Sequence record: OM632671.1
DNA from: Escherichia phage BEU50
Reading direction: 5' to 3' (one strand)
DNA length: 64,000 bases
In this document: positions 1-64,000 of the stretch, piece by piece
Layout: each line of letters starts with the position of its first letter
How positions within the stretch are numbered: the stretch's first letter is position 1
The notes under the pieces: generated by a model
Databases searched by the model: none
The model's input: only the letters and a program-made list of their open reading frames with translations
Told to the model about the DNA's origin: nothing
Program-made: the position numbers and the translations under genes

Positions 1-1255
1 CTAGGAATATCTCTTCAAATTTATGTTGCAGCTCACGAATAAATTTACCAAATGACAATTCATCTCGTGTAATAGAAGTACCAGCATCAAACTGTATACC
101 ACCTTGGTCACTTGGAATACGGGTAATAGGAATACGTAAAGCCATATAAAGTGCATTACGGAACCAACGTACATCTTCCATATTTCCAGTATTATCTGCA
201 CCTGGTAATGTGTCAACTTCTGTTACTGCTTTACCATCACGTCGTTGTAACCAATAATCTTCGGTCATCGACATAATATGCTGCTGGTTTTTAATCTTGC
301 CTGTAGTAGCATCATATGCAATACGGTTTTTCATCGTATTCATAACATGTTGCATATGTTCTGCTGCTTTTCTTGAAGGCATATTACCTGTATCAACGTA
401 CCATACACGACGATCGGGAGCACGAGTAATACGATAAATTACGACGGCATCTTCAAGAAGTTTTAATTGGTTCGCTGGCTTAATAGCCCGATGCAAATAA
501 CCGATGATATTTTTACCACAACAATCAACTAAACCAGAATGGGCATAAACAATCGCGGCTTTAGGGATTTTTATTTTTGTGCCAGCTTCATATATGCGAC
601 CATCACAAGCATAAGATTCGTGTGATGTGTCATAAATGAAATATTCTTTATAACCCTTGACTATTTTAACACCGGCTTCAGTGGTTGTAATAACTTCACG
701 GACATATTGAACTTGACGTGGGTCTAAACGACGAAGCTCTTTAATACCTTCTTTAGGGCGTTTAGGGTCAATAATTTTATGGAAGAAAATTCGAGAATCC
801 ACATACCAACGTCTAAAATGATCTGAACCTTTACGTTGGAAAGATAAATGATTTAACACTTCGTTAAATTCATCCAACATCATTGATTTGATATTTGGAC
901 TAAATTTTGTGTTGTCTAAATTTATAGAAACGACTTCTGTATCATCTTCATATACGATAGCATCGGAAACTATTTCAGAGACCGCATTGTCTACTTCATA
1001 GTTCGTCATCAAATTTCGATAAGTATCGATTAATTCACGGGTTGATTTGAGCCCTGGTTCTTGACTACCGAACATTCTCTGAAACATAGCATTATATGTT
1101 TGCTGTGCTTCATTTTCAGATACTTCGTATTCTTTAGCGCCGTCGTCTAATTTTGGCGCGGTGATAGATTCTAAATTTTCTTTTTCTTGGTCTTTGTAAT
1201 CACGTTCGTCCATTTTTGCCCATGGAGCAAACAAACTTAAGATATTAAATTTCAT
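1..1255 (-). CDS. 20: portal vertex protein gp20 (partial; C-terminal part lies beyond window start)
   Basis: Minus-strand frame open from ATG at 1253-1255 to window edge; N-terminus [18 protein letters not shown]... matches recalled T4 gp20; conserved position upstream of 19. Confidence 0.9.
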
Positions 1256-1283
1256 TGTATTCTCCGAATGGGAATTATAGTTA

Positions 1284-1291
1284 TATTTATA
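1284..1291 (-). promoter_or_regulatory. T4-type late promoter (TATAAATA) upstream of gene 20
   Basis: Plus-strand tatttata = TATAAATA on minus strand, about 30 nt upstream of gene 20 start. Confidence 0.6.
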
Positions 1292-1339
1292 TGGACTTCT
1301 CCGTCATCACGGGAAGCTGGGGATTTCTCCCCAACCAGA

Positions 1340-1831
1340 TTATTCCCACCAATCAAGAGCAAGAGTTACTTCGAACGTTTCAATCTCGTTATTCGAATCC
1401 CAATCAAGAGATACTTCACCAACGTTAGTAGGCCACAAGCCGACAATTTCAACTTCTTTAGTGACCGTTTTAGCATCACGAGCAAATTGACGAACGATAG
1501 CAGACTTTTTATATTCAGCAGGTTTACCACCGGTAATTTCATTACCTTGTCCTGCTGCAATACCTTGCCAATCAACAAATTTCTGACGAATGCTATGAGC
1601 ATCATCGTTCATTACTGTAATAGTCCAATCATCGAATGTACGATCACCGGCCACGTTAATTTTACGGTTCATATAAGAAACAGGAACCTTTTCAACAATC
1701 GCAGCAGGAAGAGCCGTAGCACGACACTGGAAGCTAAAGTTTTGCCCAAGATAAGAGATTTCTACTTCGAACAGGTTAGGGCGAGCGAAATCACCTGATT
1801 CGAAGGCACGAGTTACGTCATCTACAAACAT
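1340..1831 (-). CDS. 19: tail tube protein gp19
   Basis: 163 aa, same length as T4 gp19; synteny 20-19-18. Confidence 0.93.
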   Translation of the reverse strand: MFVDDVTRAFESGDFARPNLFEVEISYLGQNFSFQCRATALPAAIVEKVPVSYMNRKINVAGDRTFDDWTITVMNDDAHSIRQKFVDWQGIAAGQGNEITGGKPAEYKKSAIVRQFARDAKTVTKEVEIVGLWPTNVGEVSLDWDSNNEIETFEVTLALDWWE

Positions 1832-1903
1832 ATTAGCCTCTGTAGTAATATGGGCTTAGGATTAACCGGATGCCCATAGAATTAATTTTTAAACGATATA
1901 GTA

Positions 1904-1911
1904 TATTTATA
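1904..1911 (-). promoter_or_regulatory. T4-type late promoter (TATAAATA) upstream of gene 19, preceded on the transcript by a hairpin after gene 18
   Basis: tatttata on plus strand; adjacent inverted repeat atgggcta...tagcccat at 1912-1933. Confidence 0.55.
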
Positions 1912-1943
1912 TGGGCTACCGAAATAGCCCATCAGGCGTCTTA

Positions 1944-3926
1944 TTAGGCACCTACAGCACCAATTAGTTCGTCGAAATCGGCACCCGTTGCTGTTGCTAC
2001 AAAGTTCAACGTAATATAATTTATCGATCTCGCAGGTTGTAAGTAGAAAGTAGCTACAAATTCATTACGGTCGATAACTGCTGGGGTGTTATTGGTAGTA
2101 TCACAAACAACTTTAAAGTTATATACACCACCGAGAGCTTTAATACCCTGTAGATATTGAGAAGTCTCTGTACGGAAAGAAGAACGGGTAAATGCGTTGT
2201 TCAATTCAAACAGGCGATATTTAGATGCTGAACCAATGTTCGTTTTAACCATATTGAACAAACGACGAACGTTAATACGGTCAAATGGCGAAGGAACGGA
2301 AGTGGCAGTTTTATCACCGTACAGAACATACCCATCACCACCGGTACCAGTAACAGGGTTAATAGCTTCCTGGTACAAACGATCACGCTGCGCTTGGCGA
2401 GTTTCAATTGCAAGCTTAATAACGTTAAGAATTTGTCCACGGTTATAACCGGCAGGAGACATCCAAGGCTGAGAAATATTGTCTGTGCGAGCACAAAGAC
2501 CAGCAATATCAGCAGCTAATGGAACCCAACGATTCACATCATTATATTTGTCATATTGATATTTATAGTTACCGTCAATAGCAGCATAAGTAGAACTTAC
2601 ATTAAAGTTATTATCAGTGTAAGTTCCTGACGCAGTACGCCAATCAACCAGATTATCAACTGCACGATTAACAGGAATACCGACTATAGTTGCACGTGGT
2701 GGTGAGCAAAGAACCAAACAATCTTGGCGAGAATCACCAATTGCTACAACATGTTTCTGAACTGTAGAAGCAACTTCTAAAGATTCACCTGCACAAGAAC
2801 CAGCAATAAACAACTGCGCATTAACAGATTCACGGTCAGCAAACAAATCCCAAGCTTCCATTAAATCACCAGCGTCAACAGTTTCATTAGATGATAAGCC
2901 ACCACCCAGTTTGATTACGCCAGAGAAACCTTTTGGCCAACCTTGTGCAGTAGCGAAAATATAATTGCTTGCGCCTTTAGCAAAGAAATCATCAATAAAG
3001 ATATTACTACCATAAATATCGCGTTCACCACGTTTAGTAGAAAGAACTACGCTCTGAACTACAGCATCGTTACGACGAACGATAATTGCATATTGGTCAT
3101 CAGTTTGTGGGCCATACCCAAAGATTGCTTTAGCAGTAGATGCACGAGTACCACCATCAGGATAAATTTTTAACTGGGCTGAAGCACCTTTGTCATAGTC
3201 TGCTTTAGATACGATTTCAATTTCGAGCTGGTCGCCAAGTTCACCAGGATAAAGAGCAACTACGCCTGGGACACCATATTTTTTAATAGATTCTTGGAAA
3301 GTTAGAGAAGTAATAGCTTCTTCAGAAGTTTCAACTTCAGTTAACAGAATACCCGAATCGGTTACGATAGAACCAATTGTAATAACGCCAGAGAGACCAG
3401 AAGAAGAACTGGCAACTTCGGCGGTCCAGTTAGAACCCAATGCCGGATATTCATTAATTTCTTTTGCACGAGCAATAATTTTACCGGTTGGGATATAAAT
3501 GTTACGAATTTTACCATCGACATCAACTGAAGTGACATAACCATCTGCTTCAACAGTTTCGGTCAAATACTTAACGATAATTTTATCACCAACTGCATAG
3601 TTACTACCAGCAGCAGAGATTGTGAATTCAATATTGCCTGCTACAGGAGATGAGTTCTTAGCAGCATCACGATCAACTGCGCGTACAACACGAAGGTCAT
3701 TACCATATTGAAGGAAGTTCATAGCAGACATGAAATAATCTGCTGTATCCGTATTAGGAGCACCAAACATATCAACCAATGCAACTTCATCAGTGATTTG
3801 TTTAATCTGGAATGCAGGTCCCCATTGGAATTTTCCAGCCAGGGCAGCAGTACCAGTGGAGTTATTAACTACAGTACTCTGTACGGTAGTTTCTTTGAGC
3901 TCAACGCCCGGAGAGAGAAGTGCCAT
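1944..3926 (-). CDS. 18: tail sheath protein gp18
   Basis: 660 aa; N-terminus MALLSPGVELKETTVQSTVVNNSTGTAALAGKFQWGPAFQ near-identical to recalled T4 gp18. Confidence 0.97.
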   Translation of the reverse strand: MALLSPGVELKETTVQSTVVNNSTGTAALAGKFQWGPAFQIKQITDEVALVDMFGAPNTDTADYFMSAMNFLQYGNDLRVVRAVDRDAAKNSSPVAGNIEFTISAAGSNYAVGDKIIVKYLTETVEADGYVTSVDVDGKIRNIYIPTGKIIARAKEINEYPALGSNWTAEVASSSSGLSGVITIGSIVTDSGILLTEVETSEEAITSLTFQESIKKYGVPGVVALYPGELGDQLEIEIVSKADYDKGASAQLKIYPDGGTRASTAKAIFGYGPQTDDQYAIIVRRNDAVVQSVVLSTKRGERDIYGSNIFIDDFFAKGASNYIFATAQGWPKGFSGVIKLGGGLSSNETVDAGDLMEAWDLFADRESVNAQLFIAGSCAGESLEVASTVQKHVVAIGDSRQDCLVLCSPPRATIVGIPVNRAVDNLVDWRTASGTYTDNNFNVSSTYAAIDGNYKYQYDKYNDVNRWVPLAADIAGLCARTDNISQPWMSPAGYNRGQILNVIKLAIETRQAQRDRLYQEAINPVTGTGGDGYVLYGDKTATSVPSPFDRINVRRLFNMVKTNIGSASKYRLFELNNAFTRSSFRTETSQYLQGIKALGGVYNFKVVCDTTNNTPAVIDRNEFVATFYLQPARSINYITLNFVATATGADFDELIGAVGA

Positions 3927-3953
3927 TTTAATTCCTCTTAATTTGCTTTATTT

Positions 3954-6279
<2,326 letters not shown>

Positions 6280-7101
6280 TTATTGTTTTCTAGGACCAGG
6301 AGGGGTTGGTGGAGTCGGGATTGGAATATCATGAGTATAAGTTTGTTCAACTTCACCATTCCAATCTTGTGCTTCAACGTCTCTCGGTTTAATTTCTGTA
6401 TCAACTGATTCAAAAACGCTGGCGGCTGTTTGAAGGTCTCGTTCATTAGCATGAAAATCAAGATAAGTCGTTTTAATAAGGCCTTCAGCTGCGCCTACCG
6501 GAGGATACATCCATCCATTTACTTCAAATGTTAATGACCACTCTAAACGTCGACGGGATAAATTATCACCGTCTATTTGTTCATCCATTGCTGCTGCCAT
6601 CCATACGACTTTAATATCCCTTTCAAATGGAATATCCTGCCCATATTGTTCAATCATAGTCGTATTAAAATGCGGCTGAAAATATGGAATAATTTGCTCA
6701 ACGATTTGGAACATATCATCTTCATAACGAGTAAAGATGCTCAGTTCAAAAATCATTTTAATTGGTGATGGGTTGTATTGGTCTACAATATCCTTAGTCG
6801 ATTTACTCAAAAGAGAGTTATTCAATATATTCGTTTTAAACGTTGGGTTATAAACGAAATCCACCATTTGGAGATTTATACGTGGTAGAATAGTTTCGAC
6901 TTTAGCCACATCTTCTTGTGAGTTTATAGAGGTCCATTTATTAAGTTTCATCATAAAGTGCTCTTTAGATGCATACGTAATAGGAACTCTAATTAATTTA
7001 TTGCCTGTAGACAATTGACGGTTAACTTGGATATTTGAAAACAAATCGCCCATCATTGTGATATATCGCCTGAACGACGAGTTGTAAAAATAGCCAAACA
7101 T
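6280..7101 (-). CDS. 15: tail sheath stabilizer / tail terminator gp15
   Basis: MFGYFYNSSFRRY... matches recalled T4 gp15 N-terminus; start taken at second Met of the track ORF. Confidence 0.92.
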   Translation of the reverse strand: MFGYFYNSSFRRYITMMGDLFSNIQVNRQLSTGNKLIRVPITYASKEHFMMKLNKWTSINSQEDVAKVETILPRINLQMVDFVYNPTFKTNILNNSLLSKSTKDIVDQYNPSPIKMIFELSIFTRYEDDMFQIVEQIIPYFQPHFNTTMIEQYGQDIPFERDIKVVWMAAAMDEQIDGDNLSRRRLEWSLTFEVNGWMYPPVGAAEGLIKTTYLDFHANERDLQTAASVFESVDTEIKPRDVEAQDWNGEVEQTYTHDIPIPTPPTPPGPRKQ

Positions 7102-7153
7102 CATTTCTCCTAACCGGCCTTTCGACCGGTGTTTGCTTTATCTTATCTATTTA

Positions 7154-7918
7154 TTAATTCATAAACCCATCGTCAAATGGTGAATTTTGTCTACCACGGT
7201 TGTTAACTACTACGTACGGTTCAACGTATTCACTTGCCTCTGAATTGATTTGCTCAACTTCAGAATATTCATCGATATTAATGTCATGGATACCGTCAAG
7301 ATTTCTAACAGGGTTAAGTTCCAAGTCACTAAATTCAGGTATATTGATACCTTCATTTTTCTGAAGCACCGGATTGATTTCTTCGCCAGAGTAAATAAAC
7401 TTGCCTGCAGTAATTTTACGAATCGCATTTTTACCTACTTGATAGAATGGGTCATATGGTTCAACCCAGTTAATCTCAAACAAACTGTTATCCATTGGGA
7501 AGTATATTAAATCACCTTCCTTGGGCTCCTGATTGTTGACCTGGTGTTTGAAAAGACCCGGGTTAATAGATAATGTAACTTCGTCTTGAACTTGCATTCC
7601 GAAGTTGCTGAAGAACGATTTCGCTCCTTCATAACCTTCAAAAGAGTTCAGATATGCAGCAAATTTCCATGCTTTAGTAAATTTATTTTTAAGGTCCTCA
7701 CCAAAGATAAGGTCCACGGCAACATATTCACGTGGAACATAAAAACATTCAATACCGCGCATCTGTATGCTTTCTGCTACTAACACATCAGCTAGGGTTT
7801 GACTATTTTCGTATTTGTTGAAGTTCACGTATTTGTTTAAAATCTCGGTTTCATTAGTTTTAGAATAGCCACCACGATTTTCTAGTTTGGCGAAAAGATT
7901 TTTATCATAAGTTGCCAT
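7154..7918 (-). CDS. 14: neck protein gp14
   Basis: 254 aa; synteny 13-14-15; T4 gp14-like. Confidence 0.9.
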
Positions 7919-7919
7919 A

Positions 7920-8846
7920 TTAACCTACCAAAATACCTGCAGGAGGGTCCAGTAAATATAACTCTTCTCGTAAAGCTTCTTTCTCTAAACGAGCTTCTTC
8001 AATTAATCGAACACCATCAACAGTGACGCCGCCTGGTAACATCATACCTTGATGTTTAGCAAGAATTTGTCCATTAAGCTCTTTAGCTAATGCAGTTGCA
8101 TAATCTTTAACCCAGCGGTTGTTATATGCGCCTTGTTTGGTTGCAGGATCTTCACCAACTCGGCGTCCGACCAAATTATGGTCTGGATTATCATAACGTT
8201 CAGAAATAGTCCATGAATCACGAGGACCAACCTGACCGTACCCTACTGTATTTCCTACCATCTTATGGGTCTCGATATAAGAGCGAACATACGATTCAAC
8301 GATAATGACATCTTTCTGTCTAAAGTTACCCATTACTTTTAATTGCTCGTTTGCAGAGTTAAACCAAAAATCTGGAAGAGGAGCAATCATATCTTGAAGC
8401 ATACCCATATAAGATACTAATTGAGAATAATACCCAAGATCAGCGCCAAAAGCGTTCGGGCCGTAGAATTTACCGCAATTACTACCCATACCACCTGAAA
8501 CACCTGCCATTCCTAAAAGGAAATCAGTGAACCATGGATAAGTTGCATTACCATCCATTGAAGTAATAGAGCCAACGTTTGTTCTTATAATTCTTGTTAC
8601 AGCAAATACGTTAGAACCACGCATATCAAATACGCCGTGACGGTATTTTTCTTCGTCATCAACAAAAAATACATGGAACCCTTTATTCAACCCGTCAAAA
8701 TGGTATTCGCCATAAAGTTCTAACGCTCGTGAAATACAATCATAAATTTGGTCTGTAGTTAATTCAACATTTACAATAGGAGCGCCTAAACGACGTAATA
8801 TTACGTCCTTTAATTCTTTAGGGTTTTGTGCATTATAACCTGACAT
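7920..8846 (-). CDS. 13: neck protein gp13
   Basis: 308 aa; synteny between wac and 14; T4 gp13-like. Confidence 0.9.
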
Positions 8847-8878
8847 ATAAATCCTTTAGGGCCCGAAGGCCCTTTTCA

Positions 8879-10327
8879 TTAAGCTGTAGGAAGTTCAACC
8901 CATGCGCCATCTTTGCGAACATAGAATTTACCGTCTGAAGGAGCATCTTCAATATATCCAGCGTCCTTAAGAGTTTGGATTTCAGCTTCTGCAGCGGCCA
9001 AATCAGTTTCAAGAGTAGCAATTCTAGAAGTTAAACCATTAATTGTCGTATCATGACTTTTAACTGTAGGCAATATACCGCGTTCTTCAACAGTTGAACC
9101 ATTTGGGTTGGTGCCATTTATAAGAGTATTTAATGTGTTTACAGAACCCTTAATTCCTGTGGAATTAGTCCCAACATCAGTTTGAATGTTCTGAATGTCA
9201 TTACTCAGCCCACCGATAGTTCCTTCAAGCTCTCGAGTACGATAAAGCAAAGAGCCGTCTGGTTCCGGTTTCCCACCTGAAGCGTCAACACCAACTACGT
9301 TATTTAACCATGACACATTAAAACGCAATCCTGACGAAGAATCAGAGCCGACAACAGTGTTCAATGCTCCGATAGCATCAGTATTGAGTTTAATACGTCC
9401 TTGGATTGTAGTAGGCAAATCATCAGCGCCAATGGCAGTTTCTACTGTAGTCAAACGAGGTTTAATACCACCGGATTGATTGAGCTCAAGATTAATGTCG
9501 TTTATTGCTGAACTATTCGCATTAGTTGTAGTAATAATAGAAGTCGTATTAGGATACCCAATAGACTGTTTAATGCCATCCAAGTCAGCATTTTGACGCG
9601 ACAAAGTTAAATCAATACTGGAAAGACGACTAAACACTGGAGTAGTGAAAGAAGTACGAGGCCCCATTTCTTCGCGCAAGTGTTCGACTTCAATAGTTAA
9701 AGAGCCGACGTCAGAATCAGCAAATTTAGTTTCTAAATCGGTTAATCGAACACCGTGGTCAACAATTACGGAGCTATTAGTCATAATACGGCGTTTCATA
9801 CCAGTGCTATCATTTCCTGGAGTAGGAACCCCATTAATATCTTGACCAGTATATTGTCCTAATTCATTTTTAATCCAAAGCAGGTCATTACGAACCGTTC
9901 TATAAACTGAATCCGTTTCCTGATTATAAACACCAATATCATCAGTATTCGCATCAATATGTTCATTCAAATCATTCAATTCACTGGCATGGGTTTGAAC
10001 TGTGACTTTAATGACATCGATATCTTGGGTGTTCTGACCTATCTGTGAAAGAGCATCAACATCCCCAGAAACATCTAAAATACCTTGAATAACTTTGATA
10101 TCTTCATTGGCCGTATTCAAAGAAGATGCTATAGTTTTAATATTAACATCTAACGCTTCTACGTTACGTTGAACTTCAACAATAGGACGGTTCATTACAC
10201 CTTCAGAACCGTATTTTGTGTCAGCACCTGTTATTTCTTCATCGTTTTTAATCCATTCAATACGACTCTGACCCGCGTCTGGCGGGCCGTCAACATATGG
10301 TAAATCTACCAGAGTTATATCAGCCAT
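8879..10327 (-). CDS. wac: fibritin (whisker protein) with C-terminal foldon
   Basis: 482 aa; C-terminus GYIEDAPSDGKFYVRKDGAWVELPTA resembles the T4 foldon; position between 12 and 13. Confidence 0.9.
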   Translation of the reverse strand: MADITLVDLPYVDGPPDAGQSRIEWIKNDEEITGADTKYGSEGVMNRPIVEVQRNVEALDVNIKTIASSLNTANEDIKVIQGILDVSGDVDALSQIGQNTQDIDVIKVTVQTHASELNDLNEHIDANTDDIGVYNQETDSVYRTVRNDLLWIKNELGQYTGQDINGVPTPGNDSTGMKRRIMTNSSVIVDHGVRLTDLETKFADSDVGSLTIEVEHLREEMGPRTSFTTPVFSRLSSIDLTLSRQNADLDGIKQSIGYPNTTSIITTTNANSSAINDINLELNQSGGIKPRLTTVETAIGADDLPTTIQGRIKLNTDAIGALNTVVGSDSSSGLRFNVSWLNNVVGVDASGGKPEPDGSLLYRTRELEGTIGGLSNDIQNIQTDVGTNSTGIKGSVNTLNTLINGTNPNGSTVEERGILPTVKSHDTTINGLTSRIATLETDLAAAEAEIQTLKDAGYIEDAPSDGKFYVRKDGAWVELPTA

Positions 10328-11910
10328 TATTTTACCTTAATGATATAGTTTAAAGAAATATTCCATGGACGTGTTTCATTTCCAATTAATTCAGGACGAT
10401 TCATGGTATATTTAGAGTTACGCTGAGACGCTGGATCAATTTCATATCCTTCGTTAGTAAAATATGAACGGTTATCCCAGTCAAGTCCTTTACGAGTACC
10501 AACAAAGTTTGAACGACGAGTATTACCAAATGCACCGGAATCGTCATGTTCGCCAAAACCGCCAGCATGCTTATGATATGACATCTGTTGTTTTTGCACT
10601 TCACCGACATATCCACCAGTACAACCTACACCTAATCTAGGCTTACCAAACTGGTCATTACCATTAACATTAGGGTTAGTTAAATGGTTACCACGACCTG
10701 AGCCGCGAACAAATAATCCACGCATATCAGGCAAGCCTGGGTTAGAAGAACTACCACCATATCGTGTCCCAATTCTGGAAGCATATACCGGACATTCTGA
10801 AGCAGAAACGGTCCCACCGTGACAGAAGCGCCAGTCAGAACTCGGTAAACTATCTGCAGCCCACATTGTAATAGCGCCAACTGGAAGAATTCGGTCTAAT
10901 TCATTTTGAGTCACAATACGATTGCCTTGAATATAACCACCAGTCATATTGACATTACCAGTTATATTAGCTCCACCAGAACCAACCGTCAACGTATTAT
11001 TAATGCGAAGCGTGCCATTAATAGTTTGTCCGCCTCGTTGGTGGATAACATCAGCATTCCAAGCAAGGGCAGAAGAACCATCACCGCCTGATTGGCTACC
11101 CGCTTGTGTAGTTAAACGAACAACTCCACGTAAAGAAGTTGTAGCCCCACGCCCGTTTAATGTTGCGCCGGTCACTACAACTGAAGAGTTGTTACTATTT
11201 ACTTCAGTCTGTGTCCCTAGTTTAACGACACCTTTATTAGTTTCTGATGCTACTGAATTCATAAAGGTATAAGGTGAAATTGCATAGCCTTCACGCAGGG
11301 TGCCTTGTTGTGCTTGAGCAACTGTAGCCAAACGAACAACACCGGTAATAGATTCGCTGGCGTCACTATTATTTGGAGCAATTTGTGAAATAAGTTTAAT
11401 TGCTAATTGTTGTGTTTTTAACGGGGTCATTGCCGTTGTATCGTCAGAACCAGCTAATGCCGCAGCAGAAGTTGAAATTTTAATTACACCATTTGTTGCT
11501 TCTGTTGATACTTTTGTCTGGAATACATTGTCTATTTTTTGATTCAATTTAAGCGGAGTAATTGATGCATCGTCAATAGCTCCGGCTACTGCTTCATCTT
11601 CAGTAGCATAACGAGTTAAACCATATTGAGTTTCGGTTGCATTAGGATATTGTAGACGAGCATTCAGTGATGCCGGAGTAACAGCTTTACTATTATCTAA
11701 TCCATCAATAACTTCTTGTGGAGTGGCTATTTGAATAATTCCAGGTGTAGTAGTTGTTGCTTCCGGGACGCCGTTAACACCTGAAGGAGAAATAGCAGCT
11801 AATGCGGCTTGGACATTAGTGACTGTATCTGGAAAATTCGACCCAGTAGGGTCGAATTCAACGTAAATAGATTCATTTGAAACGTGTTGGTATGTATTGT
11901 TATTACTCAT
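10327..11910 (-). CDS. 12: short tail fiber gp12
   Basis: 527 aa; [23 protein letters not shown]... and C-terminal receptor-binding region match recalled T4 gp12. Confidence 0.95.
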
Positions 11911-12566
11911 GAGGCTCTCACAAAGTGGTAGAAAACGGTAGGAGTATCATGGTTATCAAGAGTAACCGTTTGGGCACCTAATAAATTCCATGTTCCGTAT
12001 CCGGATTTTGCTTCAGACAAAATTTCTTGCGAAATTGTTACACCAAACGAAGCATATGTTGGCAACACATGACGTTGGTTATCTAAATATGTCACCTGAA
12101 GTTTATTACCTTCGGATGGATGGTCTTTATAAGAAGAAATAGCGATTTGATTAGCAATGGCTTCTTGTAAAGCTATACGAACTTGTGCCGTTAATTCGTT
12201 ATCAGTCATACCGATTGTTGCTTTAACAGCAAGTCCAAATACGTTAATAACGACTGGCGTTCCAGTGGTCAAAGTATCGTCGAGAACATCACCAGAAAAA
12301 GTCCAATAATCAACTTGTGCTGTACCTTCAGGCGATACGCCTGAAGTGTTTGTGACAACAGTACCAATATCAGCTCGTGCCATATTATGGACATCATTTA
12401 TTGCAGATTCTACGTTAGCATCATAAAAACCGCGAGCTAACTGAGAAATAGTCACGGAACCTACAGCTTGGTTGTTTAAAACATCAATTTGAGCTGGATT
12501 TTTTCTGTAATTCAAAAAATCAGCATGACGGGAAATAACTCCCGCCTTTGTATTAAGTACAGTCAT
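11907..12566 (-). CDS. 11: baseplate wedge / short tail fiber attachment protein gp11
   Basis: Start set at [13 protein letters not shown] (T4 gp11-like N-terminus), overlapping gp10 stop. Confidence 0.88.
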
Positions 12567-14371
12567 TATGCAATCCTTACCCAACGGTATACAGTTATAG
12601 ATGGCTGAATATTAGTTATAGAACGCGCTGGAACATGAGATCCATTAGTCTTTGCATGGTCTTCACGATATTTAGTGTAAATAGGACCTTCTTCATCCGG
12701 GTCATATTGGCAACCGCCTATAATTACTGTACCATTATCATCAGAAATAAGAACCTTTTCATCGGTTTGTGTAGCTGGTAAATCAGCATTTTCTAATGTG
12801 ATGGTTGTTACACCAACGGTACCACCTGCGGTATGAGTAGGGTTACCATTGACGTCAAGGTCATTATTATTTAATGCAAAATTAGGATCGGATGCGTCGT
12901 CATTCCAACCTGCTAATACTTTGCCTTGTCCCCAAATTTTCCACAAACCAAAACCTAAATAAGTTGCCGGATTATTAGGGTTAACCGCATTTTCGTAAAT
13001 AGTCCCGACAGGATAAATTGTATCAAATATTGCTGAGATAGTCGAGAATTCACGTTCATACTTAGGAACAGGTTCTACATTAGGCCATCCAATTTTATCG
13101 AAATCGGTTAATGCAACGTCACCAGTAATTTCAATGTTAGACCCTTGAGAAACATATTTCTCATCAGCGACATCAAGGATTTCTTCCATTTCAAGAAGAG
13201 TTCCTAAATCGTTATTAAACCATGTGATGGTAATAATGTCTTGGTCTTCAAATTGACGGTCAAACAGAATTGCGCTAGGGATATTATCAGTATATTCAAT
13301 CGCATAATCTGTATACGATTGAGTCCATGTCCCACCGAGATTAGCGCATGACTCTTCAGAATCAGCATCCACACCTTCACAACGGAAAATAGGAGTTCCA
13401 ACAGTACCAGCTAATTCTTGGAGAATACCATTGAAGCGAACTTCTAACGAATTAGGGTTAGGTGGTTCCGTAGGATTAATACCAAATGCTGTAAATGGAA
13501 TAGACCGGAACGTACTCAAATCAGTGACGTAAATACTTCCGTCAATAGACTTTTTAGCAGTCAATTTACTATCTAAAATGCGAACTTGGCGACGAGTATA
13601 TGAACTACGCCACTGAGAAACACCATCTAGGAATGTCTCAATTTGTACAGTGTCCCCAACATTACACGGTTGGCGTAATCTAATATTAAATCCATCGAGT
13701 GCAACCAGTTCACCAGGATTAGCGCCTGGAGAACCAAAATCACTATTATCACTGAATACATCACCATAGTACAATTCGTTGCCACGATGTTTTACGCGAA
13801 TGTTGTTAACATTATAAGAGGTCCCGTTAAAAACATCCATGAAATCGGTCTGACCTTGGGTTTCAACCAGATATTCTCTACGAGCAACGTTACTAATGTC
13901 AGAGCTAACTATTTTGTCAATTTGTTTGTTCTTGATGTATTCCCAACGTCCAGGAGCACAATAAACTAATTCTAAATCAGAGAACTGAACGTTAATTTCC
14001 ACCGGAGATGAAGAACCTTTAATCGTGTCTCCGTTTGCCGGAATTAAAGTAACAGGGTTAATGTTCCAAGTTGCAAATACGTCACGGGCACGAATAACTT
14101 TATTATAGTCTGCAATTGTCCCTTTAGGAAGATTTACCGAAACTCGTCCAGAAGTAGTATTAATTGCATAAGATTTACCCCAAGCAGCCTTAAGATTAAG
14201 ACCATCAGCCGCATCATAAGTCTTCCATGCGCCAGCGGCATAAGGAACTTCACCGTCACCTAATTCATAATAGATTTCGTCAAAGTTCTCATTTATTTTT
14301 TCACCACCTCGACGAAGGTAATCGCCTTGTCCGTCATCAACGACGTTACCAATTTTAATATTTTGTTTCAT
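12566..14371 (-). CDS. 10: baseplate wedge protein gp10
   Basis: 601 aa; synteny 9-10-11. Confidence 0.93.
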
Positions 14372-15243
14372 TATTGAGCGACCCCAATTTTCTGAGTTGA
14401 GATAATTTTAACTGCTGAACGTAATCCAATAATATCGGATGTAATCGTCATAGTAGCAAAGTTGTTAATAATACTAAAGCTAATATTAGCAATCTCGTCG
14501 GTTTCATCTACATTACCAACTCGCATTACTGCAAATTCGGTAGAAAGAACTTCTGAGTTAATTGTATCTATTAGAATATTTATTTCACATGTTTTTATTT
14601 TTCTACCGTCTGCGGATTGGCATGTAACAAGCAATTTAGCCATGTTATAATCTGTGCGATAAAACAGAGGAATAGAAACTGAGTTTCCTGTAAGACTCCA
14701 AGTCCCATCGACAGGAGATTCTTTCTGCCCAAACATGCTATCGGTAGAATAATTCCATACTGAAGTTGGCCCATTAATTTCAACACAGCGAAGAACAACA
14801 TGGGTATAAGGGGTTGAAATAACAAGATTATTAAGAACACCTTTAATCGAACCGTCGGTTACTTGGATACTTAAAGGATTGTTAACAGAAATAGACCCAT
14901 TAGAGTTTATGAATTCTACAGAGTCACCTAATTCAGGACGGTCAATAATAACAATCACACCACCATCAGAAGCATCAATATCATGCATAGTGCCTGGTTT
15001 AATAGGAGTTTGATAATCGACCGCCTTTCCTTTTTGATAATAACCTGTGGCATGAATAGTTTGACCTGTAGGTCCGGTTCCATCTGCTACGGCCATTTTA
15101 CGTTGATCGCCAAATGCATTGTAAATAGCGTTGATATCGTCATTTATTTTATTACCACCGTCGAATAAGATATCACCTGTTGAGGCATTACCAATTTCGC
15201 CGGTATCGATTAATTGTTTAGGAGTTTGCTTAAAAAATGCCAT
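14371..15243 (-). CDS. 9: baseplate wedge / long tail fiber socket protein gp9
   Basis: 290 aa; synteny 8-9-10. Confidence 0.92.
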   Translation of the reverse strand: MAFFKQTPKQLIDTGEIGNASTGDILFDGGNKINDDINAIYNAFGDQRKMAVADGTGPTGQTIHATGYYQKGKAVDYQTPIKPGTMHDIDASDGGVIVIIDRPELGDSVEFINSNGSISVNNPLSIQVTDGSIKGVLNNLVISTPYTHVVLRCVEINGPTSVWNYSTDSMFGQKESPVDGTWSLTGNSVSIPLFYRTDYNMAKLLVTCQSADGRKIKTCEINILIDTINSEVLSTEFAVMRVGNVDETDEIANISFSIINNFATMTITSDIIGLRSAVKIISTQKIGVAQ

Positions 15244-15275
15244 AATTCTGCCTTTTGTTGTCCGATATTATATTC

Positions 15276-15283
15276 TATTTATA
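15276..15283 (-). promoter_or_regulatory. T4-type late promoter (TATAAATA) upstream of gene 9
   Basis: tatttata on plus strand between gene 8 terminator hairpin and gene 9 start. Confidence 0.6.
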
Positions 15284-15287
15284 GACA

Positions 15288-15312
15288 CAAAAATGGGAGC
15301 CCGAAGGCTCCC
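15288..15312 (-). terminator. hairpin with U-run downstream of gene 8 (minus strand)
   Basis: Inverted repeat gggagcc-cgaa-ggctccc followed on the minus strand by AUUUUUG. Confidence 0.6.
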
Positions 15313-15315
15313 TAA

Positions 15316-16320
15316 TTAAAACATAAACAAAATGTTAATTTCTTCTGTTTGGTCCATTGCCATAATAACAGGTGGTCGGTTTTCCATATAAATCATTTCA
15401 CCAGAATGACGTTGCAGGTCTCTAGGGTCGTAATAATCCTTTTCTGCTTTAACATTAGGGTCATTTGGATTTTTCTTAGCTTCTAACGGGTTTGCGATAA
15501 TTGATATCTGTCTAAAACCCTTGTTACCAGGCAAAGCTGCCTCAGGGAAATAAACAGAATCAAAATATGCTTTAAACCGCATCGTATTAGCTTTAACACG
15601 GTAAATCAAACCGTAGTCATCTTGTTGCCAAGTTAAGTTATTTTCATATCCCCAACGGGTGGGGTCTTCTTTAATTTCTTCGGGCCATGGAACTACAAGA
15701 TATTCGTTAGTGCAACGGTTAATTGACACATCGGCAGGAATCTCATAAAGATATTCCCAAATATATCCATCACCGGTTTCGATAACCCCATTAGCATCGC
15801 CTCTGCCTTCAGGAGGAGACATAGAACGAACAGACGGAGTCCATTTACCACCTAATTTAAGACATTCATCTTTATTATCTAAAGATTCTATTGAACAGAG
15901 CCCTACGTCAGGGACATCTAAACAACGGTAAATTAACCAACCGGCTCCAACTTCTGTCGCGTTGTACGGAGCAGTATTACATGCGACTATATCGTTAATT
16001 CTAAACGTGTAAGGGTCTGGATATCGCACATCTCCCCAATCACGTCTAGGAATAACAGAATCTAACATTGAAGGTAAAACTTTAACGGTACCCATCATAT
16101 GGGTCCACATATCAGTAACACCAAGAACAGAATCTGTAGGATAAGGTGGGGCGAAGCCCACCTCATTTTCATTTGACGCCCAAGGCTCTGAACGTCCAAA
16201 CGTAATATAAATGGAGTTCTTATCATCTCCATCCCCAACTGAATTGTAAAAATTCAGCATTTTCTCTGTTCTAAATTTTGATGTAACTATTGCACGATAG
16301 ATAACACTTGAATCATTCAT
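15316..16320 (-). CDS. 8: baseplate wedge protein gp8
   Basis: 334 aa, same as T4 gp8; sequence T4 gp8-like. Confidence 0.95.
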   Translation of the reverse strand: MNDSSVIYRAIVTSKFRTEKMLNFYNSVGDGDDKNSIYITFGRSEPWASNENEVGFAPPYPTDSVLGVTDMWTHMMGTVKVLPSMLDSVIPRRDWGDVRYPDPYTFRINDIVACNTAPYNATEVGAGWLIYRCLDVPDVGLCSIESLDNKDECLKLGGKWTPSVRSMSPPEGRGDANGVIETGDGYIWEYLYEIPADVSINRCTNEYLVVPWPEEIKEDPTRWGYENNLTWQQDDYGLIYRVKANTMRFKAYFDSVYFPEAALPGNKGFRQISIIANPLEAKKNPNDPNVKAEKDYYDPRDLQRHSGEMIYMENRPPVIMAMDQTEEINILFMF

Positions 16321-19300
16321 CTAATTTAACCTGTGGTGGATTCACGGGGTCTCTTGGATTTCCTACATTATCGATTAACCGTTGTTCAACCAAATCTCTA
16401 AATCTAGAGAATGTTGTTCCGGACGCATCAAATAATGGGCTCATCAGTTTACGTCGTTCCGATGGAAGTTGACCTTGAAATATGGAGTTATTGTTTTCAG
16501 CGTTATAATCTTCAGGCAATGGATAATCTTGTCCAGCCATAGGGCCTATTTCATATATCGCTTCACCTGTAATAGGGTTAAACTCAACATTTCCTTGTGG
16601 GTCTAATTTAGCCACTCGGTCTGCATATTTAGTCGGTAATCCAGAATCCCACTTATAGTTTTTGTATTTATTAATAATGGTTTCAACATGTTTAAGTGTT
16701 AATCCGGTGTTAATAAACATTGTGAGAAGGGTAATTGCGATAAATCCAAATCCAACCGGATGAACAAAACGTAATACGTCTGATTTCCAACGAGATGATG
16801 GAAGTTTAGATTTAATCTTCATTACGTAGTATGCTCTACCACGATTTATGTAATCGATGTTGTTCTGAGAAAGCTCTTTACCTTTAATACCACGAACAAT
16901 TTCACCTTCAAAACCAGGGAGTCTTTCAGCTTTAACTTCCTGTCCTTGGATTAAACGTCCTAAGAGGTTGTGAATTGTTACAGTCCATTGTAATTTACCT
17001 TTAGAGTAACTTCTCTCGATATACGTCACATTACAACGTCCTGTAGCAGTGTATATGGTTTGTCCGACCAAATCTTCTGTCAACGAATCAGATTCAATGA
17101 TGATATCATATTCGGTCCCGGAACTAGATTCAATTTCAATTTCAACATCTTCGTTATAGAGCACTTTAAACAAGAATTTATATGATGCTTCAGTTCCTTT
17201 AGTTGAATAGAAGTCATAACTTCTTGATTCAAAGAAACGAGACACTAAATCGCGTTTTTCGGCGTTTAAGTAAATGTTTCGTTTATAAATCTCAGACCAT
17301 AAGTATTCCCACGCATGTTCTTCGCGCGGATATTGATTTTTAATAAGATTCAAAAGGTTGTTATAATGGGTCCCATAACCGTCAGAAAGATACTGAATAT
17401 AAGCCTCGCAGAATGCTTCGAAGTTTGTATTGTCTAAAAGATAAGACTCTGGCATCATTGTAGTGAGCAATGGTCGTAAATCTGGGTCTGCAATACCGTT
17501 CTCTTCTACAGGAGTCCATGTGGTATCTTTTTCTTGGTTTTGTAACGATGCTGTTAAGAATATATTAGTAGGCTTCCAAATTATAGAAACATTATCTCTA
17601 ACACGATAACTAAAATCATAATAAGAAATAATCTCACCTGATGATTTATAGAAAATCATGCCGGATGCATATTTTTTAAATCCGGTGAAATCTACGTTAG
17701 GCATCACTATTGTACAGTCACCATCCTTCCAATATTCATGAACTTCACGGTCTGAAGAACTAAGTGGATGATTCTCAATAACCTTAGTGTAAAGTAAATC
17801 AGAATAAATTACAACGGCCTTGTCTGAGTTATTAATCCAACATCGGGTACCAGACTTTCTAGAATAACTAAAGAATGGCTCGGCATAGTATTCCATCGGT
17901 TGAGGAGTGAACGATTCCCATTGAGAGTCTTCAGTTGAAATAAATGCCATCATATGATAATGTTTATCAGCCAACCATTCGCGAGGATACTCATATTTAA
18001 CAGCACCGATTAAACCGTACTTGATTTGTGTTTTTGGGTCATCAACAATATCCGATTCTAAAAATTTAAAATTACTGGATGAAATAGATAACTCAACACC
18101 ATCAGTAGACATACTGGTGTACCCAGGTTCAATACGACGGCGTTCTTCTTCAGTATTACCAAACACACGTTTAAATGTGCCAGCATCATGGTCTAGAACG
18201 TAAACACCCTTATCAGCAGAATCAACAATAGGAGTAGTCCTCGGGTCATCGTTAAGATTAACAACTTCACCGATAATCAGTGCAAATATTTTACCACCGA
18301 CAGAATCCATTTTATAGCAAACTGCCTTAGGGTTACCTGTGATGTTAAATGTTTCTTGTTCAAACAAACGTTCGGAATATGTCGGAGATAACGGATCTGA
18401 ATCAATAGGGGCATTACTAGTTTTAATAAAACGAACTTTATCTCGAGCAGCAACATATACATAATCGTCATTGCAAACGATAGCTTCTGCAATACGTGAT
18501 ACGTTAGCAGGTAATGATGCATAGTTACCAAATATTTCTACATCATATCCTAAATTTAACTGGTCACCAACTTTAGCAAATGTTATATCTTGAGAACTAA
18601 ATCTCACATCATCAGCAGACCAACGAACGTCAGTTGATTTACGGCCGTAAAATAATTTATCATACCCAAGAACATACGTGGTGTAATCTGTCTGGTAATA
18701 CACTGTTCTTGATACAGGGTACCCTACACGGTCATTAAACAATTTAACCGATTTCCAGGTTTGTCCCTTATCATTAGAGACTTTAACCACAGGCTGATAC
18801 CGTTCAAACAAATAAAGAATTCCTTCGGATTCCATCAAATAAACACGGTTTATATCATTACACACCTGTTGAATCGAACCTTGAATTTCATGATACTCAT
18901 TTTCGCCAATAATGAAATTTTTAATAGATGAAATATCCGCATAAGCAGGGCTAAATTGGAACGATTCATTCATTAGAGCTGCCATTATAGTGTCGTTATT
19001 AAAATCGACATAAGCCGTGTTGTTATTTGTAAATTTTTCTCTAATAAAAGTGTTAGCCAATTGCATTTCAATCATATGTTGAAATGTATACGCGTTAGTC
19101 TGAAATGATTCAAATATTTCGGTATATACCCAATCAGATCTCTCGAAGCCTTCGGCGGCAGTTGATACACGAATAATATAAGAAGTTAATGGGTCTAAGC
19201 TACTTTCGAACCAGTTGCTATTAGGAGTATATCCTAAATTTATCCATCTGTAGCTGGCAGGGGGAATTATTTCCCCGTCTGCCGTTTTAGTCTCAGCGAT

Positions 19301-19411
19301 TTCTACGAAATAGTAGAAATTAGCACCAACGTCATCCCAGCGTATTTGAACTTGGTTAGCGGACAACTTGGATATTCTGAGACTTGTGACTGCTGGCGCT
19401 TTTACTGTCAT
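16313..19411 (-). CDS. 7: baseplate wedge protein gp7
   Basis: 1032 aa, same as T4 gp7; synteny. Confidence 0.95.
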   Translation of the reverse strand: MTVKAPAVTSLRISKLSANQVQIRWDDVGANFYYFVEIAETKTADGEIIPPASYRWINLGYTPNSNWFESSLDPLTSYIIRVSTAAEGFERSDWVYTEIFESFQTNAYTFQHMIEMQLANTFIREKFTNNNTAYVDFNNDTIMAALMNESFQFSPAYADISSIKNFIIGENEYHEIQGSIQQVCNDINRVYLMESEGILYLFERYQPVVKVSNDKGQTWKSVKLFNDRVGYPVSRTVYYQTDYTTYVLGYDKLFYGRKSTDVRWSADDVRFSSQDITFAKVGDQLNLGYDVEIFGNYASLPANVSRIAEAIVCNDDYVYVAARDKVRFIKTSNAPIDSDPLSPTYSERLFEQETFNITGNPKAVCYKMDSVGGKIFALIIGEVVNLNDDPRTTPIVDSADKGVYVLDHDAGTFKRVFGNTEEERRRIEPGYTSMSTDGVELSISSSNFKFLESDIVDDPKTQIKYGLIGAVKYEYPREWLADKHYHMMAFISTEDSQWESFTPQPMEYYAEPFFSYSRKSGTRCWINNSDKAVVIYSDLLYTKVIENHPLSSSDREVHEYWKDGDCTIVMPNVDFTGFKKYASGMIFYKSSGEIISYYDFSYRVRDNVSIIWKPTNIFLTASLQNQEKDTTWTPVEENGIADPDLRPLLTTMMPESYLLDNTNFEAFCEAYIQYLSDGYGTHYNNLLNLIKNQYPREEHAWEYLWSEIYKRNIYLNAEKRDLVSRFFESRSYDFYSTKGTEASYKFLFKVLYNEDVEIEIESSSGTEYDIIIESDSLTEDLVGQTIYTATGRCNVTYIERSYSKGKLQWTVTIHNLLGRLIQGQEVKAERLPGFEGEIVRGIKGKELSQNNIDYINRGRAYYVMKIKSKLPSSRWKSDVLRFVHPVGFGFIAITLLTMFINTGLTLKHVETIINKYKNYKWDSGLPTKYADRVAKLDPQGNVEFNPITGEAIYEIGPMAGQDYPLPEDYNAENNNSIFQGQLPSERRKLMSPLFDASGTTFSRFRDLVEQRLIDNVGNPRDPVNPPQVKLDE

Positions 19412-21381
19412 TGTGAAATAGGCTCCAAATCTATAGTTAAGTACTGAGGACGTAAGTCGTTTTCGAATACGATTAAAGAACCATCCTTTGTAAAAATAAT
19501 ATCATCTGCAGGGTCGGAATAAAGTTCAATTGTTTGAACTTCAAAACGGTCTGAAGTGAGGTCAATTTTAGCAATGTTCCAATAAATCGAATCGGCAGGA
19601 TAATTCACTTCACCAATTGAATAGTATTTGTTTCGTCCGTCAGTAACAGTAAGTTTATTAAAATCATTACCTGTATAAGGTTGTATATTTTCGTTTTCAA
19701 CAACATCGCCGTCGGCAAATGGACCAATAATAACTTGACCTATGCCACGGTCATTACGGTCAGAAGATACTATGCGAACACCATATTTAATAGTTTCGTT
19801 TGCATTTTCTGGATTAGGTCTGTGCGAATCAAACGAGAATATATTAGATTCCAACGATCTATCTTTAATCTGATTATTGTATTTAATACCGGCCTCAGGC
19901 GTTTTATAGAAGTTTTGTACTTCGCGAACCATTTGAATAGTAGCTGAAGAACCAATAATAGAAATATCTGCATCATCGACATAAGTTAGCATTTTAGATT
20001 TTGCAAACGATGAGTTAAAAATTTCTACATCTTCAATATAATATCGGTCAATTTTATTAATAATTTGCCCTTCAAGATATTGTTCTGATTCTTGGAGTTT
20101 ATTCAACGCGTATGTAACTTTGATATTCATTTTGATAAACAAATAATCAGGCGAAATAACAACAGGTGTAATAGTCCCTAAGTTATAATCATTTAAATAG
20201 TTTTTGATATCATCGCGTTGGACAGAAGTCAAATACAATCCAGATTTAGGCTTAGCAGCAATATATGCGTACCCTGGTTTAGATGAATCTGTGAATGTTT
20301 GAACCGCTTGAATAATAGAACCAAACCGCTCAGAGACGAATGTGTCATAGTCGGAAGCGGTTACACAACGTTGTTGAGTTTCGCGTTTAATTGTGCCTAA
20401 TTCGCGGATACGTTCAATATCTTCAGGGTCACCACCACCATCGGCCCCAACAAAGTCTGGGTTATTGCTAGGGTTCTCGTTAATACCGATTACAGTGATA
20501 TTAGCTAATGTATCAGCATAAGAAAATCCTACAGCACCGTTAGCATCTGCGCCATTAGTAGAAATATACTCAATTACGATTTTAGAACCCTGAACAGGTT
20601 TAAGGCCACCAATATAGTTAGACGTTAACGCACCTTCTGACGTGTTAATAGAGATTTCGCCTTCACCAAAATAAAATTCGGTGTTCCCGTCAACTGTTTC
20701 ACGCATATAATAGATTGTTGACGTAGAACCAGCGTGAACCATCGACTTACGAGTCCAGTTAATCCATTCTGCTCCGTCAACATACAACTTAACCAAATTA
20801 CGGTCAATATTCTTATCACGAATAATGATAGGTTTTAATTTATCAAATGTTAATTCAGTGCGAACAATACGTCCTTGAGCTAATCGAAGACGTGGAAAAT
20901 ATTGGTTATTTTTGTCTTTAACTACAATGACATCTTCAGTAGAAACAAAGTTATACGGGTTAACAGAAGTATCTTTAGCGTATGCTAAGAAACGAGTGCC
21001 ACGTGGAATGGTGATATAGTTTCTATTTAATGCATCCGTACATGTGAGCATAATTTCTGTTTGTGCTGCTGATTTAGATGAAGGCAGATATCCGTTATCT
21101 TGAGCCGCTTGTACAACAGAACTACGCAAGTTTGCAGTACGCATAAAACTTTCATACACTGCACTATTACTGAACTGTTGGATGTAAAGAGTGTTATATG
21201 CTAAAAGGTCGCACAATACGTTTAAACGCGAACCTTCAAAATCATAATCAAGAAATTCATTCTGTCCATTGAGCCATTCGATAATGTTTTGTTTGATTTC
21301 GGCAAATGTGCCCCCGATAAAAATCTCGGGAATAGCATTCGCTGTTCGGGTTAATTGATAATTTACAGGAGTGTTTGCCAT
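19408..21381 (-). CDS. 6: baseplate wedge protein gp6
   Basis: Start set at MANTPVNYQLTRTANAIPEIF (T4 gp6 N-terminus); the track ORF begins 19 codons earlier. Confidence 0.93.
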   Translation of the reverse strand: MANTPVNYQLTRTANAIPEIFIGGTFAEIKQNIIEWLNGQNEFLDYDFEGSRLNVLCDLLAYNTLYIQQFSNSAVYESFMRTANLRSSVVQAAQDNGYLPSSKSAAQTEIMLTCTDALNRNYITIPRGTRFLAYAKDTSVNPYNFVSTEDVIVVKDKNNQYFPRLRLAQGRIVRTELTFDKLKPIIIRDKNIDRNLVKLYVDGAEWINWTRKSMVHAGSTSTIYYMRETVDGNTEFYFGEGEISINTSEGALTSNYIGGLKPVQGSKIVIEYISTNGADANGAVGFSYADTLANITVIGINENPSNNPDFVGADGGGDPEDIERIRELGTIKRETQQRCVTASDYDTFVSERFGSIIQAVQTFTDSSKPGYAYIAAKPKSGLYLTSVQRDDIKNYLNDYNLGTITPVVISPDYLFIKMNIKVTYALNKLQESEQYLEGQIINKIDRYYIEDVEIFNSSFAKSKMLTYVDDADISIIGSSATIQMVREVQNFYKTPEAGIKYNNQIKDRSLESNIFSFDSHRPNPENANETIKYGVRIVSSDRNDRGIGQVIIGPFADGDVVENENIQPYTGNDFNKLTVTDGRNKYYSIGEVNYPADSIYWNIAKIDLTSDRFEVQTIELYSDPADDIIFTKDGSLIVFENDLRPQYLTIDLEPISQ

Positions 21382-21389
21382 TTTAATTC

Positions 21390-21683
21390 CTATTTTATAA
21401 AGACTTTTGACGAGGCCTGAGAAACAGTATCCCCGCATGAAATTGGGTCAGCCATTTGAACGGCCTTTTTACCGGTGACGTATACTTTAGATGTACGAGG
21501 TTCAGTAACACCTCCATGAGTCTCGTATGGTTTTTTAATTTCTGTATGAGGTGTTATTTGGTCTCCTGCTACAAGAACAGGAATACCGCCGGTGAACACT
21601 TTAGATTGGGAAGCATTTATTACAGTAGGAGGCCATGCTTCATGACCTGTTGTAACGCACTTGTCGTAACTTAAGCCAGACAT
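21390..21683 (-). CDS. 5.4: PAAR-repeat tail spike tip protein gp5.4
   Basis: 97 aa from [30 protein letters not shown]..., near-identical to recalled T4 gp5.4. Confidence 0.88.
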
Positions 21684-21685
21684 TT

Positions 21686-22201
21686 TCACGGCCTCACATA
21701 AACATAGTTTCGTAATTGATGAGCCCATTTGCTCCAATTTCCTACTATAGTTTTTGTATAAACCTTAGTAAGAGTTTTTTGTACTGGAGCCGGTGGAGGT
21801 TCTGTACCAGAGTCACTTCTAGAACCGCCTGATGAACTTTCTTCTTGGTAGTTATAAATCATTTCAACCGTATAACTAAACACTTTACGAAGATTCTGAG
21901 GAGCTCTCCACAAATATAACTGTGTGGACTCATCTTTTGGTAAATCATCCCATGAAGATGCGGTTTCAAAATCATCATTTAATCGGTATTTCAATGCGTC
22001 CGAAGAAAAGCTAAACACACTTTCATATGTTCCATATAAACGATTACCATCTACCGTAATGCCTTGTGTCGGTTCATAATCTGTTATATTTATTGACACT
22101 AAAGTTTCGGTTGTTTCTAACTGTGGAGTAAAAAGGACGTCAATAGACGCCCCTTCCATGTCTTCTCCTAAGTCGGTATTTAAAGGAAGTATTTGTGCCA
22201 T
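21686..22201 (-). CDS. 5.1: gp5.1-like protein
   Basis: 171 aa ORF immediately downstream of gene 5, in the 5.1 position. Confidence 0.6.
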
Positions 22202-22204
22202 ATA

Positions 22205-23938
22205 TTACCCAATATCAATACGAGATCCGTCAACAGTGTATTGTCCTGAAGCTACTGAGCTCATTGTAGACATTGTTTCTGCCCAATCCCCGGCAACAGT
22301 CATATCAACATTACCATTAACAGTCCATTTAACGTTTCCGTTGACGGTGTAATCATGATTCCCTTCGACCTGAGTTTTAGCATCACCTTTAACAAGAATA
22401 TCTGCATTTCCGTCAACAACTATTTTGATATTACCCTTAACGTAAAGAGTTCCATCGCCTTCAACAGTTTTAGTTTGGTTACCACGAATAAAGATTGTGT
22501 CATTGCCGTCTATTTGATGGAGGCGGTCTGCCATGTTATAATATATTTCATTAGCACCAACGTTAACAAGCTTATCGCCAGAAATCAAGAAGTTCCCATC
22601 GCCATTAGTGATGTCAAAAAGGTCTTCTACAGTTTTACGAGTACGACGCCCAGACGGAGAAACTTCCTCATATGACCCTGTTGGATGAACTAAGCGATAA
22701 CGTTCATTACCTGGAGTATCGTCAAATTCTTGGATATGACCACTTTCTGTTTCCATAGCATGAACATATGGGTACTCACCACGATAACTTGATTCCGGTT
22801 CTTTAAAAAGGATGCGTGAATCTAATGGAACAGGAGGACCAGCCGGGTCTTCTGAATCGGTATTTCTAGTAACTAAATCGGCACCAACTCCTGGTGAAGG
22901 CGGTGTTTTAACAGGAACACCGTATGATTCCATGTTACCGGTTAAAATAATTGTTGTTACACGTGAAGCGCGTCCTTTAGTCTGTTGGAACCATAATGAA
23001 TCGCGCCCGGATTTGTATGCAGTTTTCCAATCACCTTCGGCCATTGCTTTAAGCATAGTATTGAATTTTGCTACACCACCAACGCCCATTTGGAAGCACA
23101 TGTTTTCTAATGCCATTTGGCGAGATCTGTTCATTTTAGCATAAACAGGACCTACTTTAGAATTAGAACGAATGTCTTTCTGCATCTTAGCAAGGTCCTT
23201 CTCAAATAACGCTGTTGCTTCTTCTAATGTAATAGTTCCCGGATTTCCTGTTACTTCACGCCCTACTTGATCAGATAACAATTTATTAATTCGAGACATA
23301 TCTCGGGTCTTTTCCATTACGATAAGGTGTCCAATACCTACTGTAGGATACCCGAGATGGTCCCAATACACTTTATCACGAAGACCTTCGTCACGACGTA
23401 ACATTTCTGTTATTGTAAAATTAGGGTCATCATCTTCTGGAATATTTGCTAAATCTGTATCATCTGGGTTTATACCATAATCCAAGTTGTTATCTTGAAT
23501 TACGTTAGAGTTCGAATAATAACCAGCTTCACCACCTTGGTTTAATACGTTCGTATCATTACCTAAACGTCGCGGATACTGGCCTGTCGGGTCTGAAAAA
23601 CCTTCAAGTCTATTAGGCTTTTCACGTACGATTCCGCCATATGTACCAAGTACAATACCGTTTGTTTTCCATTTGTCTAAGAAATGACCATATACTCGAG
23701 TTCCTTCAACAGGACCTGTAACAGAACCACCAATACCTGACATTGATGCAGACGTAATAGGTTGAATAACAGTCATCCATGGAAGTTTTTCTGTAGGAAT
23801 ACCTTGTACGTCACCTTGTGCTCTCTGCGCTGGATGAAGACCAACGACTCGAACTCGAACTCGCCCTTGTTTTAATGGGTCCATTCTGTCCTCGACAACA
23901 CCCACGAACCAATTAAGGCTACTGCTAATCATTTCCAT
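22205..23938 (-). CDS. 5: baseplate hub subunit and tail lysozyme gp5
   Basis: 577 aa; central lysozyme domain; C-terminal VxGxxxxx beta-helix repeats. Confidence 0.95.
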   Translation of the reverse strand: MEMISSSLNWFVGVVEDRMDPLKQGRVRVRVVGLHPAQRAQGDVQGIPTEKLPWMTVIQPITSASMSGIGGSVTGPVEGTRVYGHFLDKWKTNGIVLGTYGGIVREKPNRLEGFSDPTGQYPRRLGNDTNVLNQGGEAGYYSNSNVIQDNNLDYGINPDDTDLANIPEDDDPNFTITEMLRRDEGLRDKVYWDHLGYPTVGIGHLIVMEKTRDMSRINKLLSDQVGREVTGNPGTITLEEATALFEKDLAKMQKDIRSNSKVGPVYAKMNRSRQMALENMCFQMGVGGVAKFNTMLKAMAEGDWKTAYKSGRDSLWFQQTKGRASRVTTIILTGNMESYGVPVKTPPSPGVGADLVTRNTDSEDPAGPPVPLDSRILFKEPESSYRGEYPYVHAMETESGHIQEFDDTPGNERYRLVHPTGSYEEVSPSGRRTRKTVEDLFDITNGDGNFLISGDKLVNVGANEIYYNMADRLHQIDGNDTIFIRGNQTKTVEGDGTLYVKGNIKIVVDGNADILVKGDAKTQVEGNHDYTVNGNVKWTVNGNVDMTVAGDWAETMSTMSSVASGQYTVDGSRIDIG

Positions 23939-24513
23939 TATGCAATCTCCATCTCACGAATCAAATCAGTAATAAACGAGTTTATATCTTCTTTTGCAAC
24001 AATTTTTATTTTACGAAGTTTTTCATTATCTAATACTGCCGCTTCATAAGTATCTACTGCAGCTAAAGGTCCTTTATATTGTGGATACTTACGAGCTTCA
24101 TCACCTTTATCGTACCACACTAAAGGCTCGTCTGGATATGAAACCAAATTGTAAAATTTCTCACGGTTCTCGTTAATATGATAAAGAATTTGGTCTCCGC
24201 CGGCATTTGCATATTTCTGAATAGAAGCTTGATACGCTGCTTCCTGAGATGTAATCCAACCATAATACGGATCATAGTTGTCATTACACATCAAAAGGAC
24301 CCAGTATAATTGAGGGTTGCCATAAATTATGTTTGCTAGTTCTTCAGGACGTGGAGAGCCTTTAATGTAATAAGAACGTAATCTATAATTGGCAGCCACA
24401 CGCTTAAAGTACTCTTTATAATTACGAAATATGTCCGTCATAGGAATAGTAGGTGCGTTCTTATTAACTGTTTTAGCACTATATCCTATCGGGTCGAAGA
24501 ATGTAAATAACAA
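23938..24513 (-). CDS. 53: baseplate wedge protein gp53
   Basis: 191 aa; position between 5 and divergently transcribed gene 4. Confidence 0.9.
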   Translation of the reverse strand: MLFTFFDPIGYSAKTVNKNAPTIPMTDIFRNYKEYFKRVAANYRLRSYYIKGSPRPEELANIIYGNPQLYWVLLMCNDNYDPYYGWITSQEAAYQASIQKYANAGGDQILYHINENREKFYNLVSYPDEPLVWYDKGDEARKYPQYKGPLAAVDTYEAAVLDNEKLRKIKIVAKEDINSFITDLIREMEIA

Positions 24514-24540
24514 GATAGTCTCCTTCCAATATGAAATTGG

Positions 24541-24548
24541 TATAAATA
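24541..24548 (+). promoter_or_regulatory. T4-type late promoter (TATAAATA) for gene 4
   Basis: tataaata 27 nt upstream of gp4 ATG, followed by SD aaggagg. Confidence 0.65.
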
Positions 24549-24555
24549 ATAATAC

Positions 24556-24563
24556 TATTTATA
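24556..24563 (-). promoter_or_regulatory. T4-type late promoter (TATAAATA) for gene 53, divergent from the gene 4 promoter
   Basis: tatttata on plus strand, about 45 nt upstream of gp53 start. Confidence 0.55.
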
Positions 24564-24574
24564 AGGAGGACAAC

Positions 24575-25024
24575 ATGGCCTACTCTGGTAAATGGGTCCC
24601 AAAAAATTTAAAAAAATACCGTGGAGACCATACCAAAATAACGTATCGTTCAAACTGGGAAAAATTCTTTTTCGAATGGTTGGATAAAAATCCAGAAATT
24701 ATTGCATGGGGTAGTGAAACAGCAGTAATTCCATATTTTTGTAATGCTGAAGGTAAGAAACGTCGATACTATATGGACATATGGATGAAAGATGCATCAG
24801 GTCAAGAGTTCTTTGTAGAAATAAAACCAAAGAAAGAAACTCAACCACCTATTAAGCCTGCAAATCTTACGACTGCAGCAAAGAAACGTTATATGAACGA
24901 GATCTACGTGTGGTCTGTGAACTGTGATAAATGGAAAGCTGCGTCAGCTGTTGCTGAAAAGAGAAATATAAAATTTCGAGTTCTAACCGAAGATGGTCTT
25001 AGAAAACTCGGATACAAGGGGTAA
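24575..25024 (+). CDS. 4: head completion protein gp4
   Basis: [48 protein letters not shown]... near-identical to recalled T4 gp4; start set at ATG after the SD. Confidence 0.93.
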
Positions 25025-25026
25025 TT

Positions 25027-25848
25027 ATGAGCATATTCCAAATTATATCTGAAGGCGTACAAGCCCCTAAGATTGCTCAGTCTATGAATGAAAGAAAATG
25101 GATTGAGATAGGATTAGAATACAAGAAAGCTAAAGAGAAAGGAATCACTGCAAAAGCATTTGCAGAATCAAAAGGAATAAAATACTCGTCGTTTACATCT
25201 GCAATGTCTAGATATGCATCATCTATTAAGACTGCACAGAAAATTGAAACGCTTGAATCTAAACCTAAAAATAAACTCAATAAACAAGAACGTCAACTTC
25301 TGATGATAAACTCGTTTCGCAGTTCAATACGAGAAAAGATTAGAAATGAAGGCGCAGCAGTAAACAACAAATCATCTAAGTGGTTTGTTGAAACAATTAA
25401 GAAAAGTGTAAAAGGTCATAAAGTAGTCAAGCCTACGCCAGGCAAAATTTATACTTACGTGTATGATGCTAAACATAAAGATACTCTGCCGTATTGGGAC
25501 CGATATCCTTTGATTATTTATTTAGGATTAGGTAAACATAATTTGATGTACGGGTTAAACTTGCACTATATCCCACCTAAAGCACGTCAACAGTTTCTTG
25601 AAGAATTGCTGAAGCAATATGCTAGCACAACTACTATTACTAATAACACAAAGTTGAAGATAGACTGGAGCAAGGTGAAAGGATTTCAAGGTGCGGACAA
25701 AATGATTAAAGCATACCTGCCAGGCCACATTAGAGGAACAATAACAGAAATAGCTCCTAAAGACTGGGCTAACATAATCATGTTACCTACTCAGCAATTT
25801 ATGTCAAAAGGAAAACGTTTCTCTGCGAATACTGTTTGGAAATCTTAA
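25027..25848 (+). CDS. 2: DNA end protector protein gp2
   Basis: 273 aa (T4 gp2 about 274 aa); synteny 4-2-3-1. Confidence 0.75.
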
Positions 25849-25950
25849 TTCTATTCTCTTCCGTTCTTCTGATATTCTGTTGAACCAGATTAATGGAAGA
25901 GACCTAAAACCATTATACTGCATTTTTATTAAAGCGTTTTTGAGGTGCTT

Positions 25951-26535
25951 ATGACTCGTCCAACGAGACAGATTTTTAACCAAACAAATATAACAAACTT
26001 TGTTGTGGATATCCCGGATAGTACACGAACTTCAGGTTTTGTGCTCAATGCCCAAACGGCTCCATTGCCAGGTGTGAGAATTCCTGTTGTTGAAACTGTG
26101 ACAGGCACAATGGGGTTAGGACGTGCAATGCGTGCAGGCACCACATTTGAATATGACCCTTTTGTTGTACGATTTATAGTTGATGAAGACATGACGTCCT
26201 GGATGAACATGTATAAATGGATGCTCAGCACTAATAACTATATAACCGGACATAATACGGCCCACTCCGATGGTCCTGAGTTTGTTACTTTGCACATTTT
26301 AAACAACAATAAGACTGAAGTAGTTTTGACGGCAAATTTCTATAAACCATGGATTTCCGATCTGAGCGAAATTGAATTTAGTTACACTGAAGATTCTGAC
26401 CCTGCCGTTACGTGCGTAGCAACTATTCACTATGCGTATATGACGATAGAAAAGGATGGTGAAGTCATTGTATCTCAACAACCGCGTCAAGCGGTCGAAT
26501 CTAAATCCATTTCTAGACACCCTTCCTTGCGTTAA
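25951..26535 (+). CDS. 3: tail completion / tube terminator protein gp3
   Basis: Synteny between 2 and 1; ATG at 25951 preceded by gagg; the track ORF starts at GTG 25945. Confidence 0.7.
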   Translation: MTRPTRQIFNQTNITNFVVDIPDSTRTSGFVLNAQTAPLPGVRIPVVETVTGTMGLGRAMRAGTTFEYDPFVVRFIVDEDMTSWMNMYKWMLSTNNYITGHNTAHSDGPEFVTLHILNNNKTEVVLTANFYKPWISDLSEIEFSYTEDSDPAVTCVATIHYAYMTIEKDGEVIVSQQPRQAVESKSISRHPSLR

Positions 26536-26588
26536 TCGCTTCTAGCTCCGTATGTTATAATCACTCATAAATTATATGAGGAAAACCT

Positions 26589-27323
26589 ATGGAGCTAATC
26601 TTTTTAAGTGGCATCAAACGTAGTGGTAAAGACACTACTGCTGATTACATCAATTCAAACTTTAAATCCGTAAAATACCAATTGGCATATCCGATTAAAG
26701 ACGCTCTAGCAATAGCCTGGGGACGTAAACATGCTGAAGATCCTGATGTATTCACAGAGTTGAAATACGAATACTTTGAAGGTGTCGGATATGACCGTGA
26801 AACACCATTAAATCTCAATAAGTTGGATGTTATTGAATTAATGGAAGAAGCGCTAATTTATTTACAAAGTCAATATTTACCAATTAATAATGTTAAAGTA
26901 TTATCATCATTAGAAGGTGGATATTCATATCTAGATATTAAACCATATGAAGCCCTGCGTGAAGCTATAAATAATATCAACGACACATGGTCAATCCGCC
27001 GTCTTATGCAAGCCCTCGGTACGGATGTTGTCGTTAATTTATTTGACCGTATGTATTGGGTTAAACTTTTTGCATTAAACTATATGGATTATATTGGAAG
27101 TGATTTCGATTACTATGTTGTAACCGATACACGCCAAGTCCATGAAATGGAAACCGCCAGAGCGATGGGTGCTACAGTTATTCATGTGGTTCGCTCTGGT
27201 ACGGAATCCACTGATAAACATATTACAGAAGCTGGGTTGCCTATTGAAGAAGGCGATTTAGTTATTACAAACGACGGCTCTTTAGAAGAGCTTTATTCTA
27301 AAATTGAAACAATCTTAAGGTAA
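26589..27323 (+). CDS. 1: deoxynucleoside monophosphate kinase gp1
   Basis: MELIFLSGIKRSGKDTTADYI... P-loop; C-terminal IHVVRSGTESTDKHITEAGLPIEEGDLVITNDGSLEEL matches recalled T4 gp1. Confidence 0.92.
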   Translation: MELIFLSGIKRSGKDTTADYINSNFKSVKYQLAYPIKDALAIAWGRKHAEDPDVFTELKYEYFEGVGYDRETPLNLNKLDVIELMEEALIYLQSQYLPINNVKVLSSLEGGYSYLDIKPYEALREAINNINDTWSIRRLMQALGTDVVVNLFDRMYWVKLFALNYMDYIGSDFDYYVVTDTRQVHEMETARAMGATVIHVVRSGTESTDKHITEAGLPIEEGDLVITNDGSLEELYSKIETILR

Positions 27324-27327
27324 TAAA

Positions 27328-28013
<686 letters not shown>

Positions 28014-28089
28014 TTTCACAAAACAGTTTACATAAGGATGATGGCGTGTTACTATCATCCTATCAAATAAACGACCTCAAGGAAATAAA

Positions 28090-28377
28090 ATGAAAACCTA
28101 TAAAGAATTTATATCACCTGATGCTAACGTTTCTACTCTAACCGAAGCAACCCTTACTTCCGAAGTTATTAAAGCAAATAAAGGACGTGAGGGTAAACCA
28201 ATGATTGGCCTGGTTGACGGCGAAGAAGTAAAAGGTACTGTTTACTTAGGGGATGGATGGTCTGCTAAGAAAGATGGCGCTACTATTGTTATCTCTCCGG
28301 CTGAAGAGACTGCACTGTTTAAAGCTAAGCATATTTCTGTAGCTCAGCTTAAAATTATTGCAAAAACTCTTCTGTAA
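28090..28377 (+). CDS. internal protein (IPI-like) with N-terminal capsid-targeting sequence
   Basis: 95 aa; begins MKTYKEFI (CTS-like); occupies the ipI position after 57B. Confidence 0.65.
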   Translation: MKTYKEFISPDANVSTLTEATLTSEVIKANKGREGKPMIGLVDGEEVKGTVYLGDGWSAKKDGATIVISPAEETALFKAKHISVAQLKIIAKTLL

Positions 28378-28380
28378 GTA

Positions 28381-28412
28381 GTTTACATGCTGATAGGACT
28401 ATGTTATAGTAG
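28381..28412 (+). promoter_or_regulatory. early promoter (GTTTAC -35, TATAGT -10) inside a 10-bp inverted repeat (PeSL family A)
   Basis: GTTTAC at 28381-28386; IR gataggacta / tagtcctatc flanks the -10. Confidence 0.6.
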
Positions 28413-28447
28413 TCCTATCAAAACAAATGAGTAAATGGAGAAATAAA

Positions 28448-28633
28448 ATGAAACGCGCTGAACTGATTCGTAATGTTGCTGTAGTAATTGCTTCAATGGC
28501 TTTTAGTTTTTCGATGTTTGTAGGATTCATTTGTGGACTACTGACAACAACAGAAAATTCTATCTCATTGGTAGTAGCATTTCTAATCGGCTTAATCGCT
28601 ATCGTTATGGATAAAATTGCAAAAGGTGAGTAA
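28448..28633 (+). CDS. small membrane protein (two predicted TM helices)
   Basis: ATG after SD ggag; hydrophobic stretches. Confidence 0.55.
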   Translation: MKRAELIRNVAVVIASMAFSFSMFVGFICGLLTTTENSISLVVAFLIGLIAIVMDKIAKGE

Positions 28634-28634
28634 A

Positions 28635-28997
28635 ATGAAATATCACGTATATGCGGATTTTGAAGCAAATCCTTCTAAAGACCCTGATTGTCGTTTGATA
28701 CGCAGACCATTTGATTCAGCAGCTCAAGCATGGGCTTGGATTAAAACTTGTACTCCTTCTTACACTTTCTTTGAAGTGGTAGACGATAACGGTGTTCTGC
28801 ATCCAGAACCTACAGAAACTATTAATTTCCTTCTGTTTGCTGGTTACGACTGTTATCCTCTTGGCGGTATTGATGATCTTGTTGCTACAGGAAAAACTGT
28901 TGAAGCTCTTCGCGAAATTTATAAAAACGCGGAAGAAAATTTTGACTGGTATCATATTGTTGATGCTCATACCTTTGAAATGGTGGAACATTCATGA
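28635..28997 (+). CDS. hypothetical protein
   Basis: ORF with SD aaggtgag; tightly packed early-gene arrangement. Confidence 0.55.
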   Translation: MKYHVYADFEANPSKDPDCRLIRRPFDSAAQAWAWIKTCTPSYTFFEVVDDNGVLHPEPTETINFLLFAGYDCYPLGGIDDLVATGKTVEALREIYKNAEENFDWYHIVDAHTFEMVEHS

Positions 28998-29284
28998 TTC
29001 TTTATGCTAAAGTATCGTCCATTGAGAACGGATATGAAAGCGACCAACGAGCAGCTAAAGCGTTAGTTGATGACTATGGTATTTTGACTAATTTTGAAGT
29101 TGAAAAGGTTTACATCGACCGTTCGTCTTCACAGGTTAAATTACTCTGTGAAGACGATAAATTTAACACAGTTAACTTTGATTTCTTTATTGAAACAGAA
29201 AAAGGCCCTCTTGAATATGATATTTTCAAGAATCCTTTGAAATTACGTTGCATTGAATATAATTACATTAATATGGTACGGTGA
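28994..29284 (+). CDS. hypothetical protein
   Basis: ORF overlapping upstream stop (ATGA coupling). Confidence 0.55.
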   Translation: MILYAKVSSIENGYESDQRAAKALVDDYGILTNFEVEKVYIDRSSSQVKLLCEDDKFNTVNFDFFIETEKGPLEYDIFKNPLKLRCIEYNYINMVR

Positions 29285-29288
29285 GTAA

Positions 29289-29804
29289 ATGAATATTTGT
29301 TTAGGCAGTACAATTCCTAAGGGTTACGTAATTGATGTCACTACTTGGGAAAATGACGGCGACAACTATAAAACCAAAACATTATTTGGTGTGGAAGAGC
29401 ATGAGCTCCAACAGTTTAAATATCTCTTGAAGAAATTTAAGAGTCGTCATTCCAGCACTAAAGCTGAACGTTACTGTGGTAATACACCATTCAGTGATTG
29501 CTCGCTTTTAATCTATGAATACTTGGTTGAAGGGCTGTTCTCAGACCAGCTTTATCCAGAATTCATTAAAAAGGTCTTTGATATTGAAGTCGACCTTGGT
29601 AATAAATCTGAAGAAGACGAATCGCGTGTATTCGACCTGTTCCATGAGAATGGATATTTGGTATCAGAAGGTCTCATTGATATTCTTGGTCATGCTTCTG
29701 AATATTATGATTATGATTTCTTGCGTGTAGTTGAATGTGTTGAATTTGCTTATATTGAAGAAGAAATCGTTTTGCCAACTGTTAAAATGATTGATTTGCT
29801 TTAA
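29289..29804 (+). CDS. hypothetical acidic protein
   Basis: 171 aa ORF. Confidence 0.55.
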   Translation: MNICLGSTIPKGYVIDVTTWENDGDNYKTKTLFGVEEHELQQFKYLLKKFKSRHSSTKAERYCGNTPFSDCSLLIYEYLVEGLFSDQLYPEFIKKVFDIEVDLGNKSEEDESRVFDLFHENGYLVSEGLIDILGHASEYYDYDFLRVVECVEFAYIEEEIVLPTVKMIDLL

Positions 29805-29883
29805 GAATTATGTGTTATTATTAATTCGTACCCTCTATTACCAAAGGTGCTCTAAAGTGCCTTTCATAATAGAAAGTTATTTA

Positions 29884-29957
29884 GGCCCTGTAGCTCAATG
29901 GTTAGCAGCAGTCCCCTCATAAGGGAAAGGTTACCAGTTCGAATCTGGTCTGGGTCA
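29884..29957 (+). tRNA. tRNA with anticodon CAU (Met, or Ile if lysidine-modified)
   Basis: Manually folded cloverleaf: acceptor GGCCCTG / CTGGGTC, anticodon loop CTCATAA, T-arm ACCAG-TTCGAAT-CTGGT; D-stem imperfect. Confidence 0.7.
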
Positions 29958-29963
29958 TATATT

Positions 29964-30040
29964 CGAGGCATAGCTCAATTGTATGGAGCAACGGACTTCT
30001 AATCCGTAGGTTGAAGGTTAGAATCCTTCTGTCTCGACCA
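29964..30040 (+). tRNA. tRNA-Arg (anticodon UCU), CCA encoded
   Basis: Acceptor CGAGGCA / TGTCTCG, anticodon arm ACGGA-CTTCTAA-TCCGT, T-arm GAAGG-TTAGAAT-CCTTC, 3' ACCA; 6 nt after the previous tRNA. Confidence 0.85.
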
Positions 30041-30058
30041 ACTTTAAGTGAGGAAAAT

Positions 30059-30403
30059 ATGAAAGGCAATATTTATCTGGTAGTTCATGATTTAACGTTT
30101 TATTTTAACGAATATGATACAGTTATTTCTCATCGATTGATTAATTCGCTGTATCAGCATGCCGATTACATTTATGTTCAAAATGAATTTGGACATTGGA
30201 AGTTCATTAAAAATCGTTACGGGTTAACTAGTTTTGAATACTTTGACCGTAAAGACCTTTTAAACGAAATCCCATTGCAACATCGATTCCAGAAACGCGA
30301 ATCATTATATTATTGCCGTCATATACCAAACGCCGAATGTGTTAATGAAGCGATTAATCTATGGCGTCGGCGTCGAGAGCAAATTGATGATATGCCAAAA
30401 TAA
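30059..30403 (+). CDS. hypothetical protein
   Basis: ATG after SD gaggaaa; the track ORF 30011 would overlap tRNA-Arg, so the downstream start is used. Confidence 0.5.
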   Translation: MKGNIYLVVHDLTFYFNEYDTVISHRLINSLYQHADYIYVQNEFGHWKFIKNRYGLTSFEYFDRKDLLNEIPLQHRFQKRESLYYCRHIPNAECVNEAINLWRRRREQIDDMPK

Positions 30404-30715
30404 GAAGCCGGGTCGCTACCGGTAAGTCGTCGGACTGATGTTCCCTGAGTAAGGACTGGTCTTAATAAATCTTTACGATTTGTTAATATCCCCTTACATC
30501 ACAGCAGAAACGGCGCACAGAATTATCGATTCGAGGAAATATCTTTGCCGTAAGCCGAGTAGCGTTTTTGACGGAACGTTCGGATATGGTCGAGATATGG
30601 CCTTTTAAAAATATTGAGTAGCGTCAACTGCTTAATAACCGGGTTCGAATCCCGGCGTTTCGTACAAACACTTGCCTTAGCAGGTGGAAACCCCGACAAG
30701 GTTGCCGCAAGGCTT
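30404..30715 (+). ncRNA. non-coding region with tRNA-like T-arm; possible stable small RNA(s) analogous to T4 tRNA-cluster species
   Basis: About 310 nt with no convincing ORF; ACCGGG-TTCGAAT-CCCGG T-arm-like element near 30640-30660; ends at a rho-independent terminator. Confidence 0.3.
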
Positions 30716-30745
30716 AGCCCCTTCCGAAAGGTTGGGGCTTTTTGG
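30716..30745 (+). terminator. rho-independent terminator (repeated element, copy 1)
   Basis: agcccc-ttcc-gaaa-gg-ttggggct hairpin followed by TTTTTGG. Confidence 0.65.
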
Positions 30746-30788
30746 CATAATAATAAATAGATAAGTTAATTAACTTAGGAAAAGCAAC

Positions 30789-31253
30789 ATGAAATCATAC
30801 GCTGAATTTTTGACTGAACAATCTAGTTCAGATGTAAAAGCCGCTGCGATTGCAGCAATTCAAGCAGGTAAATATTCTTACAAAGACGCCTCTGATGAAG
30901 AACGTTTCCGTTTTATTAGAGATTTTAAAGCCGAAGGTTTTACTAATGCTAATACTGTTAGCCGAGTTTTTAAAAGCCTAGCTGCATCAGGTGAATTGTT
31001 CCAGAAAGCTACAGGTAAAGCACCTGCGCCAAAAGCGGACCCTAAAGCAGCTCAAGAAAAAAATATCGCCAAAGGAATTATTTCTAAGTATGAAGCAATT
31101 CTTAAAGAGCTTTTAGTAATCAAAACAGAAGGACAGAAACTGGCACGAGCACATAGCTTCAAAGATAATCCTCACGCTCATAGCCTTGAGTATGTTGAAG
31201 ATATCCAAAAACTTATTAAAGACCGTATCTGGTCTGCTAAACAAATTAAATAA
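30789..31253 (+). CDS. internal-protein-like protein with N-terminal capsid-targeting sequence
   Basis: 154 aa; begins MKSYAEFLTE (CTS with L-x-E); flanked by terminator copies 1 and 2. Confidence 0.6.
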   Translation: MKSYAEFLTEQSSSDVKAAAIAAIQAGKYSYKDASDEERFRFIRDFKAEGFTNANTVSRVFKSLAASGELFQKATGKAPAPKADPKAAQEKNIAKGIISKYEAILKELLVIKTEGQKLARAHSFKDNPHAHSLEYVEDIQKLIKDRIWSAKQIK

Positions 31254-31258
31254 TAGAA

Positions 31259-31290
31259 TGCCCCTTCCTTATGGTTGGGGCTTTTTGGCA
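31259..31290 (+). terminator. rho-independent terminator (repeated element, copy 2, loop variant)
   Basis: gcccc-ttcc-ttat-gg-ttggggc plus T-run; same stem as copy 1. Confidence 0.65.
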
Positions 31291-31319
31291 TCTAGGGCAT
31301 AAAAATATTTCATAAAGAT

Positions 31320-31350
31320 GTTTACTTCTTCTAAGGACATGATACTATAG
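31320..31350 (+). promoter_or_regulatory. early promoter (GTTTAC, 17 nt, TACTAT), PeSL family B
   Basis: GTTTAC 31320-31325, TACTAT 31343-31348; downstream SD agaggag. Confidence 0.6.
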
Positions 31351-31376
31351 ACTTATCAACCACAGAGGAGAATATT

Positions 31377-31682
31377 ATGAGTCTTTACACTGAACTGAAT
31401 AAAAAATCTGAAGAATCTGCTGAAACTATTTTTAAAAACGTGCAAAAGCGTATTTTAGAAAAGATGTATAACACTGCAGCTAAAGGTGAAAAATCTTGCC
31501 GGTTCCCGATGAGGTGTTCTTCCGATTTATGCGCAAATACTATTGAATGGCTGGAAAGTGAAGGTCTTACGGTAGAGAAAAACCCGGCGATTTCTATTGA
31601 CAGTGAATCATATATTAGTATTTCTTGGGATAAACCACGTATGAATGAAGGACACTACAAGTTGTTAAGTTGGAAAAATTAA
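31377..31682 (+). CDS. hypothetical protein
   Basis: 101 aa ORF downstream of an early promoter. Confidence 0.55.
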   Translation: MSLYTELNKKSEESAETIFKNVQKRILEKMYNTAAKGEKSCRFPMRCSSDLCANTIEWLESEGLTVEKNPAISIDSESYISISWDKPRMNEGHYKLLSWKN

Positions 31683-31689
31683 AAATAAT

Positions 31690-31722
31690 GATGTACAAGC
31701 ACCAAGGATGGTGATACTATAG
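31690..31722 (+). promoter_or_regulatory. early promoter, PeSL family C (ccaaggatgg core)
   Basis: atgtacaagcaccaaggatggtgaTACTAT; related to the promoters at 48061, 49117 and 50137. Confidence 0.5.
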
Positions 31723-31750
31723 ACTTATCAACTACAGAGGAGTAAACAAA

Positions 31751-31915
31751 ATGACTACTTTAATTATTTGGTTCGATGAAAATGAAGAAACATACTGTGT
31801 GAATATTGGTGAAAGTCCAATGCCTGAATTTGAATCCTCAGATAAAAACTCTGTTGTATCTTGGGCTGAAGGTTATAAAGCAGCTAAAGGTGACGTTGAA
31901 ATAATTTACATCTAA
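31751..31915 (+). CDS. hypothetical small protein (54 aa)
   Basis: Manually translated ORF MTTLIIWFDENEETY...; SD gaggag; not in the track (<60 aa). Confidence 0.45.
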   Translation: MTTLIIWFDENEETYCVNIGESPMPEFESSDKNSVVSWAEGYKAAKGDVEIIYI

Positions 31916-31961
31916 GTAAGTTTATGTTATAGTAGTCCTATCAAATCAAGAGGAAAACAAA

Positions 31962-32189
31962 ATGGCTAAAGTTAGTATTGATGTCGTTGATTATGAATAC
32001 ACCGAAGAAGTTATTCGCAACCGCCACCCTGAAGTTCGTATCGATTCAGTACAAGATTCCAAGTTCTGGACAACTGAGCTTAATCTGAGCGGCCCTTATG
32101 AAGCTGTTAAGAAGTTCATGGTTGAAGAATACTGCGAAGGCATGCACCCCGAAGACGCCAAGTTTTATGTCAATTTGATTAAAAAATAA
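31962..32189 (+). CDS. hypothetical protein
   Basis: 75 aa ORF after SD agaggaaa. Confidence 0.55.
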   Translation: MAKVSIDVVDYEYTEEVIRNRHPEVRIDSVQDSKFWTTELNLSGPYEAVKKFMVEEYCEGMHPEDAKFYVNLIKK

Positions 32190-32220
32190 TTTACAAACTC
32201 TTGAGAGCAGAGTATAATGC
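32189..32220 (+). promoter_or_regulatory. early promoter with IR around the -10 (PeSL family D)
   Basis: ATTTAC ... gagagca-gagTATAATgctctc; about 50-nt element repeated at 58353-58405. Confidence 0.55.
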
Positions 32221-32259
32221 TCTCGTTGGATAATAAACCACCAATTGAAAGGTAATAAT

Positions 32260-32853
32260 ATGAACACACTGAAGAAACTTGTTGAATTCATCCGCACTAA
32301 ACTGGGTACTGCTATGGCTAAAAATCTGACTGTCGAAGAACAGTATAACGCAGCTGCAGATAAGTTGATTACCCAAATCAAAGAACTAAAAACGGCTTCT
32401 GTTAAATCTATTAATGAAGAAAAACGTATTCGCGAACTTGTTAATGAAAAGAACAAGCAAGCCGCTTCTAAGGAACGTGAAATTCGTAAGCTCCTTGCTG
32501 AAGGACAAGATGTTACTATGCATGCTAAGCTTGGTCTTCTGTATCGTCGAACTGCCGAACAACTTAATACAAAGGCTGACGGGTATGCCGCTATGCGAAT
32601 TGAAATTGCTCGTAAGGTGGTTGAACTTGACGATGCTCGTCAGAACCTGGCAATCAAACTCGAATACATTCGTGAAACTCGAGCAGCCAATGCCCTTGGT
32701 ATCTCTACGGCCGATGATGTAATTGAAATAGCTGCACTGACTAAGGTTGATATCGAAGACACTCTGACTCGTGTTGAAACGTTCAATGGCACTCCAGCCG
32801 GCGTCGAAACCACTTCTGCTGATGTACAAGAATATATTAACTCTTTGAAATAA
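32260..32853 (+). CDS. hypothetical coiled-coil protein
   Basis: 197 aa from ATG after SD aaggtaa; predicted long alpha-helical/coiled-coil sequence. Confidence 0.55.
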
Positions 32854-32902
32854 AATAATACGGAGGACTCCGGTCCTCCTTTTGGATAATAAAGGAGTTA
32901 AC

Positions 32903-33385
32903 ATGCGAAACCAAAATAATGATATTGACTCAATGTTCGAAGAGTTCCGAGATAAGGTAAATCCACCTACGTCTTTAGTTGATTCATTACGATATGTTGC
33001 AACTGGACGTAAATGGTACTGGTCGTCTTCTTATGAGACCACCGAGAAAACGGCTAGCCATAGCAGAAAATCTTTATTAGCCCCAGGTATTATGATTCAT
33101 GATATCGGAGCTATTGCTAAACTAGTTGCAGACCATGATATTAGATTCACCGATTTCGTTGCTCCTACATGGTCTGTTTGTTGTTTAAACACTGAATGGG
33201 AAGCTCCAGATCGTACTCTTCTTCAGTTTGATTGGCAAACATGGCACACTGGTTCTCGTGCAATTAGTAACGGATGGCGTTGGTTCGGACGTGTATCTCG
33301 TAATACAGACCGAGTTAAAAAGATTACCAATGAAATTCGTGTCAATGCCCAAGTTTATCTGGAATTCCCTATGGAAGGTTGGTAA
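32903..33385 (+). CDS. hypothetical protein
   Basis: ATG after SD aaaggag; the track ORF starts at an upstream TTG. Confidence 0.55.
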   Translation: MRNQNNDIDSMFEEFRDKVNPPTSLVDSLRYVATGRKWYWSSSYETTEKTASHSRKSLLAPGIMIHDIGAIAKLVADHDIRFTDFVAPTWSVCCLNTEWEAPDRTLLQFDWQTWHTGSRAISNGWRWFGRVSRNTDRVKKITNEIRVNAQVYLEFPMEGW

Positions 33386-33876
33386 TGATTAACAAAACAT
33401 ATTGGTCTAATATAGACGATGGCGACGAAGGTATTTCGTATTATTCGGTAGATTGGACAGGATGTCCATCCTACTTAGTGAAACATATTTGCCAAGAATT
33501 TAAAATCGACCAGCCAGCAGGTATTATTGTGAACAGATACATTAATGGATATCAACCTATCGATGAAGTAATACGAACAACTCAAGCTGAGCTTGAAAAG
33601 TTTTTCAATAAGTGTCAATGGATAACAGGATGGATTATATTTGTACCGTCGGTATGGTTTTTTAGTACTAAAGTAAGTGCCTTTGCTGTACTAGATATTA
33701 TCGCTATCTTATTAGCATCTACTATCGTAAGTATTATTGGTGGTATTATTGGTGGAGGTACTATAGGCATCATTATTAATCTTGTTAAAAGTAGTTTACA
33801 AGAACATAAAGACAAGATAAAAGCCAAGAATAATGAAGTTGAACGTTTTATTACCGAATGCAGGAATTTGAGATGA
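33385..33876 (+). CDS. hypothetical membrane protein (Gly-rich TM segment IIGGIIGGGTIGIII)
   Basis: ATG overlapping the upstream stop (TAATG); hydrophobic core. Confidence 0.55.
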   Translation: MINKTYWSNIDDGDEGISYYSVDWTGCPSYLVKHICQEFKIDQPAGIIVNRYINGYQPIDEVIRTTQAELEKFFNKCQWITGWIIFVPSVWFFSTKVSAFAVLDIIAILLASTIVSIIGGIIGGGTIGIIINLVKSSLQEHKDKIKAKNNEVERFITECRNLR

Positions 33877-34109
33877 GTATAGCAATTTACATTAAATCAG
33901 AATCATGTGATAGTTATCTGTACACATATGATAAAGATGTGTCAGAAGAAAAAATCAAAGACGACCTTAATATGGACCTTGATATGTTCTGTCCTATTGC
34001 AGATTACAAACTTGCGGTCTCTAATAGTGAAAGTCCATCTAAAGAAACGCGCATTGAAGAATTTATGTCCGAATTAATGGCCAAATCATGGGACCGAGAT
34101 GATGAGTAA
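33873..34109 (+). CDS. hypothetical acidic protein
   Basis: ATGA overlap with the upstream stop; alternative start at 33858. Confidence 0.5.
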   Translation: MSIAIYIKSESCDSYLYTYDKDVSEEKIKDDLNMDLDMFCPIADYKLAVSNSESPSKETRIEEFMSELMAKSWDRDDE

Positions 34110-34557
34110 GAAAAATAAAGTGAAAGAACTATCAGCCGGTATTATTTTCCTTACCGAAGATAAAGAATTATTCATGGGGCGTGTAACTGGTTCTCGTCCT
34201 AAAGGTGCATTAGCTCATCGGTGGGATATTCCTAAAGGCCGTGTCGAACCTGGCGAATCTCCTATCGAAGCCGCTATTCGTGAATGCGAAGAAGAAACTG
34301 GGTTTACACAATATGACCCTGCCTTCCTGAAAGACCTAGGCGAACATCATTACTCAGACAATAAGAATATTCATCTGTTCCTATATACCATCCCTGTAGA
34401 GCACGAGCAATTCAGAAACAGTGTTTGTAATTCCTATCATACATTCCCAGACGGACGACAGATTCCTGAATTTGATGCATTCGCTTTAATTAAACCTTCT
34501 CAATGGGAATATGTAATGGGCAAATCATTATATAAGGTGCTCACCACCCTCCTATAA
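34099..34557 (+). CDS. nudE: Nudix hydrolase NudE (e.1)
   Basis: Nudix box GRVEPGESPIEAAIRECEEETG; 152 aa; immediately upstream of lysozyme e as in T4. Confidence 0.9.
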   Translation: MMSKKNKVKELSAGIIFLTEDKELFMGRVTGSRPKGALAHRWDIPKGRVEPGESPIEAAIRECEEETGFTQYDPAFLKDLGEHHYSDNKNIHLFLYTIPVEHEQFRNSVCNSYHTFPDGRQIPEFDAFALIKPSQWEYVMGKSLYKVLTTLL

Positions 34558-34591
34558 GTAATAAATACCTCCTATAAACGTGGGAGGTATT

Positions 34592-35080
34592 ATGAATATA
34601 TTTGAAATGCTTCGTAATGACGAAGGTCTTAGACTGACTTTATACAAAGACACCGAAGGCTTTTGGACGATTGGCATAGGCCATTTAGTAACAAAGAACC
34701 CGTCTTTAGCCGTAGCTAAAGCTGAACTTGACAGAATGATCGGACGTAAATGCAACGGTACAATTACCCTTGATGAGGCTGAAAAGCTATTTAATGAAGA
34801 CGTTGATAAAGCCGTTCGCGGAATCTTGGGTAATGCTAAACTTAAACCGGTATATGATTCTTTAGATGCGGTTCGTCGTTGTGCATTGGTCAATATGGTC
34901 TTCCAAATGGGTGTAGCAGGCGTCGCCGGTTTTACTAATTCTCTTCGTATGCTTCAACAGAAACGTTGGGATGAAGCGGCAGTAAATCTAGCCCAATCTA
35001 AATGGTATCGTCAGACACCTAATCGCGCGAAACGTGTAATCTCAACATTTAAAACAGGAACTTGGAAAGCGTATATATGA
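34592..35080 (+). CDS. e: endolysin (T4 lysozyme)
   Basis: [32 protein letters not shown]... near-identical to recalled T4 lysozyme. Confidence 0.97.
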
Positions 35081-35358
35081 AAACATATAGTGAATTTTTA
35101 TCAGAATCTATTCTTAACGAAGCTACTGACACATTTGCAACTAAGCTAGGTGCAGCTTTGGTTGAAGCTGAAAGTCTATTAGCACGTATTTCTGAACTTG
35201 CTAGTAAGATAGATACTCGCAAATTTGAACGTACCAGCGATATCGCTAAGCTTGAAGCTTTGTTACGTATGTGCGATAAACCGGAAGAAATCGCTAAGAA
35301 CGGCTCGTTAATGAAACAACGTCTTGAAAAATATATTTCAGGCGCTTCAGAAAAATAG
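35077..35358 (+). CDS. internal-protein-like protein with capsid-targeting sequence
   Basis: 93 aa; begins [10 protein letters not shown]; ATGA overlap with e stop; sits between e and denV where T4 carries ipIII/ipII. Confidence 0.6.
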
Positions 35359-35359
35359 T

Positions 35360-35390
35360 GTTTACTTCCTCCAAGGACTTTGATACTATA
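35360..35390 (+). promoter_or_regulatory. early promoter (GTTTAC, 18 nt, TACTAT), PeSL family B, with IR cctccaag / cttggagg
   Basis: GTTTAC 35360-35365; right IR arm contains the denV SD ggagg. Confidence 0.6.
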
Positions 35391-35416
35391 CATTCATCAA
35401 CTACTTGGAGGAAATT

Positions 35417-35830
35417 ATGACTCGTATCAATTTAACACTTGTTTCTGAACTGACTGACCAACATCTTATGGCTGAGTATCGTGAATTACCACGCGTATTT
35501 GGTGCAGTCCGTAAACATGTTCAAAACGGTAAACGTGTAAAGGATTTTAAAATCTCTCCAACATTTATCTTAGGCACAGGTCACGTAACATTCTTTTACG
35601 ACAAACTCGAATTTTTACGTTTACGTCAAATCGAGCTAATCGCTGAATGTTTGAAACGTGGTTTCAAAATCAAGGACACGACAGTCCAGGATATTTCCGA
35701 CATCCCTGCCGAATTTCGTAATAATTATGTCCCGTCCGAAGCGTCCATTGCGATAAGTCAAGCACGCTTAGATGAAAAAATTGCTCAACGTCCGACTTGG
35801 TACAAATACTATGGTAAATCAATTTACTAA
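35417..35830 (+). CDS. denV: endonuclease V (pyrimidine dimer DNA glycosylase)
   Basis: [35 protein letters not shown]... near-identical to recalled T4 DenV. Confidence 0.95.
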
Positions 35831-35836
35831 GGAAAA

Positions 35837-36097
35837 ATGAAAATGTATCAAGAATTTATCATTGAAGCAGATGCCAAAGGTCCTAAATTTAAAGTTAAAG
35901 CTTTCATTGGTGATGCGGAAGACTTTGGCTCATTAAAACGTAATGGGTATTCTTTCTTAGGTGGCGATGGTAAAGAAATCAACACCTATGCAAAACGTAG
36001 TGAAATTGCTTATGTTGTAGCAAGTCCTAAAGTAGATGTTGACGATATTGGATATGATTTTAACAACTTCGGAATTATTTCTGGCGGTAAAGCTTAA
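35837..36097 (+). CDS. internal-protein-like protein with capsid-targeting sequence
   Basis: 86 aa; begins MKMYQEFIIE. Confidence 0.55.
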   Translation: MKMYQEFIIEADAKGPKFKVKAFIGDAEDFGSLKRNGYSFLGGDGKEINTYAKRSEIAYVVASPKVDVDDIGYDFNNFGIISGGKA

Positions 36098-36100
36098 ATT

Positions 36101-36131
36101 GTTTACGCTTAAGTATTAATATGGTATAATT
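36101..36131 (+). promoter_or_regulatory. early promoter (GTTTAC, 18 nt, extended -10 TGgTATAAT)
   Basis: GTTTAC 36101-36106, TATAAT 36125-36130. Confidence 0.65.
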
Positions 36132-36160
36132 ACTCTATCAAAACAAACAAGGAAACAAAA

Positions 36161-36475
36161 ATGAAAACGTATAAAGAATTTATTGCAGAATCCGCCAACC
36201 AACGCGTTGAAGGTGGTTATATTTGGATTGAACAAGTTGAGCCACCGAGCCGCACTTCTACAGGTAAATGGAAAATTACTGTTGACGGTCCTGGTGGTAA
36301 ACGTAGGACTCTTAAAGAAATTAATGGGTACTATGAAGAAGCTCTTTCGGATGCAGGAACTTACATGATGCAAATCATGATTAAAAACCCTGAAAACCGT
36401 TTTGCAGCTAAAGTCTTCCGTCGTATTGGTAATAAACTTTATGATGCATACTCTAAAAACTTCCCTAAAGAATAA
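36161..36475 (+). CDS. internal-protein-like protein with capsid-targeting sequence
   Basis: 104 aa; begins MKTYKEFIAE. Confidence 0.6.
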   Translation: MKTYKEFIAESANQRVEGGYIWIEQVEPPSRTSTGKWKITVDGPGGKRRTLKEINGYYEEALSDAGTYMMQIMIKNPENRFAAKVFRRIGNKLYDAYSKNFPKE

Positions 36476-36500
36476 CATAAATTAAAACAATAGGAACAAA

Positions 36501-36830
36501 ATGAAAACATATCAGGAGTTTATCACTGAAGTTACATTATCTGCGGAACAGAAAGCTGCTATCGAAGAAGGTAAAAATCCCAAAGTAACATACAAAGTAA
36601 ATAGTAAAGGCGTTTTTGATGGCTTGGTTCAAGACCCTGAATTGAAAAAAGCTCTTTCTAAAACTAATGCGTACTTTGCTCCTAAATTTAACACAGCCGG
36701 TGTACTTATTGGATTGGATGTATTCAACTCTAAAGGTGTTCTATCTAATGCCTTTGGTTATGCCGCTAACAAAATTACCAAAGCCGCATGGGAATCCAAT
36801 ACCAAACAAGCTCAAAAGCCTAGAGTATAA
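36501..36830 (+). CDS. internal-protein-like protein with capsid-targeting sequence
   Basis: 109 aa; begins MKTYQEFITE. Confidence 0.6.
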   Translation: MKTYQEFITEVTLSAEQKAAIEEGKNPKVTYKVNSKGVFDGLVQDPELKKALSKTNAYFAPKFNTAGVLIGLDVFNSKGVLSNAFGYAANKITKAAWESNTKQAQKPRV

Positions 36831-37003
36831 TTCTTGCCTAATAAAGGGAAACGCAACCTCTCCTCATGAACGTCGAGTCCTCTGAGTGATGTACCTTTTC
36901 CAACCTGTAATAAGGTCGAGCGCAATGCGGTAATGGGTTTACATAGCGAGTCGAAGGACCTAACATGTGCCACGGAATGGCCCCAACCTAAAAGAGAAAC
37001 TAA

Positions 37004-37543
37004 ATGAGAACATTTTTAACTGGACCTTATCTATCCCTGATGAATGCTTTTACACACCATTCTGATGCTAGAGTAGAAGAAATTTGTAAGAACGGTTATA
37101 TCCCACCGTTTGAAGACGTACTCAAGCAGTACTGTACACTTCGTTTAGACGGCGGCAGACAATCAGGTAAATCGACCGCAGTAACTAATTTTGCTGCTAA
37201 TTGGCTGTATGACGGTGGAACAGTTATTGTTCTTTCTAATACTTCAGCTTACGCTAAAATTTCTGCAAATAACATTAAAAAGGAATTTTCTCGTTATTCT
37301 AGCGATGATATTCGATTCCGTTTATTTACTGATTCTGTTCGTAGTTTTATTGGCAATGAAGGTTCTAAATTCCGTGGATTAACGCTTTCTCGTATTCTGT
37401 ATATAATTGACGAGCCTATTAAAGCTCCTGATATGGATAAGATTTACAATGTCCACATTAAAACAGTACAGCACTGCTGCAAAAGCAAATATTGCATCGG
37501 CGGTAATGCTCGTCCTCAATTTTTTGTGATTGGAATGCAATGA
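37004..37543 (+). CDS. hypothetical P-loop NTPase
   Basis: Walker A GGRQSGKST, Walker B-like ILYIIDEP; preceded by about 165 nt without an ORF. Confidence 0.55.
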   Translation: MRTFLTGPYLSLMNAFTHHSDARVEEICKNGYIPPFEDVLKQYCTLRLDGGRQSGKSTAVTNFAANWLYDGGTVIVLSNTSAYAKISANNIKKEFSRYSSDDIRFRLFTDSVRSFIGNEGSKFRGLTLSRILYIIDEPIKAPDMDKIYNVHIKTVQHCCKSKYCIGGNARPQFFVIGMQ

Positions 37544-37848
37544 TGACCACTATTGAAGTTTTTGAGTATTGTTATAACAGCCCAGTATGCAATAAAAGGG
37601 CTCTTGTAGAAAATTATGAGATTTACCATTTTAAACCTAAACGATATCGTTTGACTAAAGGTCCGTTCGCAGGGCAGCAGGTTCTTTGTACTGCTCCTAA
37701 TGCACGGTTGATGACTAGTATTCCGCATTTCAAAATGGAATTTATTGATGGGCCATTTAAGGGATTAATCACTCAAAGTTTAATGGCGTTTAATTCCGAC
37801 CCATTTTTGATTAAAGAAAAATCTTGGATAAATTTATTTTCTAATTGA
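37540..37848 (+). CDS. hypothetical protein
   Basis: 102 aa ORF, start overlaps the upstream stop. Confidence 0.5.
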   Translation: MMTTIEVFEYCYNSPVCNKRALVENYEIYHFKPKRYRLTKGPFAGQQVLCTAPNARLMTSIPHFKMEFIDGPFKGLITQSLMAFNSDPFLIKEKSWINLFSN

Positions 37849-37854
37849 GGTTAT

Positions 37855-38217
37855 ATGAAAGCATATCAAATTCTTGAAGGTGCACATAAAGGCACTATTT
37901 ATTTTGAAGACAGTACTCAAGCCCGGATTATTGTCTCTAAGACTTTTAAAGAAGACGCTATTGTAGACCCGGAAATTTTCTACGGTTTGCATGCTCGTGA
38001 AATTGAAATTGAACATCAACCTAAAGTTAAAATTGAAGGTGGTCAACACCTGAACGTTAACGTTCTGCGTCGTGAAACTCTGGAAGATGCAGTTAAGCAT
38101 CCGGAAAAATATCCGCAGCTGACCATCCGTGTATCCGGATATGCAGTTCGCTTTAACTCTCTGACTCCGGAACAGCAGCGCGACGTTATCGCTCGTACCT
38201 TTACTGAGAGTCTATAA
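37855..38217 (+). CDS. grcA: autonomous glycyl radical cofactor (GrcA/YfiD-like; T4 Y06I-type)
   Basis: C-terminal glycyl-radical motif [29 protein letters not shown]; C-terminal about 60 aa match recalled E. coli GrcA; CTG/CGT-rich codons in 38040-38217. Confidence 0.85.
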
Positions 38218-38441
38218 TGGCTAAATTGATTATAGAAGGGTCTGAAGATGTTTTAAAATGTTTTGCCGCCTGGTTTAGTTGCTCAGGCGAGCAATCATTC
38301 ATTGAAGCATTTAGAATGGGTGATATTACTGGAAACTATCCGACAACTGATATCACTGTACATGGATATGGTATTAATGAGCCTATCCAATTGGTCGAAT
38401 ATGACCTTGCCACCGATGAGGAAATTCCTTATGTCGATTGA
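38217..38441 (+). CDS. hypothetical protein
   Basis: 74 aa ORF, ATGA-coupled to the grcA stop. Confidence 0.5.
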   Translation: MAKLIIEGSEDVLKCFAAWFSCSGEQSFIEAFRMGDITGNYPTTDITVHGYGINEPIQLVEYDLATDEEIPYVD

Positions 38442-38697
38442 AGACATCAAAGGCTACAAGCCGCATACCGATGATAAAATCGGTAAAGTGAACGCTATTA
38501 AAGATGCTGAAGTCCGTCTTGGATTGATGTTTGATGCTCTGATTGAAGAAGCATATATCTTGAAAGAAAATGAAACAGAGCAACAAACCAAAGAAGATAT
38601 GGATGCAGTGCAGGCTCTTAAGTATGCTAAGCAACATCTAAAAGAAGCCAGCATGTGGGCATGTCGTGCGGTATTTCGACCTGAGGAAAAATACTAA
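38431..38697 (+). CDS. hypothetical protein
   Basis: ATG at 38431 in frame with the track ORF 38263..38697; overlaps the upstream ORF end. Confidence 0.45.
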   Translation: MSIEDIKGYKPHTDDKIGKVNAIKDAEVRLGLMFDALIEEAYILKENETEQQTKEDMDAVQALKYAKQHLKEASMWACRAVFRPEEKY

Positions 38698-38912
38698 TGG
38701 CTTCTACTATTACTGGGTTATTGGACTTCCAAGAAAAGGTCAACAAAATTTGTAGTGAATACTTAAAGTATCTTGAAGAAGACCTTGAAGATTGTAAGGA
38801 AGAAGGCGAAGAAGACTATGCTGACCAGCGTCGCCGCCAAATCGAAGAGATGAGGCATTTCGCCAATATGGTATCTAAAGAATCTTGGGCTTTAACTCCG
38901 TTTTATCAATAA
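38697..38912 (+). CDS. hypothetical acidic protein
   Basis: 71 aa ORF. Confidence 0.5.
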   Translation: MASTITGLLDFQEKVNKICSEYLKYLEEDLEDCKEEGEEDYADQRRRQIEEMRHFANMVSKESWALTPFYQ

Positions 38913-38916
38913 AGTA

Positions 38917-38946
38917 GTTTACTTCTCCTCTAGTTGTGTTACTATA
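38917..38946 (+). promoter_or_regulatory. early promoter (GTTTAC, 17 nt, TACTAT), PeSL family B, with 12-bp perfect IR whose right arm carries the regB SD
   Basis: IR ctcctctagttg ... caactagaggag flanks the -10. Confidence 0.65.
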
Positions 38947-38973
38947 GACCTGTCAACTAGAGGAGAAATCAAA

Positions 38974-39432
38974 ATGACTATCAATTCGGAAGTTTTTATC
39001 CGCCGTAATAAACTCCGTCGAATCTTTGAAACGGAGTTCCGCAAAATAAATGCCAGTATAAAAGACGCTGCAAAGTCTCTTGGACTACCAGGCTTTCATA
39101 TCAAGTATTCTCAACATCTCTTAGATCGTGCTATCCAGAGAGAAATAGATGAGAATTACGTTTTTGAATTATTTCGTAAAGTAAAAAATCATGTTAAAGA
39201 AGTTGCAGAATTTTTATCAATGCCGGCACGTCCAGATGTTGATGAAGATTTTGTCGAAGGTGTCGAATATCGCCCGGGCCGTTTAGAAATAACTGATGGA
39301 AATCTTTGGTTGGGACTTACAGTTTGTCGCGAAAATCCGGCATTCAAAATGAAGACTCTTCAATGCAGAATGGCTATTATTAACAGTAAACGACTACCAG
39401 GAAAAGCTTCTAAAGCAGTGATTAAAATCTAG
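38974..39432 (+). CDS. regB: endoribonuclease RegB
   Basis: MTINSEVFIRRNKLRR...HIKYSQHLLDRAIQREIDENYVFELF...QCRMAIINSKRLPGKASKAVIK matches recalled T4 RegB. Confidence 0.88.
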   Translation: MTINSEVFIRRNKLRRIFETEFRKINASIKDAAKSLGLPGFHIKYSQHLLDRAIQREIDENYVFELFRKVKNHVKEVAEFLSMPARPDVDEDFVEGVEYRPGRLEITDGNLWLGLTVCRENPAFKMKTLQCRMAIINSKRLPGKASKAVIKI

Positions 39433-39440
39433 AGGTAAAC

Positions 39441-39983
39441 ATGAGAAAAGCACTACTCGCTGGTCTATTTGCTCTTTCATTATCAGCACATAGCTCCGAG
39501 CATACTTTTAGTAATGTCCAACTCGATAACTTGAATTATGCTTATCAGTTTGGGGAACAGTTTTCTAAGGACGGAAAATTTAAAACGCATGAAAATATGC
39601 ATAAGAAAGGACTTGGATACATAATGGCCGCAATACTATGGCAGGAATCATCTGCCGGTATTAATCTTAAAGATAAGAAAGGTCACCATGCGTATGGAAT
39701 GTTCCAAAATTATCTACCAACAATGAGGGCAAGAATTAACCAGCTTGGTTATAATATGACTGATGCCCAAATTAAGAAAATGCTATCTAAGCGGTCTAAT
39801 TCAACCAGATGGGCTTATATCGAATTTTCTTATTGGTTAAATATACATAACGGGGATATAAGAAAAGCTATATCCTCATATAATGCGGGATGGAAGACAA
39901 GCGCTGGAAGTAAATATGCTTCTGAAGTCCTAGAAAAGGCTAATTACCTTAAATCAAATAAACTACTGGAAATAAAAGAATGA
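39441..39983 (+). CDS. predicted periplasmic lytic-transglycosylase-like protein
   Basis: N-terminal signal peptide MRKALLAGLFALSLSAHS; SLT-like motifs WQESSAG, GMFQ, SYNAGW. Confidence 0.6.
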   Translation: MRKALLAGLFALSLSAHSSEHTFSNVQLDNLNYAYQFGEQFSKDGKFKTHENMHKKGLGYIMAAILWQESSAGINLKDKKGHHAYGMFQNYLPTMRARINQLGYNMTDAQIKKMLSKRSNSTRWAYIEFSYWLNIHNGDIRKAISSYNAGWKTSAGSKYASEVLEKANYLKSNKLLEIKE

Positions 39984-40327
39984 CCAAAATGTTGGCTTTA
40001 ATAGTTGGCTTGGTTTCATTTAACGCTCTTGCTAATACTACATATACTGATGTAACGGAGTATACAAACAGAACGGCGTCTGATTATTGTGGTAAAAGTC
40101 AAGAGTGTAAAGTAGATTTTTCACAAAAATTGTTATATGCGTATAAAGACGGAGAAAAAGATGGGGCGTCTAGTAGGTTCAAGGCGTCTACCTTAATTAA
40201 AAGATACTATAAAAAATGGCAAATATTAGAATGCTCTGTGGCGGAACCTAAAGATAAGGCAGCATGCAATTCTATGGTGGACCGTCTAGTTGACTCTTAT
40301 ACTAGAGGACTTGCAGCAAGTGATTAA
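39980..40327 (+). CDS. predicted secreted protein (signal peptide, 4 Cys)
   Basis: MTKMLALIVGLVSFNALA signal-like N-terminus. Confidence 0.55.
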   Translation: MTKMLALIVGLVSFNALANTTYTDVTEYTNRTASDYCGKSQECKVDFSQKLLYAYKDGEKDGASSRFKASTLIKRYYKKWQILECSVAEPKDKAACNSMVDRLVDSYTRGLAASD

Positions 40328-40784
40328 AAACTATATCAAGGGCGATATTGTCGCCCTGTTTTCTAAAGGTAATAATATTGCTCATGGGTGTAATTGTTTT
40401 CATACAATGGGCGCCGGTGTAGCAGGCCAATTAGCAAAGGCTTATCCAAAAATTCTGGAAGCCGATAAACTTCAAACCGAATTCGGAGACAAGTCTAAAC
40501 TCGGGACTTATTCGGTTTATGAAAAATATTTTAAGACCCATAAAGCTTATTGCTTTAATCTTTATACACAGTTTGAGCCGGGACCTAATTTTGAGTACTC
40601 TGCTTTAATGAATTGTATAATAGAATTAAATGAATTCGGAAAGAATAAGATAATAAAGCCTGTAATTTATATGCCTAGAATTGGTGCAGGTATTGGTGGT
40701 GGAAACTGGGATATCATCGAAGAGATTTTAGATACGTATTCCACTAAACTAGAAATTGTGATTGTTGATTGGGAACCTAAATGA
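40320..40784 (+). CDS. macrodomain protein, TARG1/DarG-like (predicted ADP-ribose processing)
   Basis: Motifs YIKGDIVALFSKGNNIAHGCNCFHTMGAGVAGQL and MPRIGAGIGGGNWDIIEEI align with recalled human TARG1/OARD1; start uncertain (GTG 40320 after SD gagga, or TTG 40290). Confidence 0.7.
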   Translation: MIKNYIKGDIVALFSKGNNIAHGCNCFHTMGAGVAGQLAKAYPKILEADKLQTEFGDKSKLGTYSVYEKYFKTHKAYCFNLYTQFEPGPNFEYSALMNCIIELNEFGKNKIIKPVIYMPRIGAGIGGGNWDIIEEILDTYSTKLEIVIVDWEPK

Positions 40785-40963
40785 AATTAACTAAAGAAGA
40801 GAAAGCTAAATTGTTCGAACTTATCCATGACCTATTGGATGAGCAAGCAGCCACCAATGCGTATGATGAATATGCTCCTTTAACAGATGAAGAATATCAA
40901 GCATTGATGGAATCATTTGACAGGAAAGAACAAGAACTCATTGACTACGTGAATTCACTATAA
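40781..40963 (+). CDS. hypothetical acidic protein
   Basis: 60 aa ORF. Confidence 0.5.
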   Translation: MKLTKEEKAKLFELIHDLLDEQAATNAYDEYAPLTDEEYQALMESFDRKEQELIDYVNSL

Positions 40964-40972
40964 GGGGCTCTT

Positions 40973-41554
40973 ATGGCTAGTTTAATTTTTACATATGCCG
41001 CTATGAACGCCGGTAAGTCTGCTTCATTACTTACTGCCGCACATAACTATAAAGAACGTGGCATGGGTGTATTAGTTCTTAAACCGGCTATTGATACTCG
41101 TGATTCAAAAGGTGAAATAGTCTCTCGTATTGGTATTCGTCAGGATGCCAATATAATTACAAAAGACATGGATATCTTTGAATTCTATAAATGGGCTGCA
41201 GCACAAAAGGATATTCACTGTGTATTTGTTGACGAAGCTCAGTTCTTAACTACTGAAAAGGTGTATCAACTTAGTCGTATTGTTGACGTATACAATGTGC
41301 CGGTAATGGCATATGGACTACGAACAGATTTTAAAGGTAATCTATTTGAAGGTTCTCAAGCATTAATGGCTATTGCCGATAAGCTTGTTGAACTTAAAGG
41401 TGTCTGTCATTGTGGTAAAAAGGCCACAATGGTAGCTAGAGTCACGGAAGACGGACTTCCAATTACAGATGGCAGTCAAATTGAAATTGGTGATACTGAT
41501 AGATATGTGTCATTATGCCGGAAGCATTGGAATGATTTGACAGGATTGTTATAA
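40973..41554 (+). CDS. tk: thymidine kinase
   Basis: P-loop AMNAGKS; VDEAQF; C-terminal Zn-binding cysteines; 193 aa as in T4 Tk. Confidence 0.93.
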   Translation: MASLIFTYAAMNAGKSASLLTAAHNYKERGMGVLVLKPAIDTRDSKGEIVSRIGIRQDANIITKDMDIFEFYKWAAAQKDIHCVFVDEAQFLTTEKVYQLSRIVDVYNVPVMAYGLRTDFKGNLFEGSQALMAIADKLVELKGVCHCGKKATMVARVTEDGLPITDGSQIEIGDTDRYVSLCRKHWNDLTGLL

Positions 41555-41581
41555 ATACTAATATCTAACCAAGAGGTATAT

Positions 41582-41794
41582 ATGCAGCAATTAAACGAAA
41601 GACAACTTCGTAATCTTACTGTAACCCAATTGGATGAAATCCGAAGAGAATTAGGACATTCTATTTCTCATTTAAACGAGGATATCCGTCAAACTGGTTC
41701 TAAAGCTGATTATACACGCAAGCGCAAGCTGGAAAAATACCTCACAGATGTTAAGGCCGTCCAAAGGCGAAAAATAAATACTGGCCAAAATTAA
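41582..41794 (+). CDS. hypothetical protein (rI.-1 position)
   Basis: 70 aa ORF between tk and rI. Confidence 0.5.
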
Positions 41795-41806
41795 CAGGAG
41801 GCCTAT

Positions 41807-42109
41807 ATGGCCTTAAGAGCGATAGCTGTCATGGCGATGCTGGGGTTTTTTGCAGCAACAACTCCTATCGTTGGTACTGCATATGTTGACCCATATTTTG
41901 ATAACTTTATGGAATCAGGGATTAAAAACGTATATACTTTGTTTGAAATTCAAAATGTCGAGAATTCTGAAAAATTCTATAAGTATATGGCAAAGCATTA
42001 CAAAAATAGCCCCTGTGATGATGCATTTGAATGTCACGAACAAGGCATAAAAACTGCCAGACAATTTGCCGAGTTCATGAAAATAAAATTAGAGCCTACA
42101 TCTATCTAA
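41807..42109 (+). CDS. rI: lysis inhibition regulator RI (antiholin)
   Basis: Signal-anchor plus VDPYFDNFMESGIKNVYTLFE...SPCDDAFEC... matches recalled T4 RI. Confidence 0.85.
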   Translation: MALRAIAVMAMLGFFAATTPIVGTAYVDPYFDNFMESGIKNVYTLFEIQNVENSEKFYKYMAKHYKNSPCDDAFECHEQGIKTARQFAEFMKIKLEPTSI

Positions 42110-42115
42110 TTTACT

Positions 42116-42148
42116 AGCCCCTTCCGAAAGGTTGGGGCTTTTTGGCAT
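42116..42148 (+). terminator. rho-independent terminator (repeated element, copy 3; identical to copy 1)
   Basis: tagccccttccgaaaggttggggctttttggcat identical to 30715-30748. Confidence 0.65.
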
Positions 42149-42154
42149 CTATCA

Positions 42155-42184
42155 GTTTACTTCTCCTCAGGTTGTGTTATAGTA
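42155..42184 (+). promoter_or_regulatory. early promoter (GTTTAC, 17 nt, TATAGT), PeSL family B
   Basis: GTTTAC 42155-42160; IR tctcctc ... gaggaga with the right arm as SD. Confidence 0.6.
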
Positions 42185-42210
42185 AACCTTACTTACTAGA
42201 GGAGAACGTT

Positions 42211-42390
42211 ATGACACGTAAAGAAAAAATTTCTAAGTTAATGTTTTTGATTGAAGAGTACGCTAATGCGGTATCTGATTGGGAAAATGCTCATGGTTGC
42301 GAAGATGGAGACATCGACATTAACAGAGCTATGAAAAAGATGGCTGATGCCCACACCGAATTGCAAATGTATGTTAACGAGATTATGTGA
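42211..42390 (+). CDS. hypothetical small protein
   Basis: 59 aa from ATG after SD gaggag. Confidence 0.5.
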   Translation: MTRKEKISKLMFLIEEYANAVSDWENAHGCEDGDIDINRAMKKMADAHTELQMYVNEIM

Positions 42391-42397
42391 GGATATT

Positions 42398-42604
42398 ATG
42401 CTTTACGATTATACTGGAAAATCTGAAGACGGTGTACTTGAACTTTTACCTGAAAGCGCTGAAGATGATGATATGGTGGCGATGTTTTGTAAAAATGGCC
42501 CTGGGGATAAGGGATGGATTTATCTTCGTCAAGAAAATGACTTAATTGTTTTGGACCCTAAACAAGTTGAAGAACTTTATCAACATTTAAAACACAATCG
42601 GTAG
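42398..42604 (+). CDS. hypothetical small acidic protein
   Basis: 68 aa from ATG after SD gagga. Confidence 0.5.
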   Translation: MLYDYTGKSEDGVLELLPESAEDDDMVAMFCKNGPGDKGWIYLRQENDLIVLDPKQVEELYQHLKHNR

Positions 42605-42645
42605 TTTACAACTTGGTAGGACTATGTTATAGTAGTCCTACCAAA
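42604..42645 (+). promoter_or_regulatory. early promoter inside a 10-bp inverted repeat (PeSL family A)
   Basis: GTTTAC 42604-42609; IR ggtaggacta / tagtcctacc around TATAGT; near-copy of the 28381 element. Confidence 0.6.
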
Positions 42646-42869
42646 ACAAATGGAGAACAAAATGAAACTTTTGCTTATCGCTTATGTTGTAGTACAATAC
42701 AATTATCCGATGTTTACGTATAACATGGTAAATGGTGTAATGAATCTTATTGAAGCGAGTATGGTAAAATGACCTGTGAAATGGATCTTATTTAATTTTT
42801 ATAGAAATCAGGTTGATGCTCGTCAGAATGATTTGGTGAATTTTGTTGAAACTTTAATTGGTGAATAAT

Positions 42870-43400
42870 ATGAAAACTGTAATTGAAACGACTGAGTTGT
42901 TTGGTGATTTATGTATCGAAAAACGTGGTTATGCGTACGTTCTGACGCAAGAAGATGATGTTGTTACTATTCTTCCTATGGAACTAGACAAGATTTTGAA
43001 ACTCAATCCACCAGGTCATGCATCTGTAATTAACATTGATGAAGACCTCCAAGTTCGTTTTTATCACGGACTTTATAGTGGGGTTAATATCGAAACCGAA
43101 GACGAATGTTTTTCTATTAATAATTGGAAAACATTTGTCACTAAGGTGAAAGAATTCATGGAATCTGAAACAGCCAAAAAGGCCAAACTTCAATGGGCTA
43201 AATGCCGTAATGCTTTTATTACAAATCAGGACCGCCCTGACTATACAACAGTCCTAGGCGTTAATCCTTCTTATGAAGATGGTGATGTCGTAGTTATTCG
43301 CCAAATTGATGACCTTCGTCAACATATCATTACATTAGACAAAGATGAAGCAGTTGCTCTTAAAGCTTATCTCGATTCTATTATCCCAACTTTGAAATAA
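42870..43400 (+). CDS. hypothetical protein
   Basis: 176 aa from ATG; the track ORF starts at GTG 42858. Confidence 0.55.
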   Translation: MKTVIETTELFGDLCIEKRGYAYVLTQEDDVVTILPMELDKILKLNPPGHASVINIDEDLQVRFYHGLYSGVNIETEDECFSINNWKTFVTKVKEFMESETAKKAKLQWAKCRNAFITNQDRPDYTTVLGVNPSYEDGDVVVIRQIDDLRQHIITLDKDEAVALKAYLDSIIPTLK

Positions 43401-43409
43401 GGAATTATT

Positions 43410-43886
43410 ATGATTATCAATGAAAACTCTTGGCACTTTAAAATTTATGCCGCGTTCAATAGTACATGGAATCGTCCGAAAACGTTATGTGCTTATTTTT
43501 GGAAAACGTTTCTCCCGGTATTGGCTGCTTCAATTATTGGATTTGCGATTTTAGCAGCAGTCACAATCATTGGCCAGGAAATTTTAACTAAATTCTTTGT
43601 TTTTAGCAGTCTATGGACATTAGTTCTGGCTTCAATTGGTGTAGGCATTTTAATGGTAGCAGTCATGGCTTTTATTGCTACCGGGTTGGTAATTGGTCCG
43701 TCTTGGTTGTTAGACAAATATAACGACAGAAAATATTATAAAGAAATTGAGCTCATTGCACAAAACCAAGAACGAATTAAAAATGGACTTGAGCCTATTG
43801 AACGTAAGAAATCGATTATCGTTGAATTTTTAAAAGCTCGTAAAGCTAAAGTGTGTCCTACTCTTGAATACAAGCCAGGCAAATGA
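43410..43886 (+). CDS. hypothetical membrane protein
   Basis: Hydrophobic TM segments; 158 aa. Confidence 0.55.
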   Translation: MIINENSWHFKIYAAFNSTWNRPKTLCAYFWKTFLPVLAASIIGFAILAAVTIIGQEILTKFFVFSSLWTLVLASIGVGILMVAVMAFIATGLVIGPSWLLDKYNDRKYYKEIELIAQNQERIKNGLEPIERKKSIIVEFLKARKAKVCPTLEYKPGK

Positions 43887-44665
43887 ATTATATCAAATGT
43901 TATGATGCAATAATTCAACGAGGAAAACTTAGAGGCAGTGATAAGTCTGAGTTGAATTATTATACTGAATCCCATCACATAATCCCTTCATGTATTGGAG
44001 GGAGTGATGACCCGAGTAATAAAGTTTTATTGACTGCCAGGGAACATTTTATCGCTCATTGGTTATTATCAAAAATTCACCCAAACTCTGAAGGATTGAT
44101 TTACGCTTACTGGGCGTTCTATAATTTAGGCGAAGATGCTTTAGGACGAAATCTTAAATTAACCTCAAGAGGCTATAAAGACGTAAGGGAAAAGTTTTCA
44201 GAAATTCACTCTAATAGAATGAAAGATATATGGGAATCACAAGAATATCGTGATAAGCGTTCAGCGACCATGAGCCTCCCTGAGATAAAGGCTAAAATGT
44301 CAGATTCTCAAATAGAGGCACAGAATAGACCTGAAGTTAAAGCAAAAATATCTACTGCTATCAAAGAGGCCTTTAAGAGAGATGATGTTAAAGAACGGCA
44401 TTCAAGAGCTGTTAAAAAGGCCCTAGATAATCCAGAAACTAAAAAGAGACAGTCTGAAGCGTCTAAAGCTAGACAACGAACTGGTAAACACTGGGAAGAT
44501 TATGATATGCTTTACGAACTTTGGATTAAATTGAATCGACCTAAGCGTGGGGCTTTCGGAACCCATATTAGTAAAATGGGTTATCCTAAATCAAATTACC
44601 AACGCTTAATATTACAGTTCATTGAAGATTATGAAAGGAAAGTGAATAATGAAAACGATTGTTAA
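43883..44665 (+). mobile_element. free-standing HNH homing endonuclease (Mob-like) with C-terminal repeated DNA-binding motifs
   Basis: HNH core ESHHIIPSCIGGSDDPSNKVLLTAREHFIAHWLL; C-terminus LYELWIKLNRPK...GYP shared with the HEG at 62324. Confidence 0.8.
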
Positions 44666-45635
44666 GGCTTACTTTGGTAGCCACCTTTATGGAACGTCTA
44701 CCCCTGAATCTGACGTTGATTTTAAAGAAATTTATGTCCCTCATGCTCGTGATATCTTGACCGGTAACGTTAAAGAACATATGAGCAAGAACACGAATAA
44801 CACATCTTCTAAGAACACAAAAGACGACGTGGACCATGAGTTATATAGTCTCAAATATTTCTTTAAACTAGCTGCAGATGGTGAAACTGTCGCATTAGAT
44901 ATGCTTCACACTCCACCAAGTCTAGTAGTTAAATCTGATTTGCCTGATGTATGGAAGTATATTCAAGATAACAGGTCTCGTTTCTATACCACTAACATGA
45001 AATCTTATTTAGGGTATGTCCGTAAGCAAGCTTCTAAATACGGTGTCAAGGGTTCTCGACTGGCTGTTCTTCGTCAAGCCCTTAAACGTTCTAATGAATG
45101 GGGACAATACTTTGATAATGGTGCAGTAATTCGTTTATCACATATGAAGAATGTTCTGCCTGTAGGTGAATTTGCTTCATGGGTTGAAACCGAAAACGAG
45201 AAAACAGGTAAGCAAACATTCTATAATCTGTTAGACCGTAAATTCCAAGATACGTTAACCAATAAAGAGTTCAATGCCATCCTGGTTAAACTGGAAGAGA
45301 ACTACGGTGAACGTGCTCGTAAGGCGGAAGCCAACGAAGGTATTGACTGGAAAGCATTGAGTCATGCATGCCGTGGTGGACTTCAACTATTGGAAATTTA
45401 CAAAACCGGCGACCTGGTTTACCCACTTCAGGATGCTCCATTTATTCTCGATGTTAAGCTTGGTAAACATACGTTTAAAACTGTACAAGAATTCCTAGAA
45501 GATATCGTTGACCAAGTTGAACAAGCATCAGAACAAGCCGCTAAGAACGGTATGCAACAAAAAGTAGATATGAGTTTCTGGGATGACTTCCTTGAACAAG
45601 TCTATCTCGAAAATCATAATTCTTACTATAAATAA
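44649..45635 (+). CDS. predicted Pol-beta-superfamily nucleotidyltransferase-fold protein
   Basis: N-terminal motif YFGSHLYGTSTPESDVDF (GS...SDxD); 328 aa; start overlaps the HEG end. Confidence 0.55.
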   Translation: MKTIVKAYFGSHLYGTSTPESDVDFKEIYVPHARDILTGNVKEHMSKNTNNTSSKNTKDDVDHELYSLKYFFKLAADGETVALDMLHTPPSLVVKSDLPDVWKYIQDNRSRFYTTNMKSYLGYVRKQASKYGVKGSRLAVLRQALKRSNEWGQYFDNGAVIRLSHMKNVLPVGEFASWVETENEKTGKQTFYNLLDRKFQDTLTNKEFNAILVKLEENYGERARKAEANEGIDWKALSHACRGGLQLLEIYKTGDLVYPLQDAPFILDVKLGKHTFKTVQEFLEDIVDQVEQASEQAAKNGMQQKVDMSFWDDFLEQVYLENHNSYYK

Positions 45636-45666
45636 GTAGATAAATAACCATTAACTTGAGGTAAAT

Positions 45667-45948
45667 ATGAAAAAATTAGTAATTGGTTTATTCGCAGTAA
45701 TGATGGCATTCTCTGTTGGTGCTACCACAGGTGCTGCTGGCGGTAGTGCAGGAGCTGGTGGTAACCAGTCTTCTGGGCCTTCCAATGGTTCGGTAAATGC
45801 ATCACATTCTCAGGGTATTGAGAACATTAAATCAAGCTATATTAATAGCACGGCAGGTCAAGCAACTGAAGCATGGTCAAAGGGCCGAGTAGTTACTCGC
45901 TCCGTATTCTGTGATATGCCTAATTATGTTGCTAAGTGCGATAAGTAA
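45667..45948 (+). CDS. small secreted Gly/Ser-rich protein with C-terminal Cys-x8-Cys loop
   Basis: Signal peptide MKKLVIGLFAVMMAFSVGA; AGGSAGAGGNQSSGPSNGS; C-terminal CDMPNYVAKC. Confidence 0.55.
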   Translation: MKKLVIGLFAVMMAFSVGATTGAAGGSAGAGGNQSSGPSNGSVNASHSQGIENIKSSYINSTAGQATEAWSKGRVVTRSVFCDMPNYVAKCDK

Positions 45949-45952
45949 ATGT

Positions 45953-45973
45953 GGGGACCTTCGGGTCCCTTTA
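45953..45973 (+). terminator. rho-independent terminator
   Basis: gggacc-ttcg-ggtccc followed by TTT. Confidence 0.6.
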
Positions 45974-45999
45974 GGGGGTTAAAATATTTTTAAAAAGTA

Positions 46000-46029
46000 G
46001 TGTACATGCTTTTAGGATATGTTATTATA
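46000..46029 (+). promoter_or_regulatory. early promoter (GTGTAC -35, TATTAT -10), PeSL family A variant
   Basis: Downstream 5' UTR aaacgaaatgagtaaattggag resembles the 28420 copy. Confidence 0.5.
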
Positions 46030-46066
46030 GACCTATCGAAACGAAATGAGTAAATTGGAGAATAAA

Positions 46067-47047
46067 ATGTTCAACGTTCAAATCAAAAAAGGTATCTATC
46101 GTAATAACGAAATCTCTGGTTCTTATGTTGCCACAAAGACATGGTTCCCGGCAAAGCTTAATCCTGAATGTTCCCACTTAGGTGATGGTAAAATTTTCGT
46201 TATGATTGATGGTTCTGAACGTGGAGTATGGGTCTTCAAATCAGACATCGTAATGGAAGGAGTTGAGACATCTCCAGTTTCAGTTGTTGAAAGCACTGAA
46301 GATATGAAAACTCGTATCAACAAACGCTTTAAAGTAATGAACATGATGACGAATGGCATTATCGATGGCAAAATTCGTTCACTCATTATTTCAGGTGCAG
46401 CCGGTATTGGTAAGACGTATTCTCTGGATAAAGCACTTAATAATGCTAATGATAATGGTTTCATCAAATACAAAAGCATTAATGGTAAAATCTCTGGTAT
46501 TGGCCTTTACGAACAACTTTGGCTCAACCGTGATGCATACAGCGTTCTCTTAATCGACGACGTTGATGTATTCTCAGATATGGACATCTTGAACCTTCTT
46601 AAAGCAGCATTAGATACCGGAGATAAACGCAAAGTTTGTTGGAGCACTGCGTCATCTTATCTCGATGATAAGGGTATTGATAAAGAATTTGAGTTTGAAG
46701 GTACTATCGTTTTCATTACAAACGTTGATATCGATAAAGAGTTAGAACGCGGTTCGAAACTTGCTCCGCACCTTCAAGCTTTAGTATCTCGTTCAGTGTA
46801 TTTGGACCTTGGAGTACACTCTAATGAAGAGATTATGGTTCGAGTTGAAGATGTAATATTATCTACTGACATGATGCAGAAACGTGGCCTGACGGATGCA
46901 GAAACGTATAAAGCATTGTCCTGGATGAAGGCTAACGTATCTCGTCTTCGCAATGTATCATTACGTACGGCTCTTTATGTAGCGGATTTTATTTCAACTG
47001 ATAAAGATGGTTGGGAGGAAATCTCTGAAGTAACTTTACTGAAATAA
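46067..47047 (+). CDS. predicted P-loop ATPase
   Basis: Walker A SGAAGIGKTY, Walker B LLIDDVD; 326 aa from the second ATG after SD ggag. Confidence 0.6.
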   Translation: MFNVQIKKGIYRNNEISGSYVATKTWFPAKLNPECSHLGDGKIFVMIDGSERGVWVFKSDIVMEGVETSPVSVVESTEDMKTRINKRFKVMNMMTNGIIDGKIRSLIISGAAGIGKTYSLDKALNNANDNGFIKYKSINGKISGIGLYEQLWLNRDAYSVLLIDDVDVFSDMDILNLLKAALDTGDKRKVCWSTASSYLDDKGIDKEFEFEGTIVFITNVDIDKELERGSKLAPHLQALVSRSVYLDLGVHSNEEIMVRVEDVILSTDMMQKRGLTDAETYKALSWMKANVSRLRNVSLRTALYVADFISTDKDGWEEISEVTLLK

Positions 47048-47185
47048 GCTTATAGGAAGTTCTGAGGTAACAAAAGCCATAAAGATGAATAATCATATGG
47101 CTTACCTCAAAGAAGGACACCAGGAACCTACTGAGGGCATAGAAATATTTAAAAATAATGATGTACAAATCAAAGAGGATATGTT

Positions 47186-47473
47186 ATGGATTTTATGCAA
47201 AAAATTAAAGCCGCAGTCGAACTCTATGCTCATCGTATGGTTAGTTCTACAATGCAATATAGCGAGGAGGTTCGCCAGGACTCTTCCTTGAAAGGAAAAA
47301 CTAGAGCCTTAATTACCTTAGACCGTCTACAAAAGAATGCCATAGAGATGCTCCAGTACGACAAGGGTGTATATAAGAAAGAACAGGAAGAGAAACTTAA
47401 ATCTGAAAAATTACAAAAAATCCCGAAGTCTGTTTGGTTCAGTGGAAAAAATACCGAAAAAAGTTTCTTTTAG
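47186..47473 (+). CDS. hypothetical protein
   Basis: 95 aa from ATG after SD agagga. Confidence 0.5.
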   Translation: MDFMQKIKAAVELYAHRMVSSTMQYSEEVRQDSSLKGKTRALITLDRLQKNAIEMLQYDKGVYKKEQEEKLKSEKLQKIPKSVWFSGKNTEKSFF

Positions 47474-47475
47474 TT

Positions 47476-47505
47476 GTTTACAAGGTCTATGGTTATGTTA
47501 TTATA
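47476..47505 (+). promoter_or_regulatory. early promoter (GTTTAC, 17 nt, TATTAT) with IR aggtctat / atagacct
   Basis: GTTTAC 47476-47481. Confidence 0.6.
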
Positions 47506-47531
47506 GACCTATCAACTACTGGAGGTAAAAC

Positions 47532-48059
47532 ATGAACGCTAAAGATATTTTCAACCTGGTAAATTATAACGACGGTAAATTTAAATCTGAAGCACAAAGC
47601 AAGTTCTTTAATGACGTTGCTTATGGTAACGAGATTACCGTGGACGGAGGTCAGATTTTCAAATCTCGCTGGAATTGGATTGTTATCATCGATTCAGTTG
47701 GAATTGTGGAAGTCTACAAAAACACTAACAAAAAACGTACATTATTCTGGTCTCGTGAAACTAACGAGCAGTACAAAAAGGATAAAGCATCTCGTTTATC
47801 CAAAGTAACCCAGGAAGATATCGAGTTTATCAAGAAAGATATCGAGATGTACGAAAATTTAATCGCTGAAGACCAGGCAGTACTCGATAAGTTTGATGAA
47901 ATTAAAGCTTCTCGTGAAATCCCTGACTTCATGAAAGAAACAGTAAACGAACGATACGCTCTCACTTCAGAACGTATTGCAAACTATACAAAACAGAAAG
48001 CAGAACGTATTAGTACTCTTCGGAAATTTGAAGAACGTTTAAAGACGGTTCACGCATAA
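47532..48059 (+). CDS. hypothetical protein
   Basis: 175 aa ORF after SD ggagg. Confidence 0.55.
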   Translation: MNAKDIFNLVNYNDGKFKSEAQSKFFNDVAYGNEITVDGGQIFKSRWNWIVIIDSVGIVEVYKNTNKKRTLFWSRETNEQYKKDKASRLSKVTQEDIEFIKKDIEMYENLIAEDQAVLDKFDEIKASREIPDFMKETVNERYALTSERIANYTKQKAERISTLRKFEERLKTVHA

Positions 48060-48060
48060 A

Positions 48061-48086
48061 CGCTTTACCCAAGGACGGGTTATAAT
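48061..48086 (+). promoter_or_regulatory. promoter-like element, degenerate PeSL family C (ccaaggacgg, TATAAT)
   Basis: gctttacccaaggacgggttataat upstream of the ORF at 48122; -35/-10 spacing is irregular. Confidence 0.35.
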
Positions 48087-48121
48087 GGTTTTGAGTTCCA
48101 ATTCAATCTGAGGAAATAGTT

Positions 48122-49117
48122 ATGAGCATTACATCTGATGCGGTAAAACATGAAATTAACGGTTTATGTGCTTCACAGATTAAAGTGTGGTTTAAAGACC
48201 ATAATGATCGCAGAGCACTTAATTATGAGCAAATTGCTATCCAAGTTCATCAATTACTGACTAGTAAATTTGATTTTCATATGCCGTCTGAAATCTATAC
48301 TAATCTGCCGCGAGCGCTTATTAAAGCGTGTAAAGGTTACGGAAAATCAATGGCTGATGGAATCTTCAGCGCGCTGAATAAACTTAACGTTCTGTCGATG
48401 ATTAACTCTAACAACATCCTGCGTAATCTAGGACGTACTGATTTGTTCGGTCGTGAACAGTGTAAAATGCCTTTGAAATGGATTGTTGCTCATCTTAACG
48501 AGAACCAAACACGTTTTATGGCCGTATCAGCACGCTTACAAATGGGTCTAGATCGTCAGATGAACTTTAAAACTCATCCATGTTATTCAGGTTCAACAGA
48601 CTTTTATAAATGTGAGCTTCAAAAGGTTGGTGGCAAAACTGTCTTAGTAGTTCGTGTAACGTTTGAAGGACGACGTCAAGGATATTTTAACCTAATCGGC
48701 TCTGGTCTTAAACATTGTGGATTTATCGACGAAGTTGATATCAAGCGAGACGGCACTGGATATCGTATTGGATATGTTTGTACTCTTAAAGAAGAGATTT
48801 CAGGACCAGCTCCAGGACTAAAAGATGTTAGATATAAAGATGAGCTCGTTGAAGAAATAAAAGAAGTTGAATATGATATCAACCAAGAAGATGCTCTTAA
48901 AGACCTTATTGATGAACTAAACCAAGACGTTATTCCGGTTCAGAAATTTGAATCAAAACATGCTGAGCAAATCAAATACTTTGAAGCTTTGATTAACGAA
49001 CTTAATGTAACTATTCAACAGACCGACGATGAAATCTCACGATTAGCAGGCTTAAACGGTAAAAATAAAACAGAACGAGCTAATCTTATTCAAGTAGTAA
49101 AACTTCTTAAGGAATGA
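48122..49117 (+). CDS. hypothetical protein with C-terminal coiled coil (tandem cassette, 1 of 3)
   Basis: 331 aa; no recognised domain. Confidence 0.6.
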   Translation: MSITSDAVKHEINGLCASQIKVWFKDHNDRRALNYEQIAIQVHQLLTSKFDFHMPSEIYTNLPRALIKACKGYGKSMADGIFSALNKLNVLSMINSNNILRNLGRTDLFGREQCKMPLKWIVAHLNENQTRFMAVSARLQMGLDRQMNFKTHPCYSGSTDFYKCELQKVGGKTVLVVRVTFEGRRQGYFNLIGSGLKHCGFIDEVDIKRDGTGYRIGYVCTLKEEISGPAPGLKDVRYKDELVEEIKEVEYDINQEDALKDLIDELNQDVIPVQKFESKHAEQIKYFEALINELNVTIQQTDDEISRLAGLNGKNKTERANLIQVVKLLKE

Positions 49118-49147
49118 TGTACAACCAAGGATGGTTGGAGTATAATA
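49117..49147 (+). promoter_or_regulatory. early promoter, PeSL family C
   Basis: atgtacaaccaaggatggttggagTATAAT; 27 nt identical to the 50137 copy. Confidence 0.6.
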
Positions 49148-49172
49148 AATTTTTCAACATGAGGAATATAAA

Positions 49173-50132
49173 ATGGCTTTTATTACACGTAGAGAACTTA
49201 TCAAAGAATTTACCTCGAACGCATATACTCCAGGACCTAATCCTATCCGTATGCCTGTAAAGACTCCTGAAGAGATTGAGGAAATCTGTTCATATTATGG
49301 GATTACTTCTCGTAAGTTTACTCAATTTGAATGCGTTACTAACACACCCGTTAAAGAGTTCATTAAAAATGGTGAGTTCAGCCGTTTATTAGCCAAACAG
49401 AAACTTCGTAATTTTTGTATTGGTGGTGAAGGACAATATTTCGCTAAGCAGTTCCGGAATAACCTTAACAATCTGATGGCCATTGCTTCTCGTATTCGTC
49501 CTCAAGCAATTAACATGAAACATTTGAAATATACTTACGATAAGTTAGAAATCATGGTTATCGGTGAGAACGAGTTCACTCTTACGTATAAACCTAAGAA
49601 TGATAACGTTGCTCGTGTATTCCACCAAGCGTTGGAAGTTTTAGGTGATAATATCCACCAGATTAAAGCAATTTATTCTCGTGAGCTTAATATTATCGAC
49701 CCTATCAAGAATAAGGGCCATATCGCTATCCAGGCTCGTGTATCTATTGGTAAAAAGGTTCCTGCGCCATGGTGGCACAAAGACTCTGAATACTATCAAA
49801 ATCTTAAAAAGGAAAATGCATTGTTTGAAGCATCGCTTACTGGGACCCCAATTGAACAGGCCGAAGTCCTAAGTGCTTATTCTACTTCGGGTAAATCAAT
49901 GTTTAAAGGTTTGCCAAATGTGTGCAAACTGTCTGCAGTAAAACTAAATGTTTCTAATGACCTTCTTCCGGCCGAAGATTACCGTTACAATCAAATCAAG
50001 GCCACTATGGACCAACTGTCTGTTGAACTTGACAAAGCACAAGCTAAGCTTCGTGATGCTCAAAGTGTTGTAACGAATCTCCAGTTGCAGTATTCTAAAC
50101 TTTTTAACGCAATGAATGCATTAAAATCATAA
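49173..50132 (+). CDS. hypothetical protein with C-terminal coiled coil (tandem cassette, 2 of 3)
   Basis: 319 aa; no recognised domain. Confidence 0.6.
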   Translation: MAFITRRELIKEFTSNAYTPGPNPIRMPVKTPEEIEEICSYYGITSRKFTQFECVTNTPVKEFIKNGEFSRLLAKQKLRNFCIGGEGQYFAKQFRNNLNNLMAIASRIRPQAINMKHLKYTYDKLEIMVIGENEFTLTYKPKNDNVARVFHQALEVLGDNIHQIKAIYSRELNIIDPIKNKGHIAIQARVSIGKKVPAPWWHKDSEYYQNLKKENALFEASLTGTPIEQAEVLSAYSTSGKSMFKGLPNVCKLSAVKLNVSNDLLPAEDYRYNQIKATMDQLSVELDKAQAKLRDAQSVVTNLQLQYSKLFNAMNALKS

Positions 50133-50136
50133 AATA

Positions 50137-50167
50137 GTTTACAACCAAGGATGGTTGGAGTATAATG
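50137..50167 (+). promoter_or_regulatory. early promoter, PeSL family C
   Basis: GTTTACaaccaaggatggttggagTATAAT. Confidence 0.65.
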
Positions 50168-50194
50168 AATCTATCTTAACGAGAGGAAAATATT

Positions 50195-51145
50195 ATGACA
50201 CGTTCACATTACATTGAATACTTTGCAGGTCTTATCGCTAACGTTCATGCCCAACGTGCTTCTGGTTCATTAGGATTTGATGTTCCACACCGAGATGTAG
50301 TAAGTGGTATTCTTCGAGATTTTGGTACATACATAGGCCAAGAAAATCATATCTGTAAAGATACTCAAAATGCGTATTCTCATTCGTTAGGGACGTTGCT
50401 TCAATGGTTCAAACGTTCTCGTTTATTATCTTCTACTGTAGCTCGCGATAACATTAAAAACTTTATGAAGCCGAGCTTTATTAAATCTGTGACATCTAAA
50501 ACCGATTTGGTTGAATTCACTATTGTTAATGATGTTAAAAAGACTCATTTGGCTGATTGGTTAACTACCATTCCTGAAACTAAATTTGCTGATAAATTTG
50601 CTTGTGAATTCAATAACCAAGTGAATATGCTTTTTAAACATTCTCGTAAATTATTCACAGGCGGCGATGATCGTACAAATAAAGTTCATGCTAAAGATTG
50701 GGTTACTGCAGTGTTCAAACCAACCGGTAATGGTACCGCATCATTATCAATTGATATTCAGGTTCCTTATTATTACTCACGTAATCTCGGCACCATGAAA
50801 GCTGAAGAAATTAAGAAGCACAATAAAACCATTCGTTCGCTGTCTTATAAACTTCGCATGATGTTAAGAATCATGGACGTGGTAGAAATGTATGATGAAA
50901 CCGAAGATAATGGTTCAATGTTATACAGTTCTCGCATTCAAATTAAGTTGAAGAACCCTAACGAGTATAAGCCTAAGCCTATTAAAGAGCCTAAAGCAGA
51001 AAAAGTTGATAACTTAAGAGAAGAACGCGAATATCTCAAATCTCGTCTGAAAGAAGTCGAAGCCCAGATTGCAGAACAAACTAAATCATTAAAAGCTCTG
51101 AATGCAAAAGCGGATGGTTTACGAAATGCCATTGAGGTTTTATAA
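50195..51145 (+). CDS. hypothetical protein with C-terminal coiled coil (tandem cassette, 3 of 3)
   Basis: 316 aa; no recognised domain. Confidence 0.6.
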   Translation: MTRSHYIEYFAGLIANVHAQRASGSLGFDVPHRDVVSGILRDFGTYIGQENHICKDTQNAYSHSLGTLLQWFKRSRLLSSTVARDNIKNFMKPSFIKSVTSKTDLVEFTIVNDVKKTHLADWLTTIPETKFADKFACEFNNQVNMLFKHSRKLFTGGDDRTNKVHAKDWVTAVFKPTGNGTASLSIDIQVPYYYSRNLGTMKAEEIKKHNKTIRSLSYKLRMMLRIMDVVEMYDETEDNGSMLYSSRIQIKLKNPNEYKPKPIKEPKAEKVDNLREEREYLKSRLKEVEAQIAEQTKSLKALNAKADGLRNAIEVL

Positions 51146-51450
51146 TGAAACTACGTCTTTTAGAGGATATTGATATGAGCACTAATCATGACTTGGTTAA
51201 GTTTATTGACGATAGTTCAAAGATTGAATTTGTTCAGCGAGATAAAATCCACGGTGAAGAAGAGTTCGTTCCTCCGGCATGGAACGAAATCATGAAAATG
51301 GTTGAACGACGTGAAAATGCTGCCAAATCGGCAGCAAAACATCCATGTCCGGAATGTGGAACTATCCAAGTCCAACTGGTTAACTGGACCACTGATAACT
51401 TGAAATTGAAATGCCGTAAATGCTTCCACAAATTTGAGAGAACATTATAA
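51145..51450 (+). CDS. hypothetical zinc-ribbon protein
   Basis: CPECG ... CRKC; ATG overlaps the upstream stop. Confidence 0.55.
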   Translation: MKLRLLEDIDMSTNHDLVKFIDDSSKIEFVQRDKIHGEEEFVPPAWNEIMKMVERRENAAKSAAKHPCPECGTIQVQLVNWTTDNLKLKCRKCFHKFERTL

Positions 51451-51863
51451 TGAGATATAGCCTTCGTTGTTTTATTGCAGCTTTAGTTTTTGCCATCATT
51501 CCATTCATTTGGAACAGCCAGAATACTTACATGGAAACTAAAGTAATTCCTGTGGAGGTAGTGGAATTAATTTCAGGTCAATCTACAGGAAAATATTCTA
51601 AATTAGAATTTATTGCCGTCTATAAAGATGAGCAAGGACGAGTTTTTGACAGGCGTGTATCACCGTCGTTTTATACGCTTCTGAATAAAGGTGATACGAT
51701 AGCTATAGAAATTCGTGAGATGGATATCAAACAAACTACTAAAGATAACCTGATTTGGTTCTTTGGTACAGTGTTGATGTTCTCTATCGGTATCACAGGT
51801 TTTATTACATGTATTGTATTTGGTGTTGCATATTTAATCGATGAAAGGAAAAATAATGTTTAA
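51450..51863 (+). CDS. hypothetical membrane protein
   Basis: N- and C-terminal hydrophobic helices. Confidence 0.55.
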   Translation: MRYSLRCFIAALVFAIIPFIWNSQNTYMETKVIPVEVVELISGQSTGKYSKLEFIAVYKDEQGRVFDRRVSPSFYTLLNKGDTIAIEIREMDIKQTTKDNLIWFFGTVLMFSIGITGFITCIVFGVAYLIDERKNNV

Positions 51864-52119
51864 AGTGTACGGGTATGACTCTACTATTCACCGTTGTGTT
51901 TTCTGTGATAATGCGAAAAGATTGCTGACTGTTAAGAAACAGCCATTCGAATTCATTAATGTTATGCCAGAAAAAGGTGTGTTCGATGATGAGAAAATTG
52001 CTGAGCTTCTGGTTAAGCTTGGTCGTGAATCACAAGTCGGATTGACTATGCCTCAAGTGTTTGCTCCTGACGGAAGTCACATTGGTGGATTTGACCAACT
52101 GCGAGAATATTTTAAATGA
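51856..52119 (+). CDS. nrdC: glutaredoxin/thioredoxin NrdC
   Basis: MFKVYGYDSTIHRCVFCDNAKRLLTVKKQPFEFINVMPEKG... near-identical to recalled T4 NrdC; CVFC redox motif. Confidence 0.93.
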   Translation: MFKVYGYDSTIHRCVFCDNAKRLLTVKKQPFEFINVMPEKGVFDDEKIAELLVKLGRESQVGLTMPQVFAPDGSHIGGFDQLREYFK

Positions 52120-52451
52120 ACAATATTGATTTCGCCAAAGCATATAAATTTGTAGCAACTCTTCTCGGCCCTGACGCTCCTACTAAGCTTGAAGTTTTAA
52201 ATTTGATTCCGACTTCATTGGTTCGAGATGCTGAAATATGGACATGGGACGACCCAGCTGTTTGTGAAGACCTGTACATTCTGATGAATGACATGATGGT
52301 TAAAAAGCCTGAAACAATGGTTACTATTACTGTTGAAGAATATAATCGCCTACAAGCCATCGAAGAGCTTCTGTGGAATGTTGAATCTGATTTGCCGTCC
52401 GGACTAGAATCCTGGATTGATTATGAAGAGCTCGATAAGCTCCGCGGTTAA
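52116..52451 (+). CDS. hypothetical acidic protein
   Basis: 111 aa ORF. Confidence 0.5.
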   Translation: MNNIDFAKAYKFVATLLGPDAPTKLEVLNLIPTSLVRDAEIWTWDDPAVCEDLYILMNDMMVKKPETMVTITVEEYNRLQAIEELLWNVESDLPSGLESWIDYEELDKLRG

Positions 52452-52579
52452 ACCGTGGTATTCGGCTCGATGGGAGACAGTCGAGCCAGACGTCGAAACA
52501 GTTTACAACGACGAAGAAACGTGTTATGATGAACCTTCAATAAATGAATTAATTAATATGGAAATGGGAAGAGATTATT

Positions 52580-52750
52580 ATGCAAGTTAAATTATTGTAC
52601 CGTTTATTAAAAAATGGCAAGCATGATTGGTATTTGCTTATTAAAACCGATCCGAATTTTTTCTCCGGACAACCATTTACAGTTCGTCCTACTAAACGTC
52701 AGCTTCGCAAAGCTAAACGTTCTCATCGTAACTTTTATAACGTTTACTAA
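52580..52750 (+). CDS. hypothetical small basic protein (56 aa)
   Basis: Manually translated ORF MQVKLLYRLLKNGKHDWYLL...; not in the track. Confidence 0.4.
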   Translation: MQVKLLYRLLKNGKHDWYLLIKTDPNFFSGQPFTVRPTKRQLRKAKRSHRNFYNVY

Positions 52751-52790
52751 ATAATAAATACCCTTATCTATTTAAGGTAAGGGTTTTATC

Positions 52791-53262
52791 ATGTTATTAT
52801 CAGGCAAAATATAAAGAAGAAAAACAAAAATTTTATGATGCACAGAATGGTAAGTGTCCTATTTGCCACCGTGAATTAGACCCTGATGTTCAAGGTAACC
52901 ATCTTGACCACGACCACGAATTAAACGGGCCAAAAGCCGGTAGAGTTCGTGGATTACTCTGTAATCTGTGCAACGCAGCAGAAGGTCAAATGAAGCATAA
53001 GTTCAACCGTTCCGGTCTTAAAGGACGTGATGTTGACTACCTCGAATGGCTTGAAGCTCTTCTTGCTTATTTGAAACAAGATTATTCTTATAATAATATC
53101 CATCCTAATTTTGTTCCAGACAAAACTAAAGAGTTCTCAAGACTAGGTAAAGAGGAAATGATGGCTGAGATGCTTCAAAGAGGATTTGAATATAATGAAT
53201 CTGACACCAAAACACAGTTAATAGCTTCATTTAAGAAGCAACTTAGAAAGAGTTTAAAATGA
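52791..53262 (+). pseudogene. 49: endonuclease VII (gene 49) interrupted by a frameshift at codon 7; internal-start ORF 52990-53262 intact
   Basis: ATG 52791 gives MLLSGKI then stop; the +1 frame from 52810 encodes YKEEKQKFYDAQNGKCPICHRE...CNLCNAAEGQMKHKFNRSGLKG..., matching recalled T4 EndoVII; apparent 2-nt loss in aaaatat(at)aaag. Confidence 0.7.
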
Positions 53263-55076
53263 CAATTGAAAAAGAAATTGAAGGATTGATTCATAAAACT
53301 AATAAAGACCTTTTAAACGAGAATGCTAATAAAGATTCTCGTGTTTTTCCAACTCAACGGGACCTTATGGCTGGTATTGTGTCTAAACACATTGCCAAAA
53401 ATATGGTCCCGTCTTTTATTATGAAAGCGCATGAAAGCGGAATTATCCATTTCCACGATATTGATTATTCCCCTGCTCTTCCATTTACTAATTGCTGTTT
53501 AGTAGATTTAAAAGGAATGCTTGAGAACGGGTTTAAGCTCGGTAATGCACAGATTGAAACTCCTAAATCAATCGGTGTTGCTACTGCAATTATGGCACAA
53601 ATTACTGCACAAGTTGCTTCACACCAGTATGGCGGAACGACTTTTGCTAATGTAGATAAAGTACTTTCTCCTTATGTTAAACGCACCTATGCAAAACATA
53701 TTGAGGATGCAGAAAAATGGCAAATCGCTGATGCGTTGAATTATGCTCAATCCAAAACAGAAAAAGATGTCTATGACGCATTCCAAGCTTATGAATATGA
53801 AGTAAACACTCTCTTTAGTTCAAACGGACAAACGCCTTTTGTAACAATTACATTTGGTACGGGAACTGACTGGACTGAACGAATGATTCAGAAAGCAATT
53901 CTGAAAAATCGTATTAAAGGTCTTGGTCGTGATGGGATAACTCCTATTTTCCCTAAGCTTGTTATGTTCATTGAAGAAGGTGTTAATCTTTATAAAGACG
54001 ATCCGAACTATGATATTAAGCAGCTTGCGTTAGAATGTGCAAGCAAAAGAATGTATCCTGACATTATTTCGGTTAAGAATAATAAAGCTATTACCGGTTC
54101 ATCTGTTCCTGTTTCTCCAATGGGTTGCCGTAGTTTCTTGAGTGTATGGAAAGATTCAACCGGTAATGAAATTCTTGATGGTCGCAATAATCTTGGTGTT
54201 GTAACATTGAATCTTCCTCGCATCGCGTTAGATTCTTATATTGGAACGCAATTTAACGAACAGAAATTTGTTGAATTATTCAATGAACGAATGGATTTAT
54301 GTTTTGAAGCTTTGATGTGTAGAATTAGTTCCTTAAAAGGAGTTAAAGCGACTGTTGCTCCTATTCTTTACCAAGAAGGTGCATTCGGGGTTCGTCTTAA
54401 ACCTGATGACGATATAATTGAGTTATTTAAAAATGGTAGAAGTTCAGTGTCCCTAGGATACATTGGTATTCACGAATTGAATATTCTTGTCGGTCGTGAT
54501 ATTGGACAAGAAATTTTAACTAAAATGAATGCTCATCTTAAACAGTGGACTGAAAGAACTGGATTTGCTTTTAGTTTATATTCGACTCCTGCTGAAAACC
54601 TTTGTTATCGCTTCTGTAAACTTGATACAGAAAAATATGGAAGTGTAAAAGATGTTACCGATAAAGGCTGGTACACTAACAGTTTCCACGTTTCAGTAGA
54701 AGAAAATATTACTCCGTTTGAAAAGATTTCTCGTGAAGCGCCATATCATTTCATTGCGACAGGTGGTCACATTTCTTATGTTGAACTTCCTGATATGAAA
54801 AATAACTTAAAGGGTCTTGAGGCCGTATGGGATTATGCTGCACAACATTTAGATTATTTTGGTGTTAATATGCCAGTAGATAAATGTTTTACATGCGGAA
54901 GTACCCATGAAATGACTCCTACTGAAAACGGATTTGTTTGTTCTATTTGTGGAGAAACTGATCCTAAAAAGATGAATACCATAAGAAGAACATGCGGCTA
55001 TCTTGGAACTCCTAGCGTTGTTCCATGGAATTTAGGTAAAATGAAAGAAATGGTAAAACGAGTAAAACATGCATAG
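53259..55076 (+). CDS. nrdD: anaerobic ribonucleoside-triphosphate reductase NrdD (no intron)
   Basis: 605 aa uninterrupted; C-terminal Zn Cys cluster and glycyl radical motif RRTCGYLG. Confidence 0.95.
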   Translation: MTIEKEIEGLIHKTNKDLLNENANKDSRVFPTQRDLMAGIVSKHIAKNMVPSFIMKAHESGIIHFHDIDYSPALPFTNCCLVDLKGMLENGFKLGNAQIETPKSIGVATAIMAQITAQVASHQYGGTTFANVDKVLSPYVKRTYAKHIEDAEKWQIADALNYAQSKTEKDVYDAFQAYEYEVNTLFSSNGQTPFVTITFGTGTDWTERMIQKAILKNRIKGLGRDGITPIFPKLVMFIEEGVNLYKDDPNYDIKQLALECASKRMYPDIISVKNNKAITGSSVPVSPMGCRSFLSVWKDSTGNEILDGRNNLGVVTLNLPRIALDSYIGTQFNEQKFVELFNERMDLCFEALMCRISSLKGVKATVAPILYQEGAFGVRLKPDDDIIELFKNGRSSVSLGYIGIHELNILVGRDIGQEILTKMNAHLKQWTERTGFAFSLYSTPAENLCYRFCKLDTEKYGSVKDVTDKGWYTNSFHVSVEENITPFEKISREAPYHFIATGGHISYVELPDMKNNLKGLEAVWDYAAQHLDYFGVNMPVDKCFTCGSTHEMTPTENGFVCSICGETDPKKMNTIRRTCGYLGTPSVVPWNLGKMKEMVKRVKHA

Positions 55077-55088
55077 GGTTAAACACCA

Positions 55089-55721
55089 ATGAATTATGAC
55101 AGAATCTATTCAAATCTAGTTAATTCTGCTGAACACCCATCTAAGCCCCGTCAAACTAAAGCCGGGTATGAACTTCATCATATAATTCCAAGAAGCATGG
55201 GTGGTCCAGATGATTTAGACAACTTAGTATTTTTAACTTATAAGGCCCACTATACTGCTCACCATTTATTGGCTAAAATATATGGTGGAAAGATGTATGA
55301 TGCATATTGGATAATGAGTAATAGTAAGCATAGAAAAGTTACTTCTTCACAATACGCGTATGCAAAAGCTAAGAAATTTGAAAATCAGCGTGGCGCAAAA
55401 AGAAGCGATAAAACTAAGAAGCTAATGAGCATAGCTAGGTCTAAAGTAACTCTTCCTGATGATTTTGGAAAAAGGATATCTGATGGGCTAACAGGAAGAA
55501 CTTTGTCTACTAGTCATAAAGAGCATATCAAAAATAGTTCTAGAAATCGCTTTAACACCAAAACGGTTATTGGCTATTCACCAGACGGAAATACAATAGA
55601 ACTAACTGGAGCAACTGAAATAAGAAATGCAGGATTTTTTCATTCTGCTGTTTATAAATGTTGCAAAGGAATTCAATCTATTCATAAGGGATATACTTGG
55701 AAATATAAAGATGAATTATGA
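55089..55721 (+). mobile_element. free-standing HNH homing endonuclease between nrdD and nrdG
   Basis: HNH core YELHHIIPRSMGGPDDLDNLVFLTYKAHYTAHHLL; first 7 codons (MNYDRIY) match nrdG; stop overlaps the nrdG start. Confidence 0.8.
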
Positions 55722-56181
55722 TAGAATATACCCGTGCTGCTTTGTTAATGGTCCTGGATGCAGGGTCGTTCTCTTCGTCACTGGATGTTTGCATAAATGC
55801 GAAGGTTGTTATAATCGTAGTACTTGGAATGCTCGTAACGGACAGTTATTCACTATGAATACCGTTAAAGAACTTGCGTCCCATTTAAGCAAATCGTATA
55901 TCCAAGGCCTTACCTTAACCGGTGGTGACCCACTTTATCCACAGAACCGAGAAGAGATTTCAAATTTAGTTTCTTGGGTTAAAGCAAGATTTCCGGAGAA
56001 AGATATCTGGTTGTGGACAGGATATAAGTTTGAAGATATTAAACAGCTAGAAATGCTTAAATATGTTGATGTTATTATTGATGGGAAGTATGAGAAAAAT
56101 CTTCCGACTAAAAAGCTGTGGCGAGGATCAGATAATCAGCGACTTTGGTCAAATACCGATGGGGTGTGGAAACATGATTAA
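55711..56181 (+). CDS. nrdG: anaerobic ribonucleotide reductase activating protein NrdG
   Basis: MNYDRIYPCCFVNGPGCRVVLFVTGCLHKCEGCYN (radical-SAM CxxxCxxC); 156 aa. Confidence 0.93.
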   Translation: MNYDRIYPCCFVNGPGCRVVLFVTGCLHKCEGCYNRSTWNARNGQLFTMNTVKELASHLSKSYIQGLTLTGGDPLYPQNREEISNLVSWVKARFPEKDIWLWTGYKFEDIKQLEMLKYVDVIIDGKYEKNLPTKKLWRGSDNQRLWSNTDGVWKHD

Positions 56182-56291
56182 ATTGAATTACATTATGGAT
56201 ACTATAAATGATATGATTTTTCGTTTTGGTCCAGAATTTTATTCGCAATATAGTTTAGTGCTTATCAATGCTTAGTTAATTAAGGGTAAAT

Positions 56292-56504
56292 ATGTATAAA
56301 TTTCGTAAAGGTTTAGCTGATTTTCTTACAACTGTAACATTCTTTTTGTTTATGGCAGTTGGAGCTATTTTTCTTATTCCTTTTACTGCTGTATTTTTCG
56401 TGATTAGTTTAATTTCTCCGGAAAAGGGTTTATCCTCCAGCGAATTCAATGAACGTTTGGACAAAATTACTAATAAACTGAATTCTGTTCTTGGCAAGGA
56501 ATAA
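56292..56504 (+). CDS. hypothetical small membrane protein
   Basis: Two hydrophobic helices; 70 aa. Confidence 0.5.
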   Translation: MYKFRKGLADFLTTVTFFLFMAVGAIFLIPFTAVFFVISLISPEKGLSSSEFNERLDKITNKLNSVLGKE

Positions 56505-56506
56505 TT

Positions 56507-56815
56507 GTGGAACACAACAAGATTGAAATTTATGGCATCCCTGAAGAAGTAGGACGTTGTCCAGGATGTTATACTGTTACAAAACTTTTAAAGGAGCTCA
56601 ATGCTCCTTATACATTTTATAAAGTCCTCACTAATAATGGTAAGATTGAATATGACCGTCCTTTAATCGTATCTCTTGCTAAACGTGCAGGATTCACTTC
56701 ACTTAATATTCGTTATCCTGTCATATTTTTAAATGATAAGAAACAAAAGAATATTGCAGAGTTTAAAAAGTCCTTGATTTCATTAGGATATGACTCTGAT
56801 ATCATAGAAGATTGA
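56507..56815 (+). CDS. nrdH: glutaredoxin-like protein (NrdH-like)
   Basis: CPGC redox motif in a thioredoxin-like context; GTG start after SD aagga; adjacent to nrdG. Confidence 0.65.
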   Translation: MEHNKIEIYGIPEEVGRCPGCYTVTKLLKELNAPYTFYKVLTNNGKIEYDRPLIVSLAKRAGFTSLNIRYPVIFLNDKKQKNIAEFKKSLISLGYDSDIIED

Positions 56816-56838
56816 CCAGGTGCCGCCTGGTCTTCTTT
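56814..56838 (+). terminator. rho-independent terminator
   Basis: gaccagg-tgccg-cctggtc followed by TTCTTT. Confidence 0.6.
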
Positions 56839-56923
56839 ATCTCATTTCTAATATAATCCATTGGAATCTTCACTTCACTATCTCCTTGTGCCCCTCTCAA
56901 ATCGAAAATATTTTCATAAAACA

Positions 56924-56953
56924 GTTTACATCCTCAATAGACGTGTTAAGATT
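56924..56953 (+). promoter_or_regulatory. early promoter (GTTTAC, 17 nt, TAAGAT)
   Basis: GTTTAC 56924-56929. Confidence 0.45.
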
Positions 56954-56980
56954 AAACCATCTACTATAGAGGAAAATAAA

Positions 56981-57163
56981 ATGACAATTGAAGATAAAGA
57001 AATTAAGGTTGACCAGTACTATTCTGTCAACGGTAATGCAGTACAGATAACCAGAGTTTCAAGCCTGGATGTTTGGTACCGTTTAATCAAATATCCAGAA
57101 ATTGGCGAAATGCTTTGTGACCGTGGTATCTTCTGTTCAATTGCGAAGGAAATTAAGCCATGA
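56981..57163 (+). CDS. hypothetical small protein
   Basis: 60 aa from ATG after SD agagga. Confidence 0.5.
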   Translation: MTIEDKEIKVDQYYSVNGNAVQITRVSSLDVWYRLIKYPEIGEMLCDRGIFCSIAKEIKP

Positions 57164-57408
57164 TTAGTTTAGATTCAAAGAAAGTTGTTCTAACCCTTAA
57201 AGTTAATGACGAGCGACCGGTATTCGTTACCATTTCCGATTTGCATGTTGAAATTGCTAATGGCGTTCGTACTTATCAAGCAAATAAAACTCAATGGGAT
57301 TATATCCCGATGTTGACGCTTACTCAGCGTTTAGAAGCAATTGGCCTTAAAGACCTTTCAGTAAGTGAAGTGAATTTTATCAAACGCATTGTATCAATCA
57401 ACCTCTGA
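57160..57408 (+). CDS. hypothetical protein
   Basis: 82 aa ORF, ATGA-coupled. Confidence 0.5.
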   Translation: MISLDSKKVVLTLKVNDERPVFVTISDLHVEIANGVRTYQANKTQWDYIPMLTLTQRLEAIGLKDLSVSEVNFIKRIVSINL

Positions 57409-57415
57409 GGTACTT

Positions 57416-57709
57416 ATGGGTAAAACATATCGTCGTAAAGATTTGAAAGTTCGCGATTACGACTATTTTGGTAAGCGTAAAGCTCCTGATGGTGTTAGCC
57501 ACAAAGACATGGTTGAAAACATTTTCCGCTCAGATAAATGGAAACGTATGAAAGGCGTTGATTCTGAAGTCAAGAATGAAATGAATCGACAACTCCGCAA
57601 AGAAGTTCGTAAGTTGAAAAAAGATGTTTACAGTAAAGAAGAGTATGATTATAATACTTCTCATACTGAAGCCAAACGTAAAGCTAACGAATGTTATCGT
57701 TACAGTTGA
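57416..57709 (+). CDS. hypothetical basic protein
   Basis: ATG after SD gagg; lysine/arginine rich. Confidence 0.5.
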   Translation: MGKTYRRKDLKVRDYDYFGKRKAPDGVSHKDMVENIFRSDKWKRMKGVDSEVKNEMNRQLRKEVRKLKKDVYSKEEYDYNTSHTEAKRKANECYRYS

Positions 57710-57848
57710 GGAAATTATGAATATCAAACGCTGGCTTTTTAAGCAAGGGTTCTACACTTTAAATGCTACTCCAAAAGGCGATACAACTAAGTGGTCAGTA
57801 ACTGACTGGATTAAATTTATTGATGAAAATGGCAATTGGGAAATTTAA

Positions 57849-58049
57849 ATGAATCCTGAATCTATGTTATCTCAAAAACTTCGTGAAGAACGTGCCGAAT
57901 TCTTTGCCAATATGAAACTCAACGGTGTTGAGGATGAAGACTTCTTACGCTGGTTCTGGATTTACAAATACAAAGAATGCCAGCACGCTGTACTACTGAC
58001 TTGTGCAGTTATGTACGAAGGCTGGAAAGGCGCTAAAAAGTTCGGTTAA
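57849..58049 (+). CDS. hypothetical protein
   Basis: 66 aa ORF. Confidence 0.45.
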   Translation: MNPESMLSQKLREERAEFFANMKLNGVEDEDFLRWFWIYKYKECQHAVLLTCAVMYEGWKGAKKFG

Positions 58050-58113
58050 TAATGTACAACGATAGGAAGACATGTTATTATCTTTCCTATCGTCTTAAAA
58101 TGAGGAAAATATC

Positions 58114-58353
58114 GTGGCCCAAGAATTAGATTTTATCAAATTCAAAAAACACCTCGACGTTAAAATTGGGGATTCAATTGTTAGGATTGAGTATGACATT
58201 TTAACAGATGCTATTACTGTTAGTTGTGATGGAAATAGTTTCAGCTTCGATACAACCGAAAACAAGTACCCAATCTATAAAGGCATCTTTGATATGGGTG
58301 TTGATATTACTCCACGTGATACAAATTACTTACTTTTCATGCTTAAAAAATAG
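58114..58353 (+). CDS. hypothetical protein
   Basis: GTG start after SD gaggaaa; 79 aa. Confidence 0.45.
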   Translation: MAQELDFIKFKKHLDVKIGDSIVRIEYDILTDAITVSCDGNSFSFDTTENKYPIYKGIFDMGVDITPRDTNYLLFMLKK

Positions 58354-58383
58354 TATACAAACTCTTGAGAGATGAGTATAATT
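58353..58383 (+). promoter_or_regulatory. early promoter with IR around the -10 (PeSL family D, second copy)
   Basis: GTATAC ... gagaga-tgagTATAATtctctc; about 50 nt near-identical to 32191-32240. Confidence 0.55.
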
Positions 58384-58419
58384 CTCTCGTTGGATAATAA
58401 AATAACCGAGGAAAATAAT

Positions 58420-58752
58420 ATGTCTACTAAAATCAAAAACGTAGTTAATTCTTTCGCTTTCGATAAAGTTGTTGCTCTTCTGGAATCCGGCAATATTGTT
58501 ACTCCTCAAGTTCTTGACGCGTGGGAATTCCGTCTTTATGAAATCATGCAAAAACACGACCAGAAAATTGGACGTAATTCTATTCGTGAAATTCTAGTAC
58601 AATATATTCTTTCTGAATTTGACGTTGCTGCATTTGGTGTTGAATCTAAAGCTTATCAGAAACATGAAATCTCTGAAAAGACTATCCGTCGTATGAAAAA
58701 TCAACGTAAGAAAAAATTCGTTGACCTGAAAATTGTTAAGGCGGTAAAATGA
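58420..58752 (+). CDS. hypothetical protein
   Basis: 111 aa from ATG after SD gaggaaa. Confidence 0.55.
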   Translation: MSTKIKNVVNSFAFDKVVALLESGNIVTPQVLDAWEFRLYEIMQKHDQKIGRNSIREILVQYILSEFDVAAFGVESKAYQKHEISEKTIRRMKNQRKKKFVDLKIVKAVK

Positions 58753-58976
58753 GCGTATTAACAGAAACTTTGATTAATGACCTGCGTCTAGCTGGTTACG
58801 AAGTTGGTACAAATAGCCTAGGTCTTCCTCAGATTGAAGGGCCTGGATTTATCCTAGAATATGAATTCAAACAATGGTGGTTATATGCTACGGTTGACGA
58901 TGCGTTGAATATTGATTTTGTTGACCAATTTGATTCGTTGGATGCTGCTCTTGAAGCAGCAAAGGAACTAGAATGA
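58749..58976 (+). CDS. hypothetical acidic protein
   Basis: 75 aa ORF, ATGA-coupled. Confidence 0.5.
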   Translation: MSVLTETLINDLRLAGYEVGTNSLGLPQIEGPGFILEYEFKQWWLYATVDDALNIDFVDQFDSLDAALEAAKELE

Positions 58977-59242
58977 AATTAACTCGAATCAGTATAACTG
59001 AAGAAAAGCTGGGCGAATTTTATGTTGACGAATACATGAAAGTCACGTATTTTCCATTCGTTAAAGGTGTTGGTTTTTGGGAAACTCATGTATCTCAATT
59101 AAACGAAGGCGACTATAACGAAACACATGAGAACTTTTTAGATTTTCTTTATAATGCCGGTCTTACTGAGCTTTATATCGATATCCATGAGTTCAAACGT
59201 TTAATGGAAAAAGTGTTTCAGGCTTATTGTTTGCTCCGATAG
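58973..59242 (+). CDS. hypothetical protein
   Basis: 89 aa ORF, ATGA-coupled. Confidence 0.5.
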   Translation: MKLTRISITEEKLGEFYVDEYMKVTYFPFVKGVGFWETHVSQLNEGDYNETHENFLDFLYNAGLTELYIDIHEFKRLMEKVFQAYCLLR

Positions 59243-59314
59243 TATCTCGTGCTTTAAGATAGGTCTCTAAATATTATGATATAATAGACCTATGAATTGA
59301 GCCAAGAGGTACTT

Positions 59315-59872
59315 ATGACTGAACAAAAACCTAAAAATAACTATGTGAATAATAAAGAGCTTCTCGCTGCTATAATCGAGTGGAAAAAGGAGCTCTTAAA
59401 TAATAAAGACCCAAACAAAATTATTCGTCAGAATGATACCATCGGATTAGCAATTATGCTTATCGCCGAAGGCCTGTCCAAACGTTTCAACTTTTCAGGA
59501 TATACCCAGTCTTGGAAGCAGGAGATGATTGCAGATGGGATTGAAGCCTCTATTAAAGGTCTTCATAATTTCGACGAAACTAAGTACAATAACCCACATG
59601 CATACATAACTCGAGCTTGTTTTAATGCTTTTGTCCAACGTATCAAAAAAGAACGTAAGGAAGTTGCAAAGAAATATAGTTACTTCGTTCATAATGTCTA
59701 CGACAGTCATGACGATGATATGGTAGCGTTGGTAGATGAAACGTTTATTCAAGACATCTACGATAAAATGACGCATTATGAAGAATCCGCTTATAAAGCT
59801 CCTGGGGCTGAAAAGAAGGAAGTTGTTAGCGATTCGCCTAGTTTGGATTTTTTATATGAGGATGACAATTGA
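59315..59872 (+). CDS. 55: late transcription sigma factor gp55
   Basis: [63 protein letters not shown]... near-identical to recalled T4 gp55; ATG after SD gagg. Confidence 0.95.
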
Positions 59873-60071
59873 CATCTCTAACTATTTAGAAGAACCTTTT
59901 GACGAAGCAATCCCTTATTTGGTAAAACTGTTGGGTCGTGAATTTAAAATTAATTTTGACATCGACCCTTTGAACCCACATGACGTGTCATTTTCGATAA
60001 ATGGGACTCCGGTTGAGTATGAGTTCTGTATTGAAGAGGATGGGCGTTTTTATTTTAATTTAATGAGATAA
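59862..60071 (+). CDS. hypothetical protein
   Basis: 69 aa from ATG after SD gagg, overlapping the gene 55 stop. Confidence 0.5.
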
Positions 60072-60072
60072 T

Positions 60073-60396
60073 ATGACTACCGAGATTATTGAAAATAAAG
60101 AAGCAGAAGATGCAGTAGCTAAAATGCTACAAGAAATCCAAAAGAAAAATGAAGCTGAAGCACGTAAAAAATCCGAAAAGATTCTTAAAAAGAATCGTTT
60201 TGAACTAAACCGTCTTTATGCTCATGCTCAAGAAGCAGCAATTCAAAACAACTTCGAAGCTTACGAATATGCTATTAAGAAATCTCGGGATATTCTACGA
60301 CAACCATATAATGACAAGTTAATTAAAATCCAGTGGGTTACTACTCGTCAGGCTATTGAGGACATCATTAATGGCGCTAGTTCAAACAAAGTTTAA
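60073..60396 (+). CDS. hypothetical protein
   Basis: 107 aa ORF. Confidence 0.5.
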   Translation: MTTEIIENKEAEDAVAKMLQEIQKKNEAEARKKSEKILKKNRFELNRLYAHAQEAAIQNNFEAYEYAIKKSRDILRQPYNDKLIKIQWVTTRQAIEDIINGASSNKV

Positions 60397-60577
60397 ACGT
60401 CTGAAGCTGAACGCAGGGTTCACCCTTAAATTGGGAGGTCCTCTTTGTGTTAAAATTTCTGAAAAGGAATATCACGACGGTTCTATTACAGAAATTTGTC
60501 CGCCTATTGTAAAGGCAGACCCAAAACAACTCGTGTGGGTCGATTCATTTCAAGTTAAGAAATGGTGGAAACGATGA
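60371..60577 (+). CDS. hypothetical protein
   Basis: 68 aa from internal ATG of the track ORF 60356. Confidence 0.4.
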   Translation: MALVQTKFKRLKLNAGFTLKLGGPLCVKISEKEYHDGSITEICPPIVKADPKQLVWVDSFQVKKWWKR

Positions 60578-60789
60578 GAGAAATTGATTTAGGCATTTTC
60601 TGAGAGGTGCTTATGCATGACGAACGACCTGACCTCTGAAAATTTCGATAAAATCCGTAAAGGCAAAGCAGAAAGAATGAGACGTTTTAAAGAGTCTTAT
60701 GATAAAGCTAAAGCCGAAGGAACTATTACATACAAGCCCATTAGATTTAAAAGTTCAAATGAGCCTCTGTACGGTGTACTATGTGGATA

Positions 60790-60814
60790 GGAACTCTTCG
60801 GAGTTCCTTTTTTT
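60790..60814 (+). terminator. rho-independent terminator
   Basis: ggaactc-ttcg-gagttcc followed by TTTTTTT. Confidence 0.7.
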
Positions 60815-60840
60815 GCTTTATAAACGGATGATAAAATGAA
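60813..60840 (+). promoter_or_regulatory. candidate MotA-dependent middle promoter upstream of gene 47
   Basis: MotA-box-like TTTGCTTTA followed about 12 nt later by TAAAAT; T4 genes 46/47 are middle genes. Confidence 0.4.
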
Positions 60841-60860
60841 TTAACTAATGAGGAAATAAT

Positions 60861-61880
60861 ATGAAAATTTTGCACTTAGGCGACTTCCATATCGGAGTCA
60901 AACAAGACGACCCATGGGTTCAAGATATTCAACGTGATGGTATTCGTCAAGCAATTGAATACTCTAAGAAACACGGGATTAAAACTTGGATTCAGTACGG
61001 TGATTGGTTCGACGTCCGTAAAGCAATAACACATCGTACAATGGAATTCAATCGTGAAATCGTTGATATGATTTCTAAAGCAGGCATTCACGTTCATGTC
61101 ACGATAGGAAACCATGACATGGCGTTTAAGAATACAATAACACCCAACACTGTTTCTGAATTGTTAACTCAATTTGAAAATTTTACTATTTACGAGCATC
61201 CAACTACTGTAGATTTTGACGGATGTCTTATTGATATCATTCCATGGATGTGTGAAGAAAATACAGGTGAAATCTTAGAGCACATCAAGACTTCTTCTGC
61301 AGCGTATTGTGTTGGGCACTGGGAACTGAACGGCTTTTATTTCTATAAAGGGATGAAGTCTCATGGGCTTGAACCTGATTTCTTAAAGACCTATAAACAA
61401 GTCTGGTCCGGCCACTTCCACACAATCTCTGAAGCTGCTAACGTCAAATATATTGGGACACCATGGACCCTTACTGCAGGTGATGAGAACGACCCACGCG
61501 GATTCTGGGTATTTGACACTGATGTTGAACGTATGGAATTTATTCCTAATGAAACAACATGGCATCGACGAATCACTTATCCGTTTAAAGGCAAAATCAA
61601 TTATTCTGATTATACTAATCTAGCCGTACGTGTTATAGTATCAGAAATTGATTCAGAGTTGACTAAGTTTGAATCTGAACTTGAAAAAGTAGTTCACTCT
61701 CTTCGTATGGTTTCTAAAGTTGATAACAGTGTTGAATCTGATGACGACCAGGAAATCGAGATTAAATCACTTCAAGATATCATTAAAGAATATATTGACG
61801 CGATTCCAGATATCTCAGACGAAGACAGAGAAGCGCTGGTCAAATATTCCAACGAACTTTATATTGAGGCAACACAATGA
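60861..61880 (+). CDS. 47: recombination endonuclease subunit gp47 (Mre11-like)
   Basis: Phosphoesterase motifs LHLGDFH, GNHD, GHWE; 339 aa as in T4 gp47. Confidence 0.95.
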   Translation: MKILHLGDFHIGVKQDDPWVQDIQRDGIRQAIEYSKKHGIKTWIQYGDWFDVRKAITHRTMEFNREIVDMISKAGIHVHVTIGNHDMAFKNTITPNTVSELLTQFENFTIYEHPTTVDFDGCLIDIIPWMCEENTGEILEHIKTSSAAYCVGHWELNGFYFYKGMKSHGLEPDFLKTYKQVWSGHFHTISEAANVKYIGTPWTLTAGDENDPRGFWVFDTDVERMEFIPNETTWHRRITYPFKGKINYSDYTNLAVRVIVSEIDSELTKFESELEKVVHSLRMVSKVDNSVESDDDQEIEIKSLQDIIKEYIDAIPDISDEDREALVKYSNELYIEATQ

Positions 61881-62140
61881 CTTTAGATGAATTTAACAAT
61901 GCTGGACTCAGGCTTGAAGTTGAAATGGACGTTAAAGATGATGATGGATTCGAGAACACTATCAAGTATTGGATTGAGCCATTACGCGTTGAAGGCAATG
62001 AAGTTAAAGCAGTTCATGTCTGCACCGACTGGGCTGTATCCTTTAACTTCAACATTTTAGATAATGACACACCTAAATCATTGCGAGATATGGCTGTATC
62101 TTGTATTAAGGATGCATACTGTGAAGTTTTCGACATTTGA
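61877..62140 (+). CDS. hypothetical protein (46.1/46.2 position)
   Basis: 87 aa ORF between 47 and 46. Confidence 0.5.
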   Translation: MTLDEFNNAGLRLEVEMDVKDDDGFENTIKYWIEPLRVEGNEVKAVHVCTDWAVSFNFNILDNDTPKSLRDMAVSCIKDAYCEVFDI

Positions 62141-62323
62141 CATTAATGATGAATTCATAGCAAACATTGATTATACCGAAGAAGATTCTAGATATGTTGG
62201 AATAATTTATATTACATCAAAAACAGCACAAGGCGTTGTTTGCATGGCTGAATTTGATGAATACTTTTTAGATTATGATGATATGATAGAATGGTCTAAA
62301 AGATACATTAAAAGGAATCTTTT

Positions 62324-63178
62324 GTGAAGAATTTTAAACTTGATATTAATGACGAATTTTTAATAAAGGAATTAGTTGAAAAATTAGTGTTGAGCGAAGA
62401 AGACGCCAAGTCTTACATTAATTTTATTTCTATGAATTCAACTGTTAAAACTCCGGGTAAAACGGAAGCACATCACGTGCTTCCTAAATCAATATTTCCT
62501 GAATATTTAAAATCTACATGGAATTTAGTTAATTTAAGTCATTTTAATCATTTCAAAGCACATTTCTTATTAGCAAAAGGTAAAAATGGAAAAATGCTAA
62601 ATGCTTTAAATAGAATGATGTCAGGAAAAACATATAAAAATTTATCTTTAGCCGAAGTTGATTTAATAGCTGCTGAATATAGTTTTATAAGACAAGATGT
62701 AAGTGACACAATATCAAAAAGGCTTCAACAATATTATTCAAATCCGCAAAATAGAAATGCTGCTAGAGAAAGGGCATTAAAATATTTTTCAGTAGCAAAA
62801 AATAGGAAAGATAACAAAGAAAGATTAAATAATTTTAAAACAAAACAAAAAATTTCAATGGCTTCAAGGGAATGGTTTAATAACGAAGAAAATAAAATTA
62901 AACACCAAAAGGCTGTTCGTGCTGCTTTATCAAAACCTGAATATAAAATAGCTATATCAAATTCAGTAGCTGCTAGTTGGAAAAATCCGGAGATTAGAAA
63001 AGCTCATATAGCATCTCGACGAAAAGGCTATCATTGGGATAATAAAGATAAATTGTATGAATTGTGGATATCATATAATCGTCCTAAACATGTGATGTTT
63101 AGGAAAATGTTAGTTAAGAATGGATATCCAATAGAGGCTTCATTACAGGCTTTAGTTAAAGAATTTTCTTCATTGTGA
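62324..63178 (+). mobile_element. free-standing HNH homing endonuclease (Mob-like) between genes 47 and 46
   Basis: HNH core TEAHHVLPKSIF...NLVNLSHFNHFKAHFLL; C-terminus paralogous to the HEG at 43883; very AT-rich; GTG start after SD aaagga. Confidence 0.75.
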
Positions 63179-63193
63179 ACAATTGGATACAAA

Positions 63194-64000
63194 ATGAAAT
63201 CATTTAAACTTAATAGAGTAAAATATAAAAATATAATGTCAGTTGGTCAAAATGGAGTTGACATTCAATTAGATAAAGTCCAAAAGACATTAATCACTGG
63301 TAAAAATGGCGGTGGTAAATCTACGATGTTAGAAGCCATCACTTTTGGACTTTTCGGCAAACCATTTCGTGATGTTAAGAAAGGACAAATCATTAATAGC
63401 ACGAACAAGAAAGAGCTCTTAGTTGAGCTTTGGATGGAATTCGATGATAAAAAATACTTCATTAGACGTGGCCAAAAGCCCAATATTTTCGAAATCTCCG
63501 TTGACGGTGTTCGTCTTGATGAATCTGCCAGCAGTCGTGACTTCCAAGAAGAATTTGAACGTAGCATCGGAATGTCATACGCGTCTTTTAAACAAATCGT
63601 TGTGCTTGGGACGGCAGGGTATACCCCTTTCATGGCTCTTAGCACCCCTGCTCGTAGAAAACTTGTCGAAGACCTTTTAGAAGTCGGCACACTCGCTGAA
63701 ATGGATAAAATCAATAAGTCTCAAGTTCGAGAACTTAATTCCCAGGGACAAGTTCTCGATGCCAAGAAAGATGGTGTTATCCAACAAATTAAGATTTATA
63801 ACGAGAATATCGAACGTCAAAAGAAATTATCTGGTGATAATGTAGCGCGTCTACAGAATATGTATGACGACCTAGCCAAAGAAGCTCGTTCATTAAAAGC
63901 AGAAATCGAAGAAGCTAATGAGCGACTACTTAATATCGTTCTTGATGAAGACCCTACTGAGGCATTCAACAAGATCGGACAAGAAGCATTCTTGATTAAA
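63194..64000 (+). CDS. 46: recombination endonuclease subunit gp46 (Rad50/SbcC-like), partial (continues beyond window end)
   Basis: Walker A GKNGGGKST at the N-terminus; coiled coil begins; open to the window edge. Confidence 0.9.
   Translation, partial: MKSFKLNRVKYKNIMSVGQNGVDIQLDKVQKTLITGKNGGGKSTMLEAITFGLFGKPFRDVKKGQIINSTNKKELLVELWMEFDDKKYFIRRGQKPNIFEISVDGVRLDESASSRDFQEEFERSIGMSYASFKQIVVLGTAGYTPFMALSTPARRKLVEDLLEVGTLAEMDKINKSQVRELNSQGQVLDAKKDGVIQQIKIYNENIERQKKLSGDNVARLQNMYDDLAKEARSLKAEIEEANERLLNIVLDEDPTEAFNKIGQEAFLIK

Follow-up and report, generated by a model that had tools for sequence, protein, structure and literature searches.

Background

Phage T4 carries internal proteins (IPs) that counteract restriction. 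Among them, Ip1, Ip2 and Ip3 inhibit three different GmrSD type IV restriction enzymes, one each (PMC12373910). The target of T4 IPI is the GmrSD enzyme of E. coli CT596, and those of Ip2 and Ip3 are GmrSD-ECOR21 (BrxU) and GmrSD-ECOR17, respectively. Ip4-10, including the Ip5 and Ip10 families, gave no reproducible inhibition of a GmrSD panel in tests that used T2, T4 and T6, not a Mosigvirus (PMC12373910). Packaging depends on the N-terminus: the first 10 residues of IPIII are enough, with residues 4 (Tyr/Phe) and 7 (Phe) of the tag serving targeting and residues 8 and 10 processing (review PMC9026906).

Outside T4 more than 30 IP variants have been reported, attributed to Comeau et al. 2007 (PMC2839356). 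In the literature the IP genes occupy "two small IP loci" and are found nowhere else. PeSL-like elements are described at these loci (PMC2839356); Repoila et al. 1994 were the first to note the promoter elements there.

Six genes with a common N-terminal tag

We analyzed a stretch of 64,000 nucleotides of Escherichia phage BEU50 (OM632671.1), here called the window; coordinates are counted from its first letter. The source genome is an RB69-like Mosigvirus, and the window is 98.7% identical to phage a20. A preliminary description had listed six ORFs starting with MK[TSM]YxEF[IL], and all were found at their positions on the + strand (the arrow marks the predicted cleavage point):

28090-28377, + strand: ipI ortholog, 95-aa precursor, tag MKTYKEFISPDANVSTLTE↓A, predicted 76-aa mature IPI*
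30789-31253, + strand: tag-bearing gene of the phrog_2280 / PP01_137 family, 154 aa, tag MKSYAEFLTE↓Q
35077-35358, + strand: Ip5-like internal protein, 93 aa, start overlapping the stop of the lysozyme gene e (ATGA)
35837-36097, + strand: internal head protein of the RB69p125 / VR25_125 family, 86 aa, tag MKMYQEFIIE↓A, 6 nt after denV
36161-36475, + strand: Ip10, 104 aa, tag MKTYKEFIAE↓S, phrog_3966
36501-36830, + strand: tag-bearing gene of the RB69ORF123c / AnYang ORF054 family, 109 aa, tag MKTYQEFITE↓V

A scan of all six reading frames of the 64 kb with MK[TSM]Y.EF[IL] returned these six ORFs and none besides, as did looser patterns, and 100 shuffles of the 64 kb gave 0 chance matches. Y4 and F7 are present in all six ORFs and I/L8 is invariant. 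The glutamate described at position 10 was confirmed in five of the six, as [IL]xE at residues 8-10; ORF 28090 has P10 and carries LTE↓A at residues 17-19 instead, like T4 IPI. The motif is the experimentally defined capsid-targeting sequence (CTS) of T4 with its critical residues kept in all six ORFs, in agreement with the capsid-targeting role first proposed.

The common start might also have been kept for DNA or translation reasons, as a recombination site or strong initiation region, in which case some ORFs, 30789 and 36501 above all, would not enter the head. Homology between genomes indeed breaks at the tag-coding stretch, ORF 30789 is found at neither recognised IP locus, and the promoters before the T4 ip genes, likewise those of 28090 and 36161, are of early and not late type. 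However, the tag codons differ synonymously (T3 ACC/ACA/ACG, Y4 TAT/TAC, E6 GAA/GAG, I8 ATA/ATC/ATT), which argues that the tag is kept as protein, beyond DNA alone. Moreover, Y4, F7, I/L8 and the cleavage Glu persist even in diverged or degenerate copies, ten residues of the tag alone package foreign proteins (PMC9026906), and in PP01 a perfect late promoter precedes the ortholog of ORF 30789. We therefore regard a conservation for such reasons as highly improbable.

Downstream of the tag the six proteins are unrelated, as noted before: neither tag-stripped BLASTP nor profile-profile comparison related any pair, and every hhalign probability for the mature parts was <3%. ORFs 36161 and 36501 were both assigned to phrog_3966, each with >110 bits. 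A single Ip10/phrog_3966 family comprising the two was not supported (tag-stripped hhalign probability 0.2%, BLASTP E = 0.49), with profiles so shallow (5 and 3 sequences) that very distant homology could escape.

Predicted capsid targeting and processing

Each precursor would carry the CTS in its first 10 to 19 residues, tying it to the scaffolding core during prohead assembly. The prohead protease (gp21 homolog) would cut after (I/L)xE, predicted to be at E19 in ORF 28090, at E15 in ORF 35077 and at E10 in the other four. The small mature proteins would remain in the head with the DNA and be ejected into the cell at infection; leaving along with the DNA, they would therefore act ahead of any phage gene expression. 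That all six are packaged and injected is very probable. For the five non-IPI proteins we infer packaging, cleavage and injection from their sequences; the literature searched yielded no virion proteomics or N-terminal sequencing for these five families. The window ends at the tail sheath gene and contains no prohead genes; in a20 portal, prohead core, scaffold, head maturation protease and major head protein are encoded just past the window edge, the first four being the components that use the tag.

Five of the six mature products are predicted to be basic (pI 8.1 to 9.7), and their charge is comparable to that of T4 IPI*, IPII* and IPIII*. Two features count against the proposed processing and delivery. 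With a pI of 6.4 the mature product of ORF 35837 is almost neutral, whereas the T4 IPs are basic. The P1' residue is Q in ORF 30789 and V in ORF 36501, in contrast to the Ala at the T4 IP cleavage sites compared; Q and V would be atypical for gp21 in general.

The basic character of the five products would also suit proteins that act mainly in the virion, binding DNA and contributing to charge neutralisation, head assembly or packaging/ejection with no specific host target. Each T4 IP is present in ~300 copies per head and IPIII mutants show slower head assembly and a smaller burst (PMC9026906); a Lys/Pro/Ala-rich linker in ORF 30789 would fit as well. On the other hand, T4 can do without its IP genes on laboratory hosts, IPIII has a specific GmrSD target despite its assembly phenotype, and a generic function would leave the rapid cassette turnover among close relatives unexplained. 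Such a role for some of the six is therefore rather unlikely.

The ipI ortholog

Searches of the mature domains against profiles and structures, which the preliminary description had proposed, were informative for ORF 28090 (IPI_T4 and 2JUB); the other five showed no match to a known fold or to a Pfam, NCBIfam or PADLOC family. ORF 28090 matched Pfam PF11634 (IPI_T4) at 1e-49 with 166.8 bits (cut-off 25), covering all 76 profile positions, and none of the other five ORFs matched this profile. Additionally, its residues 20-95 matched PDB 2JUB chain A (2.3e-41).

Identity to T4 IPI is 87% over the full length. Both proteins have 95 aa, both genes adjoin 57B, and the cleavage site after residue 19 is common to them (LTE↓A / ITE↓A). 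The specificity of ORF 28090 had been called unknown; this no longer holds, since the ORF is an IPI ortholog whose 76 mature residues differ from IPI* by 5 substitutions (~93% identity). It would bind and block a GmrSD-type type IV restriction enzyme. The five substitutions could alter specificity. Furthermore, judging from the genus, the phage DNA is presumably arabinosylated, whereas that of T4 is glucosylated. RB69 IPI has been reported to prevent restriction by GmrSD-type enzymes, and for the sensitivity of RB69 to the UTI89 enzyme either the IPI sequence or DNA arabinosylation was considered as the cause (PMC6024577).

The ipI cassette is bracketed by two early-promoter stem-loops:

28027-28061, + strand: early-type promoter TTTACA-17-TACTAT with embedded stem-loop (28035-28061), upstream of ipI (promoter scan, fold z = -3.6)
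28382-28420, + strand: second early-type promoter TTTACA-17-TATAGT with stem-loop (28391-28420), just downstream of ipI (promoter scan)

The stem-loop at 28391-28420 had a fold z of -4.6, and 0 of 200 shuffles folded equally well. A like promoter/stem-loop arrangement is found upstream of T4 ipI. The position of ipI between two such elements resembles the PeSL cassettes, the promoter-early stem-loop modules by which T4-type phages shuffle accessory genes.

Genes of the e-denV-vs.8 locus

The 57B-tRNA and e-denV-vs.8 intervals, the two classical IP loci, accommodate five of the six ORFs (28090, 35077, 35837, 36161 and 36501); ip genes are held there also in Tequatrovirus, Gaprivervirus, Dhakavirus, Karamvirus and Kanagawavirus. 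The tandem arrangement previously ascribed to three of them was recovered, as 35837, 36161 and 36501 follow each other downstream of denV.

ORF 35077 belongs to the Ip5 family. It matched phrog_3499 "internal head protein" (2e-46), clustered with PP01 ip5 and VR25 ip5 and was 47.6% identical to Ip5 of T2 and RB32. Besides [IL]xE at residues 8-10 it has LNE↓A at 13-15, which is conserved in RB69, VR25 and the window; in the degenerate Ip5-like copy of RB69, Y4, F7 and LNE↓A are the only tag features left. ORF 35837, with relatives in 217 phage records, matched phrog_2667 "internal head protein" (7e-21), and its counterparts in a20 and RB69 carry this annotation. The family of ORF 36161 is called Ip10 in PP01, VR25, VR20 and SP18; the AF2 model of this protein was too poor for use (pLDDT 49). 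One promoter was found next to it:

36102-36130, + strand: early-type promoter TTTACG-17-TATAAT, with TG, upstream of ip10 (promoter scan and sequence)

On folding, no stable stem-loop was found at this promoter. Early-type promoters precede the ip genes of T4 itself, and two of the six genes here (28090 and 36161) match that context. A perfect late promoter was absent within 1 kb upstream of each of the six ORFs, and equally within 300 nt upstream of T4 ipI, ipII and ipIII.

The family of ORF 36501 comprised just 2 clusters in a word-indexed search and was labelled "hypothetical protein" in all but one of the matches listed, out of 90 phage records. The label of the lone exception was "RNA polymerase ADP-ribosylase".

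Homology between genomes breaks where the tag-coding stretch ends. At the position of ORF 36501 phage ChristianSchoenbein has an Ip3-type gene, and homology ends 24 nt into the gene, i.e. at the end of the tag. The six genes would accordingly represent swappable cassettes, with the limits of homology marked by the common tag-coding 5' end and by flanking promoter stem-loops or hairpin repeats.

ORF 30789 and a possible third locus

ORF 30789 is located outside both recognised IP loci, downstream of the tRNAs and of rnaD/rnaC homologs. It matched phrog_2280 (1.1e-53; PHROG function unknown), and its family was "hypothetical" in every match listed of 511 phage records, forming just 8 clusters among 1.84 billion representatives. 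Diverged relatives keep a tag-like start (MLKFNEFLAE, MKFKEFLIE). In the AF2 model the tag is disordered; then come a domain of three helices (block pLDDT about 79-89), a K/P/A linker and a hairpin of helices. This fold had no match in the PDB, and in BFVD it matched members of the same family only.

The gene forms a 543-bp cassette flanked by 32-nt hairpin repeats:

30717-30748, + strand: 32-nt GC-rich hairpin with T-run, terminator-like, upstream copy (repeat search, hairpin fold)
30752-30759, + strand: AATAAATA, putative late promoter, differing from the T4 late promoter TATAAATA at one position, 37 nt upstream of ORF 30789
31260-31291, + strand: 32-nt hairpin repeat, downstream copy, 91% identical to the upstream copy and differing only in the loop

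A pattern search found 3 copies of the hairpin within the window versus 0 expected. The upstream copy is the junction of cassette differences relative to RB69 and ChristianSchoenbein. At the downstream copy homology to ChristianSchoenbein ends, and there an extra 1.1-kb segment with another tag-bearing gene is present. As with the PeSL cassettes, genome differences fall at these elements, here GGGG...CCCC-type GC-rich hairpin repeats. In contrast to PeSL, the repeats look like plain terminator hairpins followed by the late-promoter-like AATAAATA, without a sigma-70 promoter. Recombination may occur at these repeats, and AATAAATA may function as a promoter; in the PP01 ortholog a perfect TATAAATA occupies the same place after its hairpin.

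The site may represent a third locus, because RB69 has a different tag-bearing gene there. We tentatively suggest a third internal-protein locus, situated immediately 3' of the rnaD/rnaC stable-RNA genes and defined by ORF 30789 together with the unrelated, tag-bearing RB69ORF149c-type gene that in sister phages replaces it or is its neighbour. The cassettes of this locus would be delimited by the 32-nt hairpin repeat and apparently driven by a late promoter; we think this reading possible rather than probable.

Possible targets of the internal proteins

The anti-defence role put forward in the preliminary description is the current view of the field, with one GmrSD variant blocked by each of T4 Ip1, Ip2 and Ip3 (PMC12373910). 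For the five non-IPI proteins the most likely role would be similar, each protein inhibiting one particular modification-dependent nuclease other than the IPI target. Such nucleases would, in this genus, attack DNA with arabinosylated cytosine: Mosigvirus DNA contains arabinosyl-cytosine, and the GmrSD-family enzyme BrxU cuts it (PMC13390438). That the five inhibit type IV restriction enzymes is plausible, at just under an even chance.

The comparison with T4 Ip2 and Ip3 bears on this point. The 10-residue tag with IxE cleavage is common to these and the proteins described here (84 to 91% identity over the first 23 to 31 nt), and so are the e-denV-vs.8 locus, early-type promoters and basic mature products; past the tag, however, they have no similarity to the five non-IPI proteins. 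Ip2 and Ip3 themselves are absent from this phage. The gene replacing ORF 36501 in ChristianSchoenbein is of the Ip3 type, whose T4 homolog is a proven GmrSD inhibitor, which counts for the inhibitor reading.

Alternatively, the five could be packaged and injected to act on targets other than GmrSD-type enzymes, either in other defences or in host takeover, as the injected T4 ADP-ribosyltransferase Alt does (PMC9026906). The lack of a reproducible match between Ip4-10 and active GmrSD variants (PMC12373910) points in this direction, as do the five mutually unrelated mature domains without a match to a known inhibitor. Yet all three tagged T4 proteins with known targets act on GmrSD enzymes and, as mentioned, the position of ORF 36501 is taken by an Ip3-type gene in ChristianSchoenbein. 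This alternative is further opposed by the small size of all five (76 to 144 aa mature) and by the absence of an enzyme signature. We consider targets of this kind possible but doubtful. The account as a whole, six T4-type internal proteins that are tagged, cleaved, injected and anti-restriction and that are encoded in swappable cassettes, we hold to be probable.

Significance

The six-gene set is known biology, ordinary for the genus and in an arrangement well documented in T4 relatives, since the published view (T4 Ip1-3 block GmrSD enzymes, Ip4-10 have been tested) matches it. In a20 the annotation lists three of the six as internal head or virion proteins, and the names Ip5 and Ip10 pre-exist. 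Compared with the named Ip4 to Ip10 of T-even relatives, ORF 35077 falls into the Ip5 family, ORF 36161 is Ip10 and ORF 35837 is annotated as internal head protein; ORFs 30789 and 36501 were not found named as Ips among the matches listed or in the literature searched.

The additions made here are small: the cassette of ORF 30789 beyond the two recognised loci, and the homology break where the tag-coding stretch ends. If the products of the proposed third locus are packaged, they would constitute an unrecognised family of injected effectors in >500 sequenced T-even-type phages, and their targets may be nucleases absent from the GmrSD panels tested so far.

Genetic composition and arrangement of the region

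A 10-kb query around the tag-bearing genes was compared with public phage genomes and matched 979 phage records. The best match was Escherichia phage a20 (Mosigvirus, RB69 group) with 98.7% identity over the full query. On the + strand the order of genes was dNMP kinase (gene 1), 57A, 57B, ORF 28090, small ORFs, two tRNAs and more small ORFs, followed by nudE, e (lysozyme), ORF 35077, denV, ORFs 35837, 36161 and 36501, and vs.8. From gene 1 to vs.8 this corresponds to the T4 map in reverse, with two tRNAs at the cluster compared with eight in T4. As described beforehand, ORFs 35837, 36161 and 36501 lie in a row after denV. The head module is absent from the window because the latter ends at the tail sheath gene; in the near-identical a20 the portal, prohead core, scaffold, head maturation protease and major head protein are encoded just past this edge.

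ARAGORN reported a tRNA-Met (CAT) at 29884-29957, and the same gene is annotated as a tRNA-Ile reading ATA in phage ChristianSchoenbein, a Mosigvirus relative. A tRNA-Ile is present in the corresponding cluster of T4.

Tag-bearing genes of the window, named by start coordinate (IP or Ip, T4-type internal protein)
ORF 28090, + strand: IPI (Pfam IPI_T4 1e-49 with the 76 profile positions all covered; PDB 2JUB 2.3e-41; mature domain with five substitutions)
ORF 30789, + strand: unnamed family (phrog_2280), 511 records, 'hypothetical' throughout the matches listed
ORF 35077, + strand: Ip5 family (phrog_3499 'internal head protein'; 47.6% identity to Ip5 of T2 and RB32)
ORF 35837, + strand: RB69p125 / VR25_125 family (phrog_2667; 'internal head protein' in a20 and RB69 annotation)
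ORF 36161, + strand: Ip10, so named in PP01, VR25, VR20 and SP18
ORF 36501, + strand: unnamed family (RB69ORF123c), 90 phage records, 'hypothetical' except for one of the matches listed

Conservation of the capsid-targeting sequence

The preliminary description had proposed that six ORFs begin with the capsid-targeting sequence of T4 (here referred to as the tag, MK[TSM]YxEF[IL]). All six were recovered at their coordinates, for example with the start MKTYQEFITEV, and no further match turned up when the entire 64 kb was scanned in six frames, with strict as well as looser patterns. In 100 shuffles there were 0 tag matches. Synonymous codon differences were found among the six ORFs at T3, Y4, E6 and I8, which argues for selection on the peptide and not on the DNA alone.

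In T4, IP propeptides comprise 10 to 19 residues and the first 10 of IPIII are enough for packaging; residues 4 and 7 of the tag serve targeting, residues 8 and 10 processing by the gp21 protease (Black laboratory review, PMC9026906). Y4, F7 and I/L8 were kept in each of the six ORFs and E10 in five. The proposed capsid targeting is thus well founded, as the six starts retain the residues mapped for the T4 tag (PMC9026906), and packaging and cleavage of the window's products are predicted accordingly. ORF 28090 carries P10 and a later site LTE/A (the slash marks the predicted prohead protease cut), the same arrangement as in T4 IPI with ITE/A. ORF 35077 has a second site at residues 13-15, LNE/A, and it is this site that its relatives have conserved; VR25 lacks E10. 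The Ip5-like copy of the RB69 reference (L004 8917-9198) has a degenerate start, MKTYMNFYQNLSLNE/A, in which only Y4, F7 and LNE/A are retained. This degenerate tag offers a naturally occurring test of the importance of individual tag residues.

Identity and mutual relation of the mature domains

Annotation as internal head or virion protein already existed for ORFs 28090, 35077 and 35837 in a20 and for ORF 36161 in other records. The specificity of each of the six proteins had been considered unknown. This does not hold for ORF 28090, which is IPI itself, and the IPI of RB69 is reported to prevent restriction by GmrSD-type enzymes (PMC6024577); the other five match no known inhibitor family. 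These five showed no resemblance to T4 Ip2 or Ip3 past the first 10 to 11 residues, and their PDB sequence searches returned chance-level matches only. With Pfam, NCBIfam and PADLOC nothing above threshold was found for the six proteins except IPI_T4 for ORF 28090.

The view that the proteins are unrelated past the tag could be maintained, since hhalign gave less than 3% for every pair of eight Ip families, with shallow profiles. PHROGs assigns ORFs 36161 and 36501 to one family (phrog_3966), as would be expected of tandem paralogs. However, tag-stripped BLASTP (E = 0.49) and hhalign (probability 0.2%) gave no signal, and paralogy was therefore rejected at the available sensitivity. Nor is there support for ipI or ip10 having moved recently from one genus to another, because their nucleotide identities to T4 (83%) and PP01 (86.5%, Tequatrovirus) lie within the spread seen for nearby genes (72 to 86%).

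About 400 of the 511 records of the ORF 30789 family shared 60 to 80% identity, mostly from Tequatrovirus among the matches listed. A word-indexed protein search yielded 10, 3 and 2 clusters for ORFs 30789, 36161 and 36501, respectively, and HMMER, run exhaustively against 1.84 billion representatives, gave 8 clusters for ORF 30789. Bacterial or distant homologs were found neither by the word-indexed search for these three proteins nor by HMMER for ORF 30789. Diverged relatives of ORF 30789 start with MLKFNEFLAE, MLEYSEFLKE or MKFKEFLIE, and this persistence of a tag-like start argues for a functional tag in the family.

In the AlphaFold2 model of ORF 30789 a disordered tag precedes a three-helix domain (13-67; block pLDDT about 79 to 89), which a Lys/Pro/Ala linker joins to a helical hairpin of lower confidence; with a pTM of 0.44 only the N-domain is usable. 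Foldseek found no match to this model with E below 4 in the PDB, and among viral models only relatives from its own family, all uncharacterised. The predicted structure of Ip10 (ORF 36161) was unusable (pLDDT 49).

Three further relatives of ORF 30789 differed in architecture. P0010 is chimeric, joining a protein that resembles that of window ORF 28617-28997 to the last 32 residues of the family, while P0007 and P0009 are versions ending just past the Lys/Pro linker. Their composition suggests a modular family that often recombines.

Position of ORF 30789 outside the two classical loci

The tRNAs and close homologs of T4 rnaD and rnaC all lie upstream of ORF 30789.

Features around ORF 30789
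30400-30518: rnaD homolog (87.5%)
30526-30664: rnaC homolog (98.6% over 139 nt)
30717-30748 and 31260-31291: 32-nt GC hairpin with T-run, in two copies that enclose the ORF 30789 cassette as a 543-bp unit
42118-42145: third exact copy of hairpin and T-run; its a20 counterpart lies just after a 'lysis inhibition' CDS

Conservation of the rnaC homolog greatly exceeds that of the genes around it (72 to 86%). The small 'hypothetical' CDSs annotated in a20 over the rnaD/rnaC stretch are probably spurious, and an Rfam gathering scan reported only the two tRNAs.

The flanking hairpin copies are 91% identical, with differences confined to the loop, and the hairpin seems to be a reused terminator module. 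Different tag-bearing genes are found at this hairpin: RB69 carries ORF149c (MKTYAEFLTE), the window ORF 30789 and ChristianSchoenbein both. In ChristianSchoenbein the homolog of ORF 30789 is followed by an extra 1.1-kb segment that holds a further tag-bearing gene. In the PP01 ortholog a perfect T4 late promoter, TATAAATA, is situated 41 nt upstream of the start, directly past its hairpin, whereas the window has the one-mismatch variant AATAAATA at the same place. A catalogue of more than 30 IP variants was reportedly compiled by Comeau et al. in 2007. The literature describes two IP loci (57B-tRNA and e-denV-vs.8) and IP genes as absent elsewhere (PMC2839356, PMC12373910). Judged against these two loci, the ORF 30789 site may therefore be an unrecognised third one.

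Cassette exchange at the tag

Compared with ChristianSchoenbein, 98% identity extends up to 36524, which is 24 nt into ORF 36501, and resumes at 36900. In place of ORF 36501 this phage carries an Ip3-type gene of 192 aa (14525-15103), so that the gene standing in this position is a homolog of T4 Ip3, for which GmrSD inhibition is proven. Homology to PP01 continues through ip10 and ends at 36531, just past the tag of the next gene. Since homology breaks just after the tag in both comparisons, the tag-coding stretch delimits the swapped unit on its 5' side.

Promoters and transcription

A perfect TATAAATA late promoter was absent within 1 kb upstream of all six ORFs. T4 ipI, ipII and ipIII likewise lack it within 300 nt upstream, each being preceded by an early-type GTTTAC...TATAxT promoter; its absence here is therefore not evidence against head-protein status. 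The ipI and ip10 genes of the window have an early-type promoter, as the T4 genes do. Two promoter-embedded stem-loops flank ipI (fold z-scores -3.6 and -4.6) and fit the 'PeSL-like' elements attributed to IP loci by Arbiol et al. (PMC2839356).

The stop of e overlaps the start of the Ip5-like gene ORF 35077 (ATGA, 35077-35080), which suggests translational coupling of this internal protein to lysozyme. ORF 35837 starts 6 nt past denV and ORF 36501 25 nt past ORF 36161. Given the overlap and the short gaps, the pairs e/35077, denV/35837 and 36161/36501 are probably co-transcribed.

Upstream of e (34555-34592) we found TATAAGTA and AATAAATA, where T4 has twin TATAAATA late promoters. AATAAATA also precedes ORF 30789 (30752) and RB69ORF149c, and because of this recurrence it may serve Mosigvirus as a functional variant of the late promoter.

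Putative targets and biological meaning

Each of T4 Ip1, Ip2 and Ip3 inhibits a single GmrSD variant, without cross-protection, and all proteins of the Ip loci were proposed to target GmrSD-family variants (Silas et al. 2025, PMC12373910). For ip4-10 no interaction with a GmrSD panel was reproducible (PMC12373910), so that the Ip5 and Ip10 families are left without targets. In Mosigvirus DNA cytosine occurs in mono- and di-arabinosylated form, and BrxU, a member of the GmrSD family, cuts this DNA (PMC13390438). The relevant enzymes may therefore have escaped trials that used glucosylated T-even phages. Our literature search found neither virion proteomics nor expression timing for these families.

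The reading of the six products as injected anti-defence proteins is sound, by analogy for the five besides IPI, and already in print (PMC12373910). What had been observed is real but repeats known biology: ORF 28090 is IPI, ORFs 35077 and 36161 fall into named families (Ip5-like and Ip10), and the functional hypothesis has been published. Modest additions are two unannotated tag-bearing families (ORFs 30789 and 36501), a hairpin-bounded extra site and direct evidence for homology breaks at the tag. Both families are 'hypothetical' in public annotation yet carry the full tag.

Injected internal proteins are the first counter-measure of the phage, arriving with the DNA and ahead of phage gene expression. 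They help to set which wild E. coli a T4-type phage infects, and are relevant to the choice of therapeutic phages and to new restriction systems. The window offers no new principle and provides a clean list of six genes for an RB69-like phage. As Mosigvirus DNA is arabinosylated and not glucosylated, the five genes besides IPI are reasonable probes for nucleases recognising arabinosylated DNA.

Follow-up and report, generated by a model that had tools for sequence, protein, structure and literature searches.

The repeated elements of the early region of Escherichia phage BEU50 are promoter-early stem-loops (PeSLs), a known kind of element, and the explanation that best accounts for them as a whole, in which we have considerable confidence, is that they are early promoter hairpin cassettes of an RB69-like phage. 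Each cassette comprises an A-rich UP region, a GTTTAC -35 element, a spacer of 16-17 nt and TGn-TAYWAT, the promoter being of the sigma-70, T4 type; transcription is predicted to begin at the A within a conserved CCTATC, which is followed by a leader of 20-35 nt, an SD and an ATG. Most modules carry a private inverted repeat, the left arm of which lies within the -35/-10 spacer. Because this 5' arm is upstream of the module's own start site, hairpin formation is limited to sense RNA reading in from an upstream promoter.

Early promoters of the window

The window, the whole 64,000-nucleotide stretch analyzed here (OM632671.1), shares 98.5% identity with Mosigvirus phage a20 and is, as judged by sequence, a Mosigvirus (RB69-like, T4-family) genome; the + strand between 27.5 and 60 kb is the early region of that genome. 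A scan of the window with a T4-type promoter matrix returned 23 matches on the + strand and 2 on the - strand, compared with a chance level of ~1.2 per strand in Markov simulations, and 19 modules correspond one-to-one with RB69 Pe sites predicted by Nolan et al. (2006). Promoter identity rests on this homology and these statistics, and the transcription starts referred to below are predicted ones. The initial annotation had described four families of early-promoter/stem-loop repeats. Its identification of PeSL-type elements is borne out by the promoter matrix, which is far above chance, and by the RB69 Pe orthology, and all fifteen of its coordinates carry the described sequences to within 1-3 nt. 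The sequences of the four families also stand, but they represent subgroups of a single class rather than separate families. Six modules (28027, 36102, 52502, 56925, 57627 and 58053) are added to the first list.

Hairpin geometries

The hairpins fall into three geometries. Type 1 (families A and D, 28027, 47477 and 58053) has its 3' arm directly past the -10 and leaves the SD free; such a hairpin marks the end of the upstream cistron and may be an attenuator, a pause site or a 3' stabilizer. Type 2 (family B and 56925, serving regB, denV and three ORFs) has the SD itself as its 3' arm. Type 3 (family C) is a small hairpin contained within the spacer, and its CC-AAGGAY-GG core is invariant. The distance from the end of the right arm to the ATG is bimodal, at either 4-12 or 15-38 nt. 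The mean fold z-score is only -1.16 over 21 modules, and folding gave no significant hairpin for four or five of them (36102, 52502, 31905, 46001 and 57627). The module consensus includes a spacer AGGA and the start-site CCTATC, so that for some type 1 repeats the 4-bp core may be coincidental. The type 1 modules and their relatives are as follows.

28007-28092, +: early promoter module preceding the ipI-like gene; -35 at 28027, -10 at 28050-28055; type 1 arms AGGATGATGG (28035-28044) and CTATCATCCT (28052-28061) flanking the -10; dG -14.4, z -2.2; RB69 Pe77187
28362-28450, +: family A module; -35 at 28382, -10 at 28405-28410; type 1 repeat of 12 bp, 28391-28402 and 28409-28420; dG -17.9, z -4.8; RB69 Pe76459
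31885-31964, +: degenerate family A module; ATTTAC -35 at 31905; z -0.6; RB69 Pe72354
32170-32262, +: family D module (32191) upstream of the e.6-like gene; arms TGAGAGCA (32202-32209) and TGCTCTCG (32218-32225) around the -10; z -2.3; RB69 Pe72069
42585-42664, +: family A module (42605); repeat of 13 bp, 42613-42625 and 42632-42644; dG -21.5, z -4.1; RB69 Pe57689
45981-46069, +: variant A module; GTGTAC -35 at 46001, imperfect inverted repeat; z +1.3; RB69 Pe55296, with an RB69 twin, Pe55018
47457-47534, +: type 1 module of the nrdC.8-like gene; arms AGGTCTATGGT (47483-47493) and ATTATAGACCT (47500-47510); RB69 Pe53683
58033-58116, +: type 1 module; ATGTAC -35 at 58053; arms ACGATAGGAAG (58059-58069) and TTTCCTATCGT (58083-58093); RB69 Pe42816; breakpoint in relative L022
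58334-58420, +: family D module (58355) upstream of the 55.2-like gene; arms TGAGAGA (58366-58372) and TCTCTCG (58383-58389); RB69 Pe42515; breakpoint in L022

Family A combines GTTTAC with TGATAGGACTAT/GTAGTCCTATCA at 28381 and with TTGGTAGGACTAT/GTAGTCCTACCAA at 42604 (12-13 bp). The element at 31920 is a partial copy and those at 46000 and 47476 are variants, as originally described; 31920 retains the right arm TAGTCCTATC alone, and 47476 has its own 11-bp repeat. The two copies of family D (32176-32237 and 58340-58401) share 90% identity across 62 nt. The T4 orthologue of the 28027 module has another helix, TGATGAGGTA/TACCTCATCA, and that of the 42605 module has GTTGACAAGATTA/TAATCTTGTCAAC, with two G.U pairs occurring in relative L012. 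The orthologues of 47476 in T4 and in relatives L028-33 change to type 2, pairing with the SD.

The in-spacer hairpins of type 3, together with that of a further middle promoter, are found at the following positions.

31672-31753, +: mosaic module (31690); spacer hairpin CACCA (31700-31704)/TGGTG (31709-31713), family C; RB69 Pe72567
48053-48124, +: middle (MotA-box) promoter (48061); aaaCGCTTTA, 13 nt, TATAAT at 48081-48086; spacer hairpin ACCC (48067-48070)/GGGT (48077-48080), family C
49098-49175, +: family C module; hairpin CAACCA (49122-49127)/TGGTTG (49132-49137); RB69 Pe52042
50118-50197, +: family C module; hairpin CAACCA (50142-50147)/TGGTTG (50152-50157); RB69 Pe51019
53160-53205, +: middle promoter (53171) within gene 49, 5' of nrdD; GATGCTTCA, then TATAAT at 53191-53196; spacer hairpin TTCAAA/TTTGAA

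The family C core, CCAAGGAYGG, occurs four times, always on the + strand, against an expectation of 0.17. Its hairpin is paired in 87% of cells compared with 66% in shuffles (a value of 87% being reached by 0 of 500), with a covariation score of 0.51 versus 0.12. The assignment of 31690 to this family holds for the spacer but not for the -10 and leader, which are those of family B and identical with those of the 31321 module, hence a mosaic. That of 48061 as an early promoter has to be abandoned: the gap from TTTACC to TATAAT is only 11 nt, and the element is instead a MotA-box middle promoter, orthologous to PnrdC.7, a middle promoter mapped in T4 (start site 53325; PMC2988021 Table 1). The promoter at 53171 aligns with the T4 PnrdD start, printed as 6440 in the same table (PMC2988021 Table 1) and taken here as 46440. 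The type 3 hairpin occurs in the spacers of early and middle promoters alike.

Selection on pairing and predicted occlusion of the SD

On comparative evidence, pairing is selected as structure rather than as sequence. The median energy of the duplex between spacer and downstream region is -15.0 kcal/mol for cognate partners and -7.6 kcal/mol for non-cognate ones, and duplexes at -15 or lower make up 51% of the former and 3.9% of the latter (p=4e-14; 91 distinct modules, which are phylogenetically related). The helix is kept with changed sequence in orthologues of the regB, denV, nrdC.8, 42605 and ipI modules, across five lineages, and RNAalifold applied to eight family B modules gave 10 pairs, of which 3 are compensatory. 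The arms contain 14 G.T oppositions but only 3 of the A.C kind, an excess that points to sense-strand RNA.

The type 2 modules, in which the SD is one of the paired arms, are as follows.

31301-31379, +: family B module, weak; -35 at 31321, -10 at 31343-31348; anti-SD TTCTTCT (31326-31332) with AGGAGAA (31366-31372); dG -9.7, z +0.4; modeled SD unpaired 0.16 to 0.57; cassette missing from RB69
35341-35419, +: denV family B module; anti-SD TTCCTCCAAG (35366-35375) with CTTGGAGGAA (35404-35413); dG -17.8, z -3.8; modeled SD unpaired 0.10 to 0.60; RB69 Pe64934; helices differ among five lineages
38898-38976, +: regB family B module; anti-SD TTCTCCTCTAGTTG (38923-38936) with CAACTAGAGGAGAA (38954-38967), 14 bp, -10 and +1 in the loop; dG -21.6, z -3.2; modeled SD unpaired 0.21 to 0.69; RB69 Pe61376
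42136-42213, +: family B module (42156); anti-SD TTCTCCTC (42161-42168) with GAGGAGAA (42199-42206); modeled SD unpaired 0.16 to 0.57; RB69 Pe58138
56905-56983, +: type 2 module (56925); TCCTCAATAG with CTATAGAGGA, one A.A mismatch; modeled SD unpaired 0.41 to 0.72; RB69 Pe43945

In family B, TTCT(T/C)C.. lies directly 3' of GTTTAC at 31320, 35360, 38917 and 42155, and SD pairing extends over 7, 10, 14 and 8 bp, respectively; 56925 is a fifth member, added here. It had been proposed for all of the repeats that the SD is occluded in read-through transcripts and freed in those started at the embedded promoter. This can be upheld for family B and 56925 only, for which the modeled probability that the SD is unpaired rises from 0.10-0.41 to 0.57-0.72 (1.8-5.8x, an opening confined to type 2) and compensatory changes keep the helix in regB, denV and nrdC.8 orthologues. 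It does not extend to families A and D, in which the right arm ends 18-35 nt short of the ATG, or to family C, in which the hairpin is entirely within the spacer; the accessibility ratio in these three families is 0.8-1.4x, except at 49118 (2.3x), a value that we attribute to a different local helix.

The modeled folds suggest that type 2 read-through or middle-mode RNA would be translationally closed and RNA from the module's own early promoter open, so that synthesis of the proteins concerned would be tied to the brief firing of that promoter. RegB is inhibited by secondary structure, and the GGAG in the SD of such closed RNA should therefore escape RegB cleavage.

Probable cassette shuffling

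Near-identity over 40-60 nt between cassettes probably serves as portable homology by which intervening ORFs are gained, lost or swapped; the modules are alike, and the cargo ORFs between them are dissimilar. Two modules without a significant hairpin and the terminator-like D7 elements are listed here.

36082-36163, +: early promoter (36102) upstream of an internal-protein (IP) gene; no significant inverted repeat found by folding (z +0.1); RB69 Pe64193/Pm64182; IP-leader repeat D5 starts at 36158
52482-52560, +: early promoter-like site (52502); no inverted repeat found by folding (z +0.9); RB69 Pe48639
30715-30748, +: D7 copy 1, terminator-like GC hairpin and T run; 100% identical to copy 3
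31258-31291, +: D7 copy 2, terminator-like; directly 5' of promoter 31321
42115-42148, +: D7 copy 3, terminator-like; directly 5' of promoter 42156

The earlier suggestion of cassette shuffling survives in part. A duplicated module bounds indels at 46007-46071, 28058-28112, 58042-58390 and 28112-28379, and genome comparison placed breakpoints at 12 of 19 module junctions versus 17 of 52 junctions without a module, an enrichment that is only modest (odds ratio 3.5, p=0.03) and is confounded with intergenic space. Homing-endonuclease insertions, a block of 3.7-4.2 kb at 33195 and other differences are unrelated to modules. The 46001 module is a recombination scar: in relatives, two copies of this module, 48-65 nt long, flank an additional ORF. 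At the 58053 repeat, whose 11-bp arms enclose a loop of 12 nt, relative L021 has that loop in exactly inverted orientation. D7 copies also coincide with breakpoints: copy 1 with the left end of an RB69 replacement (30743-31365), copy 2 with a breakpoint at 31286 in phage ST2, and copy 3 with both the right end of an a20 replacement and a +594 nt insertion in phage PTK, which is flanked by a 29-nt repeat (42116-42144).

Alternative explanations

It might be argued that the pairing is functionless, the modules descending from a small number of ancestral promoters through duplication or gene conversion, and their complementarity arising incidentally from two independently conserved promoter motifs (AGGA in the spacer, TCCTATC at the start site) or from the correction of quasi-palindromes. 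Both AGGA (spacer) and CCTATC (+1) do belong to the module consensus, several modules have no hairpin, and copies within some families are near-identical. Yet the helices exceed the 4-nt core, they are wholly different between lineages (GTTGACAAGATTA, TGATGAGGTA, CAGTATGGGA, GGGCCAT), pairing is far stronger between cognate arms than between non-cognate ones that share the same motifs, and the covariation controls agree with selection; this account is largely refuted and very improbable. The inverted repeats could also act as DNA, either as cruciforms or non-template-strand hairpins for promoter opening or as hot spots of recombination or template switching, and the loop inversion in L021 is indeed a DNA-level event requiring the arms, modules contain breakpoints and the -10 lies in the loop of type 1 hairpins. 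A role in DNA, however, predicts equal numbers of G.T and A.C oppositions, unlike those found; the arms of type 2, 17-33 nt apart with one of them the SD, are sensible only in RNA; and sigma-70 requires duplex DNA at -12 and TGn. We regard such a role as quite improbable.

That the embedded hairpins, those of family B included, are chiefly terminators or attenuators of upstream transcripts is an explanation that we consider unlikely. One RB49/phi1 SLS lowers downstream lacZ like a strong terminator (Arbiol 2010, PMC2839356), the hairpins here form solely in read-through RNA at the upstream cistron end, and the sense-strand G.U bias suits a role in RNA. Against this, the stems are AT-rich, 5-14 bp long and followed by A-rich (CAAAAC...) rather than T-rich sequence; a terminator scan detected none of the embedded hairpins, and none has a T tail, so an intrinsic-terminator role is unsupported by sequence. 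True GC-rich hairpins with T runs (D7 and 45951-45975) are distinct elements located immediately 5' of some modules, and the 3' arm of family B is exactly the SD and co-varies with it. Least credible is the notion that the palindromes are operators at which a dimeric phage protein shuts early promoters off: T4 early-promoter shut-off is described in the literature as not understood, and the repeats are centered on or near the -10, but arm sequence, arm length and symmetry center vary by promoter and lineage, and the ability to pair is alone conserved.

Comparison with known systems

As early promoter hairpin cassettes, the modules share with the PeSLs of RB49/phi1 (Arbiol et al. 2010, PMC2839356) and of PST/T4 and nt-1/KVP40 (Comeau et al. 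2014, PMC4122927) an AT-rich upstream region, a strong early promoter, a stem-loop, an SD and an ATG within a single cassette of 60-90 nt, present in many copies before small ORFs of variable early regions and bounding indels and replacements. Stem-loops between the -35 and -10 or overlapping the -10 recall RB49/phi1, the promoter consensus TTTACW-N17-TAYWAT is that of PST/T4, and 48061 and 53171 resemble the middle-promoter versions (PmSL). RB49/phi1 stems are of the polyG/polyC kind, whereas those of the present modules are AT-rich and, having no T tail, are not terminator-like; they also lie inside the promoter rather than just 5' of it as published for PST/T4 (PMC4122927). RB69-type phages were outside both PeSL analyses (PMC2839356 and PMC4122927), which do not discuss SD pairing and in neither of which the word "translation" occurs. 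For the RB69 Pe sites orthologous to nineteen window modules, Nolan et al. 2006 (PMC1524935, Additional file 3) provide no more than positions and a logo, hairpins, families and a recombination role being outside the scope of that work.

T-even internal-protein genes are flanked by conserved promoter/leader elements (Repoila et al. 1994, as cited in PMC2839356 and PMC4122927). Similarly, IP genes are bracketed here by the 28027 and 36102 modules and by a repeated leader, MKTYKEFI (D5), and relatives swap or add IP genes exactly at these repeats; the IP loci are, however, only two of roughly twenty module sites.

We found no description of a translational gate at early promoters, although SD pairing may already have been described in older T4 work (Liebig & Ruger 1989; Miller 2003; Repoila 1994). 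The closest parallel is T4 e, soc, 49 and I-TevI, in which promoter-embedded hairpins sequester the translation initiation region (reviewed by Uzan & Miller 2010, PMC3014915); the gene e hairpin is found in the window at about 34553-34588. There, as proposed here, long transcripts pair the SD with an upstream arm, and transcription that starts between the arms produces an mRNA open to translation. The promoter embedded in the T4 genes is late (gp55), delaying translation until late, whereas that of the modules is early, with the 5' arm formed by its own -35/-10 spacer, and the switch would therefore restrict translation to the first minutes. Under such a gate, read-through RNA made later would stay silent and, presumably, RegB-resistant.

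Identity and layout of the region

Megablast comparison of window positions 28000-52000 with Escherichia phage a20 (genus Mosigvirus, RB69 group) gave 98.5-98.7% identity, and T4 is 70-93% identical to the window, which is reversed in orientation relative to the T4 map. Matches extended to roughly 800 Tevenvirinae genomes. Late baseplate and tail genes fill bases 1-27000 on the - strand. The early region begins at about 27.5 kb on the + strand and carries 57B, ipI, tRNAs, e.x, nudE, e, denV, the internal protein (IP) genes, vs.x, regB, vs, tk, rI, mobD, nrdC.x, 49, nrdD, nrdG, 55.x and 55. A search of 27.5-60 kb against Rfam returned two tRNAs and nothing else, assigned according to the annotation of relatives:

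29884-29957, tRNA-Met gene
29964-30037, tRNA-Arg gene

At this site phage ST2 has a third tRNA and DCP548 an inserted ORF of 666 nt. ST2 (OM982647.1) is listed in its GenBank taxonomy line as Guernseyvirinae; Kagunavirus. Its sequence is a 171-kb Mosigvirus-like genome with 96.6% identity to the window, and the label is therefore probably wrong.

Early promoter modules

The initial annotation had described repeated promoter-early stem-loop (PeSL)-like elements across the early region. The sequence it gave is present at every one of its coordinates, and the identification is correct. The modules, named here by the position of the -35 element, share a layout of A-rich stretch, (G)TTTAC(A/T), 16-17-nt spacer, TGn-TAYWAT, a conserved CCTATC about 7 nt downstream of the -10, short leader, ribosome-binding site (SD) and ATG, with the consensus aAAta.tTTacaa...TGtTAt.ATa.accTaTCaa. 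Nineteen fit a T4-type early promoter, with a GTTTAC(A/T) -35, a spacer of 16-17 nt, a TGn plus TAnnnT -10 and an A-rich UP region at about -42. All are co-oriented with the early genes and lie directly 5' of them, an SD and ATG following each. Transcription starts were taken to lie 7 nt after the -10.

A T4-specific position matrix built on 13 clear sites found 23 matches on the + strand, 22 of them within 28027-58354, and two on the - strand; Markov simulations gave about 1.2 per strand. Only this matrix separated signal from background; in such AT-rich DNA a generic sigma-70 consensus scan gave no separation (70 matches against 66, and 76 against 70, in shuffled sequence). Promoter features are absent from the GenBank and RefSeq records of T4. 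In RB69, 58 early promoters have been predicted (Nolan et al. 2006, PMC1524935), and 19 window modules have one-to-one matches in that list; module 31321 lies within a cassette absent from RB69. The matched modules are orthologous to predicted RB69 early promoters and, at regB, to the T4 early promoter. For annotation, they define the early transcription units of therapeutic coliphages of the RB69 type.

Four repeat families, A to D, had been proposed. Clustering on the sequence from spacer to start reproduced three of them, and family B emerged as a looser group:

28382, 42605 and 31905, + strand, family A
49118 and 50138, + strand, family C
32190 and 58354, + strand, family D

Module 31692 is a mosaic, joining a C-type spacer to the -10 and leader of 31321. 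A half module at 47144-47168, consisting of an AT-rich upstream part and GATGTACAA, both shared with 31674-31698, has no -10 after it and directly precedes the SD and ATG of an nrdC.9-like gene; 165-170 nt around it are missing in RB69 and in two related loci, L006 and L021.

Two elements belong elsewhere. MotA-dependent middle promoters carry an (a/t)3TGCTTtA box centred at -30, 11-13 nt before TAnnnT. Such a box occurs at 48061 (48064 in our numbering), which reads aaaCGCTTTA-N13-TATAAT and in which TTTACC and TATAAT are only 11 nt apart, and at 53171, which reads GATGCTTCA-N13-TATAAT. The former aligns, base for base, with PnrdC.7 (start 53325), a T4 middle promoter identified by experiment; the latter aligns with T4 PnrdD. 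By sequence, both are predicted middle promoters and not early ones, so that the original list, which includes 48061, mixes early promoters with one middle promoter.

Three geometries of the inverted repeats

About 15 of 21 modules carry an inverted repeat with its 5' arm in the -35/-10 spacer. Three arrangements are found.

Positions and geometry of the module hairpins
Type 1: 28027, 28382, 42605, 47477, 58053, 32190, 58354; stems of 7-13 bp; 3' arm directly 3' of the -10, ending at about +1, 18-35 nt upstream of the ATG
Type 2: 31321, 35361 (denV), 38918 (regB), 42156, 56925; stems of 5-14 bp; 3' arm is the SD, ending 4-8 nt upstream of the ATG
Type 3: 31692, 48064, 49118, 50138, 53171; hairpin of 4-6 bp wholly inside the spacer

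No convincing hairpin was found at 36102, 52502, 31905, 46001 and 57627. Fold z-scores reach -4.8 at 28382, -4.1 at 42605, -3.8 at 35361 and -3.2 at 38918, and average only -1.16 across the 21 modules.

In locus L021 (IMG/VR UViG_2974739009), the orthologue of 58059-58093 has the 12 nt between its 11-bp arms exactly inverted, -10 included (AGGAAG-ATAATAACATGA-CTTCCT, compared with AGGAAG-TCATGTTATTAT-CTTCCT in a20). This is a natural flip of the loop between the arms and should disable that promoter.

Conservation of pairing

Orthologous upstream regions were extracted from regB- and nrdC-anchored IMG/VR loci (L005-L041) and from annotated stretches of T4, RB69, a20, PTK, ST2 and DCP548, and their helices were compared. 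The spacer-SD helix of regB is kept in five lineages with differing sequences: TTCTCCTCTAGTTG/CAACTAGAGGAGAA; TTTTCCTCTTGACTG/CAGTTAAGAGGAGAA, with two G.U pairs; TTTCTCCTCTTTATG/CATAAAGAGGAGAAA; TCTCCTGTAAG/CTTACAGGAGA; and TTTCCTT/AAGGAGA. That of denV is likewise kept with differing sequences. Type 1 helices at 42605 and ipI persist among orthologues although their sequences are unrelated, and the nrdC.8 promoter, of type 1 in the window, has the type 2 geometry in T4 and a third lineage. Among 91 distinct modules, the duplex between a spacer and its own downstream region has a median energy of -15.0 kcal/mol, compared with -7.6 kcal/mol for the downstream region of another gene, and energies of -15 or below occur in 51% of cognate but 3.9% of non-cognate duplexes (p=4e-14). 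Aligned with MAFFT, 13 family B-type modules were out of structural register, and an eight-module subset and helix finding in each sequence were therefore used; RNAalifold recovered 10 pairs from the eight, three of them with compensatory changes. The stem-loop within or next to the promoter is conserved as a structure in about 15 of the 21 modules.

Other explanations of the repeats can be set against these data. An operator for a repressor is rejected, since the sequences of the arms are not conserved. The mismatches inside the helices are not those expected of a feature of duplex DNA: G.T oppositions number 14 (about 11 independent) and A.C oppositions three, an excess that fits pairing in the sense strand, that is, in read-through RNA from upstream. 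Nor are families A, C and D remnants of tandem gene duplication, because the ORFs that they flank are without detectable similarity; BLASTP among ORFs flanked by same-family modules found no paralogy except in the IP leaders.

The embedded hairpins lack a T tail, and none scores in an intrinsic-terminator scan. Type 1 stems are AT-rich, are followed by A-rich sequence and do not involve the SD; as a guess, they might act as attenuators, as pause sites or as 3'-end stabilisers of the upstream cistron. GC-rich terminators with T runs are separate elements just 5' of some modules, at 31258, 42115 and 45951-45975. The first two are copies of a 34-nt terminator-like repeat, D7, found once 3' of the tRNA cluster and twice directly upstream of promoters:

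30715-30748, D7, GC-rich terminator-like hairpin with T run
31258-31291, D7, as above
42115-42148, D7, as above; two of the three copies are 100% identical

The idea that a preceding true terminator goes with a weaker module hairpin was dropped, the pattern being mixed and the sample too small.

The family C hairpin

The family C hairpin is built differently, around the core CCAAGGAYGG, of which there are four copies, all on the + strand, where 0.17 would be expected:

31700-31713, + strand, family C hairpin
48067-48080, + strand, family C hairpin
49122-49137, + strand, family C hairpin
50142-50157, + strand, family C hairpin

The CC-AAGGA-(Y)-GG core is invariant, and the outer stem co-varies freely (AACC/GGTT, CACC/GGTG, TACC/GGTA, AGCC/GGCT, ATCC/GGAT, ACCC/GGGT). 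Paired cells amount to 87%, compared with 66% in shuffles, none of 500 of which reached 87%, and the covariation score is 0.51 as opposed to 0.12, with four pair types at two positions. In the nrdC.x region of T4, RB69 and other T-even lineages, the hairpin sits in the spacers of early as well as middle promoters. Conservation of its loop suggests a specific binding partner. A further hairpin of this type lies inside an ORF at 39561-39578, and many copies occur in the fetched relatives (L001-L044).

A putative translational gate

According to the initial annotation, the inverted repeat would occlude the SD in read-through transcripts and leave it free in those begun at the embedded promoter. 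Modelling bears this out for family B and 56925, and not for families A, C and D.

Modelled probability of an unpaired SD region, in read-through and then in own transcript
31321: 0.16, 0.57
35361: 0.10, 0.60
38918: 0.21, 0.69
42156: 0.16, 0.57
56925: 0.41, 0.72

For types 1 and 3, the modelled SD-opening ratio is 0.8-1.4, with 49118 the exception at 2.3. Type 2 modules have the -10 in the loop and the spacer as 5' arm, and the predicted start falls between the arms. As the 5' arm is thus upstream of the module's own start, its own transcript should be unable to form the hairpin, and read-through RNA alone would do so. In essence, the spacer would act as an anti-SD that closes the ribosome-binding site in every transcript from elsewhere, and the embedded early promoter would permit translation only while early promoters fire.

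We regard it as an even call whether a subset of T-even/RB69-type early promoters doubles in this way as the 5' arm of a translational gate. In that event, the ribosome-binding site, GGAG included, would be shut for regB, denV, nrdC.8 and several ORFs, compensatory changes would have maintained the pairing in five lineages or more, and a type 1 hairpin could stand in for the arrangement at the same gene. The SDs of type 2 modules include GGAG, the target of RegB, which cuts its own SD and is inhibited by secondary structure; with this GGAG paired, we infer that the closed RNA should be RegB-resistant.

Were the gate real, the proteins concerned would be strictly "immediate-early only", and read-through RNA would gain a RegB-resistant, untranslated passage. 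If family B works as modelled, it offers a simple cis-acting means of confining a protein to the first minutes of infection, independent of the mechanism of early-promoter shut-off, which T4 reviews call unexplained. A promoter whose spacer silences read-through would also be reusable as a compact synthetic part.

Modules and cassette exchange

Chained blastn alignments of the window with ten Mosigvirus genomes revealed about 30 distinct indels or replacements within 27.5-60 kb. Breakpoints fall at 12 of 19 junctions with a module and at 17 of 52 without (Fisher p=0.03, odds ratio 3.5). The cassette shuffling that had been proposed at the repeats is real, with modules serving as flanking repeats, but it is neither the sole process nor a strongly dominant one.

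In four events, the direct repeat at the flanks is a module. Twin modules in RB69, ST2, L006 and L021 enclose a small ORF of the RB69ORF102c type that the window lacks, with an overlap of 48-65 nt at 46007-46071. At 28058-28112 an additional IP gene is found in RB69; the related genome L022 lacks the ORF flanked by modules 58053 and 58354; and in DCP548 ipI has been exchanged, with modules 28027 and 28382 as the exact limits. IP cassettes are also swapped at the leader repeat 3' of module 36102. The 26-nt repeat at the start of IP genes, AAAATGAAAAC.TATAAAGAATTTAT (MKTYKEFI), is an exchange point for IP cassettes among relatives:

28087-28112, 26-nt IP start repeat
35834-35859, 26-nt IP start repeat
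36158-36183, 26-nt IP start repeat
36498-36523, 26-nt IP start repeat
35074, weaker copy

The D7 repeat bounds three further events, with replacements or insertions in RB69, a20, ST2 and PTK.

Other events are unrelated to modules: homing-endonuclease insertions at 43874-44645 and 55109-55711, several small events, and a block of 3.7-4.2 kb at 33195-33202 that is present in RB69, PTK, ST2, DCP548 and L006 and in neither the window nor a20. The mobD-like (ORF 43883-44665) and mobC-like (ORF 55089-55721) endonucleases are precisely absent from most Mosigvirus relatives. The block holds e.3, e.4, about eight ORFs and two further family A promoters; since its junction falls within ORF 32903-33385, this ORF is probably a fusion. 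For phage evolution, the region provides clean natural cases of ORF gain, loss and swap through recombination at promoter cassettes and terminator copies, with homing endonucleases and other events acting independently of the cassettes.

Relation to known systems

The cassette class itself is already published as PeSLs. These were described in RB49 and phi1, with stem-loops between the promoter boxes or overlapping the -10, mini-circles, and terminator activity of one stem-loop (Arbiol 2010, PMC2839356); a later study added PST/T4 and nt-1/KVP40, gave the consensus TTTACW-N17-TAYWAT and described versions at middle promoters (Comeau 2014, PMC4122927). The former paper also refers to the T-even IP-locus elements of Repoila 1994, calling them AT-rich analogues. 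The window modules resemble PeSLs in having a stem-loop in or next to the promoter, a cassette that ends 3' in an SD and start codon, and breakpoints in cassettes within hyperplastic regions. They differ in coming from RB69-type phages, which lie outside the coverage of both papers, in having hairpins embedded in the promoter where those of PST are stated to be "just upstream" (PMC4122927), and in not being terminator-like in sequence, unlike the RB49/phi1 stem-loop shown to terminate. A subclass that pairs with the SD is not discussed in Arbiol 2010, Comeau 2014 or the 2010 T4 reviews, and the early-promoter translational gate is not found described there; older literature may describe it.

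An established parallel to the gate is found in T4 e, soc, 49 and I-TevI, in which an embedded late promoter yields open mRNA (PMC3014915). The e hairpin is kept in the window 5' of the lysozyme gene at 34553-34588, where ATACCTCC...GGAGGTAT sequesters the SD and the loop holds a late-promoter-like TATAAAC, the same logic with a late promoter. As in those genes, the SD is paired in upstream transcripts, by modelling and for family B and 56925 only, and the embedded promoter's predicted start falls between the two arms. Their promoters are late (TATAAATA, gp55), whereas those embedded here are of the early sigma-70 type; the modules would thus work like that family without being members of it, and the expected effect is the opposite. 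The gate considered here would mirror the one that a late promoter provides in e, soc, 49 and I-TevI.

What the first reader, a model, noticed from the sequence alone, without database searches (positions are those of the whole stretch)
30404..30748. About 310-nt non-coding stretch with a tRNA-like T-arm, ending in a terminator: possible stable small RNA
No plausible ORF. It contains ACCGGG-TTCGAAT-CCCGG, a canonical T-arm, but no matching acceptor stem, and ends at a strong terminator. T4 encodes small stable RNAs in its tRNA cluster; this may be the equivalent or a tRNA remnant.
Basis: partly seen in the sequence, partly recalled or inferred. Interest (0 to 1): 0.4.

Follow-up and report, generated by a model that had tools for sequence, protein, structure and literature searches.

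The report
Phage T4 stable RNAs rnaD, rnaC
This non-coding stretch is the already-known pair of small stable RNAs (species 2/rnaD and species 1/rnaC) that closes the tRNA operon of T4-like phages; their function is still unknown, but rnaC is clearly a tRNA-shaped molecule.

Summary
The window comes from a T4-like phage and is 100% identical to Escherichia phage a20 (Mosigvirus). Region 30404-30748 holds three modules, not one RNA. (1) 30400-30519 is the homolog of T4 rnaD (species 2 RNA), 87% identical. (2) 30526-30664 is the homolog of T4 rnaC (species 1 RNA), 137/139 identical. (3) 30665-30748 is a conserved 3' trailer ending in the intrinsic terminator of the tRNA operon.

Its guess "equivalent of the T4 stable RNAs" is right. 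Its statement that no acceptor stem matches is wrong. The 5' end (30527-30533) pairs with 30656-30662, directly beside the T-arm, and this pairing covaries across genera.

Twenty-six distinct homologs support a tRNA-like four-way junction (94% of cells paired, 27 of 49 pairs with compensatory changes). They also support an elbow-like contact between a conserved GG and the T-loop. A 6-bp kissing interaction (UUGACG/CGUCAA) changes to UUGGCG/CGCCAA in Klebsiella phages.

There is no anticodon loop, and Rfam and ARAGORN find nothing here. The literature I could search still calls the function unknown. Verdict: already known; modest interest, mainly for a testable structural model.

The parts
29794..29829 (+). 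T4 middle-promoter-like site (MotA box ATTTGCTTTA, 12 nt, TATTAT) just upstream of the tRNA genes; probable start of the operon transcript
   Evidence: My own regex scan. The consensus comes from established knowledge of T4 middle promoters. PMC2330249 states that in T4 a middle promoter just upstream of the tRNA cluster drives one transcript that ends after the species I RNA gene. Inferred, not shown, for this phage.
29884..29957 (+). tRNA-Met (CAT)
   Evidence: ARAGORN; Rfam RF00005, 54 bits
29964..30040 (+). tRNA-Arg (TCT); in T4 this tRNA directly precedes rnaD
   Evidence: ARAGORN; Rfam, 67.6 bits; T4 annotation
30059..30403 (+). 114-aa ORF (phrog_3355, unknown function; RB69ORF150c-like) between tRNA-Arg and rnaD; absent at this place in T4. 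Its stop codon (30401-30403) overlaps the 5' end of the rnaD homolog.
30400..30519 (+). Homolog of T4 rnaD (species 2 RNA)
   Evidence: 105/121 aligned columns identical to T4 rnaD. 734 phage records match it. MFE z -3.18.
30407..30423 (+). rnaD 5' hairpin: 5-bp stem with invariant 7-nt loop GUCGCUA
   Evidence: RNAalifold: the closing pair covaries (A-U 14, G-C 6, G.U 3)
30426..30518 (+). rnaD main hairpin. It is closed by the invariant helix GUCGUCG (30426-30432) / CGGCG-c-AC (30511-30518). Its distal part (about 30447-30497) is hypervariable, with at least 4 sequence types among otherwise near-identical phages.
   Evidence: The closing helix never varies, so covariation says nothing for or against it.
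30520..30525 (+). 6-nt spacer GAAUUA between rnaD and rnaC
   Evidence: T4 annotation mapped onto the window
30526..30664 (+). Homolog of T4 rnaC (species 1 RNA): a tRNA-shaped four-way junction
   Evidence: 137/139 identical to T4 rnaC. Covariance model score 160.5 bits. MFE -50.2 kcal/mol, z -4.55, with the same fold as the consensus. Covariation.
30527..30533 (+). rnaC acceptor stem, 5' strand (CGAUUCG). It pairs with 30656-30662, with two central U.U mismatches.
   Evidence: Position 3 is A-U in 13 sequences, G-C in 12 and G.U in 1. PM2 has A-U at the first pair and U-A in place of both U.U.
30534..30603 (+). rnaC long arm at the D-arm position. It has a 3-bp 'D-stem' (AGG/CCU), an internal loop with conserved UGG (30598-30600), and then an irregular helix ending in loop UUGACG.
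   Evidence: helices 3-6 are 95-100% paired, and 16 of 21 pairs changed on both sides
30568..30573 (+). Loop L1, UUGACG: kissing partner of 30622-30627
   Evidence: Perfect 6-nt complementarity. 99.4% of cells paired over 26 sequences. A-U becomes G-C in Klebsiella phages.
30598..30600 (+). Conserved UGG; the GG behaves like tRNA G18 G19 (elbow contact with the T-loop)
   Evidence: G30599 versus T-loop position 2 is G/U in 23 sequences and C/G in 3. G30600 and C at T-loop position 3 are both invariant.
30612..30637 (+). rnaC 10-bp hairpin at the anticodon-arm position, with 6-nt loop CGUCAA (30622-30627); no 7-nt anticodon loop
   Evidence: helix 8 is 96.5% paired, and 7 of 10 pairs changed on both sides
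30639..30655 (+). rnaC T-arm: CCGGG / UUCGAAU / CCCGG
   Evidence: middle pair G-C in 14 sequences, U-A in 10
30656..30666 (+). rnaC acceptor 3' strand (CGUUUCG, 30656-30662) followed by the tail U-A-C-A. The tail is U-(A/C)-C-A in all 26 homologs and UCCA in Klebsiella phages and PM2.
30665..30715 (+). 3' trailer with two small hairpins (30669-30686 and the GNRA hairpin GCC-GCAA-GGC). It is conserved in phages that carry rnaD. It is replaced by a tRNA or a gene in Karamvirus-, Klebsiella- and Serratia-type phages.
30716..30743 (+). Intrinsic terminator of the tRNA operon
   Evidence: Fold of -15.6 kcal/mol plus a U5 run. Annotated as a terminator in G9062, NBG2 and GiZh. [quoted passage not shown]

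Best explanation
The stretch is the 3' end of the phage's tRNA operon. It encodes the orthologs of the two classical T4 'stable RNAs', rnaD (species 2, 30400-30519) and rnaC (species 1, 30526-30664). These are followed by an 84-nt structured trailer and the operon terminator.

Shown here:
- Homology and synteny with T4.
- rnaC folds as a tRNA-shaped four-way junction. The acceptor stem is made of its own 5' and 3' ends. A canonical T-arm stacks next to it. A 3-bp D-stem-like helix carries a conserved GG that covaries with the T-loop, as in the tRNA elbow.
- In place of the D-loop there is a ~60-nt inserted helix.
- In place of the anticodon arm there is a 10-bp hairpin. Its 6-nt loop is complementary to the tip of the inserted helix, forming a kissing loop.

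Inferred:
- rnaC carries the acceptor/T-arm/elbow module that tRNA-processing enzymes recognise, and in other genera it sits between tRNA genes at tRNA-like spacing. It is therefore probably cut out of the polycistronic precursor like a tRNA: RNase P at the 5' end, then endonuclease plus exonuclease trimming at the 3' end.
- That trimming also frees the 3' end of rnaD.
- The compact fold would explain why the RNA accumulates as a stable species.

Proposed function: rnaC has no anticodon loop and lacks the acceptor features AlaRS would need, so it is probably not a decoder. My best guess (about 0.3) is a non-decoding tRNA mimic that binds or titrates a host or phage factor recognising the acceptor/T-arm/elbow. 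It would be dispensable in laboratory hosts but useful in some natural hosts. rnaD is a separate module with a hypervariable hairpin and unknown role.
For: Identity
- 100% identical to phage a20 (Mosigvirus), with 811 T4-like records matching.
- T4 annotation has tRNA-Arg / rnaD / rnaC in the same order.
- 137/139 and 105/121 identity to T4 rnaC and rnaD.
- The same segment is annotated rnaC in ATK47, GiZh, RB3 and RB10.

Structure of rnaC
- RNAalifold on 21 sequences: 25 of 42 pairs with compensatory changes.
- On 26 distinct sequences from 8 named genera of Tevenvirinae plus unclassified Klebsiella phages: 94.0% of cells paired, 27 of 49 pairs changed on both sides, 0 of 500 shuffles as good. 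Slid controls give 37-50% paired.
- Single-sequence MFE gives the same fold.
- Kissing loops UUGACG/CGUCAA become UUGGCG/CGCCAA in five Klebsiella-type sequences.
- Elbow covariation G/U to C/G.

tRNA-like handling
- In Karamvirus, Gelderlandvirus and Winklervirus rnaC lies next to tRNA genes with spacers of 5-11 nt, between tRNA-Trp and tRNA-Gly in Karamvirus and Gelderlandvirus. In Kanagawavirus a tRNA-Met ends 8 nt upstream.
- The tail U-(A/C)-C-A is conserved.

Selection
- rnaC is at least 95% identical in 680 of 745 records.
- The surrounding 1.5 kb reaches at least 95% in only 141 of 783 records, and rnaD in 154 of 734.

Expression, for T4 only
- One primary transcript is the precursor of the tRNAs and of species I and II RNAs (PMC2330249).
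- RNAC was detected by northern blot; RNAC and RNAD were classed as late RNAs (PMC9697503).
Against: - No expression or RNA-end data exist for this phage. The ends are transferred from the T4 annotation.
- RNase P dependence of rnaC maturation is my inference plus my recollection of the 1970s-80s T4 literature. I could not retrieve those papers.
- The acceptor stem has two U.U mismatches in 25 of 26 sequences, and the annotated 5' end lies one nucleotide upstream of the stem. The exact cleavage site is therefore uncertain.
- The kissing-loop covariation rests on one lineage (Klebsiella phages), with partial support from PM2. The elbow covariation rests on two lineages.
- Nothing here identifies a binding partner. 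Every paper I could read says the function is unknown (PMC3014915, PMC9697503, PMC12685909).
- rnaC is precisely absent from some Dhakaviruses, so it is dispensable.
Confidence: 0.9

Rival explanations
1. Cis-acting operon element only. rnaD, rnaC and the trailer exist to guide processing and protect the 3' end of the tRNA precursor. They would offer entry sites for RNase P and RNase E and structures that block 3' exonucleases. The excised RNAs would be stable by-products with no function in trans.
For: - They sit at the 3' end of the tRNA operon just before the terminator.
- rnaC can be lost cleanly (Dhakavirus IME08 and IME281).
- rnaD is absent from Karamvirus-type phages.
- No function has been found in 50 years.
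Against: - In Karamvirus and Gelderlandvirus phages rnaC lies in the middle of the tRNA cluster, between tRNA-Trp and tRNA-Gly, not at the 3' end, yet keeps the same fold and length.
- Its sequence conservation (at least 95% in 680 of 745 records) far exceeds what a spacer or processing signal needs.
- Conserved loops, a kissing interaction and a tRNA-like elbow point to a defined 3D object.
Confidence: 0.2
2. Base-pairing riboregulator. One or both RNAs act like bacterial sRNAs by pairing with host or phage mRNAs, for example through the conserved loops or the A/U-rich linker.
For: - Loops are invariant (GUCGCUA in rnaD; UUGACG and CGUCAA in rnaC).
- There is an A/U-rich single-stranded linker at 30604-30611.
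- PMC9697503 calls them 'small regulatory RNAs' without data.
- A convergent SNP in rnaD was reported during adaptation of a T4-like phage to host ECOR34 (PMC12685909).
Against: - The two rnaC loops are complementary to each other and change together. This is explained by loop-loop pairing rather than by a common external target.
- The 2010 review (PMC3014915) says no trans-acting regulatory RNA had been functionally characterised in T4.
Confidence: 0.1
3. Decayed tRNA gene (pseudogene or remnant) with no function of its own.
For: - It has a canonical T-arm.
- There is a weak Rfam tRNA-Sec hit (16.6 bits against a gathering score of 47).
- Some pipelines label the 3' ~95 nt as tRNA-OTHER or tRNA-Met. 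Other records show tRNA-Lys or tRNA-Asn under the match.
Against: - ARAGORN and Rfam at gathering score find no tRNA here.
- The acceptor pairing used by the tRNA-Sec alignment has no covariation, and its fourth pair (columns 49-138) is broken in 10 of 26 sequences.
- The non-tRNA arms are maintained by compensatory changes, and the length is fixed at 138-141 nt.
- The RNA accumulates in T4 infection.
Confidence: 0.03
4. Aminoacylatable tRNA-like or tmRNA-like RNA acting on the ribosome.
For: - It has an acceptor/T-arm/elbow module.
- The tail is UCCA or UACA.
- It shows superficial resemblance to E. coli tmRNA (GAUUCGA near the 5' end; GCUUAAUAACC). This resemblance is from my memory of the ssrA sequence and was not tested.
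Against: - ARAGORN finds no tmRNA, and Rfam gives no tmRNA hit even at E<=10.
- Position 3:70 is A-U or G-C, with G.U only in PM2, so the AlaRS determinant is absent.
- There is no 7-nt anticodon loop, no conserved tag reading frame and no pseudoknot series.
- The 'GCUUAAUAA' segment lies in a stem that covaries freely.
Confidence: 0.03
5. The region encodes small proteins, as annotated in phage a20 (a20_251, a20_250) and other GenBank records.
For: Two CDS are annotated over window 30480-30608 and 30614-30760 in the identical record OQ067374. 'Hypothetical protein' labels appear in many records.
Against: - Both have TTG starts that are not conserved (TTA, CTG, CCT or TCG in relatives).
- T4 has an in-frame stop in the first ORF.
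- The second ORF is frameshifted or interrupted in several close relatives, and both are destroyed in other genera.
- The substitution pattern is that of paired RNA helices.
Confidence: 0.01

Closest known systems
Bacteriophage T4 species 1 RNA (rnaC, T4s001) and species 2 RNA (rnaD, T4s002)
   Same: Orthologous. Identity is 137/139 (rnaC) and 105/121 (rnaD). Order is the same downstream of tRNA-Arg, with the same trailer and terminator. Function is unknown in both.
   Different: This phage has a 114-aa ORF between tRNA-Arg and rnaD. It has only two tRNA genes upstream, against eight in T4. Its rnaD distal hairpin differs in sequence from T4's.
Canonical tRNA
   Same: It has a 7-position acceptor stem made from the two ends, a 5-bp T-stem with UUCGAAU loop directly adjacent, a GG that covaries with T-loop positions 55/56, a U73-like nucleotide followed by (A/C)CA, a location among tRNA genes, and a four-way junction.
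   Different: - It is 139 nt long.
- The D-loop carries a ~60-nt helix.
- The arm at the anticodon position has 10 bp and a 6-nt loop engaged in a kissing contact.
- A 9-nt linker replaces nucleotide 26, and 1 nt replaces the variable loop.
- The acceptor has two U.U mismatches.
- It is not detected by ARAGORN or by Rfam RF00005.
tmRNA tRNA-like domain, and bacterial Y-RNA-like YrlA (tRNA-mimicking modules inside larger RNAs)
   Same: Same concept: an acceptor/T-arm/elbow mimic joined to non-tRNA helices, and not used for decoding. This comparison rests on general knowledge.
   Different: There is no Rfam hit to tmRNA or any Y-RNA-like family even at E<=10. There is no G3.U70, tag ORF or pseudoknots. 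In YrlA the tRNA-like module is internal, whereas here the RNA termini form the acceptor stem.
   Same: A phage-encoded ~120-170-nt RNA with two hairpin loops complementary to each other. This comparison rests on general knowledge.
   Different: There is no sequence or fold relationship. In pRNA the pairing is intermolecular and builds a ring on the portal. For rnaC it is unknown whether the pairing is intra- or intermolecular, and T4 DNA packaging needs no RNA.

Membership tests
T4 species 1 RNA (rnaC) | Sequence homology to T4 rnaC over its full length | tested here: met
   137/139 identical with no indels; covariance model score 160.5 bits
T4 species 1 RNA (rnaC) | Located in the tRNA gene cluster, on the same strand, upstream of the operon terminator | tested here: met
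   PMC2330249
T4 species 1 RNA (rnaC) | Accumulates as a discrete, stable ~140-nt RNA in infected cells | not testable with these tools
   Shown for T4 by northern blot (PMC9697503). No data for this phage.
T4 species 2 RNA (rnaD) | Sequence homology to T4 rnaD, and position between tRNA-Arg and rnaC | tested here: met
   105/121 aligned columns identical, with conserved 5' and 3' thirds and a variable centre. An extra ORF separates it from tRNA-Arg.
tRNA (Rfam RF00005 / ARAGORN) | Acceptor stem contiguous with a T-arm | tested here: met
tRNA (Rfam RF00005 / ARAGORN) | Anticodon arm with a 5-bp stem and 7-nt loop | tested here: not met
   10-bp stem and 6-nt loop CGUCAA that pairs with another loop
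tRNA (Rfam RF00005 / ARAGORN) | Score above the family threshold | tested here: not met
   No tRNA call by ARAGORN or by Rfam at gathering score. The best clan hit is tRNA-Sec, 16.6 bits against 47.
tRNA (Rfam RF00005 / ARAGORN) | D-loop GG contacting T-loop positions 55/56 (elbow) | tested here: inconclusive
   GG is present 3 bp above the junction. G/U changes to C/G in 3 of 26 sequences, and G-C is invariant. This is suggestive, but it rests on few events and there is no 3D test.
tmRNA (RF00023) | G3.U70 in the acceptor stem, a tag reading frame, pseudoknots, and detection by ARAGORN or Rfam | tested here: not met
Intrinsic (Rho-independent) terminator | G+C-rich hairpin followed by a U-run at the end of the transcription unit | tested here: met
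   30716-30743, -15.6 kcal/mol, U5 run. Missed by the simple scanner because of an internal 2x2 mismatch. Termination itself was not tested.

The most novel reading that the evidence does not exclude
rnaC may be a complete structural mimic of the tRNA L-shape, keeping acceptor stem, T-arm and elbow. Its 'anticodon' hairpin would be deliberately locked by a conserved 6-bp kissing interaction with the tip of a helix inserted in the D-loop. Alternatively, the loops could pair between molecules, giving dimers or rings. On this reading it acts as a decoy or scaffold for a factor that recognises tRNA shape, such as a host defence nuclease or a tRNA-processing or tRNA-modifying enzyme. That would explain why T4-like phages of Enterobacterales keep it almost invariant. 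No Rfam family covers this RNA, and I found no paper describing this architecture.
Probability: 0.25. Interest if true: 0.6.

Novelty: already known. Interest (0 to 1): 0.3.

Why it matters
The finding itself rediscovers two RNAs known since the 1970s, so it adds nothing to the catalogue.

It still has some value. The function of T4 species 1 and 2 RNAs is one of the oldest unanswered questions about T4. These RNAs are routinely missed or mis-annotated in hundreds of deposited T4-like genomes, as hypothetical proteins or odd tRNAs. Rfam has no family for them.

The comparative model obtained here includes a true acceptor stem, an elbow contact, kissing loops and modular gain and loss of rnaC and rnaD. 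It gives concrete mutations and assays with which the question could be attacked.

Tried and rejected
1. Rfam at gathering score and at E<=10, and ARAGORN: nothing in the region except weak chance-level hits (tRNA-Sec 16.6 bits, isrK, mascRNA T-arm).

2. The tRNA-Sec-like fold suggested by Rfam, with acceptor nt 46-53 / 131-138: 90.9% paired, but no better than shuffles. Its fourth pair (columns 49-138) is broken in 10 of 26 sequences, and that strand belongs to a covarying internal hairpin. Rejected.

3. The whole-region MFE pairing the rnaD 5' end with the rnaC T-arm: it disappears when the RNAs are folded separately and is not in the consensus.

4. tmRNA-like reading (GCUUAAUAACC, GAUUCGA): no support.

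5. Complementarity of the acceptor 5' strand GAUUCGA to the T-loop UCGAAUC: a by-product of the palindrome TTCGAA. It is lost in phages with T-loop UGCAUGC while the 5' strand is unchanged.

6. Search for homologs outside T4-like phages:
- A metagenome pattern scan gave 120 stretches, of which 80 were listed and scanned with the model. Only a 167-kb T4-like contig scored.
- A scan of GTDB genomes gave 9 hits, all chance. The best was 18.9 bits with many non-canonical pairs.
- IMG/VR scans added only Tevenvirinae.

7. Small ORFs annotated in GenBank: not conserved.

8. Literature:
- Miller et al. 2003 is not held.
- No paper holds both 'species 1 RNA' and 'bacteriophage T4'; a later search for the phrase found only PMC2330249, which uses 'species I RNA'.
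- The 'p2Sp1' search gave unrelated hits.
- No paper found proposes a function.

9. rnaD as a tRNA-like RNA: I found no acceptor/T-arm arrangement. Only a 5' hairpin and a long hairpin are present, and the closing helix is invariant, so it is untestable by covariation.
Full report
**What the window is.** Region 30404-30748 is 100% identical to Escherichia phage a20 (Mosigvirus, Tevenvirinae). It matches 811 records of T4-like phages, and 679 of them cover at least 80% of it. In the 64-kb window, ARAGORN and Rfam at gathering score find only tRNA-Met (29884-29957) and tRNA-Arg (29964-30040), just upstream.

**Check of the observation.**
- The T-arm CCGGG-UUCGAAU-CCCGG is at 30639-30655. The exact core GGTTCGAATCC occurs once in the window.
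- There is no credible ORF. Only ORFs of 23-58 aa are present, with TTG, GTG or ATG starts.
- The record of the identical phage a20 annotates two CDS here, equal to window 30480-30608 and 30614-30760. Their start codons and frames are not kept in close relatives. T4 has an in-frame stop in the first, and both are destroyed in other genera.
- The stretch ends in AGCCCCUUCC-GAAA-GGUUGGGGCU followed by U5, at 30716-30743 (-15.6 kcal/mol). The simple scanner missed it because of an internal 2x2 mismatch.
- The region folds much better than shuffles: z -5.57 for the whole, -4.55 for rnaC and -3.18 for rnaD.
- The one wrong point is 'no matching acceptor stem' (see below).

**Identity.** In T4 (NC_000866) the order is tRNA-Arg, rnaD (species 2 RNA, 119 nt), rnaC (species 1 RNA, 139 nt), then a non-coding trailer. 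Aligning T4, ATK47 and G9062 with the window and mapping coordinates gives:
- rnaD = window 30400-30519 (105/121 aligned columns identical).
- rnaC = window 30526-30664 (137/139 identical, no indels).
- ATK47's own rnaC annotation maps to exactly 30526-30664.
- The 84 nt from 30665 to the terminator are also nearly identical to T4.

So the 345-nt 'RNA' is really two known RNAs plus the operon's 3' trailer. According to PMC2330249, T4 transcription starts at a middle promoter upstream of the cluster. [quoted passage not shown] The window has a MotA-box-like site (ATTTGCTTTA, 12 nt, TATTAT) at 29794-29829, just before tRNA-Met. This is a consensus match only.

Unlike T4, this phage has a 114-aa ORF (30059-30403, phrog_3355, unknown function) between tRNA-Arg and rnaD. 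Its stop codon overlaps the first bases of the rnaD homolog.

**Structure of rnaC.** I collected 26 distinct homologs. They come from Tequatrovirus, Mosigvirus, Dhakavirus, Karamvirus, Kanagawavirus, Winklervirus, Gelderlandvirus, Mosugukvirus and unclassified Klebsiella phages. Length is held at 138-141 nt even where the middle third is unalignable by eye.

RNAalifold predicts a four-way junction, and 25 of 42 pairs show compensatory changes. On the 26-sequence alignment:
- 94.0% of cells are paired.
- 27 of 49 pairs changed on both sides.
- 0 of 500 shuffles reach this, and slid controls give 37-50% paired.

The MFE of the window sequence alone is the same fold.

The elements of the fold, in window coordinates, are:
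- **Acceptor stem:** 30527-30533 with 30656-30662. The third pair is A-U in 13 sequences, G-C in 12 and G.U in 1. The two central positions are U.U in 25 of 26 sequences and U-A in PM2.
- **Long arm:** 30534-30603. It starts with a 3-bp stem (AGG/CCU), followed by an internal loop with conserved UGG.
- **Linker:** 9-nt, A/U-rich.
- **Hairpin:** 10 bp, 30612-30637, with loop CGUCAA.
- **One nucleotide**, then the T-arm at 30639-30655.
- **Acceptor 3' strand**, then a tail U-(A/C)-C-A. The tail is UCCA in the Klebsiella phages and PM2.

The acceptor pairing that the Rfam tRNA-Sec model chose (nt 46-53 with 131-138) is not supported. It shows no covariation, and its fourth pair (columns 49-138) is broken in 10 of 26 sequences. 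That strand is part of a covarying internal hairpin (helix 6).

**Two tertiary contacts.**
- *Kissing loops.* The tip of the long arm (UUGACG, 30568-30573) is exactly complementary to the loop of the 10-bp hairpin (CGUCAA, 30622-30627). This is the only 6-mer complementarity in rnaC that falls outside the secondary-structure helices, apart from a palindrome artefact. Both loops are invariant in most sequences although their stems vary. In the Klebsiella-phage lineage both change together, to UUGGCG and CGCCAA, in 5 sequences. In PM2, 4 of the 6 pairs remain.
- *Elbow.* G30599 tracks T-loop position 2: G with U in 23 sequences, and C with G in 3 (Kanagawavirus and Winklervirus). G30600 and the C at T-loop position 3 are invariant. 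This is the pattern of tRNA G18-Psi55 and G19-C56.

Each contact rests on one or two evolutionary events, so they are well-motivated hypotheses rather than proofs. The data cannot say whether the kiss is intra- or intermolecular.

**Genomic behaviour.** In Karamvirus and Gelderlandvirus, rnaC lies between tRNA-Trp and tRNA-Gly, with spacers of 5-11 nt. In Winklervirus it lies between tRNA-Phe and tRNA-Trp, and in Kanagawavirus a tRNA-Met ends 8 nt upstream. None of these has rnaD beside it or the trailer after it. In the Klebsiella phages it follows tRNA-Met.

Conversely, the Dhakaviruses IME08 and IME281 keep rnaD and the trailer but lack rnaC precisely (...GCGCACCGAA|CACTTGCC). rnaC and rnaD are therefore independent modules that behave like tRNA genes.

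rnaC is an island of conservation. It is at least 95% identical in 680 of 745 records. rnaD reaches that in only 154 of 734 records, and the surrounding 1.5 kb in 141 of 783.

The covariance model found nothing outside Tevenvirinae in the loci fetched from IMG/VR, JGI metagenomes or GTDB genomes.

**rnaD and the trailer.** rnaD has:
- a 5' hairpin (30407-30423; 5 bp plus invariant loop GUCGCUA; the closing pair covaries);
- an invariant closing helix (30426-30432 with 30511-18);
- conserved internal loops;
- a distal hairpin of at least four unrelated sequence types among otherwise near-identical phages.

I found no tRNA-like arrangement in it. The trailer folds into two small hairpins plus the terminator. 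The middle hairpin shows one G-C to A-U exchange between variants (by inspection).

**How it most likely works.**
- *Shown:* homology, synteny, the fold and the terminator.
- *From the literature, for T4:* co-transcription with the tRNAs, and accumulation late in infection with a northern blot for RNAC.
- *Inferred:* rnaC carries the acceptor/T-arm/elbow module and sits at tRNA spacing among tRNAs. It is therefore probably released from the precursor by the tRNA-processing machinery, which also frees the 3' end of rnaD. Its compact, kissing-loop-locked fold would explain its stability.
- *Function:* it has no anticodon loop and no G3.U70, and ARAGORN and Rfam do not see a tRNA or tmRNA. A decoding or trans-translation role is therefore unlikely. 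My preferred reading (about 0.3) is a non-decoding tRNA mimic that binds a factor recognising tRNA shape. The rivals are a purely cis-acting processing or stability role (about 0.2) and a base-pairing regulator (about 0.1).

All papers I could read state that the function is unknown (PMC3014915, 2010; PMC9697503, 2022; PMC12685909, 2025). The 2025 paper reports a convergent SNP in rnaD during adaptation to a semi-permissive E. coli host. That hints at a host-specific role but does not define it.

**Verdict.** This is the already-known rnaD/rnaC locus of T4-like phages, so novelty is nil and interest is modest. The by-products worth keeping are a covariation-backed tRNA-like model of rnaC with two testable tertiary contacts, and the modular gain and loss of the two RNAs. 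A further point is that many public genomes annotate this locus as hypothetical proteins or aberrant tRNAs.

Noticed in passing
window 30059-30403: A 114-aa ORF (phrog_3355, unknown function; RB69ORF150c-like) lies inside the tRNA operon between tRNA-Arg and rnaD. It is absent at this position in T4, where segB and more tRNAs occupy the cluster. Its stop codon overlaps the rnaD 5' end, so rnaD's 5' end cannot simply be made by tRNA-Arg 3' processing as it could be in T4.
   Followed up: partly
window 30480-30608 and 30614-30760 (= OQ067374 a20_251, a20_250): GenBank records of identical or near-identical phages annotate 'hypothetical proteins' across rnaD, rnaC and the trailer. Other records label the rnaC 3' domain tRNA-OTHER or tRNA-Met, or show tRNA-Lys or tRNA-Asn under the match. 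The ORFs are not conserved, so these look like systematic mis-annotations of a known RNA locus.
   Followed up: yes
L162 (IME08) 298-440 and L163 (IME281) 298-440: Two Dhakaviruses have lost rnaC precisely, joining rnaD directly to the trailer (...GCGCACCGAA|CACTTGCC). Other Dhakaviruses (LHE83, ABTNLsp5) keep it.
   Followed up: partly
window ~30447-30497 (rnaD distal hairpin); L013, L015, L159-L163: The distal hairpin of rnaD occurs in at least four unrelated sequence types among phages whose flanking rnaD sequence is almost identical. This suggests cassette-like replacement or diversifying selection. A 2025 paper reports a convergent SNP in rnaD during adaptation to E. coli ECOR34.
   Followed up: partly
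window 30557-30565 and 30616-30624: The 9-mer GAGTAGCGT occurs twice in rnaC. Each copy forms the 5' strand leading into one of the two kissing loops. This could reflect an internal duplication or a repeated binding site.
   Followed up: no
window 31258-31290: A near-copy of the operon terminator (GCCCCTTCC-TTAT-GGTTGGGGCTTTTTGGCAT) follows the next gene (30789-31253, phrog_2280). The same terminator module is reused after consecutive units.
   Followed up: no
window 29794-29829: A T4 middle-promoter-like site (MotA box ATTTGCTTTA, 12 nt, TATTAT) overlaps the end of ORF 29289-29804, just upstream of tRNA-Met. It probably corresponds to the promoter of the tRNA operon known in T4.
   Followed up: partly
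window 4864-4874: GGTTCAAATCC, a T-loop-like 11-mer with one mismatch, lies on the + strand far from the tRNA cluster. ARAGORN calls no tRNA there. Probably chance (0.79 such matches expected).
   Followed up: no
window 29884-30040: This phage carries only two tRNA genes (Met-CAT, Arg-TCT) ahead of rnaD and rnaC. T4 has eight, and other T4-likes have ten or more. The stable-RNA genes are retained while the tRNA set shrinks.
   Followed up: no

Follow-up and report, generated by a model that had tools for sequence, protein, structure and literature searches.

A repeated rnaC-type terminator as a probable junction for the exchange of single-gene cassettes in Escherichia phage BEU50

Three copies of one short hairpin element were recovered from the analyzed stretch of the BEU50 genome (OM632671.1; 64,000 nucleotides, hereafter the window), a Mosigvirus genome, i.e. 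that of an RB69-like T-even (T4-type) coliphage. Very probably, to judge from the sequence comparisons described below, the three are intrinsic terminators of a single origin that act as repeats in the exchange of single-gene cassettes. The 34-mer TAGCCCCTTCCGAAAGGTTGGGGCTTTTTGGCAT is found exactly at 30715-30748 (copy 1) and at 42115-42148 (copy 3), in both cases on the + strand, and copy 2, at 31258-31291, matches copy 1 in 29/34 positions: the 5'-end reads AT instead of TA and the loop TTAT instead of GAAA, with the stem and the U-run unchanged. The original prediction was right about the identity of copies 1 and 3 and about the kept stem and altered loop of copy 2, yet its coordinates needed correction, as it let copy 3 run to 42149 and placed copy 2 at 31259-31292, out of register. 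In 100 dinucleotide-preserving shuffles the 34-mer was matched 0 times, and no copies beyond these three were found on either strand of the window. The element also occurs in three places in the closest genome, that of phage a20. Copies 2 and 3 have three further bases in common (GGCATCTA), the TA preceding the stem is common to copies 1 and 3, and copy 3 lies 11 kb from the rnaC site where the other two are found.

The hairpin of each copy consists of a nine-position stem with 7 G-C pairs, a 2x2 U.U internal loop and a 4-nt loop, and is followed by U5. It extends over 30717-30738 in copy 1 (U-run 30739-30743; -16.0 kcal/mol), over 31260-31281 in copy 2 (U-run 31282-31286; -14.9 kcal/mol) and over 42117-42138 in copy 3 (U-run 42139-42143; -16.0 kcal/mol). 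These values come from direct folding; the internal loop kept a simple terminator scan from reporting the element. The Mosigvirus hairpin, with its two U.U mismatches, is weaker than its T4 counterpart (-16.0 vs -20.3 kcal/mol). Hairpins with a UUCG tetraloop are present as well among the sequences of relatives that we examined. All three copies have the marks of an intrinsic terminator, namely a GC-rich hairpin that runs straight into a U-run on the transcribed strand, and each is found where a transcription unit ends: copy 1 lies 50 nt past rnaC, copy 2 lies 5 nt past the stop codon of the gene at 30789-31253 and copy 3 lies 6 nt past that of rI. Terminators were also predicted at these places by the programs of other annotators (SA79RD, fPS-2), and the hairpins are likely to act as terminators in vivo.

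Copy 1 is the conserved rnaC terminator, which is single-copy in T4 and is found at the equivalent place in the T4-type phages RB55, RB69, fPS-2 and VR20. The small RNA genes that precede it were placed by alignment to annotated T4-type records: rnaD (species 2 RNA; 30400-30518, + strand; 105/117 identity to the rnaD annotated in RB55) and rnaC (species 1 RNA; 30526-30664, + strand; 137/139 to RB55 rnaC and 136/139 to the ATK47 rnaC annotation), the latter being the last gene of the tRNA/small-RNA transcription unit. An Rfam scan of 29800-31400 returned two tRNAs only, with no model matching rnaC or rnaD. The identity among the copies reaches past stem and U-run, with TA upstream and GGCAT(CTA) downstream. 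Because it continues in this way into the flanks, and because the rnaC site of RB55 carries TAGCCCCGACCGAAAGGTTGGGGCTTTTTGGTATCTA, the copies appear to be related by common descent and not by convergence.

Copies 1 and 2 bracket a single gene at 30789-31253 (+ strand), as had been claimed. Its 154-aa product (MKSYAEFLTE...) belongs to phrog_2280 (PHROG 1e-53), an entry that carries no function annotation; no Pfam match was obtained for the protein, and the PDB sequence search gave no meaningful match. The earlier description of the gene as internal-protein-like holds at the level of the N-terminal motif: the protein has the capsid-targeting leader of the T4 internal proteins (MKTYQEFIAE-like, with Glu at the end), and MKSYAEFLTE aligns with the leaders of five further internal-protein-type ORFs of the window (repeat family D5), among them the gene at 28090 that matches Pfam IPI_T4. 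The product may be cleaved by the prohead protease, packaged in the head and injected as the T4 internal proteins are. The 5' end of the cassette is formed by a putative late promoter, AATAAATA (30752-30759, + strand), which agrees in 7/8 positions with the T4 late-promoter consensus TATAAATA; the exact consensus directly follows the U-run at the equivalent position in the cassettes of fPS-2 (the Tequatrovirus orthologue) and LF82-1, and a late-promoter function of the BEU50 motif seems likely. Beyond copy 2 there is a T4-type early promoter (GTTTAC ... TACTAT; 31320-31348, + strand; repeated promoter families D1 and D4), preceded by an AT-rich stretch, which together with copy 2 forms a unit resembling a promoter-early stem-loop (PeSL), followed by the ATG at 31377 of an RB69ORF146c-like gene (phrog_18312; 31377-31682, + strand).

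We then compared this site among relatives, of which about 25 genomes were read base by base, larger counts being taken from BLAST summaries; empty sites were found by reading single-piece junction matches one by one. A total of 469 phage records contain the cassette gene; T4 lacks it. In genomes with the BEU50-type allele (allele A), from Mosigvirus as well as Tequatrovirus, a terminator copy was found on both sides in 11/11 examined, and the T4-type phage RB55 has one terminator and no cassette gene. Five Mosigvirus isolates lack the cassette and contain one hybrid terminator, composed of the left flank of copy 1 and the right flank of copy 2. Its loop is TTAT in two of them (G2285, PHB12) and GAAA in the other three (ECO111 5-P, NBG1, LF82-4), and therefore the crossovers fell on either side of the loop. 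The direction of the event (gain or loss) can be read from the sequences for the TTAT solo copies only. In RB69 and LF82-1 the cassette is replaced by other internal-protein alleles (B and C), which follow copy 1 and also carry the internal-protein leader, and in some phages two cassettes occur in tandem. The replacement alleles and the tandem arrays begin directly after an rnaC-type terminator, and every cassette has its left junction where the U-run of this terminator ends. The 3' terminators of alleles B and C are unrelated to it, so not every exchange used two copies of the element. The present, absent and replaced states for which the original prediction proposed to search were thus all recovered, and the invariance of gene and repeats that was to speak against it is clearly not the case; the hybrid solo terminators and these three states support its view of the direct repeats as a route for gain or loss. 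An assembly artefact could be ruled out, as the arrangement is shared by dozens of independently sequenced genomes. Nor does the TTAT loop stem from an inversion, which would have turned GAAA into its reverse complement, TTTC.

The prediction had missed that a second cassette site, of the same kind as the first and empty in BEU50, exists at copy 3. This copy lies between the rI antiholin gene (41807-42109, + strand; Pfam PF24205, E = 4e-24, and annotations in relatives) and a DUF7438 gene (42211-42390, + strand; Pfam PF24219, E = 1e-16). A T4-type early promoter from the promoter scan (GTTTACT, 16 nt, TATAGT; 42155-42183, + strand; repeat family D4) begins 12 nt past the U-run and forms with copy 3 another PeSL-like unit in front of the ATG at 42211. 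In LF82-1 the rI site holds a DUF7338 gene between two terminator copies; the gene occurs at ≥ 95% identity in 23 Mosigvirus records, its placement between copies having been checked in LF82-1 only. A gene of the same family follows an identical rnaC terminator in the Dhakavirus VR20. The loop at the rI site is polymorphic (GAAA/TTAT/TTAC) within 400-nt flanks that are 96-99.5% identical between phages; the variants differ at 3/4 bases and the alternative loop is that of copy 2.

The following course of events probably accounts for these observations. All copies would originate from the terminator that closes the tRNA/rnaD/rnaC unit of the T-even phages, and each would insulate a small transcription unit. 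Because the copies are near-identical direct repeats, the recombination and replication machinery of the phage could use them for exchange. If copies 1 and 2, which are 543 bp apart, took part, the cassette (late-type promoter, ribosome-binding site, internal-protein-like gene and one terminator) would be deleted and one hybrid terminator left, and the reverse reaction, or exchange with a co-infecting relative, would install or replace a cassette while the neighbouring transcription stays undisturbed. Homologous recombination is the probable route, rather than replication slippage. It counts against exchange that a homology of 34 nt is short and is broken by the differing loop. T4 recombination needs < 50 bp of homology, and recombination between PeSLs, mini-circle formation included, has been shown experimentally in RB49/phi1 (PMC2839356; PMC4122927).

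A dedicated sequence-specific mechanism, integron-like or homing-like, could also be envisaged, in which the GCCCC...GGGGC hairpin would be the recognition site of a phage endonuclease, a recombinase or a structure-specific nuclease acting on a cruciform. Phage a20 carries a 127-bp tandem duplication whose start coincides with the GGGGC of the 3' arm, one gene family is bounded by this terminator at loci that differ from genus to genus, and the work of Mosig et al., as far as it is cited by Arbiol et al. (PMC2839356), points the same way. However, no recombinase or endonuclease gene was found in or beside the cassettes among ORFs, PHROG and Pfam matches, each cassette consisting of one small gene that lacks nuclease and recombinase domains; general homologous exchange would be expected to give both crossover classes and variable junction positions, and T4-type recombination is already known to operate on short homologies (PMC2839356). 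We therefore regard such a mechanism as unlikely. Even less can be said for independently maintained terminators that resemble each other by selection for the hairpin, with the cassette variation stemming from unrelated illegitimate events. Hairpins of the shape GCCCCNNCC-loop-GGTTGGGGC are indeed common, since a pattern scan of IMG/VR recovered the motif followed by T(n) at 87 loci, mostly in unrelated phage contigs and at some ten T-even loci, and the different terminators of alleles B and C would fit as well. This reading is nevertheless very improbable, given an identity that extends beyond the functional stem and U-run, solo terminators that in five isolates combine copy 1 and copy 2 exactly and represent both crossover classes, loop variants that are common to different loci while the flanks are near-identical, and left junctions that all coincide with the end of the same U-run. 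Similarly remote is a main role of the hairpins as RNA 3'-end stabilisers or processing signals that protect rnaC and mRNA ends from exonucleases, with the repeats as by-products of cassette duplication: copy 1 does come after a stable small RNA, and GNRA-type and UUCG-type tetraloop hairpins are frequent at T4 message 3' ends, but a U-run directly follows each hairpin and promoters restart past copies 2 and 3, a terminator-promoter insulator layout, and a stabilising role would be compatible with the role in recombination without replacing it.

Cassette exchange at terminator repeats closely resembles processes on record for T4-type phages, a precedent that had escaped the original prediction. 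PeSLs (Arbiol et al. 2010, PMC2839356; Comeau et al. 2014, PMC4122927) consist of a stem-loop terminator just 5' of an early promoter, with an AT-rich stretch, a ribosome-binding site and a start codon; they recur in hyperplastic regions on either side of small non-essential genes, at places where close relatives differ by insertions, deletions or replacements. Copies 2 and 3 have this layout, and both the rnaC and the rI site are hyperplastic with indels and replacements between relatives. The hybrid terminators of the natural isolates are of the deletion type, which recombination between neighbouring copies may have produced. In contrast to PeSLs, the homology resides in the 34-37-nt terminator itself and not in the promoter part, no early promoter follows copy 1, the U-run is directly followed in the cassettes by a late-type promoter (TATAAATA or AATAAATA), and the terminator family has only three copies in the genome. 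The internal-protein loci of T-even phages, according to the accounts of Repoila et al. 1994 given in PMC2839356 and PMC4122927, vary in gene number, order and identity, encode a conserved N-terminal leader (as do the BEU50 gene and alleles B and C) and are bracketed by short repeated regulatory sequences that are thought to mediate shuffling. Two such loci have been described in T4, ipI and ipII/ipIII (PMC12373910). The present site differs in its location between rnaC and e.8/ORF146c, where T4 is empty, and in its GC-rich terminator repeat, the repeat in those accounts being an AT-rich stem-loop that overlaps an early promoter. Finally, in T4 deletions between short direct repeats (Singer et al. 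1982, Albertini et al. 1982 and Mosig et al. 1998, as cited in PMC2839356 and PMC4122927) the intervening DNA is likewise lost and one hybrid repeat remains, and GCCC/GGGC-type inverted repeats are mentioned there at deletion endpoints. Those were, as cited, laboratory deletions at arbitrary repeats, whereas here the repeat is a probable regulatory element and gain, loss and replacement are found in natural isolates.

The accepted picture of T4-type genome plasticity is unchanged: the evidence supports BEU50 as a clear new example of a process already known from PeSL-mediated shuffling and from the polymorphism of internal-protein loci. The rnaC locus is an unusually clean natural record of it, with filled, empty (both crossover classes), replaced and tandem states around one 34-nt junction, and the junction recurs 11 kb away at a second locus, as well as in another genus. 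A cassette site is thereby added to the two internal-protein loci described in the literature consulted, and a terminator with a late promoter can fill the role that was earlier assigned to early-promoter stem-loops. A bolder and rather doubtful extension is that the rnaC-type terminator, beyond offering passive homology, is a portable junction, possibly recognised by a phage-encoded factor as hairpin or GGGC motif, which moves late-promoter cassettes (internal-protein alleles, DUF7338) from locus to locus and from one T-even genus to another; if true, it would be a specialised exchange site for cassettes of injected anti-defence proteins. T-even phages inject their internal proteins along with the DNA, and the three of T4 each disarm a different GmrSD-type restriction enzyme (PMC12373910); a site at which such genes are swapped therefore bears on the evolution of host range.

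The region under study belongs to a Mosigvirus, i.e. an RB69-like T-even phage, and its segment 30400-31700 matches Escherichia phage a20 at 100% identity and numerous other Mosigvirus isolates at 96-99%. All relevant features lie on the + strand: ipI (28090, Pfam IPI_T4), followed by homologues of tRNA.4/.3/.2, the genes for tRNA-Met (29884) and tRNA-Arg (29964), rnaD (30400-30518), rnaC (30526-30664), terminator copy 1 (30715-30748), a cassette gene encoding 154 aa (30789-31253), copy 2 (31258-31291), an early promoter (31320-31348) and an RB69ORF146c-like gene (31377). Further genes, including nudE, e (lysozyme), more internal protein (IP) genes and denV, fill the stretch 31377-40973, after which come tk (40973), rI (41807-42109, Pfam Antiholin), copy 3 (42115-42148), another early promoter (42155-42183) and a DUF7438 gene (42211).

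The 34-mer TAGCCCCTTCCGAAAGGTTGGGGCTTTTTGGCAT was found with zero mismatches at 30715-30748 and 42115-42148, both on the + strand, and none of 100 dinucleotide-preserving shuffles contained a match to it. A scan of the window with a relaxed stem/U-run pattern recovered one extra copy only (31260-31286), which in register spans 31258-31291 and matches the 34-mer at 29 of 34 positions, the changes being TA to AT ahead of the stem and GAAA to TTAT in the loop. The original prediction, an exact 34-mer present twice plus a third copy with an altered loop, was correct in content, although its coordinates were one base off in two places. Every copy is predicted to fold as GCCCCUUCC-NNNN-GGUUGGGGC followed by U5, with a 2x2 U.U internal loop flanked by 7 G-C pairs, at -16.0, -14.9 and -16.0 kcal/mol for copies 1, 2 and 3, respectively. 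The TA 5' of the stem is common to copies 1 and 3, and GGCATCTA 3' of the U-run is common to copies 2 and 3. Hairpins of the form GCCCC-NN-CC-loop-GGTTGGGGC-T(n), where NN is TT, GG, GA, TG or AG (U.U mismatches or G.U/A-U pairs), are common in IMG/VR phage contigs unrelated to T-even phages (our loci L008-L094), with 87 loci versus a chance expectation of ~0.1-0.2 (a rough estimate for an assumed collection size).

Judging from its sequence, copy 1 is the conserved rnaC terminator. At the equivalent place after rnaC, the T4-type phage RB55 represents the empty state: it carries a single copy, TAGCCCCGACCGAAAGGTTGGGGCTTTTTGGTATCTAAGCC, whose stem is paired throughout (-20.3 kcal/mol), lacks the cassette gene and continues with e.8. 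The cassette gene has matches in 469 phage records (71 Mosigvirus records at >=90% identity, 398 Tequatrovirus records at ~75%); records with the rnaC region number about 630-770. In the filled state, a terminator copy stands on both sides in 11/11 genomes with the window-type gene (allele A) that were read base by base; the second copy is intact in nine and has a degenerate 5' arm, with the 3' arm and U-run kept, in two. Both copies have a GA (paired) stem in Tequatrovirus and a TT (mismatched) stem in Mosigvirus, and therefore the copies within one genome co-vary. Five Mosigvirus isolates are also empty, and their one terminator combines the left flank of copy 1 (…gcaaggctta) with the right flank of copy 2 (ggyatctagggcataaaaatatttcataaag…TTTACT). 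This solo terminator has the copy-2 loop TTAT in G2285 and PHB12, and the copy-1 loop GAAA in ECO111 5-P, NBG1 and LF82-4. The two classes are the pair of products expected if copies 1 and 2 recombine and the crossover falls on one or the other side of the loop. For the GAAA class, the pre-insertion state is an alternative; the TTAT class has no explanation other than exchange with copy 2.

The site also occurs in a replaced state: in RB69, another, diverged phrog_2280 allele (allele B, MKTYAEFLTE…), split into ORF149c/148c, directly follows copy 1 and ends at an unrelated terminator, and in LF82-1 a third allele (allele C, MYTFNEFLAE…, 208 aa) ends with a UUCG hairpin. Three contigs carry a tandem state, in which allele A is followed by a terminator and allele B, and more indels occur just downstream (e.8 after copy 2 in phage SF, a different gene in OLB35). 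Present, absent and replaced states among relatives thus support the earlier proposal that the cassette is gained and lost. LF82-1 and LF82-4 share host strain, source and location, yet differ here: the former carries the allele C cassette, the latter the solo GAAA terminator with a copy-2 type right flank. In the Mosigvirus NRG-P0074 (PQ480333, 3548-6900) the rnaC terminator and cassette are apparently missing between ipI and nudE. That interval, ~3 kb versus ~5.7 kb in the window, has no annotated tRNA features and gave no match in anchor and terminator scans; its genes, including a 2OG-Fe(II) oxygenase, differ in length from the annotated genes of SA79RD/RB69. A solo terminator is retained after rI.

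The copy-3 site, by its sequence in relatives, is a cassette site too. In LF82-1, rI is followed by a terminator, TATAAATA, a DUF7338 gene (185 aa) and a second identical terminator, beyond which lie the early promoter and DUF7438 gene that the window also has. The DUF7338 gene occurs at >=95% identity in 23 records, its placement at the rI site having been read in LF82-1 only, and a family member with 76% amino-acid identity directly follows an identical rnaC terminator in Dhakavirus vB_EcoM_VR20; one terminator sequence therefore bounds the same gene at two loci in two genera. The rI slot of RB55 holds rI.-1, an unrelated UUCG terminator and an early promoter. Among phages with 400-nt flanks 96-99.5% identical to the window, the rI-site loop is GAAA, TTAT or TTAC. 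Since 3/4 loop bases have changed to the copy-2 state amid near-identical flanks, the variation points to inter-copy exchange and not to point mutation. The natural haplotypes at the cassette sites are directly observed. In a20 (OQ067374), otherwise identical at the rnaC site, a 127-bp tandem duplication (1443-1569, corresponding to window 42135-42261) that is not in the window starts exactly at GGGGC of the terminator 3' arm and ends within the DUF7438 gene, yielding an orphan half-terminator and a second promoter; this duplication may be genuine or may reflect misassembly. A 260-aa ORF (43883-44665) some 1.7 kb beyond copy 3 had no Pfam match at E <= 0.001, but an H-H...N...H stretch within it recalls HNH homing endonucleases.

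T4-type early promoters, which fall into promoter repeat families D1 and D4 of the window, lie 3' of both copies 2 and 3, and these copies resemble the promoter-early stem-loops (PeSLs) of T4 and PST: stem-loop, AT-rich stretch, -35/-10, ribosome-binding site and ATG (PMC4122927). The 36-63-nt repeat families consist of such promoters with AT-rich upstream regions (31301-31357, 38898-38954, 42154-42189, 45981-46037, 47457-47513, 56905-56961); these usual PeSL promoter parts far outnumber the terminator repeat within the window. Copy 1 is followed not by an early promoter but by AATAAATA (30752-30759), which agrees with the T4 late-promoter consensus TATAAATA at 7 of 8 positions; in the LF82-1 cassettes and in the Tequatrovirus orthologue, an exact TATAAATA stands at the equivalent position. 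An AAT run of varying length in the cassette leader (window 30747-30760, GGCAT(AAT)2AAATAG; AAT x1 in one contig, x3 in another) alters the distance from the terminator to AATAAATA.

The cassette protein begins with MKSYAEFLTE, a stretch that can be aligned to the leaders of five further IP-type ORFs (28090, 35077, 35837, 36161, 36501); among these is IPI, confirmed by Pfam. The leader, MK[TSM]YxEF[LI]xE in all six ORFs, occurs at three separate loci, and DNA repeat family D5 corresponds to the first ~26 nt of these ORFs, the 30789 gene not included. The protein belongs to phrog_2280, a PHROG without assigned function, and Pfam and PDB searches found no relative. By analogy with other IPs, it would be packaged and injected; T4 Ip1-3 each block a different GmrSD restriction enzyme (PMC12373910).

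In the best-supported reading, the copies are intrinsic terminators that would insulate small transcription units, and their identity would provide a substrate for the recombination-prone T-even replication machinery, so that promoter-gene-terminator cassettes may be deleted, inserted or swapped. Arbiol et al. reported PeSL termination and promoter activity, mini-circle formation in RB49/phi1, and that <50 bp homology suffices for T4 recombination (PMC2839356); by analogy, we infer termination in vivo, homologous recombination rather than slippage, and circular intermediates. That a dedicated site-specific mechanism moves the cassettes is improbable: the GGGC-motif deletions of Mosig et al. 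1998, as cited in the PeSL literature, and the start of the a20 duplication at GGGGC would fit it, but the cassettes encode no recombinase or nuclease, and crossover positions vary, as fits general recombination.

Cassette variation of this sort is known as PeSL-mediated modular shuffling (PMC2839356, PMC4122927) and was described earlier, as cited there, as polymorphism of internal-protein loci (Repoila et al. 1994). The present case differs only in degree: a GC-rich terminator supplies the homology, whereas in PeSLs it is the promoter part; the cassettes have late-type promoters; the rnaC-e.8 site lies outside the two IP loci that the cited papers describe for T4; and one junction recurs at the rI site as well as in Dhakavirus. 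The terminator-bounded cassettes are a well-documented fresh example of known T4-type shuffling.
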